64,000 bases of DNA from Schmidtea polychroa (taxonomy: Eukaryota), in assembly GCA_044892525.1 (NCBI GenBank), contig CM097885.1, positions 5,148,001-5,212,000 of the forward strand, given 5' to 3'. The translations under genes were made by a program, and so were the position numbers. The notes beneath the pieces were generated by a model, which was not told the DNA's origin, ran no database searches, and was given only the letters and a program-made list of their open reading frames with translations. This document shows positions 1 to 64,000 of the stretch, piece by piece (positions within the stretch are counted from its first letter, which is position 1; every line of letters starts with the position of its first letter).

Positions 1-859
1 GAACAACCATCATCACACCTAACGATAACCCTCGCGACACACCGCTAAGCGCCCAACAAATAGAAAGATTTCATCTATTGGCCATTTTTAATATGAGGTA
101 TGTAAACGATATGAAAATTATAAAACAAAGGAAATGTTCCATTTATAATACATAGAAATCATACTAGCAGTAGCGGCGGTCATTGGTAGCGGTACTGTAT
201 TTTGGTATTGATCGTATTGCATGCTCACATTGGGTGGGTTGTATTTTAGTAGCAGTCAAATGGTTGGTATAGGGTAGTCCTGCAACAGTTACCCCGTGTT
301 TGTGGTCAATATAACAATATGGTAACCATGGCAGCATGTTTGATCTTCATGTTGGGCTAAAGGGCGAGAAAAGCCAAATAGAGAGGATCAACTTATGCAA
401 TCAACTGACGCGTAATAATAACGTAGGAAAATTAGTTCAGTAAAACAATAAGGAAAATAACAAGTAAACCGAAAATAAAATAATAAAATAAAAACAAAGA
501 AAATAATAACTAGTAAAAAGCAATTGTTATAAAAATCAAATGGACAAAAACACGAAATTACAAACAATAGAACCGACAGGATCCGACAAAACAGAGAGAA
601 AAAAATAAGAACAATTAAAGTAACAAATAAATCGTAAAATAAAATCATTAAAAACCTTAGAAAATTGAATTAAAAGAATAAAACAGTAAATTACACCGCA
701 TCTGGATCCTGATTGGACCAAAATTAATATAAATGGAATTGAATTAGTTACGCTTGCTTAATGCTAAAACTTTCGATAGGAGCAGCAACCAATTTCAGAA
801 TTCATTATAGAGAGTAAAACTGGAGAAAAATCACTCAGTACAGCAATTCAAGGGACGTA

Positions 860-1402
860 AAAGAAATGTTTTGATAACCAGTGTGAGTTCCAGAACAAAC
901 CATGCGTTGGGTTAGAACTGATATCTAGATTCCAGCAGCCAGGAAAGCGGTAAGAGCAATAAGGCCTAGAAACCATTCGGTTTGTGCCGGGATATCTAAG
1001 GGCGGAATAGTTTTTCATAAGACACAAAATCCAGCTTATAATGGAGATAATTTTATTGAATTCTTGACAGATGTTTCGAAAAATGAAAGAGTTGAACACG
1101 GAAAATTATGCGATAGTTATGGATAATGTGGCTTTCCACGGGGTTTTTGGCGTTGAAATGTTATAGCGGAATATGGACGCAATATTTTATTTCTTCCGCC
1201 ATAAAGTCCGCAACTGAATCCCATTGGAGGAGTTTTTAGCAAATGGAAGCGCTGTGTTAAATCCATGGATTCAAATACCGCCGGTGAACTTGGAAACGCA
1301 ATTCTAGGCGCAGTTCCTTCTGTAACGGTGAATGATTGTTTAGGTATTTATGGTGATGTTAGGATGTTTGCTTTAAAGGCGATTCGGCGGGAAGCATTTT
1401 AA
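860..1402 (+). mobile_element. IS630/Tc1/mariner (DDE_3-type) transposase remnant
   Basis: Broken frames give NYAIVMDNVAFH (~1105-1140) and LFLPP*SPQLNPI..FSKWKRCVK (~1187-1260), typical catalytic blocks; several frameshifts and stops. Confidence 0.75.
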
Positions 1403-4299
1403 TTAAATAGCTTAAATCAAATGCTGTATGTAGTTTTTGTATTTGTTAATATAGTTGTTTATCTGAGAAACGCTGTAATAACATTTGTCTAAACAATGAT
1501 TGGAGGGATTTCAAATTGCAATTAAAATGATTTTGGTTAATAATCTGCAGCGCTTTTTATGTAAACCTTGATGATGATTTCTTTTGATCAACGGCGTTTC
1601 AATTAAGCAGTGCCAATGATTTTAGGTGACGATTGACATGATTCTGAGGATTGTTGATGAGGGTAAATTGATTAATAGGAAATGTTAAATGATAATTGTT
1701 AACGGGTTTCTTTAAATAGTAATTGGTAACAATTTTCATCTAAATTATAATGGATAACGATTGATAAAGATGCTTGAGATTGTAATGGATCACGATTTGT
1801 AATCAATGATGATTTCCCGAAATATTGCTTGTAATGATTTCCGTGTAATGCTAGATAACGATTTGTGATAATGACCGAGGGTGACTTGTAATTATTATTA
1901 ATGAATAATGAGTTTCTAAGCATGAGTGGCACTGATTTTGTAAATGATAATTAATACATTTTTAACTACTGATGGATGATGATGCTTAAGTAACAATCAT
2001 GTCAATAAATACGCATGAGGAATTTTAAAGACCTATTGATAATAAATGTTTAGTAATGCCTGATTTCGATTTTTACTAATGAGAATAAAATTCTGATGCT
2101 AATCAAACTTATGATTGAAAGCCTCATCCTTTTCCCCAGGTCAGCTTTCTCTCGCATTGAACATTTGTCTGAATAACTCACAACATTAGTATACAAGATG
2201 GCTAAAGGAACAGCGTCTGTTCAATTGATTGCTATTTTTAGTAGAGAAGTTATTTGTGTATAAACCCTTATTTTTCTTTTTCAGCAACATGTCTAGACCA
2301 AACCCCTCCACATCAAGTTTAAAGCCGTGTTTATCCTGGGCGGACAAAAATGCTACCCTTAGCCAGAACCAAAAGGAGATTAAAGGACTATTAAAAATAA
2401 AAATCGATCATTATTAGAAATTTATAAAACTTATAAAGATAGAAATAACAGATAATAACAGATAATAATAATAATAATAATAATAATAATTCTCACCGGA
2501 TCAGAAACATTTGATAAGCATGCATCACAAAACCAACGATCAGTGCTGGAATCACTAGTATCATCGGACATGAACACGCAGTCAGATATCTTATAGCAGT
2601 CTATAAAGCAATCCAATAAACACATCATGCGTATCATCACATTTTATAATTTAGTTTTATTAGCATTTGTCCGTTATTCATTCAGCTTATCTAGTATCAT
2701 TTCACTTTCTCTTTTCTTCAATTGTCATTTTTCCTGTCTTTTAGAAGGATCTCGTTTAGCTATGATTATAAATTATCATATACAAAAATTGTTATTTGCA
2801 TTTAAATATAATTTTATATATAATATATTATGAATATTTAAACAATAGAAATCCAGAAATAATTTACTAAATTATATTTTGAACTAGAAAAGCACATAAA
2901 AATTGCATGTAGAGAAAATGAATCGGTAAAAAAATATTATTTATCGAAATCGTCATTTTCAATATGAGAATTTAAAAATTCGTTAAAGCATATAAATATG
3001 TATGTAGAAATATTCGAATAATCAAAGTTTCTGTCTTTTACAATAATTTTTTTAGACATTGAATTAATGACATTTAAAATGAAATTGAAAATAGACATAA
3101 AGTAGCATAAAACAACTCTTATGAAGCTTTGTGATCGATATAGAATTATGTTTACAAACAGCAAATGTCGAAGTTTCTATAACTGAGAGTCAGACTTAAC
3201 TGGTTCCTATATAAAATAACTATGACAAGACTTTTATAATAAACAATATTTAACAATAAAATTTACCGATTTAAAAATTTTAAGAATTTTTAAATTTGAT
3301 TTAAATATGATGCGTGTCACACCAGCAAATACATTCAATTTTTATTCCTGATATCTCCCTTTGAAATTTATTTCAACTAAGGACTGCAACATTAAAACTA
3401 ATGGTTCAAAAATATTACATTTCAAAATTGCAAACATAGAACTGAACTTTCGAACGAACTTCGTTGTAACAGATCTAACTCACCCAATTCTTTGAGTTGA
3501 TTTCCTAGCAAACTATAAATTTTTAAATTATTGGAAACAGACAAAAATCTACATTGCAGGAGAACCGACAGAAACTGGAGAAATAGCTGCCCCTGATAAA
3601 ACCAATTTTGTTCTTTTTGAGCCAGCACATAAGATAGAATTGACGTCTGCGTGGGAAGTATCTAGGAATGATGAGAAAGGAATTAAATGAGTTAATAATA
3701 ATGCTATAAATGATATTAATGATAAATGCTACTTTACGGGAAATAAGTGTTGGGCTAGAACTGATTTCTAACCCTAAAGTTAGGAATGAGACGAAATGTG
3801 TCATTACACAACACGCATACCCAGCATTAAGTATACATAAATAAAAATATATAAAACACCAAGTAAACAATGATAATAGAGAGATAATATACCTAAAAAT
3901 AAAAAACATCTGAATTAAAAATAAAATAAAACACGAGCAAGAAGTACTACACAAAAACGTACTCAAACATAACCGAAAGACATAAAACAACAAAAACAAA
4001 TTCGAATAAAGGCGATTAGTAAAAATTAAAAAAGAAAATTAAAGGAAATCTTTATAAAATCTTAAGTAAAGAAAATTATATCAAATTCTGAAATCAAACA
4101 AATGCATTTAATAAAAATTAAAATAATCGACATACACAACCGCCGCCTGCTCGCCCGCCCGCCCGCACGCCGCCCGCCCCGAAGGGGCTGGCGCGGTAGT
4201 TTGTAAATTTGGTTTAGTTTGAATATTATTATTTGAAACATAGTTTTATTATTTACAATATTCAAAGTATTAATAACAAAGGTAAAGAAATAAATGTTT

Positions 4300-4847
4300 A
4301 TTAAATGTATATAGTATGATACTCATTAATATACATTGAACATGCTTTACATTTGCGAACATTTGAATCATGGCATTTAGAACATACAATAACATGTCGG
4401 CAAGGTAAAAACAAAACCGATACTTGATTTTTTTACAAATGTAACAAGTTAAATACATTTTCCTACCATCATTGAGTTTTTTCGTTAGCTTATTTTCAAT
4501 CAAATCGGATTTCAATATCCATTCATAAATCAATCTCCTGGTTCCAGCCTTAAATCCATACAATTCCAAAAGCATTCATTCAATGAATCATTATCTACTA
4601 TTGCTTTGTCTAAATGCATCAAATAAATCGATAACTTCAAAATGCATTTATTGTAATTAAATAAATCAATCAAATATCCAATTGAGGAATGTTTGAAAAT
4701 TTCTAAAGTTTTTATGGTTTCCTTTTCAGTGAGAGTATCATAATTGTTCATAAAATTTTCAACGGTGCAGTTTAAAAACTTGAATGATCTCGTGATCATC
4801 AGTAATTTCTTAATAAATTTATGAAAATACTTATATTCTGCACACAT
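4300..4847 (-). pseudogene. Viral accessory protein with C-terminal IAP-like C3HC4 RING finger (frameshifted)
   Basis: Correcting one frameshift in an A-run at ~4430 gives CYICKKNQVSVLFLPCRHVIVCSKCHDSNVRKCKACSMYI; upstream ORF 4530-4847 probably belongs to the same gene through another frameshift. Confidence 0.75.
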
Positions 4848-5171
4848 TTATAAGATATACATTAAAACAAATCATTTATTAAACAAGAAAATAATTTAAA
4901 ATCAATAATGTTAGTCAAAAAATTGATGAACTCTTATTTAATCCCAATATTTAATAATATGAATTTCCTTGTTAATCGCTCAGAAACAATTCTTGAAGAT
5001 AATCATATCGATATGCCCGATGTGAAAAATTAATGAATTTATTGAAACTATTGAAAGTTTTAGGTATTGTATAAAAGTTTATCAAAACTATAATAAATCT
5101 TGGTAAATGTTGTTGCTTTTGAATAATAGTATAAACATAATTAGTTTTTTTCATTTTAATTATTTTCAACC

Positions 5172-5559
5172 ATGTCGGAAAAAGGTAAAATATGAATTTT
5201 TAAATGTTTATTAATTTTTTTTTTATTTAGCATATATCATCAACTTTTTGATTGAAAAATTAGAGGAAATATCTAATGTAAAAATTAGAGAATTTATGAA
5301 TGTTCCAGAGAAATTAAAATGGCCGTATTCAGACGATGAAATTAATGAAGATGATATGTCATATGAATCTGAAAATATTTCCCAGCAAGAAGATGAATAT
5401 ACTGATTTGCCTAGTGAAGAACTTAAGTCATGTATTGAGAATTCTACAACAGATAAATTACTAAATGAATCTAAACAAGAAGATGAATCTATTGTTTTTA
5501 CTACGTGTATTGATCATATTGTTGAAAATATAATGAAAAGAGATTGTATTGAAGATTAA
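5172..5559 (+). CDS. Small acidic hypothetical protein, two exons (5172-5184, 5231-5559)
   Basis: ATG TCG GAA AAA G|GTAAAA...TTTAG|CA TAT; removing a 46-bp intron gives in-frame MSEKAYIINFLIEKLEE... Confidence 0.55.
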
Positions 5560-5631
5560 TAAATTTAAAACTTTAGTTATTTTCAATGATTTAAAAACAC
5601 CAAAACACTAATAAAGATATATTAAATAAAT

Positions 5632-6230
5632 TTAACATGAACAATGTTCCTCTTCAAACTTATCTTCGGCTTTTATAATTTTCAAAATTGGTTTGGTTTG
5701 GTCTCTGCTTGCATTATACCCTTGAATTAATATGGTAACCATGCAGGTTATTTTGCTCATCTTACCACCATTGGGAATCATATCCAAATCGTTTCTAATG
5801 AACATATCCTCATCATCAAATTCAATATTTTCATTGATCCTCTGAAATAATTGTCCCAATAGCATCTTTTCGTGAAACTTGATTTTGGAAAGTCTTACAT
5901 TGTAGAAACATTTTTCCAGAGTTACAGGTTCTTAATAATAAATAATAATAATAAAATCCAAAATAATTTATAGAAACTTACCTTAAATGTATAGGAAATT
6001 GGACAATACAAATAATTTAGTTTGTATTGCATGAATTCGACTGGCTTTTTTGTATCCACTCGAACATTGACCAAGGTTTCCGTGGATAATGTCGTTTCTT
6101 TAAATTTCCTTTTTCTGAATTCCTGAGCGGCATCTGCATTTTTTCTCTTCAAAACTCCTAGATTAAAAAACTAATAAATGGGATATGTGTAAACGACAAC
6201 AAACCTGTAATTTGATTATCCGTTTGTAGT
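5632..6230 (-). CDS. Hypothetical multi-exon viral accessory ORF
   Basis: ORFs 5922-6152 and 5632-5865 with donor AAG|GTAAGT at ~5980 and CAG|GTTTGT...CTAG at ~6205-6160; no recognisable domain. Confidence 0.4.
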
Positions 6231-6424
6231 TATAATATTTAATAATTTGAACCAGATATTTATACTAATTTCATTGTAAACAAGTTTCAAGTGAGAGGCA
6301 TGAACAAAACGTGATCAACTAGTTCATTTTATGCTAAATAACAAAGTCTGAAATGATTTATTGTACACAAAGAAATATTATAGGTTAATTAAGGTTATCA
6401 CAAAACAAATATAATTATATTTTA

Positions 6425-6811
6425 TTACAACAATACATTTTTTCGCAATTCCACAAGTAATGCATGAATTATTTCTCGTTTCTGTAGATTTACAAAACAT
6501 GTACAACTATCATCCCCACAAGTATTCTGCATATTATTTTTACAAAAATCACAATTTTCAACATCATCGGTATAACATGTAATCGTAGCATGATCCATAT
6601 GAATTAAGTCTATTACATTTATTCCAGTTATTTCATAAATTTTGTAAAACACAACTTCTGGAGCACAATACATTAAGGAATTGTTCAAATTCGGATAAAA
6701 ATCTTCAATTTTATCAATCAAAATTTTTAGTATAGTTTCTAAACAAAAATCAGTAAATTTAAAATAAAAACAGTTACCTTCATGTTTAATCATTGTTGAA
6801 TAAATATTCAA
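6425..6811 (-). CDS. Hypothetical Cys-containing viral accessory protein
   Basis: 128-aa ORF directly downstream of the TBP-like gene, CxxC near the C-terminus. Confidence 0.4.
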   Translation of the reverse strand: MNIYSTMIKHEGNCFYFKFTDFCLETILKILIDKIEDFYPNLNNSLMYCAPEVVFYKIYEITGINVIDLIHMDHATITCYTDDVENCDFCKNNMQNTCGDDSCTCFVNLQKREIIHALLVELRKNVLL

Positions 6812-6856
6812 GCAAATCCTCGTTACTTATATTTGAAGAAATTGATAAAGATCCAA

Positions 6857-7297
6857 TCAAATCTTTACATCGTTTATAATTCCTTCAACAATAGTATGAA
6901 AATCTAAATTTTTAATACCTAGTACAACTATTTTACCACTTGAAAATATATTTACACATAGTGGATTATATTTTGTATAACGCAGAGCGGGAAATAATTC
7001 AGGCTCATATATACAATCTCAATCTAATAACTTTGCTAAATTATTCAAATTAATAGATTGTTCAACCTTGGTAGCTATAGTAAGACTTTGAACTTGAATA
7101 TCTTTGATATTATATTGCAAATTCTCGAATTCGATAGGCTTCTTACAACCTATTATACAACATTTACCATTTTTGAAAAATATAATAGTATATTTTCCAG
7201 TTTTGTCAACATATTGTTGTGGTTTATACTTGGGGAAATTCATCATACCAACAGTTTCCAAAGACACACGACCTCTATAATTAATATTTGTCAACAT
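6857..7297 (-). pseudogene. TATA-binding protein (TBP)-like gene carried by the Polinton-like element; one in-frame stop
   Basis: Reading through TGA at 7019-7021: repeat 1 IIFFKNGKCCIIGCK; repeat 2 INLNNLA...IYEPELFPALRYTKYNPLCVNIFSSGKIVVLGIK, matching TBP YEPELFPGLIYR...IFxSGKVVLTG; intronless. Confidence 0.85.
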
Positions 7298-7323
7298 TTC
7301 TACTGAATATTTATAAAAATCAA

Positions 7324-7325
<2 letters not shown>

Positions 7326-7385
<60 letters not shown>
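7326..7385. repeat. (TA)n microsatellite between the divergent TBP-like and ATPase genes
   Basis: About 30 TA units. Confidence 0.95.
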
Positions 7386-7388
<3 letters not shown>

Positions 7389-7460
7389 ATATTATAGAGT
7401 AATTAAATCAATTTATTCTTTACGATATAAACAAAATTAATTTTTAAATGAATATTAAAA

Positions 7461-8086
7461 ATGGAACTAAGAAATGATGCTGTATATCAAATAGTCGGAC
7501 CAAGTGGTAGAGGCAAAACTTGGTTTGTTTGCAAATTACTAAAATCACATTTATTTAAATCAAAATTTAACAAAAATTATTGGCATCGAGTGCTGATCAA
7601 GAACACGGATTGACTCAATCAAGTTTCTGTAAATTGAAAAATATGAAAATATTAGAGGGATTTGATAAAAATTGGTCCAGTAGACTAAAGAAGGGGGATG
7701 TCATAATTATTGATGACTTGTATCAAGAGGCTAATAAAGAAAAGAATTTCAATAATTTATTTACCAAAATCAGTAGACACGTTGGTGTAACTGTTATTTT
7801 TATAACTCAAAATATATTTCATCAAGGCGTTGCATATTGAACTCGTAATTTAAATGTTCAATATTTGGTTGTTTTTAAAAACGCTAGAGATGCAACAGTT
7901 ATAGATTTTCTTGCAAGACAAGCATATCCAAATAATCGTAATTTTCTGATTAATGCATTTCAAGATGCTACAAAACAACCTCATTGATATATATTTCTTG
8001 ATTTCACACAACAGTGTCCTGATGATTTAAGAGTGAGAACTGATATTTTCAATAAAGAAGGGTCAATGGTTTATAAACAAAGTTAA
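7461..8086 (+). pseudogene. Polinton A32/FtsK-like DNA packaging ATPase
   Basis: Walker A GPSGRGKT, Walker B VIIIDDLY, then LFTKISRH..VIFITQNIF..RNLNVQYLVVFKNARD..LARQAYP..AFQDATKQPH.YIFLDFTQ..LRVRTDIF; frameshift and stops. Confidence 0.92.
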
Positions 8087-8224
8087 AACCTGGATTGACT
8101 GATCATGTTTTTGAGAGCGAGAGTTAAAAATCTTAGAAACGATATTGAAAAAGAAAAAATTAGCGTTGCACCAAAAACTAGTTATACACCTCCTAAAATA
8201 CTTGTTACAGAAAACTTTCCATGA

Positions 8225-8607
8225 ATGAATCTCATTTCAAAAAATCCAAAATCTAAACCAAATAAAAAGCCTAAACAAGTAAAAACAATAACAAATCATC
8301 GTAGTTTTCCATTTTTTAATGCATTGTTAAAGGCACCGAGCATGAAAAGAATGACTATTTTGCAATCATTTCCAAATTTTGTTGTAGATGATTTACTTGA
8401 TATTATACTCAAAGTAGTAAAAGGCAAGACTATAATTAGCAAATCTGACAAAATTATTTTAAAAAGTACCAAAAACCTCTGTTGACGCTAGTAAATAATA
8501 GAAATCGTAAACAAATGAGAAAGATTATATATAAACAACAAGGAGGGCTTATTGCTGCATTAATACCATTGACATTATCATTATTAGGTGGAGCTAAAAT
8601 CGTCATA
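8225..8607 (+). pseudogene. Polinton small basic protein with QxGG motif and hydrophobic C-terminal helix
   Basis: After a frameshift at ~8465: RKIIYKQQGGLIAALIPLTLSLLGG, as in Polinton core/membrane-active small proteins. Confidence 0.65.
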
Positions 8608-8669
8608 AACAATGGGTGCTAATCCTTCATTACCTAATTTAAATTTTAATTTTAAATCTTCATGTTGTA

Positions 8670-9272
8670 ATGGAGAAGATATGGACGAATCCAAAAGACG
8701 AAGCAGGTTTCGGTGTAGTGGCAAAAATAAAGAAAAGAGTTCCGAATTCGAAAAAAGAAACCCAGAAGTGGTTATCAGATCAGCTTGCGTACAGTTTGAA
8801 CAAACCAATGCGGAAAAGATTTCCAAAAAGAGCCTATAAAACATTTGCAAATGGATTTGATGGAGATGATACCGTATTTGAAAATTAACAATGGAAATAA
8901 ATATATTTTAACATGTATTAATGTATTCAGCAGGTTTGCACGAGCAATACCAGTCAAGGCAAAATCTGTAGATGAAATGTCCAAGGCAATTAATATTTTA
9001 TTTAAAGATGGACATCCTAATAACTTGCAAACAGATTTGGGTATTATTATTATTATTATTATTAAAAACAATAAAATGATAATTTAAGCCTTTTGCTGCA
9101 AATAATGTATTTAATGAAAGAATTTTCGACTATATGATAGTCCTTGTCAATCTCAAGGACTATCGTATAGTCGAAAATTCTTTCATTAAATTCATTATTT
9201 GCAGCAAAAGGCTTAAATTATCATTTTATTGTTTTAAATAATAAATGCTGCTACCAAGCAATCATCATTTTA

Positions 9273-9342
<70 letters not shown>

Positions 9343-9937
9343 TTAGGTAAAGAATTCTACAATAGCAAAGTTAAGCAAATCCTCAATAAACTGATAATAA
9401 ATCACTACTCGGTACATTCTCAATACAAAGCTGCCAATGTTGAAAGATTTAATCGAACATTGAGAGATAGATTAAAGAAATTGTTCGTGCATCAAGGTAA
9501 TAAAAAATGGGTAAATGCTTTACCGAAAATAATAACAAGTTATAATCATTCATCACATCGAGGACTGAATGGATTGAGACCGGTTGATATTACATCGAAA
9601 ACATTCTATTCTAAGAAATCTGTAAAAATTGCAAAACCTTAATATAAAGTCGGTGACCATGTTAAAATTAGTAAAATTAGTGCATCACCATTTATTAAAT
9701 TTTTTCGTACAAATTGGAGTGATGAAGTCTTTGTAATTTCAAAAATAAATACTAAACAGAATCCTGTAATGTATGTCATCAAAGACAGTGATAATAATAT
9801 TGTACAAGGAAAATTTTATGAGCAGGAATTACAAGTCATTCCTCCTCCAAAAGTATTTAGAATTCAAAAAATATTGAAAACTAAAAAGGTCGGCAAGGAT
9901 AAACAATACTATGTCAAATGGCATGGTTATCAGTAAA
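8670..9937 (+). pseudogene. Polinton rve-type integrase with C-terminal chromodomain-like region
   Basis: QMDL..KYILTCINVFSRFARAIP..LQTDLG|KEFYNS..KAANVERFNRTLR..YNHSSHR..YKVGDHVKISK..NWSDEVF..GKFYEQELQ..YYVKWHGY; interrupted by insertion 9041-9346. Confidence 0.93.
9041..9346. repeat. Hairpin insertion (~88-bp inverted arms, 7-nt loop) flanked by (ATT)n; GT...AG bounded
   Basis: Arms 9058-9146 and 9154-9243; a related single arm lies at ~56258-56370, so it is a dispersed repeat. Confidence 0.9.
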
Positions 9938-9949
9938 AGACCTAGTAAA

Positions 9950-10100
9950 GTGAATTTTTATACTATTTTGCCGAGCAATAGTTGCTCATTAATTCATCCA
10001 GACAATCAAGCCAGTAAATTCATGGTCAATCTCCAGAATCCGATTTCTTTAAATGGGGACTGGGAAGTTGCACTGCAAGATTTTACATTCGTGTACAACT
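9950..10100 (+). pseudogene. Polinton minor capsid (penton) N-terminal fragment
   Basis: NFYTILPSNSC..HPDNQASKFMVNLQNPISLNGDWEVAL matches the FYxxLPSNS...WEVAL penton start. Confidence 0.85.
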
Positions 10101-10286
10101 TTACATTACTTTACATTTGTTTTGGCCCCAGATTTTGATTTGAATCAGAGTCAATTACCTCAAAATGGAAATTTACGATTATATATAAAGTTTGCAAAAG
10201 CTATTACAGAACCTGTGCATGTTATAATATATGGAGTATTTGAAAATGAAGTTCAAATTACTGCAAATAGAACCGTTCTGGTATAA
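10100..10286 (+). pseudogene. Polinton major capsid protein C-terminal fragment
   Basis: FTFVLAPD..GNLRLYIKFAKAITEPVHVIIYGVFENEVQITANRTV matches the Polinton MCP C-terminus. Confidence 0.8.
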
Positions 10287-10349
10287 ATGTATACAGAAAT
10301 ACAGAAGTTGTCATGGAGTAAGTTTTTTTTATACTGTTTAATTTATTAA

Positions 10350-10688
10350 AATAGTTCTGTTCAGGTTAATCGAATTGGAAAACAAATATTAGGAAATGAA
10401 TATTTAGGAGTTTTTCCTCTCGATAAAATACCATTTTTGAAAAATAATCAAGCCATAAACGTCAATACCCCTGCATCTCATCTCGGCGGAGAGCATTGGA
10501 TTGCAATCTATATGAAACCAGATAAGATACATGTATTCGATTCTATGGGTTTCTACTATCCTGCTTTATTGGTTTCGAAACTACAAACAATGGGCAAACC
10601 TATTGTATATAATAAAACAATGTATCAACACCCTTTAACTCGTACGTGCGGACAACATTGTTTAGGATGGATTATGTCTATTAAATAA
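10350..10688 (+). CDS. Adenain-like (adenoviral-type) cysteine protease; start uncertain or frameshifted
   Basis: YLGVFPLD..INVNT..GEHWIAI..VFDSMG..YQHPLTRTCGQHC: catalytic H, D, Q and C all present. Confidence 0.88.
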   Translation, partial: NSSVQVNRIGKQILGNEYLGVFPLDKIPFLKNNQAINVNTPASHLGGEHWIAIYMKPDKIHVFDSMGFYYPALLVSKLQTMGKPIVYNKTMYQHPLTRTCGQHCLGWIMSIK

Positions 10689-11104
10689 TAAATGTTTTTA
10701 TAAAAATATGTTTTTATTATTTTATAATTATTATTATGTTTTATTATTATTATTATTATTATTATTATGTTTTATTATTTTTAAAAATGTTTTATATTAT
10801 TAGAATATTAAAAAATTCAGTCATGCACGGTACATGATCCGTACATGATTAATAGTAATTGTAATGGTAATAATAATAATAATAAATTATTTTGTACATT
10901 ATTCTAAGACTGACCGGATTCGCAAGTAATTAGAATAAATATTTGTTTAAAATGTCAATTTTACAGGTTTATATAAACTTATTATTTATATAAGTTCGGA
11001 AAGTTGTCTCTGAAAAATCAAAAACCAAAAATGAACAATACAATGAACAATTCCAGTAATATTTTACGTGCTCTCTTAACGAGCAGCAATTGAAATTATT
11101 AGAC

Positions 11105-11597
11105 CTGGGGTGGAGAACTTGTGGCCTTTAGGCCGCATACGGCCTACGGAGCTTTATGGAAATAAATCCTAATTTATATAAAAAACCATGAATTTTGAGT
11201 ATTTACAAATAAAAATAATTGTAACTACTGAACTCTATATATATCGTACTGTACTAGCATCCCGCCGAGTACACAGAATGAAATATAAAAGTCAATTATT
11301 CACACCCAAAAATTCAAAATGTATGTAGACAAATAAATAAGATTATTGAGCACTAATTTCTGAAATGATGACTTATTTGCTTCCACTTTTCGATTCAGAA
11401 ATAACAAACATTTTCTAGAATATTTCGTACAGCTGCATTTTTCAAATCTGGAGACTGATTATAAACATTGTTTTAATTACTAACTGTATATAAACAAAAG
11501 ATATAAAATGAAATTAAAAATATGTTAAAATACTTTTTGACTGCTGCCCCATTTCGAGGCGACAAATTTCAATGTGGCCTATGAGACACTCCATCTG
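11105..11597. mobile_element. Degenerate hAT-type MITE (mirror copy ~40918-41835, with an internal duplication)
   Basis: Starts CTGGGGTGGAGAACTTGTGGCC..GGCCGCATACGGCC and ends ATGTGGCC...CTCCATCTG; no clean TSD. Confidence 0.55.
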
Positions 11598-13989
11598 TGT
11601 AGAGTTAAGTATTCATGTAGAAGTTCTCAAATTTAAGTATAAAATGACATTGGGATAAAACGAAAACAATAAAACGATAAATAAAAATTAGCTGCCATAA
11701 GTCGATTGGATAAATTAAAGAGGGAAATGTTCAGGGGTAGGTTTAAAATTCGAATCTACATTTTCTTGATTATTGTGAATATTTTTTTAGTGTTCCAAGT
11801 AATGAAGAGTAAGTGCGCGAACAGTAACGCTGCAATCCAGAGTCAGAGACATTATTAAAATGAAATAAAATTTCATCAATTTCAATTAAATAAATATTTG
11901 AAATTTTATAAAGATTATGAATAATGTGATTGTTCCAAATCACGATTCAGAAAGGTACAGAACCTTGCGGTGAAAACCGGATCAAAGCAGTAGAAAATCT
12001 CCAATTCCACCCCAAACTCTGGAAAGATTTAACAGCGATTGATGTTCTTTATTTAATTTCGTCTTAGAAAGAAAAAAATCTTATAACTGTTGGTTACTTA
12101 GGGGTGTGTCATTTTATATTTTTAATACGTCAGGGGTAATTTAGATATTTACTCGACTCTTTCCTAAGCACCTCCATGACTATTGCACCTTAAACCATTT
12201 GTGTACCCACGGCGATGACCATGTTGATAATCTATTGCTAAAACTACTCCCCATTTTATTTTCTCTTCGGGTTCTAGACGGCCGAGAGAAGGTCTTACGT
12301 CATTAATCATTCCCTATTTATGCTTTCTACTTTTCTATTTTATTCAGCTATGGTCCTCATTTGTGGATGTTTTCTATTGTTTCTTTTCAAAATTTGGTGC
12401 ATGGATGCGCCTTTATTTTCCCTCTAATAATTATTGTTATATACTTCCTATAATATCCAAATGGTCCTTCAAAAAAATTTGAGCAGGGATTGGCCCTTAT
12501 TCACAAGTGAATAAACATGTTTCCACACTTCTCATGAAAATTTGAGCAGGGATCTGCCTGTATTTCTAATCCTGAACTATCAGATATCTTAACTATTCGT
12601 GGTTTCTACTTTGCCTACCGACAACTGGACATAACTATCCTATTATTTCTTCTAACTCGAAAATATCTATGAAAATAAGAGTGACTGAGCCGTCCTATAC
12701 TATTTAACTCTAAATAAAGCCCTAAACTATCGCAAATTGATTTTACCCTCTCCAACCGTCCATATCCCTATCTATATCCCCTACCCTGATGGACTCAACT
12801 GGCGAAACATCTGCCGACTAACAGCACGTAGTGCCGCCCGTCCACAAACCTTCCCCAGCCCAGAACATTGACACATAAATATCATGAAAAACCCAACCTA
12901 AATTATAATATTATTCAAAAAAAGGACAAAAATAGCATAAACCAAACATAAGAATTAATTAAAACAAATTCCATTAAAAATTTTATTAATTTATGGCTAA
13001 GTCTTCGGATGCTAGAGCTAATAACTCCCGCATCAAACGTTCTTTTTTTCTGAAAACTTCAGTCAGGTTTGATATCGGATAATCCTTTTTGAAGCTCCTG
13101 GCATTGGCTCATTCATATTTTATCTCATTGAGGTTGGTTATTTTCCCGGTAAGCATATTGAGCATAGAAGGGGATAAACATGGCTAAGCATAAACATGAT
13201 CAGCCATGGCCCATATAGATGCACCGGACATTCAGTCGAAGGTTAGTTCTTTCGGATTGATTAGGAGAGGCTGAGCAGTTCCAGCCTGTCTGATGAGTTT
13301 ATGCTTCCGACCGGATCCAAGTGAATTCTGAAGTAGTCCAAGCAGATCAGGACGAATTTCCCAGTTTTAGCAGATGGAGTAGTAATGGAGTTTGGAGCTT
13401 TCTTGAAAAGTTGATTTTTTTGGAGTAGGAAGACTCCATTTGTGATATTTGTAGCGTTAGTATGTTTATACATTATTATAGTATAGATTGGAAGGATTGT
13501 GTAGAGGCAGAAAATAGGGGTTAAGGTGGATATATATTAAGTATAAGAACGATTAAAAAGTTATTATCAGTTAGGCGGAGTCCCTACAAGGACTCCTACA
13601 TTGACCCACTGATAATAAATATACGCTTGATTGTATTTTTAATAGGTATAGATAGGAATAAATTAAGATAAGAATAAAAAAATAAATTAAGAGTAGTTAT
13701 AGATATTGAAGGTCAAAGTTATTAGATGACAATGTTATATTTATTAATGCAATTTAAATTATAATTATACATTTATTTATCTTTAGCTTATTTATTTAAG
13801 AATATACTAAAACCATAATGTACAATATAATTATCATATAATTACTCTTAATAATAAGTTTATACAAGTATATAATAAGGGACTTCGTAAGTCTAAGCTA
13901 AAGGAGGATTTTCTATGGATTTTATTTCTTATAATATGGATTTGCATATAATATAACCATAGTGGGCAATATAAATAAGATTGTATGCT

Positions 13990-15400
13990 TTGAGTACATA
14001 TATACTTATATAATTATTAATCATTAAGCATATGCTCTCTCAAAATATGATAGCTACTAATAACGGCAGCTGTGCACGCTTTTCGTGCCAGTCCAACTAT
14101 TTCAGATTTTGAGAGGCCTATTTTACATAGTACTTGGTTATTATTGCTATCCAAGGACTCCAGAGTACCGATAACTAGAGCAAAGATAGTTGTTTTAGTC
14201 TTATGTGCTTTACCGATGTCTATAGCCAAATTAGCATATTTGATGTAGTTATTTTTGGTAGCAATTTTAAAGTTCTCCCTTTGTTCGTATGGGACCTTTA
14301 TGTCAAGAATATGAATGTTCTTAATTCTTGGAAGATATTATAACTAGGTCTGGTTTAAGAGTCGATGTCACCACTGTGGTGACATTTCGATATCAAGATG
14401 AAAGTTTAAGTTTGAAAGGTAATCACAGACCGCTTCAAGAACCCGAGAGTGTTTATTTCTACGCGCATTAATCTTCGCGGGACAGTGGTTGAAGATTTTA
14501 CCTTTTTTACAAGAAAAATCGACTCCAAGGTGTCTGTAAAAGTTAGAGTCGTTCACCTTAGGAATATTCTCATTGTACAGTTTAATCGGGTGGTAGTTAA
14601 ATTTATCATCTAGGTGTAAATAGCCAGATTTTGAGGGTTTGAACTTTATATTGGCATGTGAGGCTAAACGGACAGTTTCAAGAAGAGCTGATGTAATTGA
14701 GGAGTACGAGTTAGAGATCAGTACAATGTCGTCGGCATATTTTTAGCCTTGTCATCGGATCTGATTTTTGGAGGATATTTAAACAAATTACTTAGATTTT
14801 GTTTTTAATTTTTTTAATTATTTTAATTTTTTAAGCTTTTTTATTTCTTGATTTTTTATTTTTAGATTTATAAAATTCCTTATTTATAAAATCATTACAG
14901 AACCATTTATTAACATGCTTTTTTTCAAAAAATGGTAAATTTTTCACGTTATTATTTTTAAAAAGGGATTTATTTTTAAAATCGTAATTTTTAATAAAAT
15001 TTTCATTACTAAGTTTTATTTTATCAAGAGTGTTTTTAAGATTATAATCGTTATAGTTTGATTTTAAAATTTTCTTTAAAATTAACATTTTTCTTAAAAA
15101 AAGCATGTTTTTCTACAGAATCATTATTCATAAAAGTATGGGAATAATCATCATTAAAGTAATTTTGATTATAATTTACGTTTGATTGCCATATTTTTAT
15201 AGCTGCTTCGAATGCATTTAGGAAGTCTATATGCTGCTCTCGGACCAAGTTTTCAATGATAAAACATCCAGAGATAAGATTGTCAGCATATCTATATGTA
15301 TTTTGGCTTATATCTCGAATATTGGAGCCAATACAATCCCAGCATGCATTTCGGAGATCCTTCGACATTTCAATGGTTCCTGAAAAATAGTTAAAAAGCT
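13990..15400 (-). mobile_element. RLE-clade (R2/NeSL-like) non-LTR retrotransposon remnant, internally deleted
   Basis: RT YADDIVLIS (~14715-14740), HC..ARRNKHSRV zinc-knuckle/RH block, endonuclease STLKPDLV..ILDIKVPYE, C-terminal LVIGTL..KIGL..ARKAC. Confidence 0.85.
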
Positions 15401-15845
15401 GAAAAGCAATAAAAAACTCATTGATTTAAATAAATTTTATTTAATAAAAGCCTGACTCCGAAGAGACAGGTTGGTCCTTTTTACGGGACGAGTTTCGAAT
15501 ATCGATCTTATTATGAATTCTATTATCAAACCATTTCTATCAATTCCTCTTGCACAATTAAATCAATAACTATACAATAGTTCCCTAAGAAAATATGAGA
15601 AATCCAAACCGTGAAAATGGATTGTGGTACACAGTGAACCGTGACCATAAATTGTTATTATTTCCATAGATAATTAATTTGAATTTATCAACTCATCACT
15701 ATTAATGATTTATAAAATCAATTTATAAGCACATTTTATTGATTGGCTTATTAAATATAAATAAGGGAAACATTTCAGCACAAAAATGGTGTGCTGCTGA
15801 TACATATGCTGACAAAATCTATGTTCAATTTAGCACTGTTGCAGC

Positions 15846-15880
15846 TTGGTGCTGGTGCTGGTGCTGGTGCTGGTGCTGGT
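15846..15880 (+). repeat. (GGTGCT)n microsatellite, shorter in the right arm (38020-38035)
   Basis: Direct observation. Confidence 0.9.
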
Positions 15881-16213
15881 AATTCGAAGAATTCACAAAG
15901 ATATCACTTGCTTATCATTATCTGATCCCGAAATTTATCTTAAGAAAAAAGGTTGGAAACTCTTAAGAGAAAACTTAAAGCGTGTTTTGTAAAAAATGCT
16001 TTATAATGATGGCACCTTTGATTTATGTCAGTACTGATTTCCCTAACATATAGGTGAAATTCTGATGTAATGAGCCCAATAATTATGCCAATTGTTATCA
16101 ATGTGAAATGTCCATGGATATAGTAAACATGATATAACCCTAAATTTCTCACATTGGCTCTGAGTTCTTGATCTTGCGTTTTGAACAAAAACCCGATACT
16201 AATTGATCTGATC

Positions 16214-17432
16214 TTATGCACTAATTGCTTCTTCAGCTCCAGTTGAAAAAACTCCGCACAATAAAGTCATACTACGTTTAAGTTCTGGTTTGCCAATTTT
16301 CTCCCACAAATTCTTGCTCATGACTGTTACTAATGCTCCAGAATCCAATAACATCTCATAAATCCCATAACACATGTCATCCCATGAAAAGGGATACTGT
16401 GTAACCAGGAAAGAACTGCTCGCCGTACATGAATACGTCATGCATTTTAGAGAATATCTGTACGGGAAAAAATTTATAATTCGCATCGACCACAAGGCAT
16501 TGGTTTTCATGAACACTACAAAAACCCCAATCAGTCCGCAGTTCCAAACATGGTTAGCTAACCTGTCGGAATATGATTTTGAACCAAAAAATCGGAAAGG
16601 CGAAGAACACTCGAATGCAGATGGACTATCAACATTAAAAAGTATTGTTTGCACCCAGTGTCAAACAAGACATGAAGATGCTAAGGAAGGAAAATCAAAG
16701 ATTAGATACATATACTATCCAAAGAACAGAAGCTATGGAAAAAGTATGGGAACAACAACAAAAGGACATTCGGTTTCGAGAGCTGCGAGAGATATTGGAA
16801 AATGGATGAACACGGGAGAAAAAGAATTGATTTACTTTTAACGTAAAAAATACACAAATTGATGGAGGATTAATAACAGTAGAAAAGAACAAAAATATCT
16901 TAATGTTAGTCCCAGAAACATTTGCAGGCCTGTTAACAACAACGCTACATGAAGAACTATAAGAGATCTTATTACAGCAACATTGGCAGGCGGATGTGAA
17001 GAGAGAAACTGGCACAGACTTCTACCCAGAATAGAGTTCACTATAAATAGCAGTCGACAAAGTGCTACAGGTTTATCACCATTTGAGATAATTTATGGAC
17101 GGAGTGTTAACCTACACTCTAACGTGAAACAAGCCGAGATATCAAGAAGCGAAAGAATGGAAGACGCGAGATTTAACTCGAGTAAAACCGCAGACACTAT
17201 GAGAGCTATGGATAAGACAAAGAGGGGCACTCGTGTTTTCGAGGTGGGGGAGGAGGTACTCGTATGTAAAGACCCGCAGAACGGGCACAAGGATGGTATG
17301 CAATACTATGGTCCATATAAAATCGCCAGATTTCTAATACCTCATCGAGTCGAAATATATTCACAAGAAGGAACGAAAGAAAGAAGAATCGAGTGGCTGA
17401 AGAAGTGGGAAAAATCTTAAGAAGGGCAGAGT
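16214..17432 (+). mobile_element. Gypsy LTR retrotransposon remnant: RNase H-integrase on +, inverted protease fragment on -
   Basis: YCVTRKELLAV..YLYGKKFIIRIDHKAL..GEEHSNADGLS (RH); INSSRQSATGLSPFEIIYG, YYGPYKI (GPY/F); purine tract AAGAAGGGCAGAG at ~17419; LLDSGA protease on - at 16214-16370. Confidence 0.92.
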
Positions 17433-17688
17433 TAGATATCTTTTTGTTTAAATAATTTGGAATTGGCGGTTTTTGTGAATTAATTAAAAACTTGTTATTT
17501 ATAAATTCTTTGATTAAATATATATATTGTTAGTTTCAAGATTTTTGTTGCGAAATTTAAAGATGGATTTAACTATATTATACCTGAAAATTAATAAAAT
17601 GTATTATTTATTTATTTTTTTAAATTGACTATAAAAGTAGTTGTTTAAATAAATTATATTATTTTACAATTTAAAATTTAAATTCAAA

Positions 17689-19634
17689 ATGGCATTTTAC
17701 AATGGATCATTTCAACCAAAATACTCAAAATATCTGGAAGTAGATAAAGATTCAATAAATAACATTTTTAAAGAACTTTATAATGGATCCAAAACTTTGA
17801 AGCGTCTGTATTGAACAATATGTATTATTTATTTTTTTTAAATTGACTATAAAAGTAGTTGTTTAAATAAATTATATTATTTTAGAATTTAAAATTTAAA
17901 TTCAAAATGGCCATTTTTAAACCATCATTTAAACCAAAATACTCAAAATACCTGGAAATAGATAAAGATTCAATAAATAACATTTTTAAAGAACTTTCTA
18001 ATGGATCCAAAACTTTGAAGCGTCTGTATTGAACAATATCAAAGAAAGATATTTAGATAAATTAATTTATGTAAGTGATTTTATCAAAGTAATTGCATAT
18101 AGTTATTATTTAGACATATTCTGGTTTATCTTGTCTTGCATTAAACCCATTACATTATATTACTATCATATAAAGACCAATTTCATTTAGCTCATGCCAC
18201 TTAAAGGATAAAAAAATATATTCGAAAAAGAAGTCAATGACTTAATTACAAAAATTAAAGATCTGGAAGAGGAAGGGGAAACATTTCGCATGGTAAAAGT
18301 GACAGTAAATGCAAATTTCTATCATTTCCTGATGGTATTTTAAATGATTTTTTAACCACCATGCAGAGATCAAAAAACATTAGGAACAGTATGGAAAGAA
18401 AATTAGAATTGAAGTATGACAAAGAAATTGAAAAGCTAAAAATGCAAAGTTTACAACTAAAAACTGAGAAATCCGGACTCGAGAATGAGCTGGACATTTT
18501 GGAGCTTCAAAAATTAAACGCAGAAAATGCTGTAAGTTGTTATTATTTTGTCAGTTTCTATTATTTTCTGATGGTATTTCAATTGATTTTTTAACCACCA
18601 GGCGGAGATCAAAAACATTAGGAACAGTATTAAAAGAAAATTAGAATTGAAGTATATAATTTGAATAAATGAAGAAACAACTGGAGCAAGATGTAAAAAT
18701 AATGGAAGAAGAAAATTATATGAATGAGATTTTAATAGATAGATTTAAGGTAAATTTCTATACAAATTAAATTAAATAAATGATTTTTTAATCACTAGGA
18801 TGAGAAAACAGGTGTATTAGTTGCTGCCACCAGCCTCGGGTGGGCAACTGCGCTATTGATCACATGCCATTGATCAAAAAATTTAATCACGCAAAAGTGC
18901 ATTGTCCACGCCAGGACTGCACCAAAACTGTACGTGCCTCAGGGCTGGAGAGGCACCCTGTGCCTGTCCCGCAAAGGGAGCATACCCCGACAGAGGAACA
19001 AGTAGTCATTGTCCAGCCAGAGGAGACGAATGACCCGACAGTAGCACCAGGTGGTAATCAAGCGGCGCTTCAAGCTATACAACAAATGAGAAACGAAATG
19101 AATGACAGGCTGGATGCAATGGAGCAACAAATAAATGGCATTGCGGCTGCCCAAAACGAAATGGCAGCTGCCCAACAAGAAATAATTGGCAGGCTTGATG
19201 CTGTTGAGACGAGGGTCGGTGCGCTGGAGCATCCCCAGTAGGCCCTCAGCCAATAAGGTATTTAATAATTATTATTATTATTTAAAGCAATAAAGTGAAA
19301 CATTCAACAAAAATTGCAAAATCAAATAGAAACAAAGTATTTGAAGGAATTTGAAGAAAAACAAATTCAATACACAAAACTTGAATCTCAACTAATATTA
19401 ACACAGAATGAGAATTCAAAAATACAAAATGCTGTAAGTTATTTTGTGATTTTATTGTTTTTTCTTATATTTTATTTTTATTCAATTTTTTTACAGCTAA
19501 AAAATTCGATGCAAAAAGCAGAAGATTTTCAATTACAACTGCACGCAAAAGATCTTGCAATAGAGGAACGGGAACATAAAATTGAATGTTTAACAGATAA
19601 GTTAAATAGCCAAACAAGTCAGCAAACGAGGTGA
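17689..19634 (+). pseudogene. Multi-exon coiled-coil gene remnant with internal tandem duplications
   Basis: Short GT-AG introns between E/K/Q-rich exons (18361-18531, 19314-19433, 19497-19630); ~198-bp duplication at 17610-18040; stops present. Confidence 0.5.
18820..19241 (+). CDS. GC-rich ORF fragment: TRAF-type zinc-finger-like motif plus coiled coil
   Basis: AKVHCPRQDCTKTVRASGLERH followed by heptad-rich AALQAIQQMRNEMNDRLDAMEQQI...LDAVETRVGALE; clear GC step from the flanks. Confidence 0.5.
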
Positions 19635-19878
19635 GTAAAATTTAGTTAAAATTTATTTAATAGGTTAAAAAATTAGATAAATAAGAGGTAGATAAAAAAT
19701 AAAAAGATAAGATATAGGTAGATAAATAAAAAGTTTATAAATAAATATCTAAAATATCAAAATAAATAAAATAATGAGGCTCGGTAAGTAGTATTTGGTA
19801 TGATTGCCACTACCTGTATCGTAAAAAAACTTATCGTAATATGGGAATTATATCGTGAAAATTCTGTATCGTAAGAAG

Positions 19879-20929
19879 TGTTAGGGATAGGCCTGGAGCC
19901 TTAGTGACAAAATAAATAAAAAATTACTATAATTAGTAATACCATAAATAAAAATAATAAAGTGTTACCGAAAATAAAAGATAAGTTTTTTTAATTACTA
20001 TTAATAGAATTAAGTAATATATAGGAATATTTGTGAATACTATTACTATATATAGTAATTATATAAGTACTATTAATATATTAAATAAGTAAAAAATAAT
20101 ATAACTACCGTTTCAAAACCAAAACGAGAGAGAGAAAAATTGGAGACGATAATCTTGAGGACGATAAAAACTGTGATTGAAAGTTAAATTAACGAATAGA
20201 TTGGAGAGAATAATAACCAGAAAAGTAGTTAATTGATCCATCGAAGAAACGTGATTAAAGAATCACCGAGATAAATTAATTCCAAGAATTTGACCACAAT
20301 CGCAAGGTTTCGGATCAAATTTGAATATTTTAGTCTCACAAGGCGAAATTCCGGCTCAAATTACGAATTAATTATCGCAGAAACTTTTCTATAAATTACG
20401 GACGAGAATTGACCAGAGGAAAAGGAAAACTTGAAAGAGAAATTGAAACAGATTAGTGACAACAGAAGGAGCAGTTAAATTCAGGCAAGGTAAAAGATTT
20501 AATTAATTGTGTTGGGTAAGGATAAATTATTATCCTTGGGAAGGGAATTAAATAAAGCGAACACAAAGTACAGATAGCGACTTTCGTGTTACCTGGTAGC
20601 CCCAAAATCAACCCTCTTGCTTTTCCACTATCTTTCTAGTTTATTTAGCGATCGTTGTGCTACACAGGAGCCATCGATTTCTTGCAGGCTGTTGGTAAAC
20701 AGTAAGGATTAATAAATCCGTTTACTTGTACTCTTTGAACATATTTTATAAATATCTGTTGTAAATTATTAAATACATTTTTATAAAAGAGAAAGGCGTT
20801 TGTTGTTAATTCAGTGATACGCAACCACATTAAATAACTTATTTATATTTATTTTTATTTATTTATCTTAATTAAGTTATTGGAGTCTTTTGTGTTAAGA
20901 TCTGTAGTCCCCGTTTTTCGATCTTAACA
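19879..20929. mobile_element. Solo LTR (1051 bp) with 4-bp TSD GAAG
   Basis: GAAG|TGTTAGGG...GATCTTAACA|GAAG; TGTTA/TAACA termini. Confidence 0.88.
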
Positions 20930-21154
20930 GAAGCAATGTTAATTAATATCGTAATTTAATTTCTTCTTCTATATTGTAACAAGAAATATGGAGACAAAAA
21001 AACATTCATGTAACTCAAAGTAACAGTATTTTGATATATTAATAAAGACCATATAGTCTGAGTTTATCCGGCTAAATATTCTGTCCCCCTATGGGTATTG
21101 CTAGCAAGGGTACTGGTCACATTCAACATGTCGCAAGGGTATATTAATCAATTA

Positions 21155-22560
21155 ATCGAAAAGAAATAGAACCATATCATCTAATGAAGAACTATCAAGT
21201 AGTAAAAGGAGACAAACACAATCTCCATCAACTCAGAGAAACAAATTGAAAATGAAAGGAGGAGGCGCACCAACAGACCCAGATGTGCCAATACCAAACT
21301 TCGACTTTACTCTGAATAATGAGTATAATATTGAATGTAACCACTGTAAAGAAAAAGACGTATATAAGACCAAAAAATACGATGATGCTTGGAACCATAT
21401 GATAAATAAGCATAAAAATGGATTAAAAAATAAGGATGTATTAAAAGATAAATCCCAGCCAATGATCAAGTGTGTACAATGTGAAAAACCATTCAAAGGA
21501 AATGAATGCCAAAATCATGCAAAAATCCACACAGATCGTGATATTAAAAACAAACGAATTGGATCAACAATAGACCACAGTGACATTCCATCACAGAACA
21601 GCTGACCATCACTGGCTGCAATGGAGACTTACATCAAAATTCTCCTGGAACAAAACGAATCAATAAATAAAAACATCAAATACATTGAACCAAGACTGGC
21701 AAATTTGCTGATCAATCGAAATTTGAGAACATTTCATAATGAAATCAAGATAGACTCCCTGATTGGATGGGAACTAATAGTCTGGCTTATTCACTGGAAC
21801 AACTGCCATTGGATTGTTTACCTGGCTAACTATGAGGATAAAACCTCTATTATCCTGGACTCTGACAATCAAATGACACCATTGCAAAAGTGTAATATAA
21901 AAGACAGACTAGATAAATTCCTGGAAAATACAGTGGAAGAAAGAACTATCTTTAAATCAATAGAAAACAGACTAATTCCTCAACAATCAAATGACTATGA
22001 TTGTGGAACATACGTCCTACAATTCATTGAGGACTTTGTGAATAAACCTGAACGACTGAATTATCAGACCCCAGACTCAATCAAAATTAGAAACATAATT
22101 GGGAAGCAAATTATGGAAGAATTGAAAGATACCAAGAAGAATACACCAAAGAAGTCAAATAAAGAAATAGACGAATTAATTCTCAAATTGAAGTTACTAC
22201 AGATAGACATAGATTCGGTACTTCAATGGTTCACGAACAAATATAATGAATCAATCCCTAAACAAAAGAACAAAAGAGGTGGAAAGATCAACATCTCCAA
22301 ATGCTCATATCAAATACAAAGATTATTTGCTATAGCTCCAAAAAGAGCAATAAAGGAAATATATAAAAACGAGTCAGCCCCAGCGGACCTTCCCAAAAGC
22401 ATCTTAGATGCTTATTTCATAAAAGAAATTCCAGATATCCGGGAATGATTCGGCACCAGGAGAAGATAACATCCCTATCAGACAGTGGAAGAAATGGATG
22501 GAGAGTGGAGTACTCCTGGACATCTTCAATTATATAAAAAGGACACATATTAATGCGCAA
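21155..22560 (+). mobile_element. NeSL/LIN-type non-LTR retrotransposon 5' fragment (5'-deleted copy)
   Basis: Two CCHH zinc fingers (CNHC..HMINKH; CVQC..HAKIH) and Ulp1/C48 protease (HWIVY..ILDSD..PQQSNDYDCG); truncated before RT. Confidence 0.85.
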
Positions 22561-22775
22561 AAAATAACGAAATCTCTTGTATATATATATTATGAATAAT
22601 AATGGTAACAATACCTTTGACGTTTAACTTGCACTCGGTGGCACTCGATATTCATTAAACTCACATTACACTGTTGCTCTTTCATTTTATTTGGGTACAC
22701 ATCTATGTGCTGTGTCCTCTCATCAATTATTAGGATCTCACCAATGAATGATCATCACAAGTTATCAATCATAAT

Positions 22776-22915
<140 letters not shown>

Positions 22916-23161
22916 AGTCAAGTACAAGCCAAGCTTTGAGTAACAGTGGCAGCTTTTTTTCAAGCCAATCAGTTACAATTCCAGCCAGTAGTTCTGCATC
23001 CTCAGATTCATCTTTATCTACTTCCCATTCAATCTCAGAACCAATTATGGCGGACATTCAATTGGTAATAATAGTTATATATACATTTCTTAATTATAAT
23101 AATTAATTTAATAATAATAATAAATAAAATAATAATTAATTAAATATAAATTAAATAAATA

Positions 23162-23192
<31 letters not shown>

Positions 23193-23747
23193 TAATTGAA
23201 TATCAATCTCAACCGTTCTCCCTAAATTATCCATACATATCTTGTATTGATTGGGTAAATTGTACAATAAATTGGTTCCGAAGAGGAAAAATTGCAAATA
23301 AATGAACTGAACTGAAACGGAAATATAATTATTAGCAAATCTGAATTATTGCTTAATATGTATGGTAAACAGTGAATTCAAGGCAACACATTTAGCAATC
23401 ATGGTAATATCATCAAATTCGATTATGAAGTACATCCGGTGGAATGCGTTACCCTTTTGGGTACAAATTTATTTGTAAATTTATCACGTAATAATTCTTT
23501 TCCATTCTTTGATGCAATAAGGAAATATAATTCACAGGGTTCATTTCACCCTGTTTGTCTGTAAGCAGCCTATTTGGTTACCCTCACATGGCTAATTGTT
23601 GCTAATTGAGATATAGCAAATGTAACAAGTTAGAAGGTTAAAAAGGGTCAAATTTCGAATGGTACTTAAATAATGATATTTCCTTTATTCCTAGTTTGAT
23701 TCACAATATCAATAACTAACAAAAGACTAAACATTATCATTTGTTGC

Positions 23748-23960
23748 ATCAATCTCAACTGTTCTCCCTTAATTCTCCATACATATCTATATAATCCTAC
23801 TAATCTAATACCTCACCATTCACTGATCCCCCCTTTCATATCCTGGCTAAATCAATCTCAACTGTTCTCCCTAAATTCTCCATACAAATCTATATAATCC
23901 TACTAATCTAATACCTCACCCTCCACTGCCCCGCCCGCCCCCTCCTTTCATACCCTGGCT
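23748..23960. repeat. Tandem ~103-bp repeat (2 units, partial third copy at ~23200)
   Basis: ATCAATCTCAACTGTTCTCCCT(A/T)AATTCTCCATAC recurs at ~23201, 23748 and 23851. Confidence 0.85.
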
Positions 23961-25399
23961 GCAACATATGCATGATAAGCAACATTATCCACATAAAGTT
24001 ACCATAGATTTTTGAAATCGAATATCATTTGTCCTGTTGGTCGACTGTAAGCATTCTTTATTATCGATAAATACGTGCGATAGTAAAATAGTAAAATTAA
24101 ATCCCTTATTTACTGATTACATTTGTGCAGTGCACTGTTAAAGTAGCCATCACTATTTACTTATTTGTCTTAAACATCAGTCAAAATTTATAATCTACAA
24201 AGTGAATGCTGTAATTGTGCCAATATTTACAAATCCATATTTATTACATTATTATAAACATCATGTCAAATATATGCGTAAATTAGTGAATTTTAACTGC
24301 AAGTTTTTTTAATTCTGGGAAATGTATTCTATAATTGATTATTGGTAATATCTCGAAATATAAATAAATATTGCTCTGATTAGGATGTAAATAAATTTGG
24401 TTACAAGCAAATAAATCGATAAATGCTACATATAAACTTGTATGAGAAGAAATACCAGTATTAATTTTTGAAACAACTGATCAAGATAATTTAATGCATT
24501 TATCATATAATTTAATGCATTTGTCATATAATTCCATCCATTTGTCAAATGTTTATTCATAATTTACACGGAGTCAAGAGAAAAGGATGAATTCGATGAA
24601 ACATTAAGGTAACTATAACTAACTACAACTTATGTATGCATTTGTTTTATTCCAGCGCGCTTTTTTTCAAAATTTAAGATACAAAAAAGACACAAAAGAA
24701 GGAACGTTTCTAAACATATGCAATTAAATGATTTCATAAACTGAAACATCTGGAAGAAATATTTTAACGTTGTAAACAATTTCATTTAATTTGACGACGA
24801 TGACGACGACGATGATGATGATGATATGCATTTAGAGTACAAATTTCAACAAAACATTTGGTCATTACATTTCTTAAGTCTAAATCTATTACAATATTTG
24901 TATCAAAACCAAAATATTAATATACCTTACAAATTGCTCATCTCTAAATTTTCTACGAAATAATCTGTTTTTAATTCAAGTTTCTATATTCTAATAAATG
25001 CCAGAATTCAATTGTCAACTTAAATTTAATTTTTTTAAAAAATTGAATATAATCAATCTTTACTTTATATTGTTTTTTCTTCGTTTCTAAACTTTTCTTA
25101 TTAGTAATCAAATAATTACATGAATTAATGTTGAAGGACATGTTTGAGACAATATTTTAAAAGGAAATTTAAATAAATTGATGGTTTAAACAACATCAAA
25201 CAAGAAATGGTTATTCGTTTATTAGTGTGAGATTAAATTTTAATAATATTAATTGCATATTTAATAGTTTTATTTTTTAAATTTCAATGTATCAAAAAAT
25301 AGTGAAATATTTTTTAATTTTTTTTATTTATATGAACATCAAACTGTTAAACAGCCTTTTTAACATGTTATTGTAAGACACATTGACCCGACAAAATTT

Positions 25400-26300
25400 T
25401 TTATTTAATTTACTGATAATTACAAGAATTTAATAATGTACTGAAACCTAAATGGGTTTCAGAAAACTTAGAGAAGGTATTTTAGTTAAAAACAAGTCCA
25501 AAATAGTAAACTATTTAAGTTTTTATGCACCAATAGATATGGAACTTCTAAAATTAGTTTTGATGAACTCGAGCAACGGTTAACTGATCACAATACCATA
25601 CCTGACGATGAAGATAAGGCATACGTTGTAAACAATTTCATTTAATTTGACGACGACGACGACGATGATGATGATATGCATTTAGAGTACAAATTTCAAC
25701 AAAACATTTGGTCATTATATTTCTGAAGTCTAAATCGATAAATGCTACATATAAACTTGTATGAGAAGAAATACCAGTATTAATTTTTGAAACAACTGAT
25801 CAAGATTGTCATTTTCATCCGTTCAAGTGAGCATTAAAATTAAAAACCGAGCATTTTAAGTTTATGTTTCAAAATTTAAGATACAAAAAAGACACAAAAG
25901 AAGGAACGTTTCTAAACATATGGATTTGGGTGGGGATAAGTTTCAACGTGATGTAATGGATGACATTAATGTTTTACAATTTTCCCAAAATGCAATTGTA
26001 TTCGAAAGCTCTGTGAAATGTTTTAAAAAATGAAAACTACAAAATGACTATTGATTATATGAATAGTCAACGGTTTACAGCGCAAAAAATTGGTACGAAG
26101 GATCAGGGTTTAGATTAGAGTAATTAAAACAACGGACTAGAATCATTCAATAATGTTATAAAGAAAAGATAACTTTACGAGAACCTAAATTTATGTCTTG
26201 AAACATGTGAAAGATGGTCAAACTGGTACAAGGAAGGAAACAAAATATTTATCGGAAAACCATCTATTACGAAAATTCATTAGTTTGCTGAGTACAAGTG
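25400..26300 (+). mobile_element. Mutator (MULE) transposase relic in the palindrome spacer
   Basis: ATYKLV*EEIPVLIFETTDQDCHFHPF (~25743-25825) and NNGLESFNNVIKK (~26128-26166) are MULE DDE-domain motifs. Confidence 0.78.
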
Positions 26301-26573
26301 GTGTAAAAGCAACAGTGGTAACTTCTATGGAAATTGAAACCAAAACTCAATATTACTATCCACTAGATGAACAAGAATTCTATGACAATATCCCCCCGGT
26401 CAATATCGCCAGACAACATTCCTCTGGACAATATCCCCATGTTGTGACTGTGGTTAGACACATGAAGACCATTAGTACGAACTACGTCAGAACTATTGCT
26501 TCAGACATAACATTGCACAGTCGTGCAATAAAAAGCATATAATAAATAAAAAATCAATATATATTATTAAAAT

Positions 26574-26680
26574 CAGTGTTTCGAACCCGAACCCGAACCC
26601 AAAACAAGCTCCGGTTCAAACAAATTTGTGAACCCGAACCGAACCCGAACCCATTCAAAAACCGGGTTCAGGTTCAATAA
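26574..26680. mobile_element. Probable hAT-like element terminus with GAACCC subterminal repeats
   Basis: CAGTGTTTCGAACCCGAACCCGAACCC...GGGTTCAGGTTC. Confidence 0.5.
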
Positions 26681-29283
26681 AAAAACATTTTTATTTTAAT
26701 TTTTTTTCCCTAGAAAAAAAAATACATTTTTTTAATTTTTTTTGAGAAATTTTTTATTCCTGAATAACAAAAAAAATGAAAAAATGTATTTTTTTCTAAG
26801 AAACATTTTTCTTATTTTTTGTTAGTTTCTCAGAACATGAATATTCCGTAAATCGTGCATGAATGAACATGAACAAATTTACATTTGGTTTTGTTACAAA
26901 CTTTTGTATTGATTACATCGTCGCGATTTATGTATATTATTTTTATCATTTTCATCTAGTGTTCATCAAATCTAGATTGTTGTTATAGTGATTGTATTAT
27001 TTTCTCCATTTTCAAATTAAATTTAAAAATCAGAAAGAAAAATTATTCCAATTTCAACAGTCAAAGAAATTTGTAGCCTGATACTATTATACTATTATTT
27101 AAAAAGTGTGTAATATTTAAAAAAGTATGATGCTAAATAAATTAATTAATTGAAAATAAATATTAAAAAATTAAAAATACTGTATTAGAGAAAGAACTTG
27201 GATAAAACATTAAGGTAACTATAACTAATATTATTAAAATTTAATCTCACACTAATAAACGAATAACCATTTCTTGTTTGATGTTGTTTAAACCATCAAT
27301 TTATTTAAATTTCCTTTTAAAATATTGTCTCAAACATGTCCTTCAACATTAATTCATGTAATTATTTGATTACTAATAAGAAAAGTTTAGAAACGAAGAA
27401 AAAACAATATAAAGTAAAGATTGATTATATTCAATTTTTTAAAAAAATTAAATTTAAGTTGACAATTGAATTCTGGCATTTATTAGAATATAGAAACTTG
27501 AATTAAAAACAGATTATTTCGTAGAAAATTTAGAGATGAGCAATTTGTAAGGTATATTAATATTTTGGTTTTGATACAAATATTGTAATAGATTTAGACT
27601 TAAGAAATGTAATGACCAAATGTTTTGTTGAAATTTGTACTCTAAATGCATATCATCATCATCATCGTCGTCGTCATCGTCGTCAAATTAAATGAAATTG
27701 TTTACAACGTTAAAATATTTCTTCCAGATGTTTCAGTTTATGAAATCATTTAATTGCATATGTTTAGAAACGTTCCTTCTTTTGTGTCTTTTTTGTATCT
27801 TAAATTTTGAAAAAAAGCGCGCTGGAATAAAACAAATGCATACATAAGTTGTAGTTAGTTATAGTTACCTTAATGTTTCATCGAATTCATCCTTTTCTCT
27901 TGACTCCGTGTAAATTATGAATAAACATTTGACAAATGGATGGAATTATATGATAAATGCATTAAATTATATGATAAATGCATTAAATTATCTTGATCAG
28001 TTGTTTCAAAAATTAATACTGGTATTTCTTCTCATACAAGTTTATATGTAGCATTTATCGATTTATTTGCTTGTAACCAAATTTATTTACATCCTAATCA
28101 GAGCAATATTTATTTATATTTCGAGATATTACCAATAATCAATTATAGAATACATTTCCCAGAATTAAAAAAACTTGCAGTTAAAATTCACTAATTTACG
28201 CATATATTTGACATGATGTTTATAATAATGTAATAAATATGGATTTGTAAATATTGGCACAATTACAACATTCACTTTGTAGATTATAAATTTTGACTGA
28301 TGTTTAAGACAAATAAGTAAATAGTGATGGCTACTTTAACAGTGCACTGCACAAATGTAATCAGTAAATAAGGGATTTAATTTTACTATTTTACTATCGC
28401 ACGTATTTATCGATAATAAAGAATGCTTACAGTCGACCAACAGGACAAATGATATTCGATTTCAAAAATCTATGGTAACTTTATGTGGATAATGTTGCTT
28501 ATCATGCATATGTTGCAGCCAGGGTATGAAAGGTGGAGGCGGGCGGGCAGTGGAGGGTGAGGTATTAGATTATTAGGATTATATAGATTTGTGTGGAGAA
28601 TTTAGGGAGAACAGTTGAGATTGATTTAGCCAGGATATGAAAGGGGGGATCAGTGAATGGTGAGGTATTAGATTAGTAGGATTATATAGATATGTATGGA
28701 GAATTAAGGGAGAACAGTTGAGATTGATGCAACAAATGATAATGTTTAGTCTTTTGTTAGTTATTGATATTGTGAATCAAACTAGGAATAAAGGAAATAT
28801 CATTATTTAAGTACCATTCGAAATTTGACCCTTTTTAACCTTCTAACTTGTTACATTTGCTATATCTCAATTAGCAACAATTAGCCATGTGAGGGTAACC
28901 AAATAGGCTGCTTACAGACAAACAGGGTGAAATGAACCCTGTGAATTATATTTCCTTATTGCATCAAAGAATGGAAAAGAATTATTACGTGATAAATTTA
29001 CAAATAAATTTGTACCCAAAAGGGTAACGCATTCCACCGGATGTACTTCATAATCGAATTTGATGATATTACCATGATTGCTAAATGTATTGCCTTGAAT
29101 TCACTGTTTACCATACATATTAAGCAATAATTCAGATTTGCTAATAATTATATTTCCGTTTCAGTTCAGTTCATTTATTTGCAATTTTTCCTCTTCGGAA
29201 CCAATTTATTGTACAATTTACCCAATCAATACAAGATATGTATGGATAATTTAGGGAGAACGGTTGAGATTGATATTCAATTA

Positions 29284-29317
<34 letters not shown>

Positions 29318-29567
29318 TATTTATTTAATTTATATTTAATTAATTATTATTTTATTTATTATTATTATTAAATTAATTATTATTATTAAGAAATGTATAT
29401 ATAACTATTATTACCAATTGAATGTCCGCCATAATTGGTTCTGAGATTGAATGGGAAGTAGATAAAGATGAATCTGAGGATGCAGAACTACTGGCTGGAA
29501 TTGTAACTGATTGGCTTGAAAAAAAGCTGCCACTGTTACTCAAAGCTTGGCTTGTACTTGACTATTA

Positions 29568-29669
<102 letters not shown>

Positions 29670-29884
29670 ATTATGATTGATAACTTGTGATGATCATTCA
29701 TTGGTGAGATCCTAATAATTGATGAGAGGACACAGCACATAGATGTGTACCCAAATAAAATGAAAGAGCAACAGTGTAATGTGAGTTTAATGAATATCGA
29801 GTGCCACCGAGTGCAAGTTAAACGTCAAAGGTATTGTTACCATTATTATTCATAATATATATATACAAGAGATTTCGTTATTTT

Positions 29885-32345
29885 TTGCGCATTAATATGT
29901 GTCCTTTTTATATAATTGAAGATGTCCAGGAGTACTCCACTCTCCATCCATTTCTTCCACTGTCTGATAGGGATGTTATCTTCTCCTGGTGCCGAATCAT
30001 TCCCGGATATCTGGAATTTCTTTTATGAAATAAGCATCTAAGATGCTTTTGGGAAGGTCCGCTGGGGCTGACTCGTTTTTATATATTTCCTTTATTGCTC
30101 TTTTTGGAGCTATAGCAAATAATCTTTGTATTTGATATGAGCATTTGGAGATGTTGATCTTTCCACCTCTTTTGTTCTTTTGTTTAGGGATTGATTCATT
30201 ATATTTGTTCGTGAACCATTGAAGTACCGAATCTATGTCTATCTGTAGTAACTTCAATTTGAGAATTAATTCGTCTATTTCTTTATTTGACTTCTTTGGT
30301 GTATTCTTCTTGGTATCTTTCAATTCTTCCATAATTTGCTTCCCAATTATGTTTCTAATTTTGATTGAGTCTGGGGTCTGATAATTCAGTCGTTCAGGTT
30401 TATTCACAAAGTCCTCAATGAATTGTAGGACGTATGTTCCACAATCATAGTCATTTGATTGTTGAGGAATTAGTCTGTTTTCTATTGATTTAAAGATAGT
30501 TCTTTCTTCCACTGTATTTTCCAGGAATTTATCTAGTCTGTCTTTTATATTACACTTTTGCAATGGTGTCATTTGATTGTCAGAGTCCAGGATAATAGAG
30601 GTTTTATCCTCATAGTTAGCCAGGTAAACAATCCAATGGCAGTTGTTCCAGTGAATAAGCCAGACTATTAGTTCCCATCCAATCAGGGAGTCTATCTTGA
30701 TTTCATTATGAAATGTTCTCAAATTTCGATTGATCAGCAAATTTGCCAGTCTTGGTTCAATGTATTTGATGTTTTTATTTATTGATTCGTTTTGTTCCAG
30801 GAGAATTTTGATGTAAGTCTCCATTGCAGCCAGTGATGGTCAGCTGTTCTGTGATGGAATGTCACTGTGGTCTATTGTTGTTGATCCAATTCGTTTGTTT
30901 TTAATATCACGATCTGTGTGGATTTTTGCATGATTTTGGCATTCATTTCCTTTGAATGGTTTTTCACATTGTACACACTTGATCATTGGCTGGGATTTAT
31001 CTTTTAATACATCCTTATTTTTTAATCCATTTTTATGCTTATTTATCATATGGTTCCAAGCATCATCGTATTTTTTGGTCTTATATACGTCTTTTTCTTT
31101 ACAGTGGTTACATTCAATATTATACTCATTATTCAGAGTAAAGTCGAAGTCTGGTATTGGCACATCTGGGTCTGTTGGTGCGCCTCCTCCTTTCATTTTC
31201 AATTTGTTTCTCTGAGTTGATGGAGATTGTGTTTGTCTCCTTTTACTACTTGATAGTTCTTCATTAGATGATATGGTTCTATTTCTTTTCGATAATTTTG
31301 TGTTTTTGTCTATTTTTGGCTCCTTAAAGATACCATACACTGCTGTAGTATTATCTTCAGCAATAATTCCCTTTGGGGTATGACTTTTTTCTATAATTTC
31401 TTTTACAGTTTCTGTTGGAGATACTTCTATAGTTTCAGGGATAATCTCACTCTGTATGCTGCTTTCTGTTTCTATCAATACAACGGACTCTTTTTCCTTG
31501 GGTTCATTGGGTATTGATTGTTTTTCTCCGAACAGAGTTATGCATTTCTGAAACTTGAATTGGCGACTTATTCCAACCGTTGTCCTTTGGAAAAAGAATT
31601 GGAAAAAATTCGCAACTAAAGTTTGCTCTTCTTGATCCTTTTATTAATCTGTTTATCTTCAGGTTGTCTTTTTCGCTAACACTCTGGTTTTTCGTCCTAG
31701 GCTTGAGATTTGTTAACCAGCTTTCCGGTACCGTGAAATATTTAGCAAAATTTGACATGTCAAATTTTGATTCTTTGAATTCATTCATGTTATCTTTAAT
31801 GTACCTGCTTACAATGTTGTAAGTTATAAGCAAGGCATCATTGTTCTTGAAATTATATTTGTGAGTAGCCAGTAGAAATTGTTTCACCTCCACAAAGGTT
31901 TCATTCGATATATTCATTTTCACATAATTCTCGAAGTTGCTCTTCAGGAAAATTTTTCTTTTTGATTTGTATTTTTTGGGTTTGAATGTATTGACATCGA
32001 CCGTCTCATTGTTGTCATTGTTGTCAGTCCATTCAATTGGATTTCTTTTAATATTTTTATAATTTTTCGATTTTGGCTTTGATTTGGTTTTTTCAATTTT
32101 TTCCTCTTTATGATTTAAGATTGGGAATTCCTTTTCAAGTGTTTCATTGTCTAGAATTGAAAGAGCATTGTAGCGATTTGGTGGAGTAACCATTTTTTGG
32201 AGATGTTCAGTGTCAGAGATATCATCCAGGTCAACATTCTGATTGTTCTGCGAAGCAGAACGAGTCTTCACGGAGGGCCCCGAAGAATGGCTACTCAAAA
32301 CGGTTTTTATTGTTAACTTTGAAAGAGACTGCTGGTAAATGTTTG
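29885..32345 (-). mobile_element. NeSL/LIN-type non-LTR retrotransposon 5' portion (fuller copy): N-terminal region, 2 CCHH fingers, Ulp1 protease
   Basis: Consecutive ORFs 31504-32298, 30840-31478 and 29997-30824 form one ORF broken by stops/frameshift; contains the PNRYNALS motif; no RT. Confidence 0.88.
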
Positions 32346-32956
32346 AATAACAACAACAAGAAGCAAGTTATAACAGAGAAAACAAAAAAACCCGCATTAT
32401 AAAACATACTTAACATTCAAAGTTGCTAACGCCCTAAATAATGATAATTATAAAGCATTTTCATTCGAATTATCAAAAAAAAATTGGAATACCAAAGGGG
32501 GACCGTACCTGTATCGTAATATGACTTCTTACCTATATCGTAAAGATAGAAATGGACCAATATCGTAAAAGTTAAAAATGGACCTATATCGTAATCCAGG
32601 TTTAATCTGTATATTATAAAATAGAGATAGAGATAATTTATTTTTCAAACATTCAATAATTTAAATGACAGGTTTAATGATAAAGTCAATTTTTTCACCA
32701 CAAGATGGACAAACAGGGATGTCTGAATTTCTAACTGATTAATATACCCTTGCGACATGTTGAATGTGACCAGTACCCTTGCTAGCAATACCCATAGGGG
32801 GACAGAATATTTAGCCGGATAAACTCAGACTATATGGTCTTTATTAATATATCAAAATACTGTTACTTTGAGTTACATGAATGTTTTTTTGTCTCCATAT
32901 TTCTTGTTACAATATAGAAGAAGAAATTAAATTACGATATTAATTAACATTGCTTC

Positions 32957-34020
32957 TGTTAAGATCGAAAAACGGGGACTACAGATCTTAACACAAAAGA
33001 CTCCAATAACTTAATTAAGATAAATAAATAAAAATAAATATAAATAAGTTATTTAATGTGGTTGCGTATATGAGTTTTAAATCACTGAATTAACAACAAA
33101 CGCCTTTCTCTTTTATAAAAATGTATTTAATAATTTACAACAGATATTTATAAAATATGTTCAAAGAGTACAAGTAAACGGATTTATTAATCCTTACTGT
33201 TTACCAACAGCCTGCAAGAAATCGATGGCTCCTGTGTAGCACAACGATCGCTAAATAAAGTAGAAAGATAGTGGAAAAGCAAGAGGGTTGATTTTGGGGC
33301 TACCAGGTAACACGAAAGTCGCTATCTGTACTTTGTGTTCGCTTTATTTAATTCCCTTCCCAAGGATAATAATTTATCCTTACCCAACACAATTAATTAA
33401 ATCTTTTACCTTGCCTGAATTTAACTGCTCCTTCTGTTGTCACTAATCTGTTTCAATTTCTCTTTCAAGTTTTCCTTTTCCTCTGGTCAATTCTTGTCCG
33501 TAATTTATAGAAAAGTTTCTGCGATAATTAATTCGTAATTTGAGCCGGAATTTCGCCTTGTGAGACTAAAATATTTAAATTTGATCCGAAACCTTGCGAT
33601 TGTGGTCAAATTCTTGGAATTAATTTATCTAGGTGATTCTTTAATCACGTTTCTTCGATGGATCAATTAACTACTTTTCTGGTTATTATTCTCTCCAATC
33701 TATTCGTTAATTTAACTTTCAATCACAGTTTTTATCGTCCTCAAGATTATCGTCTCCAATTTTTCTCTCTCTCGTTTTGGTTTTGAAACGGTAGTTATAT
33801 TATTTTTTACTTATTTAATATATTAATAGTACTTATATAATTACTATATATAGTAATAGTATTCACAAATATTCCTATATATTACTTAATATTATTAATA
33901 GTAATTAAAAAAACTTATCTTTTATTTTCGGTAACACTTTATTATTTTTATTTATGGTATTACTAATTATAGTAATTTTTTATTTATTTTGTCACTAAGG
34001 CTCCAGGCCTATCCCTAACA
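32957..34020. mobile_element. Solo LTR, mirror copy, TSD CTTC
   Basis: CTTC|TGTTAAGATC...CCCTAACA|CTTC; 13 bp longer than the left copy. Confidence 0.88.
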
Positions 34021-36466
34021 CTTCTTACGATACAGAATTTTCACGATATAATTCCCATATTACGATAAGTTTTTTTACGATACAGGTAGTGGCAATCATA
34101 CCAAATACTACTTACCGAGCCTCATTATTTTATTTATTTTGATATTTTAGATATTTATTTATAAACTTTTTATTTATCTACCTATATCTTATCTTTTTAT
34201 TTTTTATCTACCTCTTATTTATCTAATTTTTTAACCTATTAAATAAATTTTAACTAAATTTTACTCACCTCGTTTGCTGACTTGTTTGGCTATTTAACTT
34301 ATCTGTTAAACATTCAATTTTATGTTCCCGTTCCTCTATTGCAAGATCTTTTGCGTGCAGTTGTAATTGAAAATCTTCTGCTTTTTGCATCGAATTTTTT
34401 AGCTGTAAAAAAATTGAATAAAAATAAAATATAAGAAAAAACAATAAAATCACAAAATAACTTACAGCATTTTGTATTTTTGAATTCTCATTCTGTGTTA
34501 ATATTAGTTGAGATTCAAGTTTTGTGTATTGAATTTGTTTTTCTTCAAATTCCTTCAAATACTTTGTTTCTATTTGATTTTGCAATTTTTGTTGAATGTT
34601 TCACTTTATTGCTTTAAATAATAATAATAATTATTAAATACCTTATTGGCTGAGGGCCTACTGGGGATGCTCCAGCGCACCGACCCTCGTCTCAACAGCA
34701 TCAAGCCTGCCAATTATTTCTTGTTGGGCAGCTGCCATTTCGTTTTGGGCAGCCGCAATGCCATTTATTTGTTGCTCCATTGCATCCAGCCTGTCATTCA
34801 TTTCGTTTCTCATTTGTTGTATAGCTTGAAGCGCCGCTTGATTACCACCTGGTGCTACTGTCGGGTCATTCGTCTCCTCTGGCTGGACAATGACTACTTG
34901 TTCCTCTGTCGGGGTATGCTCCCTTTGCGGGACAGGCACAGGGTGCCTCTCCAGCCCTGAGGCACGTACAGTTTTGGTGCAGTCCTGGCGTGGACAATGC
35001 ACTTTTGCGTGATTAAATTTTTTGATCAATGGCATGTGATCAATAGCGCAGTTGCCCACCCGAGGCTGGTGGCAGCAACTAATACACCTGTTTTCTCATC
35101 CTAGTGATTAAAAAATCATTTATTTAATTTAATTTGTATAGAAATTTACCTTAAATCTATCTATTAAAATCTCATTCATATAATTTTCTTCTTCCATTAT
35201 TTTTACATCTTGCTCCAGTTGTTTCTTCATTTATTCAAATTATATACTTCAATTCTAATTTTCTTTTAATACTGTTCCTAATGTTTTTGATCTCCGCCTG
35301 GTGGTTAAAAAATCAATTGAAATACCATCAGAAAATAATAGAAACTGACAAAATAATAACAACTTACAGCATTTTCTGCGTTTAATTTTTGAAGCTCCAA
35401 AATGTCCAGCTCATTCTCGAGTCCGGATTTCTCAGTTTTTAGTTGTAAACTTTGCATTTTTAGCTTTTCAATTTCTTTGTCATACTTCAATTCTAATTTT
35501 CTTTTCATACTGTTCCTAATGTTTTTTGATCTCTGCATGGTGGTTAAAAAATCATTTAAAATACCATCAGGAAATGATAGAAATTTGCATTTACTGTCAC
35601 TTTTACCATGCGAAATGTTTCCCCTTCCTCTTCCAGATCTTTTATTTTTGTTGTTAACTTATTGACTTCTTTTTCGAATATAATTTTTTATCCTTTAAGT
35701 GGCATGAGCTAAATGAAATTGGTCTTTATATGATAGTAATATAATGTAATGGGTTTAATGCAAGACAAGATAAACCAGAATATGTCTAAATAATAACTAT
35801 ATGCAATTACTTTGATAAAATCACTTACATAAATTAATTTATCTAAATATCTTTCTTTGATATTGTTCAATACAGACGCTTCAAAGTTTTGGATCCATTA
35901 GAAAGTTCTTTAAAAATGTTATTTATTGAATCTTTATCTATTTCCAGGTATTTTGAGTATTTTGGTTTAAATGATGGTTTAAAAATGGCCATTTTGAATT
36001 TAAATTTTAAATTCTAAAATAATATAATTTATTTAAACAACTACTTTTATAGTCAATTTAAAAAAAATAAATAATACATATTGTTCAATACAGACGCTTC
36101 AATGTTTTGGATCCATTATAAAGTTCTTTAAAAATGTTATTTATTGAATCTTTATCTACTTCCAGGTATTTTGAGTATTTTGGTTTAAATGATGGTTTAA
36201 AAATGGCCATTTTGAATTTAAATTTTAAATTGTAAAATAATATAATTTATTTAAACAACTACTTTTATAGTCAATTTAAAAAAATAAATAAATAATACAT
36301 TTTATTAATTTTCAGGTATAATATAGTTAAATCCATCTTTAAATTTCGCAGCAAAAATCTTGAAACTAGCAATATATATATTTAATCAAAGAATTTATAA
36401 ATAACAAGTTTTTAAATAATTCACAAAAACCGCCAATTCCAAATTATTTAAACAAAAAGATATCTA

Positions 36467-37685
36467 ACTCTGCCCTTCTTAAGATTTTTCCCACTTCTTC
36501 AGCCACTCGATTCTTCTTTCTTTCGTTCCTTCTTGTGAATATATTTCGACTCGATGAGGTATTAGAAATCTGGCGATTTTATATGGACCATAGTATTGCA
36601 TACCATCCTTGTGCCCGTTCTGCGGGTCTTTACATACGAGTACCTCCTCCCCCACCTCGAAAACACGAGTGCCCCTCTTTGTCTTATCCATAGCTCTCAT
36701 AGTTTCTGCGGTTTTACTCGAGTTAAATCTCGCGTCTTCCATTCTTTCGCTTCTTGATATCTCGGCTTGTTTCACGTTAGAGTGTAGGTTAACACTCCGT
36801 CCATAAATTATCTCAAATGGTGATAAACCTGTAGCACTTTGTCGACTGCTATTTATAGTGAACTCTATTCTGGGTAGAAGTCTGTGCCAGTTTCTCTCTT
36901 CACATCCGCCTGCCAATGTTGCTGTAATAAGATCTCTTATAGTTCTTCATGTAGCGTTGTTGTTAACAGGCCTGCAAATGTTTCTGGGACTAACATTAAG
37001 ATATTTTTGTTCTTTTCTACTGTTATTAATCCTCCATCAATTTGTGTATTTTTTACGTTAAAATTAAATCAATTCTTTTTCTCCCGTGTTCATCCATTTT
37101 CCAATATCTCTCGCAGCTCTCGAAACCGAATGTCCTTTTGTTGTTGTTCCCATACTTTTTCCATAGCTTCTGTTCTTTGGATAGTATATGTATCTAATCT
37201 TTGATTTTCCTTCCTTAGCATCTTCATGTCTTGTTTGACACTGGGTGCAAACAATACTTTTTAATGTTGATAGTCCATCTGCATTCGAGTGTTCTTCGCC
37301 TTTCCGATTTTTTGGTTCAAAATCATATTCCGACAGGTTAGCTAACCATGTTTGGAACTGCGGACTGATTGGGGTTTTTGTAGTGTTCATGAAAACCAAT
37401 GCCTTGTGGTCGATGCGAATTATAAATTTTTTCCCGTACAGATATTCTCTAAAATGCATGACGTATTCATGTACGGCGAGCAGTTCTTTCCTGGTTACAC
37501 AGTATCCCTTTTCATGGGATGACATGTGTTATGGGATTTATGAGATGTTATTGGATTCTGGAGCATTAGTAACAGTCATGAGCAAGAATTTGTGGGAGAA
37601 AATTGGCAAACCAGAACTTAAACGTAGTATGACTTTATTGTGCGGAGTTTTTTCAACTGGAGCTGAAGAAGCAATTAGTGCATAA
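36467..37685 (-). mobile_element. Gypsy remnant, mirror copy
   Basis: ORFs 37064-37525 and 36479-36916 mirror 16374-17420. Confidence 0.92.
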
Positions 37686-38489
37686 GATCAGATCAATTAG
37701 TATCGGGTTTTTTGTTCAAAACGCAAGATCAAGAACTCAGAGCCAATGTGAGAAATTTAGGGTTATATCATGTTTACTATATCCATGGACATTTCACATT
37801 GATAGCAATTGGCATAATTATTGGGCTCATTACATCAGAATTTCACCTATATGTTAGGGAAATCAGTACTGACATAAATCAAAGGTGCCATCATTATAAA
37901 GCATTTTTTACAAAACACGCTTTAAGTTTTCTCTTAAGAGTTTCCAACCTTTTTTCTTAAGATAAATTTCGGGATCAGATAATGATAAGCAAGTGATATC
38001 TTTGTGAATTCTTCGAATTACCAGCACCAGCACCAAGCTGCAACAGTGCTAAATTGAACATAGATTTTGTCAGCATATGTATCAGCAGCACACCATTTTT
38101 GTGCTGAAATGTTTCCCTTATTTATATTTAATAAGCCAATCAATAAAATGTGCTTATAAATTGATTTTATAAATCATTAATAGTGATGAGTTGATAAATT
38201 CAAATTAATTATCTATGGAAATAATAACAATTTATGGTCACGGTTCACTGTGTACCACAATCCATTTTCACGGTTTGGATTTCTCATATTTTCTTAGGGA
38301 ACTATTGTATAGTTATTGATTTAATTGTGCAAGAGGAATTGATAGAAATGGTTTGATAATAGAATTCATAATAAGATCGATATTCGAAACTCGTCCCGTA
38401 AAAAGGACCAACCTGTCTCTTCGGAGTCAGGCTTTTATTAAATAAAATTTATTTAAATCAATGAGTTTTTTATTGCTTTTCAGCTTTTT

Positions 38490-39312
38490 AACTATTTTTC
38501 AGGAACCATTGAAATGTCGAAGGATCTCCGAAATGCATGCTGGGATTGTATTGGCTCCAATATTCGAGATATAAGCCAAAATACATATAGATATGCTGAC
38601 AATCTTATCTCTGGATGTTTTATCATTGAAAACTTGGTCCGAGAGCAGCATATAGACTTCCTAAATGCATTCGAAGCAGCTATAAAAATATGGCAATCAA
38701 ACGTAAATTATAATCAAAATTACTTTAATGATGATTATTCCCATACTTTTATGAATAATGATTCTGTAGAAAAACATGCTTTTTTTAAGAAAAATGTTAA
38801 TTTTAAAGAAAATTTTAAAATCAAACTATAACGATTATAATCTTAAAAACACTCTTGATAAAATAAAACTTAGTAATGAAAATTTTATTAAAAATTACGA
38901 TTTTAAAAATAAATCCCTTTTTAAAAATAATAACGTGAAAAATTTACCATTTTTTGAAAAAAAGCATGTTAATAAATGGTTCTGTAATGATTTTATAAAT
39001 AAGGAATTTTATAAATCTAAAAATAAAAAATCAAGAAATAAAAAAGCTTAAAAAATTAAAATAATTAAAAAAATTAAAAACAAAATCTAAGTAAATTGTT
39101 TAAATATCCTACAAAAATCAGATCCGATGACAAGGCTAAAAATATGCCGACGACATTGTACTGATCTCTAACTCGTACTCCTCAATTACATCTGCTCTTC
39201 TTGAAACTGTCCGTTTAGCCTCACATGCCAATCTAAAGTTCAAACCCTCAAAATCTGGCTATTTACACCTAGATGATAAATTTAACTACCACCCGATTAA
39301 ACTGTACAATGA
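38490..39312 (+). mobile_element. RLE non-LTR remnant, mirror copy lacking the endonuclease part
   Basis: YADDIVLIS at ~39143; deletion junction at ~39312. Confidence 0.8.
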
Positions 39313-42300
39313 TCATGTTTATGCTTAGCCATGTTTATCCCCTTCTATGCTCAATGATGCTTACCGGGAAAATAACCAACCTCAATGAGATAAAATATGA
39401 ATGAGCCAATGCCAGGAGCTTCAAAAAGGATTATCCGATATCAAACCTGACTGAAGTTTTCAGAAAAAAAGAACGTTTGATGCGGGAGTTATTAGCTCTA
39501 GCATCCGAAGACTTAGCCATAAATTAATAAAATTTTTAATGGAATTTGTTTTAATTAATTCTTATGTTTGGTTTATGCTATTTTTGTCCTTTTTTTGAAT
39601 AATATTATAATTTAGGTTGGGTTTTTCATGATATTTATGTGTCAATGTTCTGGGCTGGGGAAGGTTTGTGGACGGGCGGCACTACGTGCTGTTAGTCGGC
39701 AGATGTTTCGCCAGTTGAGTCCATCAGGGTAGGGGATATAGATAGGGATATGGACGGTTGGAGAGGGTAAAATCAATTTGCGATAGTTTAGGGCTTTATT
39801 TAGAGTTAAATAGTATAGGACGGCTCAGTCACTCTTATTTTCATAGATATTTTCGAGTTAGAAGAAATAATAGGATAGTTATGTCCAGTTGTCGGTAGGC
39901 AAAGTAGGTTTAGGCAATCTTATAGAAACCACGAATAGTTAAGATATCCGATAGTTCAGGATTAGAAATACAGGCAGATCCCTGCTCAAATTTTCATGAG
40001 AAGTGTGGAAACATGTTTATTCACTTGTGAATAAGGGCCAATCCCTGCTCAAATTTTTTTGAAGGACCATTTGGATATTATAGGAAGTATATAACAATAA
40101 TTATTAAAGGGAAAATAAAGGCGCATCCATGCACCAAATTTTGAAAAGAAACAATAGAAAACATCCACAAATGAGGACCATAGAAAAGTAGAAAGCATAA
40201 ATAGGGAATGATTAATGACGTAAGACCTTCTCTCGGCCGTCTAGAACCCGAAGAGAAAATAAAATGGGGAGTAGTTTTAGCAATAGATTATCAACATGGT
40301 CATCGCCGTGGGTACACAAATGGTTTAAGGTGCAATAGTCATGGAGGTGCTTAGGAAAGAGTCGAGTAAATAACTAAATTACCCCTGACGTATTAAAAAT
40401 ATAAAATGACACACCCCTAAGTAACCAACAGTTATAAGATTTTTTTCTTTCTAAGACGAAATTAAATAAAGAACATCAATCGCTGTTAAATCTTTCCAGA
40501 GTTTGGGGTGGAATTGGAGATTTTCTACTGCTTTGATCCGGTTTTCACCGCAAGGTTCTGTACCTTTCTGAATCGTGATTTGGAACAATCACATTATTCA
40601 TAATCTTTATAAAATTTCAAATATTTATTTAATTGAAATTGATGAAATTTTATTTCATTTTAATAATGTCTCTGACTCTGGATTGCAGCGTTACTGTTCG
40701 CGCACTTACTCTTCATTACTTGGAACACTAAAAAAATATTCACAATAATCAAGAAAATGTAGATTCGAATTTTAAACCTACCCCTGAACATTTCCCTCTT
40801 TAATTTATCCAATCGACTTATGGCAGCTAATTTTTATTTATCGTTTTATTTTCGTTTTATCCCAATGTCATTTTATACTTAAATTTGAGAACTTCTACAT
40901 GAATACTTAACTCTACACAGATGGAGTGTCTCATAGGCCACATTGAAATTTGTCGCCTCGAAATGGGGCAGCAGTCAAAAAGTATTTTAACATATTTTTA
41001 ATTTCATTTTATATCTTTTGTTTATATACAGTTAGTAATTAAAACAATGTTTATAATCGGTATAAATAGGGAATGATTAATGACGTAAGACCTTCTCTCG
41101 GCCGTCTAGAACCCGAAGAGAAAATAAAATGGGGAGTAGTTTTAGCAATAGATTATCAACATGGTCATCGCCGTGGGTACACAAATGGTTTAAGGTGCAA
41201 TAGTCATGGAGGTGCTTAGGAAAGAGTCGAGTAAATATCTAAATTACCCATGACGTATTAAAAATATAAAATGACACACCCCTAAGTAACCAACAGTTAT
41301 AAGATTTTTTTCTTTCTAAGACGAAATTAAATAAAGAACATCAATCGCTGGTAAATCTTTCCAGAGTTTGGGGTTTGTCGCCTCGAAATGGGGCAGCAGT
41401 CAAAAAGTATTTTAACATATTTTTAATTTCATTTTATATCTTTTGTTTATATACAGTTAGTAATTAAAACAATGTTTATAATCGGTCTCCAGATTTGAAA
41501 AATGCAGCTGTACGAAATATTCTAGAAAATGTTTGTTATTTCTGAATCGAAAAGTGGAAGCAAATAAGTCATCATTTCAGAAATTAGTGCTCAATAATCT
41601 TATTTATTTGTCTACATACATTTTGAATTTTTGGGTGTGAATAATTGACTTTTATATTTCATTCTGTGTACTCGGCGGGATGCTAGTACAGTACGATATA
41701 TATAGAGTTCAGTAGTTACAATTATTTTTATTTGTAAATACTCAAAATTCATGGTTTTTTATATAAATTAGGATTTATTTCCATAAAGCTCCGTAGGCCG
41801 TATGCGGCCTAAAGGCCACAAGTTCTCCACCCCAGGTCTAATAATTTCAATGACATGAATTTATCACATTTTATCGAAAAAAACTCACTCGTCCTCGTGC
41901 GTTAACTGATGTTAACTCTCGTACATAAAAATTTAAAGTTAAAATTAATATAAACATCAAATATATCCACATCTCTTACCTCTTTCAAAATCTTTTGACG
42001 AAAGGCCAAGTAGAAATTATTTAATATCGAAATAAAATAAATTTCATTTAATAACGAATTTGTAATTGGAAACCTTCTGACACCAGAAAAGTTTCTAATA
42101 GAGTGCTTGGAAGAACTAAACCGCTGTTTCCCAAAATAGGACGTAAGGTCCTAAGGAGACCTTGAAAAAATTTGAGAGGTTTTTAATTTTTTTTGAGAAC
42201 AAAAAGACCTTTTAATTTATATTTAACATATTGCTTTTCAAAATAAAAAATAATATTATTCAATTTTAAATTTATAAGACAGGGTGCATTACTATTGTTG

Positions 42301-42399
42301 GGTTATTGGGTTGCTGATAAATTTAAAGTTTTTACCCTGACTCCAAGCGTGTCTTTGACTGATTTTGACAATTGATTCAATTGACAATTTCGGGAATGA

Positions 42400-43665
42400 T
42401 ATTAAAATATACTGCAATTAGGGTTCGCAGAAGAACACGAAATTTAGGGTTTTAAAGCCTCAAATGGATGGATATATAAATTCCATAAACGACACAATAT
42501 GTCATCAAGAAAAATAGTTGGAGAAAGCTTCAGTGCAGACAAAAATTCGGCCAAAGAGTTTTCTAGAAATGTTGGAGCCAAGCTGGAAGAATATGAACCC
42601 AACATATTTAATAATGACGAGTCCGTGTTGCTTTGGAAAATTTTCCTGATAGAAGCACATGATTTTAATATTGAAGGTACTAAATAAGCTAAAAATAGGG
42701 TTAGCATATTATCTGGTGTCAGTGAAACGGGTGAGAAATTGGATATATTGTGATAGGCAACAGTAAATCTCCAAGAGAATTTAAAAATGTCAAGGTTGAG
42801 TCTCTTGGAGTTTTATATGATTATAGTGCTTCATCTTGGAGAACAAGAGAGATATTTAAAAAATATTTTGAAAACTTAAATAGTCAATTTATTACACAAA
42901 ACCGTAAAATTTTGGCTATTCTTGATAATTGTAGTTCCGTTGCTGTTGCTGACTATTCCAATATTAAATTTATGATTTTGCCTGCAAATAATACATCACT
43001 AATCCAGCCGCTAGATCAAGGAATTATCTACAATTTCAAGTTGAAATATCGATAAAGTTTTCTTAATTCCATTTTTTCTTTAGTACCTAACAATTTGCAA
43101 GCGAAAATTTCCAATTTCAATATCTTAAACGTAATTCAACGTGTAGTAACTGCTTGGAGCCAAGTAAAAGAATCTACTATAATCTGTTGGTTTAAAAAAA
43201 ATTTATTCATATCATTTAAGTCAGACAGAACCAATACTTGATTTAAGTTTTTAAGCTGAAGAAACAAGTGTAATAACTATACTTAATAATATGACACAAG
43301 ATTACTTGACGTCCCCTTTGTTAAAACAATATATTGAATGCGATTCTAAATTTAGGTTTGTTGAATTAGGAACACATAAAATAGCAGATCATGCGCTAAA
43401 AAACTAAACGAAACAATTCAGCTTCTAGAATCCGAAAGAATATCTGAACTAAAAGAACTTAAAAAGAAAATAGTTGATATTAAAGAAAAATTATATTCTC
43501 CATGAAAGTGTTCGAGTTAGAAAATCTATTTAATGATGAAATTAATAAATAAATTTGCTTTAATGTTTAGTTTAATGTTTTTTACTCCCCACGTATAACG
43601 AAAAATTCGTTATACGGGGGGAGTTTTCGCCGGTCTCGACTTATTCGTTATAGGGGGTTTCACTG
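42400..43665 (+). mobile_element. Tigger/pogo (CENP-B HTH + DDE_1) transposon remnant with right TIR
   Basis: GFKASNGWIYKFHKRH..GES, IFNNDES, LDNCSS, PANNTSLIQPLDQGII; ends GGGGGTTTCACTG|TA. Confidence 0.9.
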
Positions 43666-43877
43666 TATAAAGTAATATTAAAATAAACAAAATTTTTAAA
43701 CAAAATTTTAATTTAATAATTTAATTTAATTTAAAGCTTAATTTTTATGTTATTTGTTTATTTATAATAAGTTTAAAAAAACCTAAATATTATAGAAAAC
43801 ACAAATGAACTTTTTCTAATTGTTTTAAAGTTTAAAATATTTAAAATTTTAATATATTGTGATTTTTTTTTATTTTA

Positions 43878-44380
43878 ATGCTTAGTAGAGCTCTCAATTT
43901 AATCAAGTCACCAACATTTAATACTCTCAACAAAGTTGTCATTCCATTTGTAAAAGGATTATTAATAATAATTTCATTTAGAATATTTTTCAAAATGGAT
44001 CTAATTTAGTTGTTTCGGCAAAATTCTGTTCCAAAGAAGACATTCACCAAAAAATCAATGATATTGTCAAATCTGACTCATTGGTTATATTTATCAAAGG
44101 TACTCCCGAGGAGCCAGCTTGTGGATTTAGTAATGCAGTTATTCGAATTCTTCAAATGCATGGGATTAAACGATATCGATCTATAAATGTTCTTGAAAAT
44201 GAAGACATCCGAGCAGGAGTTAAAGCATATTCAAATTGGCAAACGATTCCTCAGGTTTTTATCAATGGTGAATTTATAGGTGGTTGCGACATCATGCTTG
44301 AGTTGCATAAATCTGGTGCGATTGTGGAAGAATTGAAAAAGGCCGGATTAAAATCAGTTTTGCAGGAGCCAGCCTCATGA
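43878..44380 (+). CDS. GLRX5: Monothiol glutaredoxin-5, mitochondrial (probable exons 43878-43934 and 43982-44380)
   Basis: KGTPEEPACGFS, WQTIPQVFINGEFIGGCDI; basic N-terminal presequence MLSRALNLIKS; phase-0 intron (donor could instead be at 43950). Confidence 0.93.
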
Positions 44381-44864
44381 TTTAATGAGATTTATTCGTG
44401 TTTTTTTGGTAAAAAATAGTTTTAGAGATGTTTTCTGATATTTCGATTTGAAATTTATTTATTCATTGTTTTGATTGAATGGTTATTGGTTATCAACTGA
44501 GTTATTTATACGTGTAAATCCTTCTTTGGAGCCGTGTTGAATTAGCTATATGAACGTTTTTAACTAATGGATAATAAACATTTCAGAAAATATTATCTAC
44601 TGATAAATTTATCAGTAGACAAATTTGCTTAAAATACCTCGATTGTGAGAAAGGAGGAATTTTTGAAACAAATGTCAATCTTTTCATATTCCTTTGTTTT
44701 TAACAGTAACTTCTAAATCTAGTGGTGGGATTTGTATCTAAGAGTTTAGGGTGAAGGCGATTGGGTACAGGGAATTACGTGCTGCCTAGGGATATGGAAA
44801 TATTGAGTTGTTCATCGAGCTCTAAGGGTTCTTGATCTCGTCATTTCCTTTACATATTCTAGTT

Positions 44865-45590
44865 CAAAGGTGGGCAAAAGCCAGTCCGCGTGCCGTATCC
44901 GGATTTTTTGCTTATTTCATCCGGCCCGTTGAAAATCCCTCATGCAATTTTTTAAATCTCTCATACGATTTTATTGAAATCAACAGTTTTAGTGTGCGTA
45001 GTGTACATATAAATAATAGACAGTAATATAATTTTGAACAGCCGTAACCATACTACTTTAATGTATGCTACATATTCACAAAGCGCGTGGTTGGCTGACT
45101 ATATAAAATTGAACGTGTACTCTTCAAGGGATGACAGGTCACAGCACGCGTACTGTTTATTTTGATTTAGCACTGGTCACATACTCGTCGTCATTTCTTT
45201 TAAGATCACGTTTCGCATTAACTATAAGTATTCTATTTTAACGTTTGATGTTTGTCTTTTCTATTTACAAAATGCAATATAAACATAAGAATTTAATAAC
45301 TATGTATCAATATTACATATTTTGTAGTGTTAAGATATAAATAATTAACAATATAAAATCTGTCATTAACTGTTTTATTTAATGATCATTAATTTAATAT
45401 AATTAATATCGACATTTTACTGGCACAAATTGTTCGCATGTACACCCAAGTTAGACAATTTCTTGGGCAGGAAAAAAACTCCACCCAAAACATTCGCGTG
45501 TGAACAGCGTAGGCGGTATAGTTATATGGCCCGGGAGACATTTTGAAAATTTCATTTTGGCCCGTGCTTAAAAGTATTTTCTCACTCCTG
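44865..45590. mobile_element. hAT MITE with 8-bp TSD TTCTAGTT
   Basis: TTCTAGTT|CAAAGGTGGGCAAAA...TTTTCTCACTCCTG|TTCTAGTT. Confidence 0.85.
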
Positions 45591-45716
45591 TTCTAGTTCA
45601 TAGTCCATATGCATCCTTTTTATCAACTGGTAGGTTGCAGATAAAGTAACCCTATACCTCTTTGTGCGTTACCGAGAGTTCTCTAAATTCATTCCTCAGC
45701 AAGGTCATCTGCACAA

Positions 45717-45900
45717 TTATTTCTTCTCTAATCCCATTTCATCAACATTTCGACCACTAATGTAACTTACTGAGCTTGAGTCCTCGAGCAAAGCATTCAC
45801 TTTAAACGTTTTACTGCTCTTTTGAAGATGAATGGGAATCGTTCTCAAGTTTAAGTATACTATGCTCTCAGTTTTAATTACATCAGCACCATTTGTCATC
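45717..45900 (-). mobile_element. BEL/Pao aspartic protease fragment
   Basis: LRTIPIHLQ..KVNALLEDSSSVSYIS..MGL resembles the BEL/Pao protease (ALLDxGS). Confidence 0.65.
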
Positions 45901-46704
45901 ATTTTTCTTTTCTCTTTCTTCATTCCACTATAAAATGACCTTTCTATCCACCACTTTTAAATTTTCATACTGATCCAGGTAGTGTGGCCCTTTGCATTTT
46001 ACAAACTGAAACTTTATAGTTAAATTTCCTTTTTTGATTTCATAATTCGTTGTTCCTTTGTTGTCTTTTACTTCTTCAATCACTGCTGTAGAACACTGTC
46101 TCTACTAATAGCTAATACTAATTTTTCATTTCTCCTTCTCGCACCGGTCTAAATGTTATAATTACTGTTAGCATTAATTAATAACTTCTTTCTTCTCCAC
46201 CATAACGCCGATTCAATTTTTCTTTTGTCATTTTATATTATTTCGATTAAATGAAGTGGTTCGCCTGCTAGATGCTGTCTTAAATGTATCATTTTGTCTT
46301 CTATCTGCTTGGTCAATCTGTACCTTTCCATCAAAATTTGGAATATCTAACTTCTGCAATCTATTTAAAGTTTTCTTCCCATGGTTGATTCAGATTACGA
46401 TGTTTTTGACTTTCACTCACAAGACATTTTTATGTTCTTTTTTACATTAATCTATGTACTTCTTCATTTCGAACTCACAAATCTCTTTTTCAACAAAATC
46501 TATTTCTTCCTTCTTATTTAATTTTTCACATAACTCGACGAGTCTTCGCCATTCGTCCAATGTCTCTTCAAACTCTTTTTCATAGGTTACGATTGTGTTC
46601 ATTATATTTGCAACCATTTTTACCAACAATTAATTACGCGCTCGAGTTGCACTCCATTTTTGGGAACGCCACCGAGTCCATAAATTCTTGTACATCTCAT
46701 TACC

Positions 46705-46925
46705 ATTACCACCTCCTTTTAAACACAATCCAAATGAATAGACAACTCATTGCAAAGATTGTAATCCAATAATTCTCCTCGTCCTTCTAATTGCCTGACA
46801 GCATAAATTGACCTTTGCTGCCCTAAAGGAATTCCTTCTTTTTCTTGAATTTTGGTCATCACATTTTCAATTTCATCACTCAATTTTGCTTCCAAAGAAA
46901 TTTTCTTTCTTACAAATATTTGCAT
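46705..46925 (-). pseudogene. Degenerate intronless ubiquitin
   Basis: [44 protein letters not shown]; a frameshift restores LCLKGG. Confidence 0.85.
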
Positions 46926-47849
46926 TTTCTCTTTTAATGGTGAAAATGAATAAAGGTGTAGATTCCTTTTAAATATTTTTTATGTTGTGCATGCATGTCA
47001 TCATTTTAAAGACAAATTAATTATAATCGCATATTATTAAAAATATTAAGGAAGCCCAAAAGCTTGATAAAGAGAAAGTTTAAGCAGAACCAGATGTATT
47101 AAAAGGAGATGGTAATAAACTTTTAGAGAAAGATCAATTGAAATCTATTACAAAATATTTAAGAGGAATAACCCAACCCAAAGATGATAGCTTCCTAAAA
47201 TGATTAGGACAAGAAAATGTAGTAGAAATTATCAAACTAGGAGAGGGAATATGGCTCAAACCATATTAGAAAAGGTTGTACATAAAATATGAATATTCAC
47301 TTGGATATGACATTCCATGAGGCAATAGGAATAGAAAGTAGGGAATCATGGTTCAATGATAATAAATTCATCGTTACATTAATAATGCTAACAGTAATTA
47401 TAAATGACATTTTATTTTTAAATTTGCATTTAAGATACAAATCATCAAAAACCTCAATTAATTTTTTTATAAGATGATTCAATAAGAAAGCCGTTACACA
47501 AATATATAAGTGTTTTTATTGCTTTTTATTGTTGCGCGTGGTATTTTCTTTGCTTATAAGAATGCATTGTTTACGTTTATGACAGATTTATAGTAATATG
47601 TGATTGGTCACTCTCTGTGGGCAAGTATTTTTTTGTCAGTGTTCCACGTAAAAAAATCATATGAATGGTGTTCCGCGGTTTTAAATTAATTGAGAACCAC
47701 TGCATTAGAGAATGATAATTTGTGAAACATATCATCACTGACAGGGTTATAAATCATGATCATTTCTATATAGAGAATCTGCTCATTCAACTTGTAATAT
47801 TAATAGTAAATCGCTTAAATTCATTCCAATAATATTCCATAATCTATTT

Positions 47850-48300
47850 GGACATGATGGACATTTTTTCATAAAAAGTTATCAGAGAATGCCAAGAATA
47901 TTTTCAAGGTTATAGATAAAACAAAAGAAAAGTATAAATGTTTTGACTTTGAATGTTTAAAATTTATTGATTCATTGTATCAAGTATATAGATGCCACTA
48001 CTCTTTATTCTGGAATCATGACTCGGTATCTTCCATATGTAGATTTTAAATAGCTCGATGTTGTAGGACCTATGGATGAGGATAGCCTTGTACAAGAAAT
48101 CTTGAATCCACCCGATGATTCAGAAATTGCATCTATTTTTAGAAGTATATTTAGGTTATCCTTATTCAATAAAGAAGAAGTCGATGTTCTTTCCATATGC
48201 TCTAATAAGAAAGAATATATTATCAGATGATTTGTTGACATAGCAACCAGAAATAATATCATCTAGTACTAAGGGTGTGAAGAAATCAGTATGTGACCAA
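47850..48300 (+). pseudogene. Polinton protein-primed DNA polymerase B fragment
   Basis: KYIDATTLYSGIMTRYLPYVDFK* ... ILNPPDDSEIASI/LEVYLGYP matches pPolB YxDANNLYGxAM..LP..F.W...DDS..GYILEVDLEYP; LKFIDS just upstream. Confidence 0.7.
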
Positions 48301-48768
48301 AATGATAAAAAGAATTATCTCCTTCATTTCAGAATGTTAAAATTTTTAATCAACAGGGTATGATATTTCAACATGTTCACAATACACAAATACCCATAAC
48401 TTTTATATTCTTGATATTGAAAAGAGGAAAGAGGCAAAATCTATTAATGAATTTGGGGTCATGTTGTATAAAATATTGAATAATGCAGTATTTGGTAAAG
48501 TAATGGAAGGAATATTCAACTTTTTAAAAAGCATGAAAAGAATAAGTACAACAAAATTTACCTATCAATAATAGTGATATTGAAAATCGAAAAATTAATT
48601 ATTATATTTATATTCAAAAAATTAATAATCTCTAATTTATAAAGTTATAAATTTTATGAATTAACATATTTTTTAAATTTCAAATATTGTTTTACTAGGC
48701 TTTTGGTTTGTTCATAAATAGTCAGATTTTTGTTTGATTAATTTATCATTTGAAACAGACAAATAGGA

Positions 48769-51877
<3,109 letters not shown>

Positions 51878-51909
51878 TATGAATGAAATTGACAATAATA
51901 ATAATAATA

Positions 51910-51948
<39 letters not shown>

Positions 51949-54517
51949 GATAATGATGATGATGATGATGACTTTCTTATTTGAATAAACTGTTTCCGTG
52001 CCGCTGATTATTATTTGTGATAGGTTGGTGACGAGGTTCTTTTACTGCGATTCCTGTATTTTCTGTGTGTTGTGAGAGTTGGCGTGTTGCATATCCATCT
52101 GTGAGCGTGTGAGTGTGTGCGCGTTTAGCACCTGCCATTGGTCAGCTGGCAGTGAATGATACTGTACAATGATTTGTGTGGGCCAATTATTATGCTTTGA
52201 ATTGATTCTGTTGCAGATGATGATGCTGCTGCTAATGCACATTTGGCGGCCATAGCTGGAACATTATTCATACTACTGTGTTGCAATAATCAATCAATCC
52301 AACAAACCTTTACTTCTGATTTCATTTCTCATCATTAAATCGATTTGTTCTTGTGAAATATTGATTAAATTCTGATCAATTACAATTATATTGAGCTGTC
52401 TCTACTTGAGATATTGATTAAATTAATTGAATTCTGATTAACTGTTGTACACAATTATCTTGAACTTTGATCGGTTGCGTTGAAGTTGGAATGGGTTTGA
52501 AGGAGTTCAAATCACATGTTAATGACATTGAGTGGTAGTGCAAATGTCCATATTTGAATGGAATAATATGTCGTTTACTGCTTGGTGCAGGATTTATCAG
52601 TAACGCTTTAGTGTAGGTAAGCTGAGAAAGGATTTCAAATTATTGAACGCACTTCTGATGATTCCTTAAATGAAGTTTCTCTTGCATGATTTTCATCATA
52701 GAACTAACCTTGACCTTAAATGGCTTATAAGTTAAAGACTAATGTGAAAATATCGAGCTATAATCACTAAAAAGTGGTTATAATTGTTTGTAAGTATATT
52801 TTTAAGCCTCTATAATAGGTGTAAAGACAAAAATACTAACTGATCAGTTCTCGCTTTTACCAATAAATGGTCCCTACCCAGTACTCAGTATATGTCATTG
52901 ATGCACCTGGTCCTTAGTAATGGTTGCCGCACTTTACGCCATAAATGACAACTGTGCAACTTTAGCATTGGGTTTCTAAATCTACTTTGTTAAATGAAAA
53001 ATATTTTTTTTGCAAAGAAATTTTTCACTGAAAAGTCTCACCCAAATTTTTAAGTATTTTTCAATTCTATGAAGAAGTTTCGATGATTAAATTATCAAAA
53101 TCTCAAAGATATGGACTTGCCATTGCAAGAGTAATTAGTTATTATAAACGGTTGTAAAAGAGTGATGGCGCCTTCATTATAAGGTTTGAACTTTTCGAAT
53201 GAATTCGATTAGAAAAGAATTATATTAACTTCCGATACTTGTTGATATGAAGAATGAATTGCTTTGAAAAGAAGTAAAAGTATATGAAGATTATCTGGAA
53301 GTATATAATCACATGTTTCCATGAATTGATTACGCTGAAACTGGAATCTTGAAGTGGAGTAAAATTCTTACAAGTGCACTTTTATTGAAATATTCCATAA
53401 CTATGAGCCATTCAAGCTAATTACCACTGAAATGGCTTGATAAAACTTCAATAGGCTTTCATATGATTAACCTGATTGTCCTTGGGACGATAAATTTACA
53501 TCCTATGCAAATGTATATATTAGGATTCATGAGTAAGGGACACCAAATAATATCAAATTCCGTTAATATTTTTACAGATTTCTCGTGTTTATATTCAAAA
53601 TATTTGCATTTCTTGAATTTCTTTACAGCAGTCCAAAAGAAAGTACAACTGACGGTGAATATTTCATTATCTTACTGCTGAATCTAAACCTTGTCTATAA
53701 GATAGGTAATCTGTTGTATATTGCATAATTCTCTGAAACTTTTATCCCAAATTCCATTTACTGAATATCTGGTACGACAACGTGGAATTTATCAATACTT
53801 TGGCATATTATTATTGGAATGAAATGCAATTATTTCACAGACATTCGATAATTGCAAAATGATAGTCAATAAATAATTGGCATATTCAGCCACTAGGAAA
53901 TATTTGTGACAACGAAGGCATTTTGTGTTTCCACATTTATATGGAGAAAGGTCAACATGTACAATCACGAGAATAATGCAAGACAAATAATAATTGAAAT
54001 CAAGATAAACATAAAATTGATTATAAAGTTTCAATAGAAGATAACACCGAGAAAAAGAAATGCAACGAACATGAGATTCGATAATATTTGATATAATTCC
54101 GTCACCTCATAAAGCTAGACAAGGCCTACATGATATAATTACGGCTAATAGCAAACCCAAAAATATAGATAATTAATTCCTGCAGACCCTACAAACGTTT
54201 GATAATAATCTTTAGCACTGAATTCCAGAAAGGATCGACTTTACCTACACGAGATTCCAGGAGTTTCAGCGATAACTCACTATCATATTCAAGTTCAAAG
54301 TCTTCGATTCCTGTCTCACTTCTTCCATTCGTTAAATCATTTCCATTTCCATTGTCTTATTTTTAGTTTTTATCTATTTAATTTATAGATTTCTGATATC
54401 TATAGTAAAACATTTACCATATATATTGTTTTGCTTCTTTTATATCTACCAACATAGTTTATATGTCAACTTCTAATTATATACTTGACCTAATTTATTT
54501 ATGTTTAACCTTAAATG

Positions 54518-55285
54518 CAGTGCCGGATTTAGATCTGATAAGGCCCTGGGCTATTTGAAATATGGGGCCCTTTATAAGACCAGATATCATATCTCAGCGC
54601 CAAATATGATTTTCAGATACCTAGAGGGATAAACTGAAATACAATTAAGAAGTATAGATAGTGAAATAATAAATCGTTAATTTAAAATCATTTTTATTCA
54701 TAACAAACTTAAAAATGCAAACTCTGATAAAAAGAAGCAAAAGATCTTTTAAAAAAAAACAATTTACAAACGCTTATTATCTAATCTCTTGAAACATGCT
54801 ATGAGAATTAAGGAATTATATTAAACTGAAATATTTTCTTTCTTGCATTTACCTGAGCAAAGTCATTGAGGACATCATCGAATGATAAACTGCGTAGTTT
54901 GTCACTTTCTATACACATGAGACTGAGGGAACATAATTTATCTTGAGTCATTGTTGTTCTAAATTCAGAAGCTGTCGAAATTTATCAGTAATCTCAGTTG
55001 TCATAAATATGGCTAAACAAAACCTAGGCACAACAGCGCTTTGCATTTGTTCTTCGAATTGACGTCCTAAAAGAATTGGATGAAGAGTATGGGACGTTTC
55101 AGACATGCGGCAGTAGGAAAATAATGCTGTAGTCGACATGAAAATTTCTCATTCGGACACTTCGGAATGAAAAAAATAGAGCAATAGTACTGACAAGATA
55201 AGACAGACATATGCAAGATATATTTTCCCACTCGAAACCCACCAATTTTTATGAAGCACAAAATAAACCAATGAAATTTCCAAGT
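54518..55285 (-). mobile_element. hAT transposon 3' remnant
   Basis: MTQDKLCSLSLMCIESDKLRSLSFDDVLNDFAQVNARR (hAT dimerisation domain); terminus CAGTGCCGGATTT..GGGGCCC at 54518. Confidence 0.75.
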
Positions 55286-55580
55286 CAAATTATCGATATA
55301 AATGTGTGAAATAAATATTCAATAATAAATATAAATAATCAATAATAATTACAAATAATCAATATTATTAATAGTCAATAATAATTATAAATATTCAATA
55401 ATAAATATAAATAATCAATTATAATTACAAATAATCAATATTATTAATAGTCAATAATAATTATAAATATTCAATAATAAATATAAATAATCAATTATAA
55501 TTTTCATAATTATTGTGAATCACGAAATTAACAACCAATGAAAGTTATTGGCCAAATTATCGATATAAATGTGTGAAATC
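55286..55580. repeat. AT-rich ~78-bp tandem repeat flanked by a 27-bp direct repeat
   Basis: CAAATTATCGATATAAATGTGTGAAAT at ~55286 and ~55553. Confidence 0.75.
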
Positions 55581-55791
55581 AATCGATAATAATCAAAAAT
55601 AATTATTTATCAAATTTCTAGATATTGAAAATACAGAATAGTTGTGCGAATAATTTCATTGATAACCATTATCAAATAAATAAATAATCGATAACACACA
55701 CACACACACAAATATATAGCACAATTAAATCGATAAAATTGTGCAGTCACGCATGAATGAGTCATGAAGTAGCAAATCAATTACCCACGAA

Positions 55792-64000
<8,209 letters not shown>

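Follow-up and report, generated by a model that had tools for sequence, protein, structure and literature searches.

A 64,000-nt stretch of the Schmidtea polychroa genome (GCA_044892525.1, contig CM097885.1, positions 5,148,001 to 5,212,000; hereafter the window, in whose numbering the coordinates below are given) raises the question whether a Maverick/Polinton element can carry a TBP gene of its own and what such a gene may do. To our knowledge, TBP is not among the canonical Polinton genes. The initial annotation of the window had described an intronless TBP-like ORF and quoted two of its peptides, YEPELFPALRY and IFSSGKIVVLG; both are present on the minus strand, from ~7009 and ~6946, respectively. 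The ORF runs from an ATG at 7297 to a stop at 6858 (146 codons, minus strand) and contains an in-frame TGA at codon 93 (7021-7019). With the TGA read through as X, the translation matched PF00352 at E=1.8e-18 (66.6 bits, cut-off 22.9), and the best solved-structure match was 1mp9, a TBP (E=1.6e-14), which bore out the TBP-like identity. As judged by sequence comparison, the PF00352 match is far beyond chance. A frame break at codon 146 removes the last ~25 residues found in other copies, and substitutions affect R47 and M49 (numbering of the full-length copy), both of which are invariant in the family. We concluded that a genuine gene of the element, which we call mini-TBP, is represented at 6858..7297 by a pseudogene, and that this copy is dead and without function.

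The head-to-head arrangement with a packaging ATPase across ~160 bp was found as described: the ATPase ATG lies at 7461 and the divergent spacer (7298..7460) measures 163 bp. This spacer holds (TA)30 at 7325-7384, where the full-length copy has ~8 repeats, and a TATAAAC box (7426..7432, plus strand) 35 nt before the ATPase ATG; a box at the same ATPase-proximal position is also present in the full-length copy and in sister families. The ATPase gene (7461..8083, plus strand; Pox_A32/FtsK-HerA type, Walker A GPSGRGKT) has one frame break near 7589. Further along the plus strand, a TATAAAC box within the last ATPase codons (8072..8078) stands 33 nt before an orf177 homologue with a frame break (8105..8595), and a CATAAAC box (8604..8610) stands 66 nt before the ATG of an integrase gene (8670..9933; rve core and C-terminal chromodomain) that is split into three pieces and carries a low-complexity insert at ~9043-9342. 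These are followed on the same strand by a 59-residue fragment of orf355 (residues 9-67 only; 9923..10099), the last 63 of the 407 residues of a capsid-like gene (10095..10283) and an adenain-like cysteine protease ORF (10350..10688). On the other side of the TBP pseudogene are an open orf122 homologue, 99% identical to the element (6428..6793, minus strand), the start of which overlaps the TBP gene tail in full-length copies, an orf77 homologue (5635..5865, minus strand), an orf121 homologue (5197..5556, plus strand) with a TATAAAC box ~61 nt upstream (5130-5136), and the remnant of a RING-finger gene in three frame pieces (4304..4847, minus strand). The orf177, orf355, capsid-like, orf77, orf121 and RING-finger assignments were made by tblastn, which also recovered the integrase, capsid piece and protease, present and broken beside the TBP/ATPase pair, as had been claimed.

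The extent originally given to the locus (6857-10688) is too short, since blastn similarity between the full-length copy and the window covers 4080-10810. An inner left-end segment (4080..4910) corresponds to element positions 905-1744 at 96% identity and is joined in the window to the opposite arm of the element; the outer ~900 bp of the terminal inverted repeat is absent. Element positions 7700-9961 are deleted, including the rest of orf355, orf120 and most of the capsid-like gene, and at the other edge element similarity stops at 10810 with the pPolB arm missing (blastn). The window copy thus has an incomplete Maverick gene set, with an arm, an end and an internal stretch gone and several frame breaks. 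We concluded that window 4080-10810 holds what is left of a 16.2-kb Maverick/Polinton (adintovirus-like) after decay, rearrangement and internal deletion.

The Polinton identity proposed for the cluster was established on a full-length copy, which has DNA_pol_B_2, Pox_A32 and Peptidase_C5 domains, a probable integrase (rve plus chromo) and 1.2-kb TIRs. Two copies align over 16,241 bp at 98.7% identity, with inverted ends of ~1.19 kb. In the Pfam search of the full-length copy, pPolB matched DNA_pol_B_2 at 1.4e-23 over the first 686 of its 858 residues, the ATPase matched Pox_A32 at 6.9e-7 (29.4 bits, cut-off 22.8), the protease matched Peptidase_C5 at 7.2e-7 (29.5 bits, cut-off 21.3), the RING ORF matched zf-C3HC4_3 at 4.8e-10 and TBP matched PF00352 at 3.5e-17 (62.5 bits, cut-off 22.9). 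The integrase matches were below their cut-offs (rve E 3e-5, 24.6 bits, cut-off 32.6; chromo 3.1e-4); in metagenome loci, integrase homologues of 33-69% identity adjoin the same genes. Neither the 407-aa nor the 355-aa ORF gave a Pfam match; both are kept in order in metagenome relatives, and the label "capsid-like" was assigned to them from gene position only. No RNA polymerase was detected by Pfam among the ORFs of the full-length element. The carrier shares with Maverick/Polintons and adintoviruses their long inverted ends and defining gene set, with a probable integrase and putative capsid genes.

Other copies of the element also carry the TBP gene. The first look at the genome gave thousands of candidate matches at 98-99% identity (4025 in all), among which 150 were scored, so that the genome holds at least 150 TBP copies; all 150 are 96-100% identical and 148 are without a stop. 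At least 1.4 kb of the ATPase-side flank is present in 28 of 30 fetched genomic TBP copies. We concluded that this Maverick/Polinton is young and present in very high copy number. The genome also holds two sister families with diverged TBPs (54% and 57% identity) in the same head-to-head position. In metagenome loci, which are mutually related and were drawn from a limited set of samples, a Maverick gene adjoins TBP in 37/80 cases, and in 30/41 of those offering 1.5 kb of room or more. Depending on the locus, the mini-TBP gene precedes the ATPase, diverges from it or follows the protease. The mini-TBP family is old and conserved, and in many lineages its genes are physically linked to those of Mavericks.

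Is the gene nevertheless a retrocopy or capture of host TBP at a single locus, as an intronless and compact ORF might suggest? In a tree of mini-TBPs, host TBP-like loci and canonical eukaryotic TBP, the element protein did not cluster with host TBP and belonged to a clade of its own with 70 rows (SH-aLRT 99; branch length, 0.82), while five host TBP-like loci grouped with canonical eukaryotic TBP (SH-aLRT 99). The clade proteins are ~145-170 aa long and mini-TBP is 32% identical to canonical TBP over 109 aa. Together with the 150 scored copies, the sister families and the 80 metagenome loci, the tree and this low identity refute a one-off host retrocopy, to which we give practically no chance. 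On these comparisons, we regard the TBP gene as not a host-derived one-off.

At E<=1e-30, the family profile recovered 59 clusters (50% identity level). Among 32 proteins that share 32-63% identity, 21 columns are invariant, including E98, P99, E100, F102, P103, F118 and F41. AlphaFold2, run from the 32-sequence alignment, returned a TBP saddle (pLDDT 95.1, pTM 0.83), and all 44 Foldseek PDB matches at E<=0.001 were TBPs (167-178 columns, TM 0.57-0.67). The ORF had been called a two-repeat TBP: two repeats are indeed present, but the first is shortened, the long helix H2 being absent. In the model, strands 45-51 and 65-77 of repeat 1 are connected without a long helix; a 13-residue gap relative to canonical TBP falls precisely at helix H2 of this repeat, and the shortening is common to all 32 aligned family members. 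Complete repeats, each with a long H2 on the convex side, are thus not what mini-TBP has, while the beta-saddle and the YEPELFP and F.SGK motifs are kept. Cellular TBPs (eukaryotic TBP/TRF/TLF and archaeal TBP) share with mini-TBP the fold, the family (PF00352) and the second-repeat motifs YEPELFP and F.SGK(I/V)V. They differ in that their core is ~180 aa compared with 145-170 aa for mini-TBP with its H2-less first repeat, in that canonical QN is QS in mini-TBP, and in that the (C/L)TGAK strands read RIMGCK and V(V/I)LGIK; unlike cellular TBP, mini-TBP has a mobile, virus-like element as its carrier and groups in a separate clade. Canonical TBP kinks DNA with two pairs of phenylalanines, as seen in TBP-DNA structures. 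We take F41, F102, F118 and the position after KPxQ in the first repeat to be the four corresponding sites; the last of these varies (Y/V/I/F/C), so that under this tentative mapping only three of the four would be kept.

We then looked upstream of the element genes. An oriented 8-bp box, YATAAACR, lies at a short, near-fixed distance 5' of the ATPase (median 36 nt). Upstream regions were de-duplicated at 70% identity, with metagenome gene starts predicted by tblastn and the nearest ATG, and ATAAAC was scored within 150 nt of the ATG. It was found before the ATPase in 22/22 metagenome clusters, the capsid-like gene in 10/10, orf120 in 6/6, orf355 in 8/9, integrase in 12/16 and protease in 3/4, with a background of 9.1% of random windows. 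Before the TBP gene it occurred in 5/61, i.e., at background frequency, and before pPolB in 0/4, which carries little weight. De novo, ATAAACA was the most enriched 7-mer (53/80 upstream regions, 3.8 expected). The base 5' of the box is Y in 60/67 and the base 3' is R in 62/67; the reverse complement was found in 0/67. The link between mini-TBP and the box is one of co-occurrence only; no Mavericks without a TBP gene were found for comparison. Some boxes overlap conserved upstream codons (VYKQ at the end of the ATPase, KQYY of the chromodomain), so coding constraint may add to their conservation. YATAAAC is not over-represented in the 64-kb window as a whole (44 observed, 40 expected); the full-length copy has a modest excess (14 vs. 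7.2, sd 2.7).

Because element genes are packed end to start and UAUAAA and CAUAAA are known weak poly(A) hexamers, the boxes could be variant poly(A) signals of the upstream genes; one contig, from a run that we guess to be RNA, ends in an A-run 44 nt past the ATPase stop. This reading is very improbable. Where TBP is divergent and no co-oriented gene lies upstream, the box keeps its spacing of 33-35 nt to the ATPase ATG (5/5 layouts) and thus cannot be a poly(A) signal of the TBP gene. Its spacing to the downstream ATG is constant, whereas the spacer that follows the TBP gene varies between ~85 and 900 nt across metagenome loci; several boxes lie 40-100 nt within the upstream coding region, ahead of the stop, and poly(A) signals do not include the invariant C that follows the hexamer. 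The enrichment of ATAAACA, which presumably fits the forkhead core RYAAAYA, also invites the reading that the box is an initiator or a site for a host sequence-specific factor such as forkhead, unrelated to mini-TBP. We consider this unlikely, if less so than the poly(A) reading, since the preferred forkhead site GTAAACA occurs in 2/67 regions compared with 50/67 for ATAAACA. The lack of reverse boxes, the pyrimidine preceding the box and an ATPase distance locked at 32-50 nt in 23/26 loci speak against it as well; strict orientation and spacing better suit a core-promoter element than an activator site.

A stronger contender, though still an improbable one, is that the boxes are ordinary TATA boxes read by host TBP/TFIID, with mini-TBP acting as a competitor or decoy (host shut-off, repression escape) or serving another polymerase. 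YATAAACR departs from TATAWAWR only at position 7 and, in some cases, position 1, and host TBP may by itself bind TATAAAC well enough. The YEPELFP stirrup motif is kept, so mini-TBP could titrate TBP partners, and the absence of H2 would suit a dominant-negative form. However, C occupies position 7 in 67/67 boxes and position 1 in 24/67, neither being favored by the canonical consensus, and the TBP gene's own promoters carry canonical TATAWAWR (27/58, background 11%). The initiator-like TCAYWWT precedes the TBP gene in 41/58 (background 21%), and both motifs at 24-40 nt spacing occur in 13/58 (background 1.4%). With canonical TATAWAWR before the TBP gene and YATAAACR before the late genes, the elements distinguish two box types.

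Could mini-TBP instead be a structural DNA-binding or DNA-bending protein used in replication, integration or packaging, for example at the inverted ends? Its gene adjoins the packaging ATPase in most layouts, and the full-length copy (16,173 bp) has a TATAAAC ~190-215 nt in from either end, at positions 215 and 15985. Yet the invariant motifs belong to the TBP stirrup and the DNA-kinking strand, with no new surface, the gene position varies, and the box before each late gene would be left unexplained; we rate this possibility as low, marginally below that of a host factor.

The explanation that we favor, with somewhat more confidence than doubt, is a two-step programme in which mini-TBP reads the YATAAACR boxes. 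The mini-TBP gene would be transcribed by host TBP/TFIID; its product would bind the YATAAACR boxes of the packaging, integration and virion genes, where it would bring in TFIIB and RNA polymerase II of the host. Host TBP regulators and partners grip the helix H2 surface, and H2 loss may release mini-TBP from those that do. The suggestion in the initial annotation that the protein may redirect host polymerase to viral promoters finds indirect support in a conserved, oriented and position-locked box. More broadly, the Maverick/adintovirus-like lineage of animals, i.e., mid-size, polymerase-II-dependent dsDNA viruses, may possess a self-contained two-tier switch, made of a helix-stripped TBP with YATAAACR before every packaging, integration and virion gene, and a TBP gene on a host-type TATA and initiator. 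We put this wider proposal forward tentatively, as possible but not quite probable.

Giant viruses carry their own RNA polymerase, which sets them apart from the Maverick, with none among its ORFs. Virus-encoded TBP-fold proteins are found in these Nucleocytoviricota (Heterosigma akashiwo virus, Terrestrivirus, the asfarvirus B263R homologue) as in the element, and giant-virus TBP-like proteins were the best Foldseek BFVD matches of mini-TBP (E 2e-8 to 1e-6), but at 10-21% identity and with poor superposition. Beta- and gamma-herpesviruses encode late-gene TBP mimics (KSHV ORF24, EBV BcRF1, HCMV UL87) that use a TATT-type late box (PMC7498053, PMC4893493, PMC12529657). The working likeness that we propose is that of a nuclear DNA virus without its own RNA polymerase, using a TBP-like protein and a variant TATA box to express late genes by host RNA polymerase II. 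The herpesvirus mimics are large and act in a six-protein complex, whereas mini-TBP is a small true PF00352 member without known partner genes. Foldseek BFVD revealed no homology to ORF24/UL87/BcRF1, giving only weak herpesvirus matches at E ~1e-3 (ranid herpesvirus 2 ORF75, 7.8e-4; elephant herpesvirus U58, 1.3e-3). The resemblance is best viewed as a functional analogy without sequence kinship. For Mavericks, a figure legend in Starrett et al. (2021; PMC8502044; section 3.4, on non-animal datasets) labels a "TBP" gene, and that section gives the label without analysis of the protein, its spread or a promoter; apart from this one legend label, we found no published analysis of a Maverick mini-TBP. 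Polintons are reported in PMC8532177 as piRNA-repressed and reactivated on differentiation, presumably in the same species as the present genome.

Mavericks/Polintons are not known to carry an RNA polymerase. A basal factor encoded by the virus and paired with a box of its own would account for the timing of virion genes in a 16-kb element, its escape from host promoter control and its high activity in one genome. If true, the hypothesis would represent an independent invention of the herpesvirus late-gene strategy, built from a true TBP paralogue, and a natural orthogonal pair of TBP and TATA box. Mini-TBP would then offer a compact TBP of natural origin that has changed its DNA specificity and lost a regulatory surface, useful for the study of TBP evolution and for orthogonal promoters.

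The TBP-like ORF of the window runs on the minus strand from an ATG at 7297 to a stop codon at 6858 (146 codons, in-frame TGA at codon 93) and contains both peptides quoted in the initial annotation. With X placed at the internal stop, it matched the Pfam family PF00352 (TBP) at E=1.8e-18 (66.6 bits, cut-off 22.9), in agreement with the family membership proposed there; solved TBP chains were also matched, the top one being an archaeal TBP (1.6e-14). The ATPase starts at 7461 on the opposite strand and therefore the two genes lie head-to-head, as had been described, with a measured spacer of 163 bp. Inside the spacer is a (TA)30 run at 7325-7384, which has ∼8 units in the full-length copy of the carrier element. 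On the 3' side of the ATPase the window holds orf177, an integrase in three pieces, a 59-residue fragment of orf355, the last 63 residues only of a capsid-like gene (named by position only) and an adenain-like protease ORF; the claimed company of integrase, capsid remnant and protease was found in broken form. Compared with the full-length copy, the window TBP has 4 changes in 145 residues; two hit family-invariant positions and one is the stop. In addition, a frame break removes the last ∼25 residues. Judged by these lesions, the window TBP is a dead copy. Rfam and tRNA scans of the whole window detected no RNA genes.

The window's genome is 781 Mb in size, includes four very large contigs and has ∼30% G+C. 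A protein search of this genome gave 150 scored TBP matches (from 4025 first-look candidates), all 96-100% identical, and 148 of the 150 were stop-free. For delimitation of the element, a 30-kb region surrounding each of two copies was extracted; the two aligned over 16,241 bp at 98.7% identity, with inverted ends of ∼1.19 kb. The full-length copy (16,173 bp) encodes a RING-finger protein, a protein-primed PolB of 858 aa (DNA_pol_B_2, 1.4e-23), an ORF of 425 aa, an adenain-like protease (Peptidase_C5, 7e-7; positions 4558-4896, minus strand, of the full-length copy L032), a 407-aa capsid-like ORF, orf120 and orf355, an integrase (rve plus chromodomain), orf177 and a Pox_A32-type ATPase. Encoded on the opposite strand are a TBP-family protein of 170 aa (PF00352, 3.5e-17) and, after it, small ORFs. 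The protease lies in an open frame without an ATG, and splicing may supply its start. On sequence grounds the carrier is an adintovirus-type Maverick/Polinton. Only a fragment of it is left in the window, at 4080-10810, in which the PolB arm is missing, element positions 7700-9961 are deleted and the outer end is absent. At 4080-4910 a piece of the left inner end, including the RING-finger gene, is fused in direct orientation to the right-arm end; this junction points either to recombination or to a variant in which the inverted ends are longer. Elsewhere in the window, a large inverted duplication (16371-22448 on the plus strand and 29997-37528 on the minus strand) carries mirrored ORFs with equal Pfam scores, namely RT_RNaseH at 16371-16841 and 37064-37528, a weak resemblance to HSBP1 at 18804-19241 and 34658-35095, and a Ulp1-type Peptidase_C48 ORF of 280 aa at 21606-22448 and 29997-30839.

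The ATPase-side flank extended for at least 1.4 kb in 28 of 30 fetched TBP copies; one exception is truncated 190 nt into the ATPase and the other is unrelated past the (TA) run. By its genomic context the TBP gene belongs to the element. In three copies, including that of the window, the TBP side is ∼97% identical to the full-length copy and the ATPase side only ∼87%. Two sister Maverick families of the same genome (G000) carry a TBP gene head-to-head at the same place with an identity of only 54 and 57%. Identities of 58-92% were obtained for their ATPase, integrase and orf355. In both of them, L124 (G000:C1:89109500-89117000) and L125 (G000:C1:85464500-85472000), TBP has diverged far more than its neighbours ATPase, orf355 and orf120, whose identity reaches 92-97% in L125. 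The shift of identity across the spacer and the divergence in the sister families suggest that the TBP arm was swapped as a module, with the breakpoint in the spacer, or else that it evolved faster. Replacement, silent and stop differences among the 30 genomic TBP copies numbered 6, 10 and 1, respectively; the count of 6 versus 10 was discarded as evidence because the copies had been picked by best protein score, a sampling that biases against replacements. The position of the (TA) run coincides with the subfamily switch from ∼97 to ∼87%, and element families may recombine preferentially at this microsatellite.

Next, we considered whether the ORF could be a retrocopy of host TBP. A PF00352 search of the genome recovered one canonical intron-bearing host TBP gene (124 bits) and further host-type loci, i.e., two paralogues with introns plus intronless 215-aa and 166-aa forms. 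Intronless two-repeat TBP ORFs of 215, 166 and 212 aa (64-85 bits per repeat) were located at G000:C2:182637078-182637596, G000:C2:132285308-132285757 and G000:C1:195751380-195751880 and are candidate TLF/TRF-type paralogues or retrocopies. The phylogeny with host TBPs that the initial annotation had proposed was built by a quick IQ-TREE run (LG+G4) on 83 rows: the element protein, 68 hand-picked single-stretch family members, 9 two-stretch TBPs and 5 host ORFs or exons, with giant-virus TBPs left out and the deep branching order not fixed. Host rows joined canonical eukaryotic TBP (SH-aLRT 99), and two of the three intronless ORFs were placed with host/canonical TBP on long branches. The element protein was positioned apart from the host rows, within a 70-row clade (SH-aLRT 99, branch 0.82), and is 32% identical to canonical TBP over 109 residues. 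The 150 scored copies genome-wide and the separate clade in the tree rule out a host retrocopy.

A word-seeded search yielded 107 relatives of 33-94% identity, mostly 144-164 aa in length. In a profile search against 1.84 billion representative sequences, E<=1e-30 was reached by 59 clusters and E<=1e-10 by 747. The 10 proteins looked up, from nine clusters, are unnamed in NCBI and UniRef. An alignment of 32 members contains 21 invariant columns, including N-terminal NINY, GKCR.MG, YEPE.FP and NP.C.N.F.SG. AlphaFold2 modeling of this alignment, also among the proposed checks, gave the ten-stranded TBP saddle with a pLDDT of 95.1. The model predicts a sole long helix and a repeat 1 without helix H2; the missing H2 matches a 13-residue gap relative to canonical TBP. 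All 44 Foldseek matches in the PDB at E<=0.001 were TBPs. Giant-virus TBPs matched more weakly. We concluded that the family is a conserved viral mini-TBP.

The linkage of mini-TBP to Maverick genes was examined in 80 metagenome loci retained from 181 confirmed relatives. In 37 of the 80, TBP was flanked by one or more homologues of the Maverick genes of the element; where at least 1.5 kb of room was available on one side (n=41), a Maverick gene was present in 30 loci and absent in 11. One complete array reads TBP, ATPase, orf177, integrase, orf355, orf120, capsid-like gene and protease, with PolB on the opposite strand. TBP directly precedes a co-oriented ATPase in 23 loci, follows the protease in 8, and is divergent from the ATPase in 2 loci plus the three families of the window's genome. 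Among IMG/VR viral contigs, the TBP alignment found a single weak locus (33% identity, second repeat only) on the 44.7-kb contig L043, and the ATPase, alone or as a 13-sequence alignment, gave no match.

The full-length copy contains 14 occurrences of TATAAAC versus 7.2 expected (sd 2.7), and 10 of the 14 are on the late-gene strand, 33-145 nt 5' of the ATG of ATPase, orf177, integrase, orf120, the capsid-like gene and orf121. For the metagenome loci, gene starts were predicted, upstream regions more than 70% alike were removed and ATAAAC was scored within 150 nt of the ATG. The motif was present upstream of ATPase in 22/22 clusters, capsid-like gene in 10/10, orf120 in 6/6, orf355 in 8/9, integrase in 12/16 and protease in 3/4; the corresponding figures were 5/61 for TBP and 0/4 for PolB (predicted starts), and 9.1% in random windows. 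An unbiased 7-mer count found ATAAACA in 53 of 80 regions (3.8 expected). The box consensus is YATAAACR, with Y before in 60 and R after in 62 of 67 upstream regions; none of the 67 has the reversed box and only 2 have GTAAACA in its place. The median distance from the ATPase ATG to the box is 36 nt. In divergent-TBP layouts the box is kept 33-35 nt before the ATPase (5/5), which speaks against a role as poly(A) signal for the TBP gene. Some of the boxes run into conserved codons. In the whole window YATAAAC was counted 44 times versus 40 expected; the signal is one of position and orientation, not of frequency. We concluded that a conserved, oriented and position-locked element, in sequence a variant TATA box, precedes the packaging, integration and virion genes.

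Upstream of the TBP genes themselves, canonical TATAWAWR was found in 27/58 (background 11%), initiator-like TCAYWWT in 41/58 (background 21%), and the two spaced 24-40 nt apart in 13/58 (background 1.4%). These motifs indicate that the predicted promoter of the mini-TBP gene differs from the box type and is host-like. Among the listed sequencing runs that contain the sequence, none is registered as RNA. Contigs from four runs, whose library kind is only guessed to be RNA and which therefore do not bear on transcription either way, span the TBP region. At positions 714 and 3197 of L015, the region of the full-length copy, contigs from a single run (library type unknown) terminate in untemplated stretches of A/T, 44 nt beyond the stop codon of the ATPase (minus strand) and 26 nt beyond that of orf77 (plus strand); these ends are possible poly(A) sites. 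We also observed an open frame of 301-310 aa with a weak match to the TFIIB cyclin repeat (PF00382, 38-44 bits); at least 13 copies cluster at G000:C3:38.2-39.1 Mb and G000:C1:23.8-24.2 Mb, and they may represent amplification of a TFIIB-like gene or be carried as cargo by a different repeat. By ORF reading the best host PF00382 locus looks like a BRF-type gene, and the other loci are intron-split.

Within open-access papers and bioRxiv preprints, TBP in a Polinton, Maverick or adintovirus was found only as a figure-legend label 'TBP' (Starrett et al., 2021, and its preprint), and the supplement text of that paper contains neither 'TBP' nor 'TATA'. A Cymbomonas paper places TBP genes in mirusvirus-like elements, not in Polintons. 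Polintons are reported to be de-repressed on knock-down of the piRNA pathway (PMC8532177). Functionally, the nearest counterpart would be the TBP mimic that beta- and gamma-herpesviruses pair with a variant box at late genes (PMC7498053, PMC4893493).

At DNA-facing positions the mini-TBP has QS for the QN of canonical TBP, and M and L for two T of (C/L)TGAK. Given the biochemistry of TBP, these replacements would alter base preference, TFIIB binding would be retained through the invariant YEPELFP stirrup, and without helix H2 the protein would lack a surface that host regulators use. We propose that the mini-TBP would read the box and recruit host polymerase II, and that the outcome would be an early-to-late switch.

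Follow-up and report, generated by a model that had tools for sequence, protein, structure and literature searches.

The window analysed here, a stretch of 64,000 nucleotides from Schmidtea polychroa, contains a copy of what appears to be a Maverick/Polinton-type element, as judged from an integrase gene, an ATPase-like gene and an adenain-like protease gene. The integrase is interrupted by an insert with a hairpin at its centre. The features discussed below are as follows, with positions being those of the window.

7461..8086 (about), plus strand: packaging-ATPase-like gene, disrupted; Walker A seen by eye, and a sister copy matches Pox_A32 weakly (E 0.011) over the corresponding region
8670..9040, plus strand: Maverick/Polinton integrase before the insert, ending in QTDL and the first base of the Gly codon; 8857-9042 matches Pfam rve (E 0.0023)
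9041..9346, plus strand: GT(ATT)nTTTAG family-wide spacer, likely a spliceosomal intron, grown to 306 nt by Penelope, from copy comparison
9041..9062, plus strand: GT donor-like end and left (TAT)7 of the original spacer, from the sequence and hairpin-free copies
9063..9154, minus strand: inverted, 5'-truncated Penelope 3' end (left arm); blastn, 98% to a longer natural copy in locus L193
9114..9154, minus strand: minimal type-I hammerhead pattern, from a pattern scan, compared by eye with PMC4209133
9154..9272, plus strand: forward Penelope 3' end (right arm, 9154-9244) and a tail of about 28 nt found on that side only, from copy comparison
9273..9346, plus strand: right (TAT)23 and TTTAG acceptor-like end of the original spacer, from the sequence and hairpin-free copies
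9347..9955, plus strand: integrase after the insert, with the catalytic Glu region and a chromodomain-like end; Pfam rve_3 E 0.009, chromo E 6e-4 in a sister copy
10350..10688, plus strand: adenain-like cysteine protease gene; Peptidase_C5 E 8e-4, and E 1e-5 in a sister copy
56258..56364, minus strand: a single, older arm of the same Penelope 3' end, a relic at 85-86% identity

The sister-copy integrase matched the Pfam families rve (E 1e-6) and chromo (E 6e-4), both below the cut-off. Database searches gave 837 integrase homologues at E<=1e-30, and all 120 matches listed carry PF00665. A sister copy has, about 7.5 kb downstream of its integrase, a fragment of protein-primed PolB (pPolB; E 2.5e-5, below the cut-off; 91 matches genome-wide). 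In the window, no pPolB match was found among the long ORFs scanned, candidate capsid ORFs had no Pfam match, and no convincing pair of terminal inverted repeats was found around the Maverick copy, a 28-nt inverted match inside the protease region being taken as chance. The rve integrase with a chromodomain, the A32-like ATPase, the adenain-like protease and the pPolB fragment of the sister copy are all as in animal Mavericks/Polintons. The window copy lacks about 2.2 kb just upstream of the protease gene (join at 10107/10110), and pairwise alignment with another natural copy placed three lesions in the integrase on either side of the insert: deletions of 17 nt near 8844 and of 19 nt near 9931, and a stop at 9640. 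The window copy is decayed and presumably under no selection to splice.

The same copy has a TBP-like ORF at about 6830-7400 on the minus strand (Pfam TBP E 1.5e-4), also matched in a copy of family C (see below). On the minus strand, at about 5930-5985 and 6160-6210, one of the element's accessory genes seems to be interrupted by short host-type introns, judging from an AG/GTAAG donor and from a change of frame over some 50 nt of AT-rich DNA. Elsewhere in the window, a nested inverted duplication of about 30 kb (11089-41851), with arms 99-100% complementary, is either a real palindrome or an assembly fold-back. A non-LTR retrotransposon fragment at 21156-22900, with a mirror copy at 29500-32370, has an Ulp1 protease domain (Pfam E 7e-15) and then runs into a long (AAT)n tract; we take this fragment to be NeSL-like.

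The initial annotation described 9041-9346 as a GT..AG insertion whose removal restores the integrase frame at the second catalytic Asp, and this description held. The insert is 306 nt long, starts with GT, ends with AG, and lies inside the Gly codon that follows Q-T-D-L; the two flanks share one reading frame, and there are in-frame stops within the insert. Its parts are, in order, (TAT)7, the hairpin, the tail of about 28 nt, (TAT)23 and TTTAG. The D of QTDLG is the second catalytic Asp, aligning with the TDNG/TDxG Asp of retroviral integrase cores from the PDB in an alignment that used an uninterrupted natural homologue in place of the window copy.

The hairpin arms, at 9056-9146 and 9154-9244, are 91 nt long (about 88 bp had been noted), 97% complementary and separated by a 7-nt loop. 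The RNA fold has a z of -21, and none of 100 shuffles was as stable. Copies 98-100% identical to the right arm are spread across large contigs, and a 19-mer from this arm has 2,527 exact matches (control 0). Upstream of the 19-mer, many of the first 30 loci share the same long sequence with an ORF; the ORF of the Penelope parent in L193 matched RVT_1 (E 1.1e-14) and, at its C-terminus, GIY-YIG (E 7e-6), both over the cut-off. Both window arms match the 3' end of this RT+GIY-YIG element, in opposite orientations, in agreement with the earlier suggestion of inverted Penelope termini; the related single arm reported near 56258 was recovered at 56258-56364, with 85-86% identity. By sequence, then, the hairpin is the inverted, truncated 3' end of a common Penelope-like element.

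Among the best-matching 30 hairpin loci, window included, 28 are palindromic and 24 were scored by script as having a repeat tract on each side, the two tracts being of one type at all 24. An assembly artefact was rejected, since the same layout is found at 27 other loci with small differences. Target duplications of 13 and 15 bp were seen in two copies outside clean tracts, and none was clear in two more; in the window a target duplication would be hidden in the ATT repeat. The Penelope family favours ATT/AAT tracts. In the available text of Craig et al. 2021 (PMC8557442), endonuclease-bearing PLEs are described with an inverted 5'-truncated copy, a 30-40-bp tail at one end and a microsatellite bias that hides target duplications. 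The insertion studied here is like these elements, as that text presents them, in the RT and C-terminal GIY-YIG of its parent, the heavy 5' truncation, the inverted copy, the one-sided tail and the microsatellite bias concealing target duplications. It differs in its target, which is (ATT/AAT)n where that text gives (TA)n, (CA)n or (C)n, and in that the window copy retains only about 120 nt of the element.

Insertions of this Penelope family are often palindromes of 1-4 kb (L084, L088/L089, L090/L091, L094/L095 and L106/L107). The window hairpin thus stands at the short end of a continuous range of sizes. Another Penelope-type RT/endonuclease fragment, a distant one with 25-31% identity to the family studied, lies at 61286-62263 and is enclosed by inverted repeats at 61130-61272 and 62203-62345.

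The centre of the hairpin had been called hammerhead-like, and the scan did find a complete minimal pattern, a putative hammerhead on the minus strand at 9114-9154, with a U3-A8 core variant, an extra base between positions 9 and 10.1, a 6-bp helix II and a 4-bp helix I. The plus-strand arm is without the start of the hammerhead core; as only the minus-strand motif is complete, integrase-sense RNA would be without a hammerhead. The U3-A8 variant, the one base between 9 and 10.1, the G10.1-C11.1 pair, the short helix I, the near absence of helix III and the occurrence of motif pairs on opposite strands are all as in the minimal hammerheads of metazoan PLEs, to the extent that these are set out in the available text of Cervera and De la Pena 2014 (PMC4209133). 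Helix II, in contrast, is 6 bp here and 7-8 bp in the S. mansoni families of that text. A search of Rfam with the hairpin gave no hammerhead match and only sub-threshold microRNA-type matches, which were rejected as an effect of any generic hairpin. A hammerhead-like string, CTGATGA..GAAA, is also present at 62431-62471.

The closest copies of the integrase, referred to as family A, were found with the part after the insert as query, so that there was no selection on the insert. There were 150 scored copies at 95-98% identity, and the 29 closest besides the window were compared. A GT(ATT)n..AG insert stands at the same base in 27 of the 29, and the hairpin is in none of them; one of the other two has lost a donor base (TT..AG), and the second, which is without exon 1, keeps the ATT tract and the AG. 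Spacer lengths ran from 36 to 198 nt in the 28 measurable copies, and every one was a multiple of three. A donor-side 20-mer has 1,837 exact matches genome-wide. Of the first 30 in genome order, 28 were measurable, 27 of these being hairpin-free and the 28th the window copy, which alone among the 30 holds Penelope sequence. The hairpin-free spacers of this sample were multiples of three in 24 of 27 cases (3 were not) and stop-free in the frame read in all 27, and many family A copies have a single long open frame running through the spacer. Since 24 of the 27 spacers are 3n and all 27 are stop-free, frame alone cannot separate an intron from translated poly-isoleucine.

The short TT(G/A)GGTA repeat at the ends of the insert had been likened to a target duplication; since copies without the hairpin carry the repeat as well, the hairpin did not produce it. 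Because hairpin-free copies have the same GT..AG and the same end repeat, the spacer, its GT and AG and its short end repeat are all older than the hairpin. The fallback offered by the initial annotation, that the hairpin landed in a small existing intron, agrees with the GT..AG spacer that sister copies carry without a hairpin. We think it very probable that the hairpin is a 5'-truncated, inverted Penelope insertion in an (ATT)n spacer present without it in sister copies, the spacer being likely an inherited spliceosomal intron.

Under this preferred reading, the starting point is GT(ATT)nTTTAG in the Gly codon after the second catalytic Asp; at the same base, related families have AT-rich GT..AG inserts of 42-43 nt. 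Slippage in family A may have turned a short intron there into an ATT repeat, which would make spacer lengths vary in steps of three. Parent elements would splice the spacer to make integrase. An RT+GIY-YIG Penelope element favouring ATT/AAT would then have inserted in the window copy, as suggested by the structure seen here together with a mechanism taken from the literature: reverse transcription would have stopped after about 120 nt, and the addition of an inverted 3'-end copy would have given the hairpin. The in-frame length of the window insert would be a one-in-three coincidence.

To other families at the same site we applied two patterns. The first, allowing 0-30 nt at the site, gave 23 places, 13 of them uninterrupted. 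The 12 of these 13 that were inspected fall in one family, which shares only some 70-75% identity with the window copy, and the uninterrupted integrases (about 73% identical) are a separate family and not the empty site. The second, for inserts of about 30-60 nt, gave 834 places; the 100 matches listed yielded a class A2 with a fixed 42-nt half-repeat, a class D with a 42-nt non-repeat insert and a class C with a 43-nt insert. In family C, the 43-nt frameshifting GT..AG insert was present in 15 of 20 loci compared, with both sides open in the fully read copy. In family D, the 42-nt GT..AG insert contains an in-frame stop; at family D loci, L131 for example, an 11-nt direct repeat flanks the insert, as in a duplication-born intron. 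Family B has no insert, and B, C and D share a 3-residue deletion absent from A. Thus GT..AG ends are at a shared position in A, A2, C and D, with bodies that are untranslatable in C (frameshift) and D (stop). With one representative per family and the part after the insert (exon 2), dN/dS between families was 0.05-0.13 in 8 of 10 pairs, dS being saturated in two. Because dN/dS is this low (0.05-0.13), the integrase stayed under selection while carrying the insert. The available text of PMC8097293 and of bioRxiv 10.1101/2022.07.12.499685 describes the core genes of vertebrate and nematode Mavericks as intronless, with introns only in nematode cargo genes. Unlike those animal Mavericks/Polintons, 3 of the 4 families sampled here have a GT..AG insert in the catalytic core of the integrase, in one of them a pure ATT repeat.

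The database homologues, whose identity is 48-71%, were ascertained as single open frames, and none of the 24 that were read has an insert at this site. The protein database search found no near-identical family A protein without the poly-isoleucine run, the best identity being 71%, a result with no bearing on splicing. A quick tree of the part after the insert was made from 68 rows. Of these, 20 came from the genome, limited to four per class and to sequences with 185 open codons or more; 43 were drawn from the first 45 database matches, and 5 were outgroups. The families of this genome were grouped weakly (82), and the order of A, B and C+D was not separated (support 82 and 85). The tree fits one gain and a loss of the insert as well as two gains.

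These comparisons bear on an alternative that concerns the older history of the site. The ATT spacer may itself have been left earlier by a retroelement or repair event, as repeat filler between duplicated TTTAGGTA(A) words, independently in A and in C/D. Intron gain by duplication of AGGT words is in print, as the available text of PMC3265369 and PMC4974935 shows, and may apply to the older origin of the spacer. The inserts do lie between direct repeats, of 8 nt in A and of 11 nt in D, the outside homologues are uninterrupted, and B, which is without an insert, shares with C and D the deletion that A lacks, as independent gains would have it. However, the flanking repeats equal the usual splice consensus, so that convergence can produce them, and the outside homologues were chosen as single open frames in the first place. 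Further, the inserts of A2, C and D share their position and a length of 42-43 nt, as a single origin predicts, and the tree, with support of 82 and 85, does not separate the families. We regard a duplication origin as possible but not probable; it concerns the spacer only, and the reading of the hairpin is unchanged by it.

As to splicing, the ATT spacer is likely an inherited spliceosomal intron, to judge from the comparison of copies. A conserved integrase that has an untranslatable GT..AG insert in its catalytic core, in high-copy families, would be best explained by splicing. Sequencing runs taken to be RNA by guesswork, in contigs that drop rare forms, were looked at for families A and C. 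When reads were aligned to a short-repeat copy of family A, the repeat (1455-1504) was masked or skipped, leaving the junction unreadable. For family C, no joint at the 43-nt insert was listed in the probable-RNA runs; one contig bridges the insert unspliced, and a second contig, from the same study, covers the insert but extends only 20 letters past the donor. The unspliced contig is compatible with a retained intron, with read-through of decayed copies and with DNA being present in the run. Taken together, these runs speak mostly against splicing or say nothing of it. Several contigs of run X4 stop in A runs at L113:1460-1565, shortly before the family C integrase and within its start; these ends are poly(A) sites of the upstream gene or internal priming.

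An alternative that keeps the Penelope part unchanged is that the family A spacer is unspliced, being either read through as poly-isoleucine or carried by an integrase-dead family moved in trans by the uninterrupted family. The spacers that are 3n and stop-free (24 of 27), the long open frame across the spacer in many copies, the unspliced family C contig and the existence of an uninterrupted integrase family in the genome all speak for it. Trinucleotide slippage by itself yields 3n lengths, however, and 10-60 or more hydrophobic residues right after the catalytic Asp should not be tolerated. Low dN/dS, including 0.10 for A against A2, argues for a working integrase in the lineage, families C and D cannot be read through, and the uninterrupted family is rare by pattern (13 against 1,837 matches, though with different patterns). 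We consider an unspliced spacer improbable.

Last is the proposal of the initial annotation that the hairpin inserted in an uninterrupted integrase and, by duplicating a GGT/AGGT target, made its own splice sites in the manner of an introner. The exact GT..AG ends, the 3n length and the short direct repeat at the ends had suggested it, and the Penelope family is a dispersed one of near-identical copies (98-100%, with the 2,527 exact 19-mer matches), as introner families are. Introners inside Maverick-like elements are known in dinoflagellates, according to the available text of PMC11957031, and the window insert is like those described there in being a mobile element within GT..AG ends in a Maverick gene. 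It is unlike them in that the Penelope element supplies no splice sites, the site is already interrupted in copies without the element, and other copies are not frame-preserving exonic insertions. Other copies of the hairpin had been expected to be splice-compatible exonic insertions, but under a lenient rule only 3 of 29 had even loosely GT..AG-like ends, on either strand, which is about chance by rough arithmetic made with no shuffled control. Two tight patterns gave six more Penelope insertions in the same spacer of other Maverick copies, a lower bound since the patterns admit only short repeat tracts; because their lengths and layouts differ, the six are independent. The measurable totals are 306 nt (the window), 311, 464 and 882 nt, in frame in 2 of 4 cases, or in 1 of 3 besides the window; copies of the element thus do not generally carry splice sites or preserve frame. 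With 27 of 29 hairpin-free copies already showing the same GT..AG ends and repeat, with the uninterrupted integrases being a separate family about 73% identical, and with splice-like ends in 3 of 29 hairpin copies and frame kept in 1 of 3 measurable spacer insertions, an introner-like origin is scarcely credible. As an ordinary Penelope insertion, the hairpin has nothing to tell about intron gain.

A larger possibility is that this Maverick lineage put its integrase under host splicing control, with an active-site intron that is usually retained, splicing being confined to some cells, and that in the largest family this intron is a pure, length-unstable (ATT)n that is also a recurrent landing pad for Penelope knock-out of integrases. 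The third intron of the P element is the parallel for such cell-restricted splicing. We hold this idea to be rather doubtful. Our literature search, which did not extend to Kapitonov and Jurka 2006 or to Repbase, where introns of this kind may already be annotated, gave no report of a microsatellite intron in a Maverick integrase; the available text of PMC10748475, PMC8502044 and PMC6431247 contains nothing on one.

For scans of intron gain, the locus is a caution that in-frame GT..AG insertions in repeats need a sister-copy check. An intron made only of (ATT)n, from 36 to about 240 nt over some 1,800 pattern matches, would be a natural series showing how little sequence the spliceosome needs. 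Finally, a likely intron in the integrase active site, found across families with near-saturated synonymous sites, would tie the virus-like Mavericks to the host spliceosome.

What the first reader, a model, noticed from the sequence alone, without database searches (positions are those of the whole stretch)
11089..41851. ~30.8-kb near-perfect palindrome with ~14-kb arms and a ~2-kb spacer
Seen: the arms match nearly base for base (identical mirror ORFs), yet each has private SNPs, microsatellite lengths and kb-scale indels. There is no TSD at the outer ends. Known: long inverted repeats arise by fold-back/break-induced repair or alternative transposition and are usually unstable. Inference: a recent real inverted duplication; two haplotypes joined by the assembler is the alternative.
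Basis: partly seen in the sequence, partly recalled or inferred. Interest (0 to 1): 0.75.

Follow-up and report, generated by a model that had tools for sequence, protein, structure and literature searches.

The report
Fold-back inverted duplication of transposon debris
A 15.6-kb stretch of mostly dead transposon pieces in an AT-rich animal genome sits here twice, as 99%-identical mirror images around a 2-kb middle; public sequence data suggest it is a real duplication carried on one chromosome copy, likely left by a DNA break that folded back on itself, which is a known kind of accident.

Summary
The palindrome is there as described: arms 11089-25254 and 27223-41851, about 99% identical, spacer 1,968 bp, no target-site duplication. 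Each arm lost its own ~1.4-kb piece, so the original unit was 15.6 kb. It holds mostly decayed transposons.

Contigs of 4 public runs were laid on the spacer and inner right arm. The left inner junction is bridged in 4 of 4 and is ancestral. The right inner junction cuts a high-copy element 655 bp from its end. It was not seen bridged, but contigs break exactly at its two branch points in 2 of 4 runs. In those two runs the arm is about twice as deep as the spacer core, and a ~4%-diverged third version lies at spacer depth. Neither arm carries that version, which argues against two joined haplotypes. The outer junctions were not tested with reads.

Best reading: a real, probably heterozygous fold-back inverted duplication with an adjacent deletion (0.7). 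Direct hAT transposition and a Maverick-type palindromic element fail their junction tests. The scan noted similar duplications before in two other genomes. Known kind, modest interest.

The parts
11089..25254 (+). Left arm (14,166 bp); likely the original copy at its inner end
   Evidence: inner junction bridged in 4 of 4 laid runs
27223..41851 (-). Right arm (14,629 bp), inverted copy
25255..27222 (.). Spacer, 1,968 bp, not duplicated; core 25893-26492 at about half of arm depth or less
26574..27228 (+). Left end of a high-copy hAT-like element, cut off by the right inner junction; in run X1 the family contig is 2,837 bp long and runs on past 27228
   Evidence: terminus motif (hAT label recalled); depth and contig X1 record 1
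27226..27228 (.). Right inner junction (new): 3-bp exact inverted microhomology, 5 of 6 bases allowing one mismatch
   Evidence: contig ends at 27228 and starts at 27226 in X5 and X6
24412..24889 (+). Mosaic in both arms (mirror about 27588-28065): four snippets copied in direct orientation and scrambled order from the spacer region (25731-25806, 27205-27228 plus 44 lost bases, 25867-25922, 25623-25739)
   Evidence: joint 27228 to 27854 in X1
13203..14569 (-). Left-only 1,367 bp: endonuclease end and 3' tail of a NeSL/LIN-like non-LTR element; deleted from the right arm with 3-bp microhomology
   Evidence: RVT_1 C-terminal match E 4e-4, below cut-off; endonuclease label by eye
31298..32731 (-). 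Right-only 1,434 bp: 5' part of the NeSL/LIN-like reading frame; deleted from the left arm
   Evidence: frame runs through this block in the right arm
29997..32367 (-). 5' half of the NeSL/LIN-like element (zinc finger, Ulp1 protease), broken by a frameshift and a stop; mirror remnant 21156-22590
   Evidence: Peptidase_C48 E 7e-15
41062..41486 (+). Right-only 425 bp: 313-bp copy of 40197-40509 plus a 113-bp direct repeat of 40949-41061; 0-1 bp junction homology
11105..11150 (+). hAT-like terminus 16 bp inside the outer arm end, preceded by an 8-bp nnnTAnnn site; mirror at 41835
   Evidence: Buster target consensus from PMC3517528 passages; terminus label recalled
16214..17420 (.). Scrambled LTR-retrotransposon remnant (protease-like piece on minus, RNase H and integrase-like piece on plus), in both arms
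   Evidence: RT_RNaseH E 8e-16; aspartyl protease E 0.008, below cut-off
17593..18039 (+). 218-bp tandem pair in both arms; a 9-substitution tract in the right arm's outer unit matches the neighbouring unit (local conversion)
18804..19241 (+). 145-codon frame, zinc-finger plus coiled-coil look; possible TRAF/RING gene fragment, lead only
   Evidence: atlas feature score 0.85, under the tool's 0.9 mark; only 1 hit, a repetitive 4,853-aa protein
4270..11088 (.). Left flank, outside the finding: decayed Maverick/Polinton-like gene set (ATPase-, integrase-, adenain-like frames, all broken or partial)
   Evidence: read by eye; Peptidase_C5 E 8e-4, below cut-off
43982..44380 (+). Right flank, outside the finding: host monothiol glutaredoxin (Grx5) frame

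Best explanation
The two arms are 99%-identical mirror copies of a 15.6-kb unit of transposon debris, likely a real duplication on one chromosome copy made when a broken DNA end folded back and copied the sequence upstream of it. Steps: (1) Shown: the left arm runs into the spacer in all four laid runs, so that join is old. (2) Shown: the right inner junction cuts a high-copy element whose family sequence runs on for about 2.3 kb more. (3) Inferred: a break in or beyond that element was resected, and the 3' end paired through 3-6 bases with the inverted site 1.97 kb upstream; this loop is the spacer. (4) Inferred: copying ran back for at least 15.6 kb and was rejoined to unrelated DNA. One of the two outer junctions is new, and which one is not known. 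The rest of the element was lost. (5) Shown in the sequence: the arms then diverged, each losing a ~1.4-kb piece at short homologies. (6) Inferred from contig depth: samples X5 and X6 carry the duplication on one haplotype and a single ~4%-diverged copy on the other. No function is proposed; it is most likely neutral.
For: Left inner junction: contig 25222-25347 in X5 and X6 (33 bases of arm, 93 of spacer); opposite-strand joints in X7 and X1. Right inner junction: in 2 of 4 runs (X5, X6) contigs end exactly at 27228 and start exactly at 27226, the two branch points this junction needs. X1's 2,837-bp contig aligns for its last 542 bases and runs on into the sequence kept at 24623-24666. Depth of zero-difference contigs, arm 28873-29232 (X7: 28676-29232) against spacer core 25893-26492: 49.7/21.6 (X5), 46.1/22 (X6), 806/205.6 (X7). 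At 28808, window-type against diverged type: 47.9/27.9 (X5), 53.3/23.7 (X6), 89.6/64.7 (X1), 806/0 (X7). Both arms are identical over 495 bp there. Spacer size and microhomology lie inside the published range for human fold-back junctions: 766-70,466 bp, median 3,428, and 2-8 bp (PMC3907307, passages). No N in the window.
Against: No contig bridging the right inner junction was shown (0 of 4 runs, among 32 listed of 1,142 pieces). In X7 and X1 contigs pass both branch points unbroken, so the junction is absent or was pruned there, although X7 has the highest arm/spacer ratio. The tool states that summed contig depth is no copy number. At 27381 both arms have A, but T dominates in 4 of 4 runs (X5 83.5 of 110.1), which does not fit two A-bearing arms in those samples. 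X1's 1.4:1 ratio fits neither 1:1 nor 2:1. No listed piece spans the spacer. A 3-bp TAA match is cheap in 70% AT DNA. Human fold-back cases end in a telomere, ring or translocation; here the nature of the outer join is unknown.
Confidence: 0.7

Rival explanations
1. Real duplication, but started by hAT transposase: a cut at or near an element end gave the break, and repair, not strand transfer, made the junctions.
For: The outer arm end lies 16 bp outside a hAT-like terminus, and the new inner junction lies 655 bp inside another hAT-like element. With about 8 such termini in about 49 kb of non-duplicated window, a junction this close is roughly a 0.3-1% event (hand estimate, after the fact). 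Alternative transposition with re-replication makes inverted duplications in maize (10.1101/2020.01.07.897926, passages).
Against: No junction is at a terminus. The 16 flanking bases are mirrored, not directly repeated, and there is no 8-bp TSD, which names as diagnostic. The termini were found by recalled motifs only. No transposase gene was found in the arms among the frames scanned.
Confidence: 0.1
2. Assembly artefact: two haplotypes, or two loci, joined through the high-copy element at the right end of the spacer, or the outer arms phased from different haplotypes.
For: The right inner junction was never seen bridged. The spacer's last 655 bp are a high-copy repeat. 0.38% substitutions plus kb-scale indels would suit alleles. 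The outer junctions are untested.
Against: Neither arm carries the diverged version at 5 of 5 sites checked. Arm depth is at least twice spacer-core depth in 3 of 3 runs. The model needs two different outer flanks and an extra hemizygous paralogue. F1 and F2 show no similarity. No gap in the window.
Confidence: 0.14
3. A derivative of the giant palindromic Maverick/Polinton elements noted elsewhere in this genome, copied back by the element's strand-displacing polymerase and carrying host debris as cargo.
For: The left outer end abuts a decayed Maverick-like gene set. Earlier unchecked notes list several mirror-arm Maverick elements in this genome.
Against: No TSD. The arm ends do not look like Maverick termini (recalled motif). 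Arm depth is only about 2-4 times spacer depth, not hundreds. No look-alike in the scan's notes for 3 of 3 look-ups. The ancestral inner junction shows the arm was ordinary chromosome.
Confidence: 0.04
4. Amplification or library chimera (fold-back read).
For: Whole-genome amplification is known to make false palindromes (PMC6218980, search listing and abstract start only).
Against: A chimera copies one molecule, so its arms would not differ by two independent 1.4-kb deletions. The branch points recur in two independent samples.
Confidence: 0.02

Closest known systems
Fold-back inverted duplications with a single-copy spacer (Hermetz et al. 2014, PMC3907307; passages read)
   Same: Inverted arms around a non-duplicated spacer of about 2 kb, short inverted microhomology at the new inner junction, lost sequence next to the spacer.
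   Different: Those are de novo, mostly megabase, terminal events in patients. This one is 15.6 kb, interstitial, and has persisted long enough for the arms to diverge. Its outer join is uncharacterised.
ODIRA and template-switch inverted CNVs (PMC10766186; passages read)
   Same: Template switch at short inverted repeats; spacers widened to 1.1-34.9 kb by secondary deletion. The many local templated copies here fit repeated switching.
   Different: ODIRA gives an inverted triplication with two palindromic junctions. Only one fold-back junction and two copies are seen in the window.
Ac/Ds sister-chromatid (alternative) transposition with composite insertions (10.1101/2020.01.07.897926; passages read)
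   Same: Inverted duplication with hAT-like ends close to the breakpoints.
   Different: No junction at a terminus and no 8-bp TSD.
NeSL / R5 / LIN non-LTR elements (PMC4640811; passages read), as cargo only
   Same: Zinc finger, Ulp1-like protease, RT and restriction-like endonuclease pieces.
   Different: Here split in two, in opposite orientations, with most of RT missing. Clade not tested by a tree.

Membership tests
Fold-back inverted duplication | Non-duplicated spacer of about 0.8-70 kb between inverted copies | tested here: met
   1,968 bp; core depth 2.1-3.9 times below arm depth in 3 of 3 runs covering both
Fold-back inverted duplication | One inner junction ancestral, the other new | tested here: met
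   Left junction in 4 of 4 runs; the right junction truncates an element that runs on in X1. The new junction itself is inferred from branch points in 2 of 4 runs.
Fold-back inverted duplication | Inverted microhomology of 2-8 bp at the new inner junction | tested here: inconclusive
   3 bp exact, 5 of 6 with one mismatch; in range but weak in AT-rich DNA
Fold-back inverted duplication | Deletion distal to the spacer | tested here: inconclusive
   About 2.3 kb of the cut element is missing if this copy was full length; its continuation is not at 41852 or mirrored at 11088
Fold-back inverted duplication | Both arms on one molecule; dicentric intermediate resolved by telomere, ring or translocation | not testable with these tools
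   Only short-read contigs were served; no whole genome held
Alternative (sister-chromatid) hAT transposition | New junction exactly at a transposon terminus | tested here: not met
   16 bp outside one terminus, 655 bp inside another element
Alternative (sister-chromatid) hAT transposition | 8-bp target-site duplication | tested here: not met
   Best direct match 4 bp; the 8-mer beside the terminus is mirrored
Palindromic Maverick/Polinton passenger element | Maverick termini with a 6-bp TSD (feature recalled and from unchecked notes) | tested here: not met
   No TSD; ends unlike the recalled terminus
Palindromic Maverick/Polinton passenger element | Many dispersed copies | tested here: not met
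Haplotype mis-join (assembly artefact) | The two arms are the two alleles, at spacer-equal depth | tested here: not met
   Inner 2 kb only: the diverged version is in neither arm at 5 of 5 sites; arm depth at least twice spacer core

The most novel reading that the evidence does not exclude
The palindrome is a standing, polymorphic 'killer' locus: a hAT-triggered fold-back that is tolerated in this animal and transcribed into a long hairpin RNA against the NeSL-like, LTR and hAT families it captured. It would be one of many host-DNA palindromes in a genome where fold-back copying, also seen in its Maverick elements, is routine and long palindromes are unusually stable.
Probability: 0.07. Interest if true: 0.6.

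Novelty: new member of a known kind. Interest (0 to 1): 0.3.

Why it matters
As it stands it is a well-preserved natural example of a fold-back duplication that survived and appears to segregate between samples, with its history readable in the sequence: an old join, a new join, and independent later deletions. It carries no intact host gene that I could find, so its effect is probably small. It would matter more if such palindromes proved common in this genome. That would give a direct test of how long palindromes with 2-kb spacers persist and whether their arms convert each other. It would also matter if it makes silencing RNA. I found no report of such palindromes in planarians in the searches I ran ('palindrom' occurs 0 times in the main text of PMC11410931 and PMC13309565; supplements not searched). 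The organism's identity is itself only inferred.

Tried and rejected
No whole genome is held for this window, so copy number of the arm ends and the pre-duplication allele could not be looked up.

Which outer junction is new: I translated both flanks into the arm. Both give an open frame across the junction, so this does not decide it. A search of viral contigs with the flanking protease gave 7 loci at 27% identity, too distant to show what follows it.

Staggered-break inversion and zero-loss insertion models: both predict that the cut element's continuation lies at 41852 or mirrored at 11088; it lies at neither.

Naming the organism: Grx5 has one 94%-identical unnamed relative and otherwise 53-68% animal-type matches among 108 hits. 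Two further protein searches found nothing. 'Planarian-like' rests on 70% AT, short introns and NeSL/LIN-like elements, and is a guess.

Bins without cover in X1 (25485-25889, 27645-27779) and X6 (28050-28184) are not taken as evidence. Joints with only 20-38 letters on one side (for example 26155 to 26314) may come from other repeats and were not used.

The lack of arm differences over the innermost ~730 bp is not significant at this divergence (hand estimate, 2-3 expected).
Full report
OBSERVATION. The palindrome is in the sequence at the stated coordinates. Self-BLAST gives four inverted blocks of 97.8-99.8% identity from 11089-25254 to 41851-27223. The arms are 14,166 and 14,629 bp, the spacer 1,968 bp, the whole 30,763 bp. 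The window has 24,900 inverted 20-mers against at most 3 in 5 of 5 shuffles, and no N. Piecewise alignment reported 59 substitutions; 11 lay at segment edges outside the homology and were dropped, leaving 48 over 12,799 bases (0.38%), in 31 clusters. One cluster of 9 is a tract where the right arm's outer 218-bp unit matches its tandem neighbour, that is, local conversion and not nine mutations. No direct repeat longer than 4 bp lies within 20 bp of the outer ends.

CONTENT. The DNA is from an AT-rich (30% GC) animal: a Grx5 frame at 43982-44380 has 108 hits, mostly animal where named, and an intron-split Rab1-like gene lies at about 48860-51880 (by eye). The arms hold transposon debris. There are two halves of a NeSL/LIN-like non-LTR element (Peptidase_C48 E 7e-15; RVT_1 positions 152-201 only, below cut-off; domain layout as in PMC4640811, passages), a scrambled LTR remnant (RT_RNaseH E 8e-16), a hAT-like end, and coiled-coil exon-like pieces with a possible TRAF/RING fragment (lead only). 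I found no intact host gene among the frames scanned (29 frames, chosen from the 53 of 100 codons or more and covering one copy of each mirrored pair).

THE PRIVATE BLOCKS ARE DELETIONS. The left-only block 13203-14569 continues the RT/endonuclease frame that is cut in the right arm, with 3 bp shared at the join. The right-only block 31298-32731 is the front of the reading frame that continues into the shared part. So each arm lost about 1.4 kb after the duplication, and the unit was 15,600 bp. The 425-bp right-only block (313-bp copy plus 113-bp direct repeat) could be a gain on the right or a loss on the left by recombination between the 113-bp repeats; the variants do not decide it.

PUBLIC DATA. 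Eight runs hold part of 17900-27400; four were laid as contigs on 25215-29260. (a) The left inner junction is bridged in 4 of 4: directly by contig 25222-25347 in X5 and X6, and as opposite-strand joints in X7 and X1. X1 is the most diverged sample, so this join is old. (b) The spacer's right end, 26574-27228, is a high-copy element (depth 1,603 in X1, about ten times the arm depth of about 150 there). X1's 2,837-bp contig aligns for 542 bases and then goes on into sequence that the window keeps only as a snippet at 24623-24666 and its mirror. The right inner junction therefore cuts this element and is the new join. (c) No contig across that join was listed (32 of 1,142 pieces shown). In X5 and X6, contigs end at 27228 and begin at 27226, exactly where a short junction contig would branch off. 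In X7 and X1 contigs pass both points. (d) Zero-difference contigs give arm to spacer-core depth of 2.3 (X5), 2.1 (X6) and 3.9 (X7); X1 has no long contig on the core. (e) X5, X6 and X1 hold a version of 28778-28902 with 5-6 differences at depth 27.9, 23.7 and 64.7, against 47.9, 53.3 and 89.6 for the window type; X7 shows none. Both arms carry the window type at 5 of 5 sites checked and are identical over 495 bp there. The simplest fit for X5 and X6 is two arm copies on one haplotype and one diverged copy on the other.

RESULTS AGAINST. The tool warns that contig depth is no copy number. X7 has the highest ratio yet no branch. At 27381 the window has A in both arms while T dominates in all four runs; this needs a mutation plus arm-to-arm conversion in the assembled lineage, or homogenisation by the assembler, or contig pruning, and I cannot tell which.

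MECHANISM. [quoted passage not shown] Human fold-back duplications have spacers of 766-70,466 bp (median 3,428) and 2-8 bp of inverted microhomology (PMC3907307, passages). I infer a break in or beyond the element, resection, fold-back priming 1.97 kb upstream, copying of at least 15.6 kb, and a second join to other DNA. Models without loss fail, because the element's continuation is at neither outer junction. Either outer junction could be the new one; flank translations do not decide. The locus was already rearrangement-prone. Both arms share a mosaic at 24412-24889 of four snippets from the spacer region in scrambled order, one of which straddles the later breakpoint. The two NeSL halves face opposite ways with their broken ends placed as an older ~8-9 kb inversion would leave them (inference, they could be two copies).

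RIVALS. A hAT-like terminus starts 16 bp inside the outer end, after an 8-bp site that fits the Buster consensus (PMC3517528, passages). That closeness is unexplained and unlikely by chance on a rough count. But the flanking bases are mirrored, and there is no TSD, which alternative transposition requires (10.1101/2020.01.07.897926, passages). A transposase-made break followed by repair stays possible. Earlier notes describe giant palindromic Maverick elements in this genome (unchecked) and a decayed Maverick-like gene set abuts the left end, but this structure has no TSD, low copy number and an ancestral chromosomal inner join. A haplotype mis-join fails on the inner arm but is not excluded for the outer parts.

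COMPARISON AND NOVELTY. It works like, and on the features I could test belongs with, fold-back inverted duplications with a single-copy spacer. The scan reported two similar cases in other genomes (unchecked). Literature searches for planarian palindromes found nothing relevant (0 occurrences in the main texts of PMC11410931 and PMC13309565; supplements not searched). Papers not named above were seen only as listings and abstract starts.

VERDICT. Observation confirmed; real duplication about 0.84 in all, fold-back repair 0.7; new member of a known kind; interest 0.3.

Noticed in passing
   Followed up: partly
window 24412-24889 and mirror 27588-28065: Mosaic of four snippets (56-123 bp) from the spacer region in scrambled order; one straddles the position where the new inner junction later fell.
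   Followed up: partly
window 14745 and 22590 (both arms): The 3' and 5' halves of a NeSL/LIN-like element face opposite ways, as if one copy was split by an older inversion with loss of most of the RT domain.
   Followed up: partly
window 11089-11105 and 41835-41851: The outer arm end lies only 16 bp outside a hAT-like terminus; unexplained.
   Followed up: partly
window 27381 (mirror 25096): Both arms have A where T dominates in all four laid runs; possible arm-to-arm conversion or assembly homogenisation.
   Followed up: no
window 9056-9244 and 56258-56364: A 189-bp palindromic insert (94%) interrupts the integrase-like frame; a related piece lies at 56.3 kb. Looks like a small foldback element.
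   Followed up: no
window 57012-57386 / 58187-58564 and 61086-61272 / 62203-62387: Two older inverted repeats (82% and 88%); the second flanks a degenerate frame that looks like a Penelope-type RT/GIY-YIG remnant (by eye).
   Followed up: no
window 43982-44380: The Grx5 frame has no start codon in its open stretch and begins about 20 residues into its 94%-identical relative P0001; possible upstream exon, frameshift or processed copy.
   Followed up: no
window 42400-43665: Degenerate pogo/Tigger-like DNA transposon (DDE_1, E 2e-21) in the right flank.
   Followed up: no
window 50459-50775 and 47637-47702: Short hAT-like MITEs; the first has a near-perfect 8-bp direct repeat with a central TA.
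   Followed up: no
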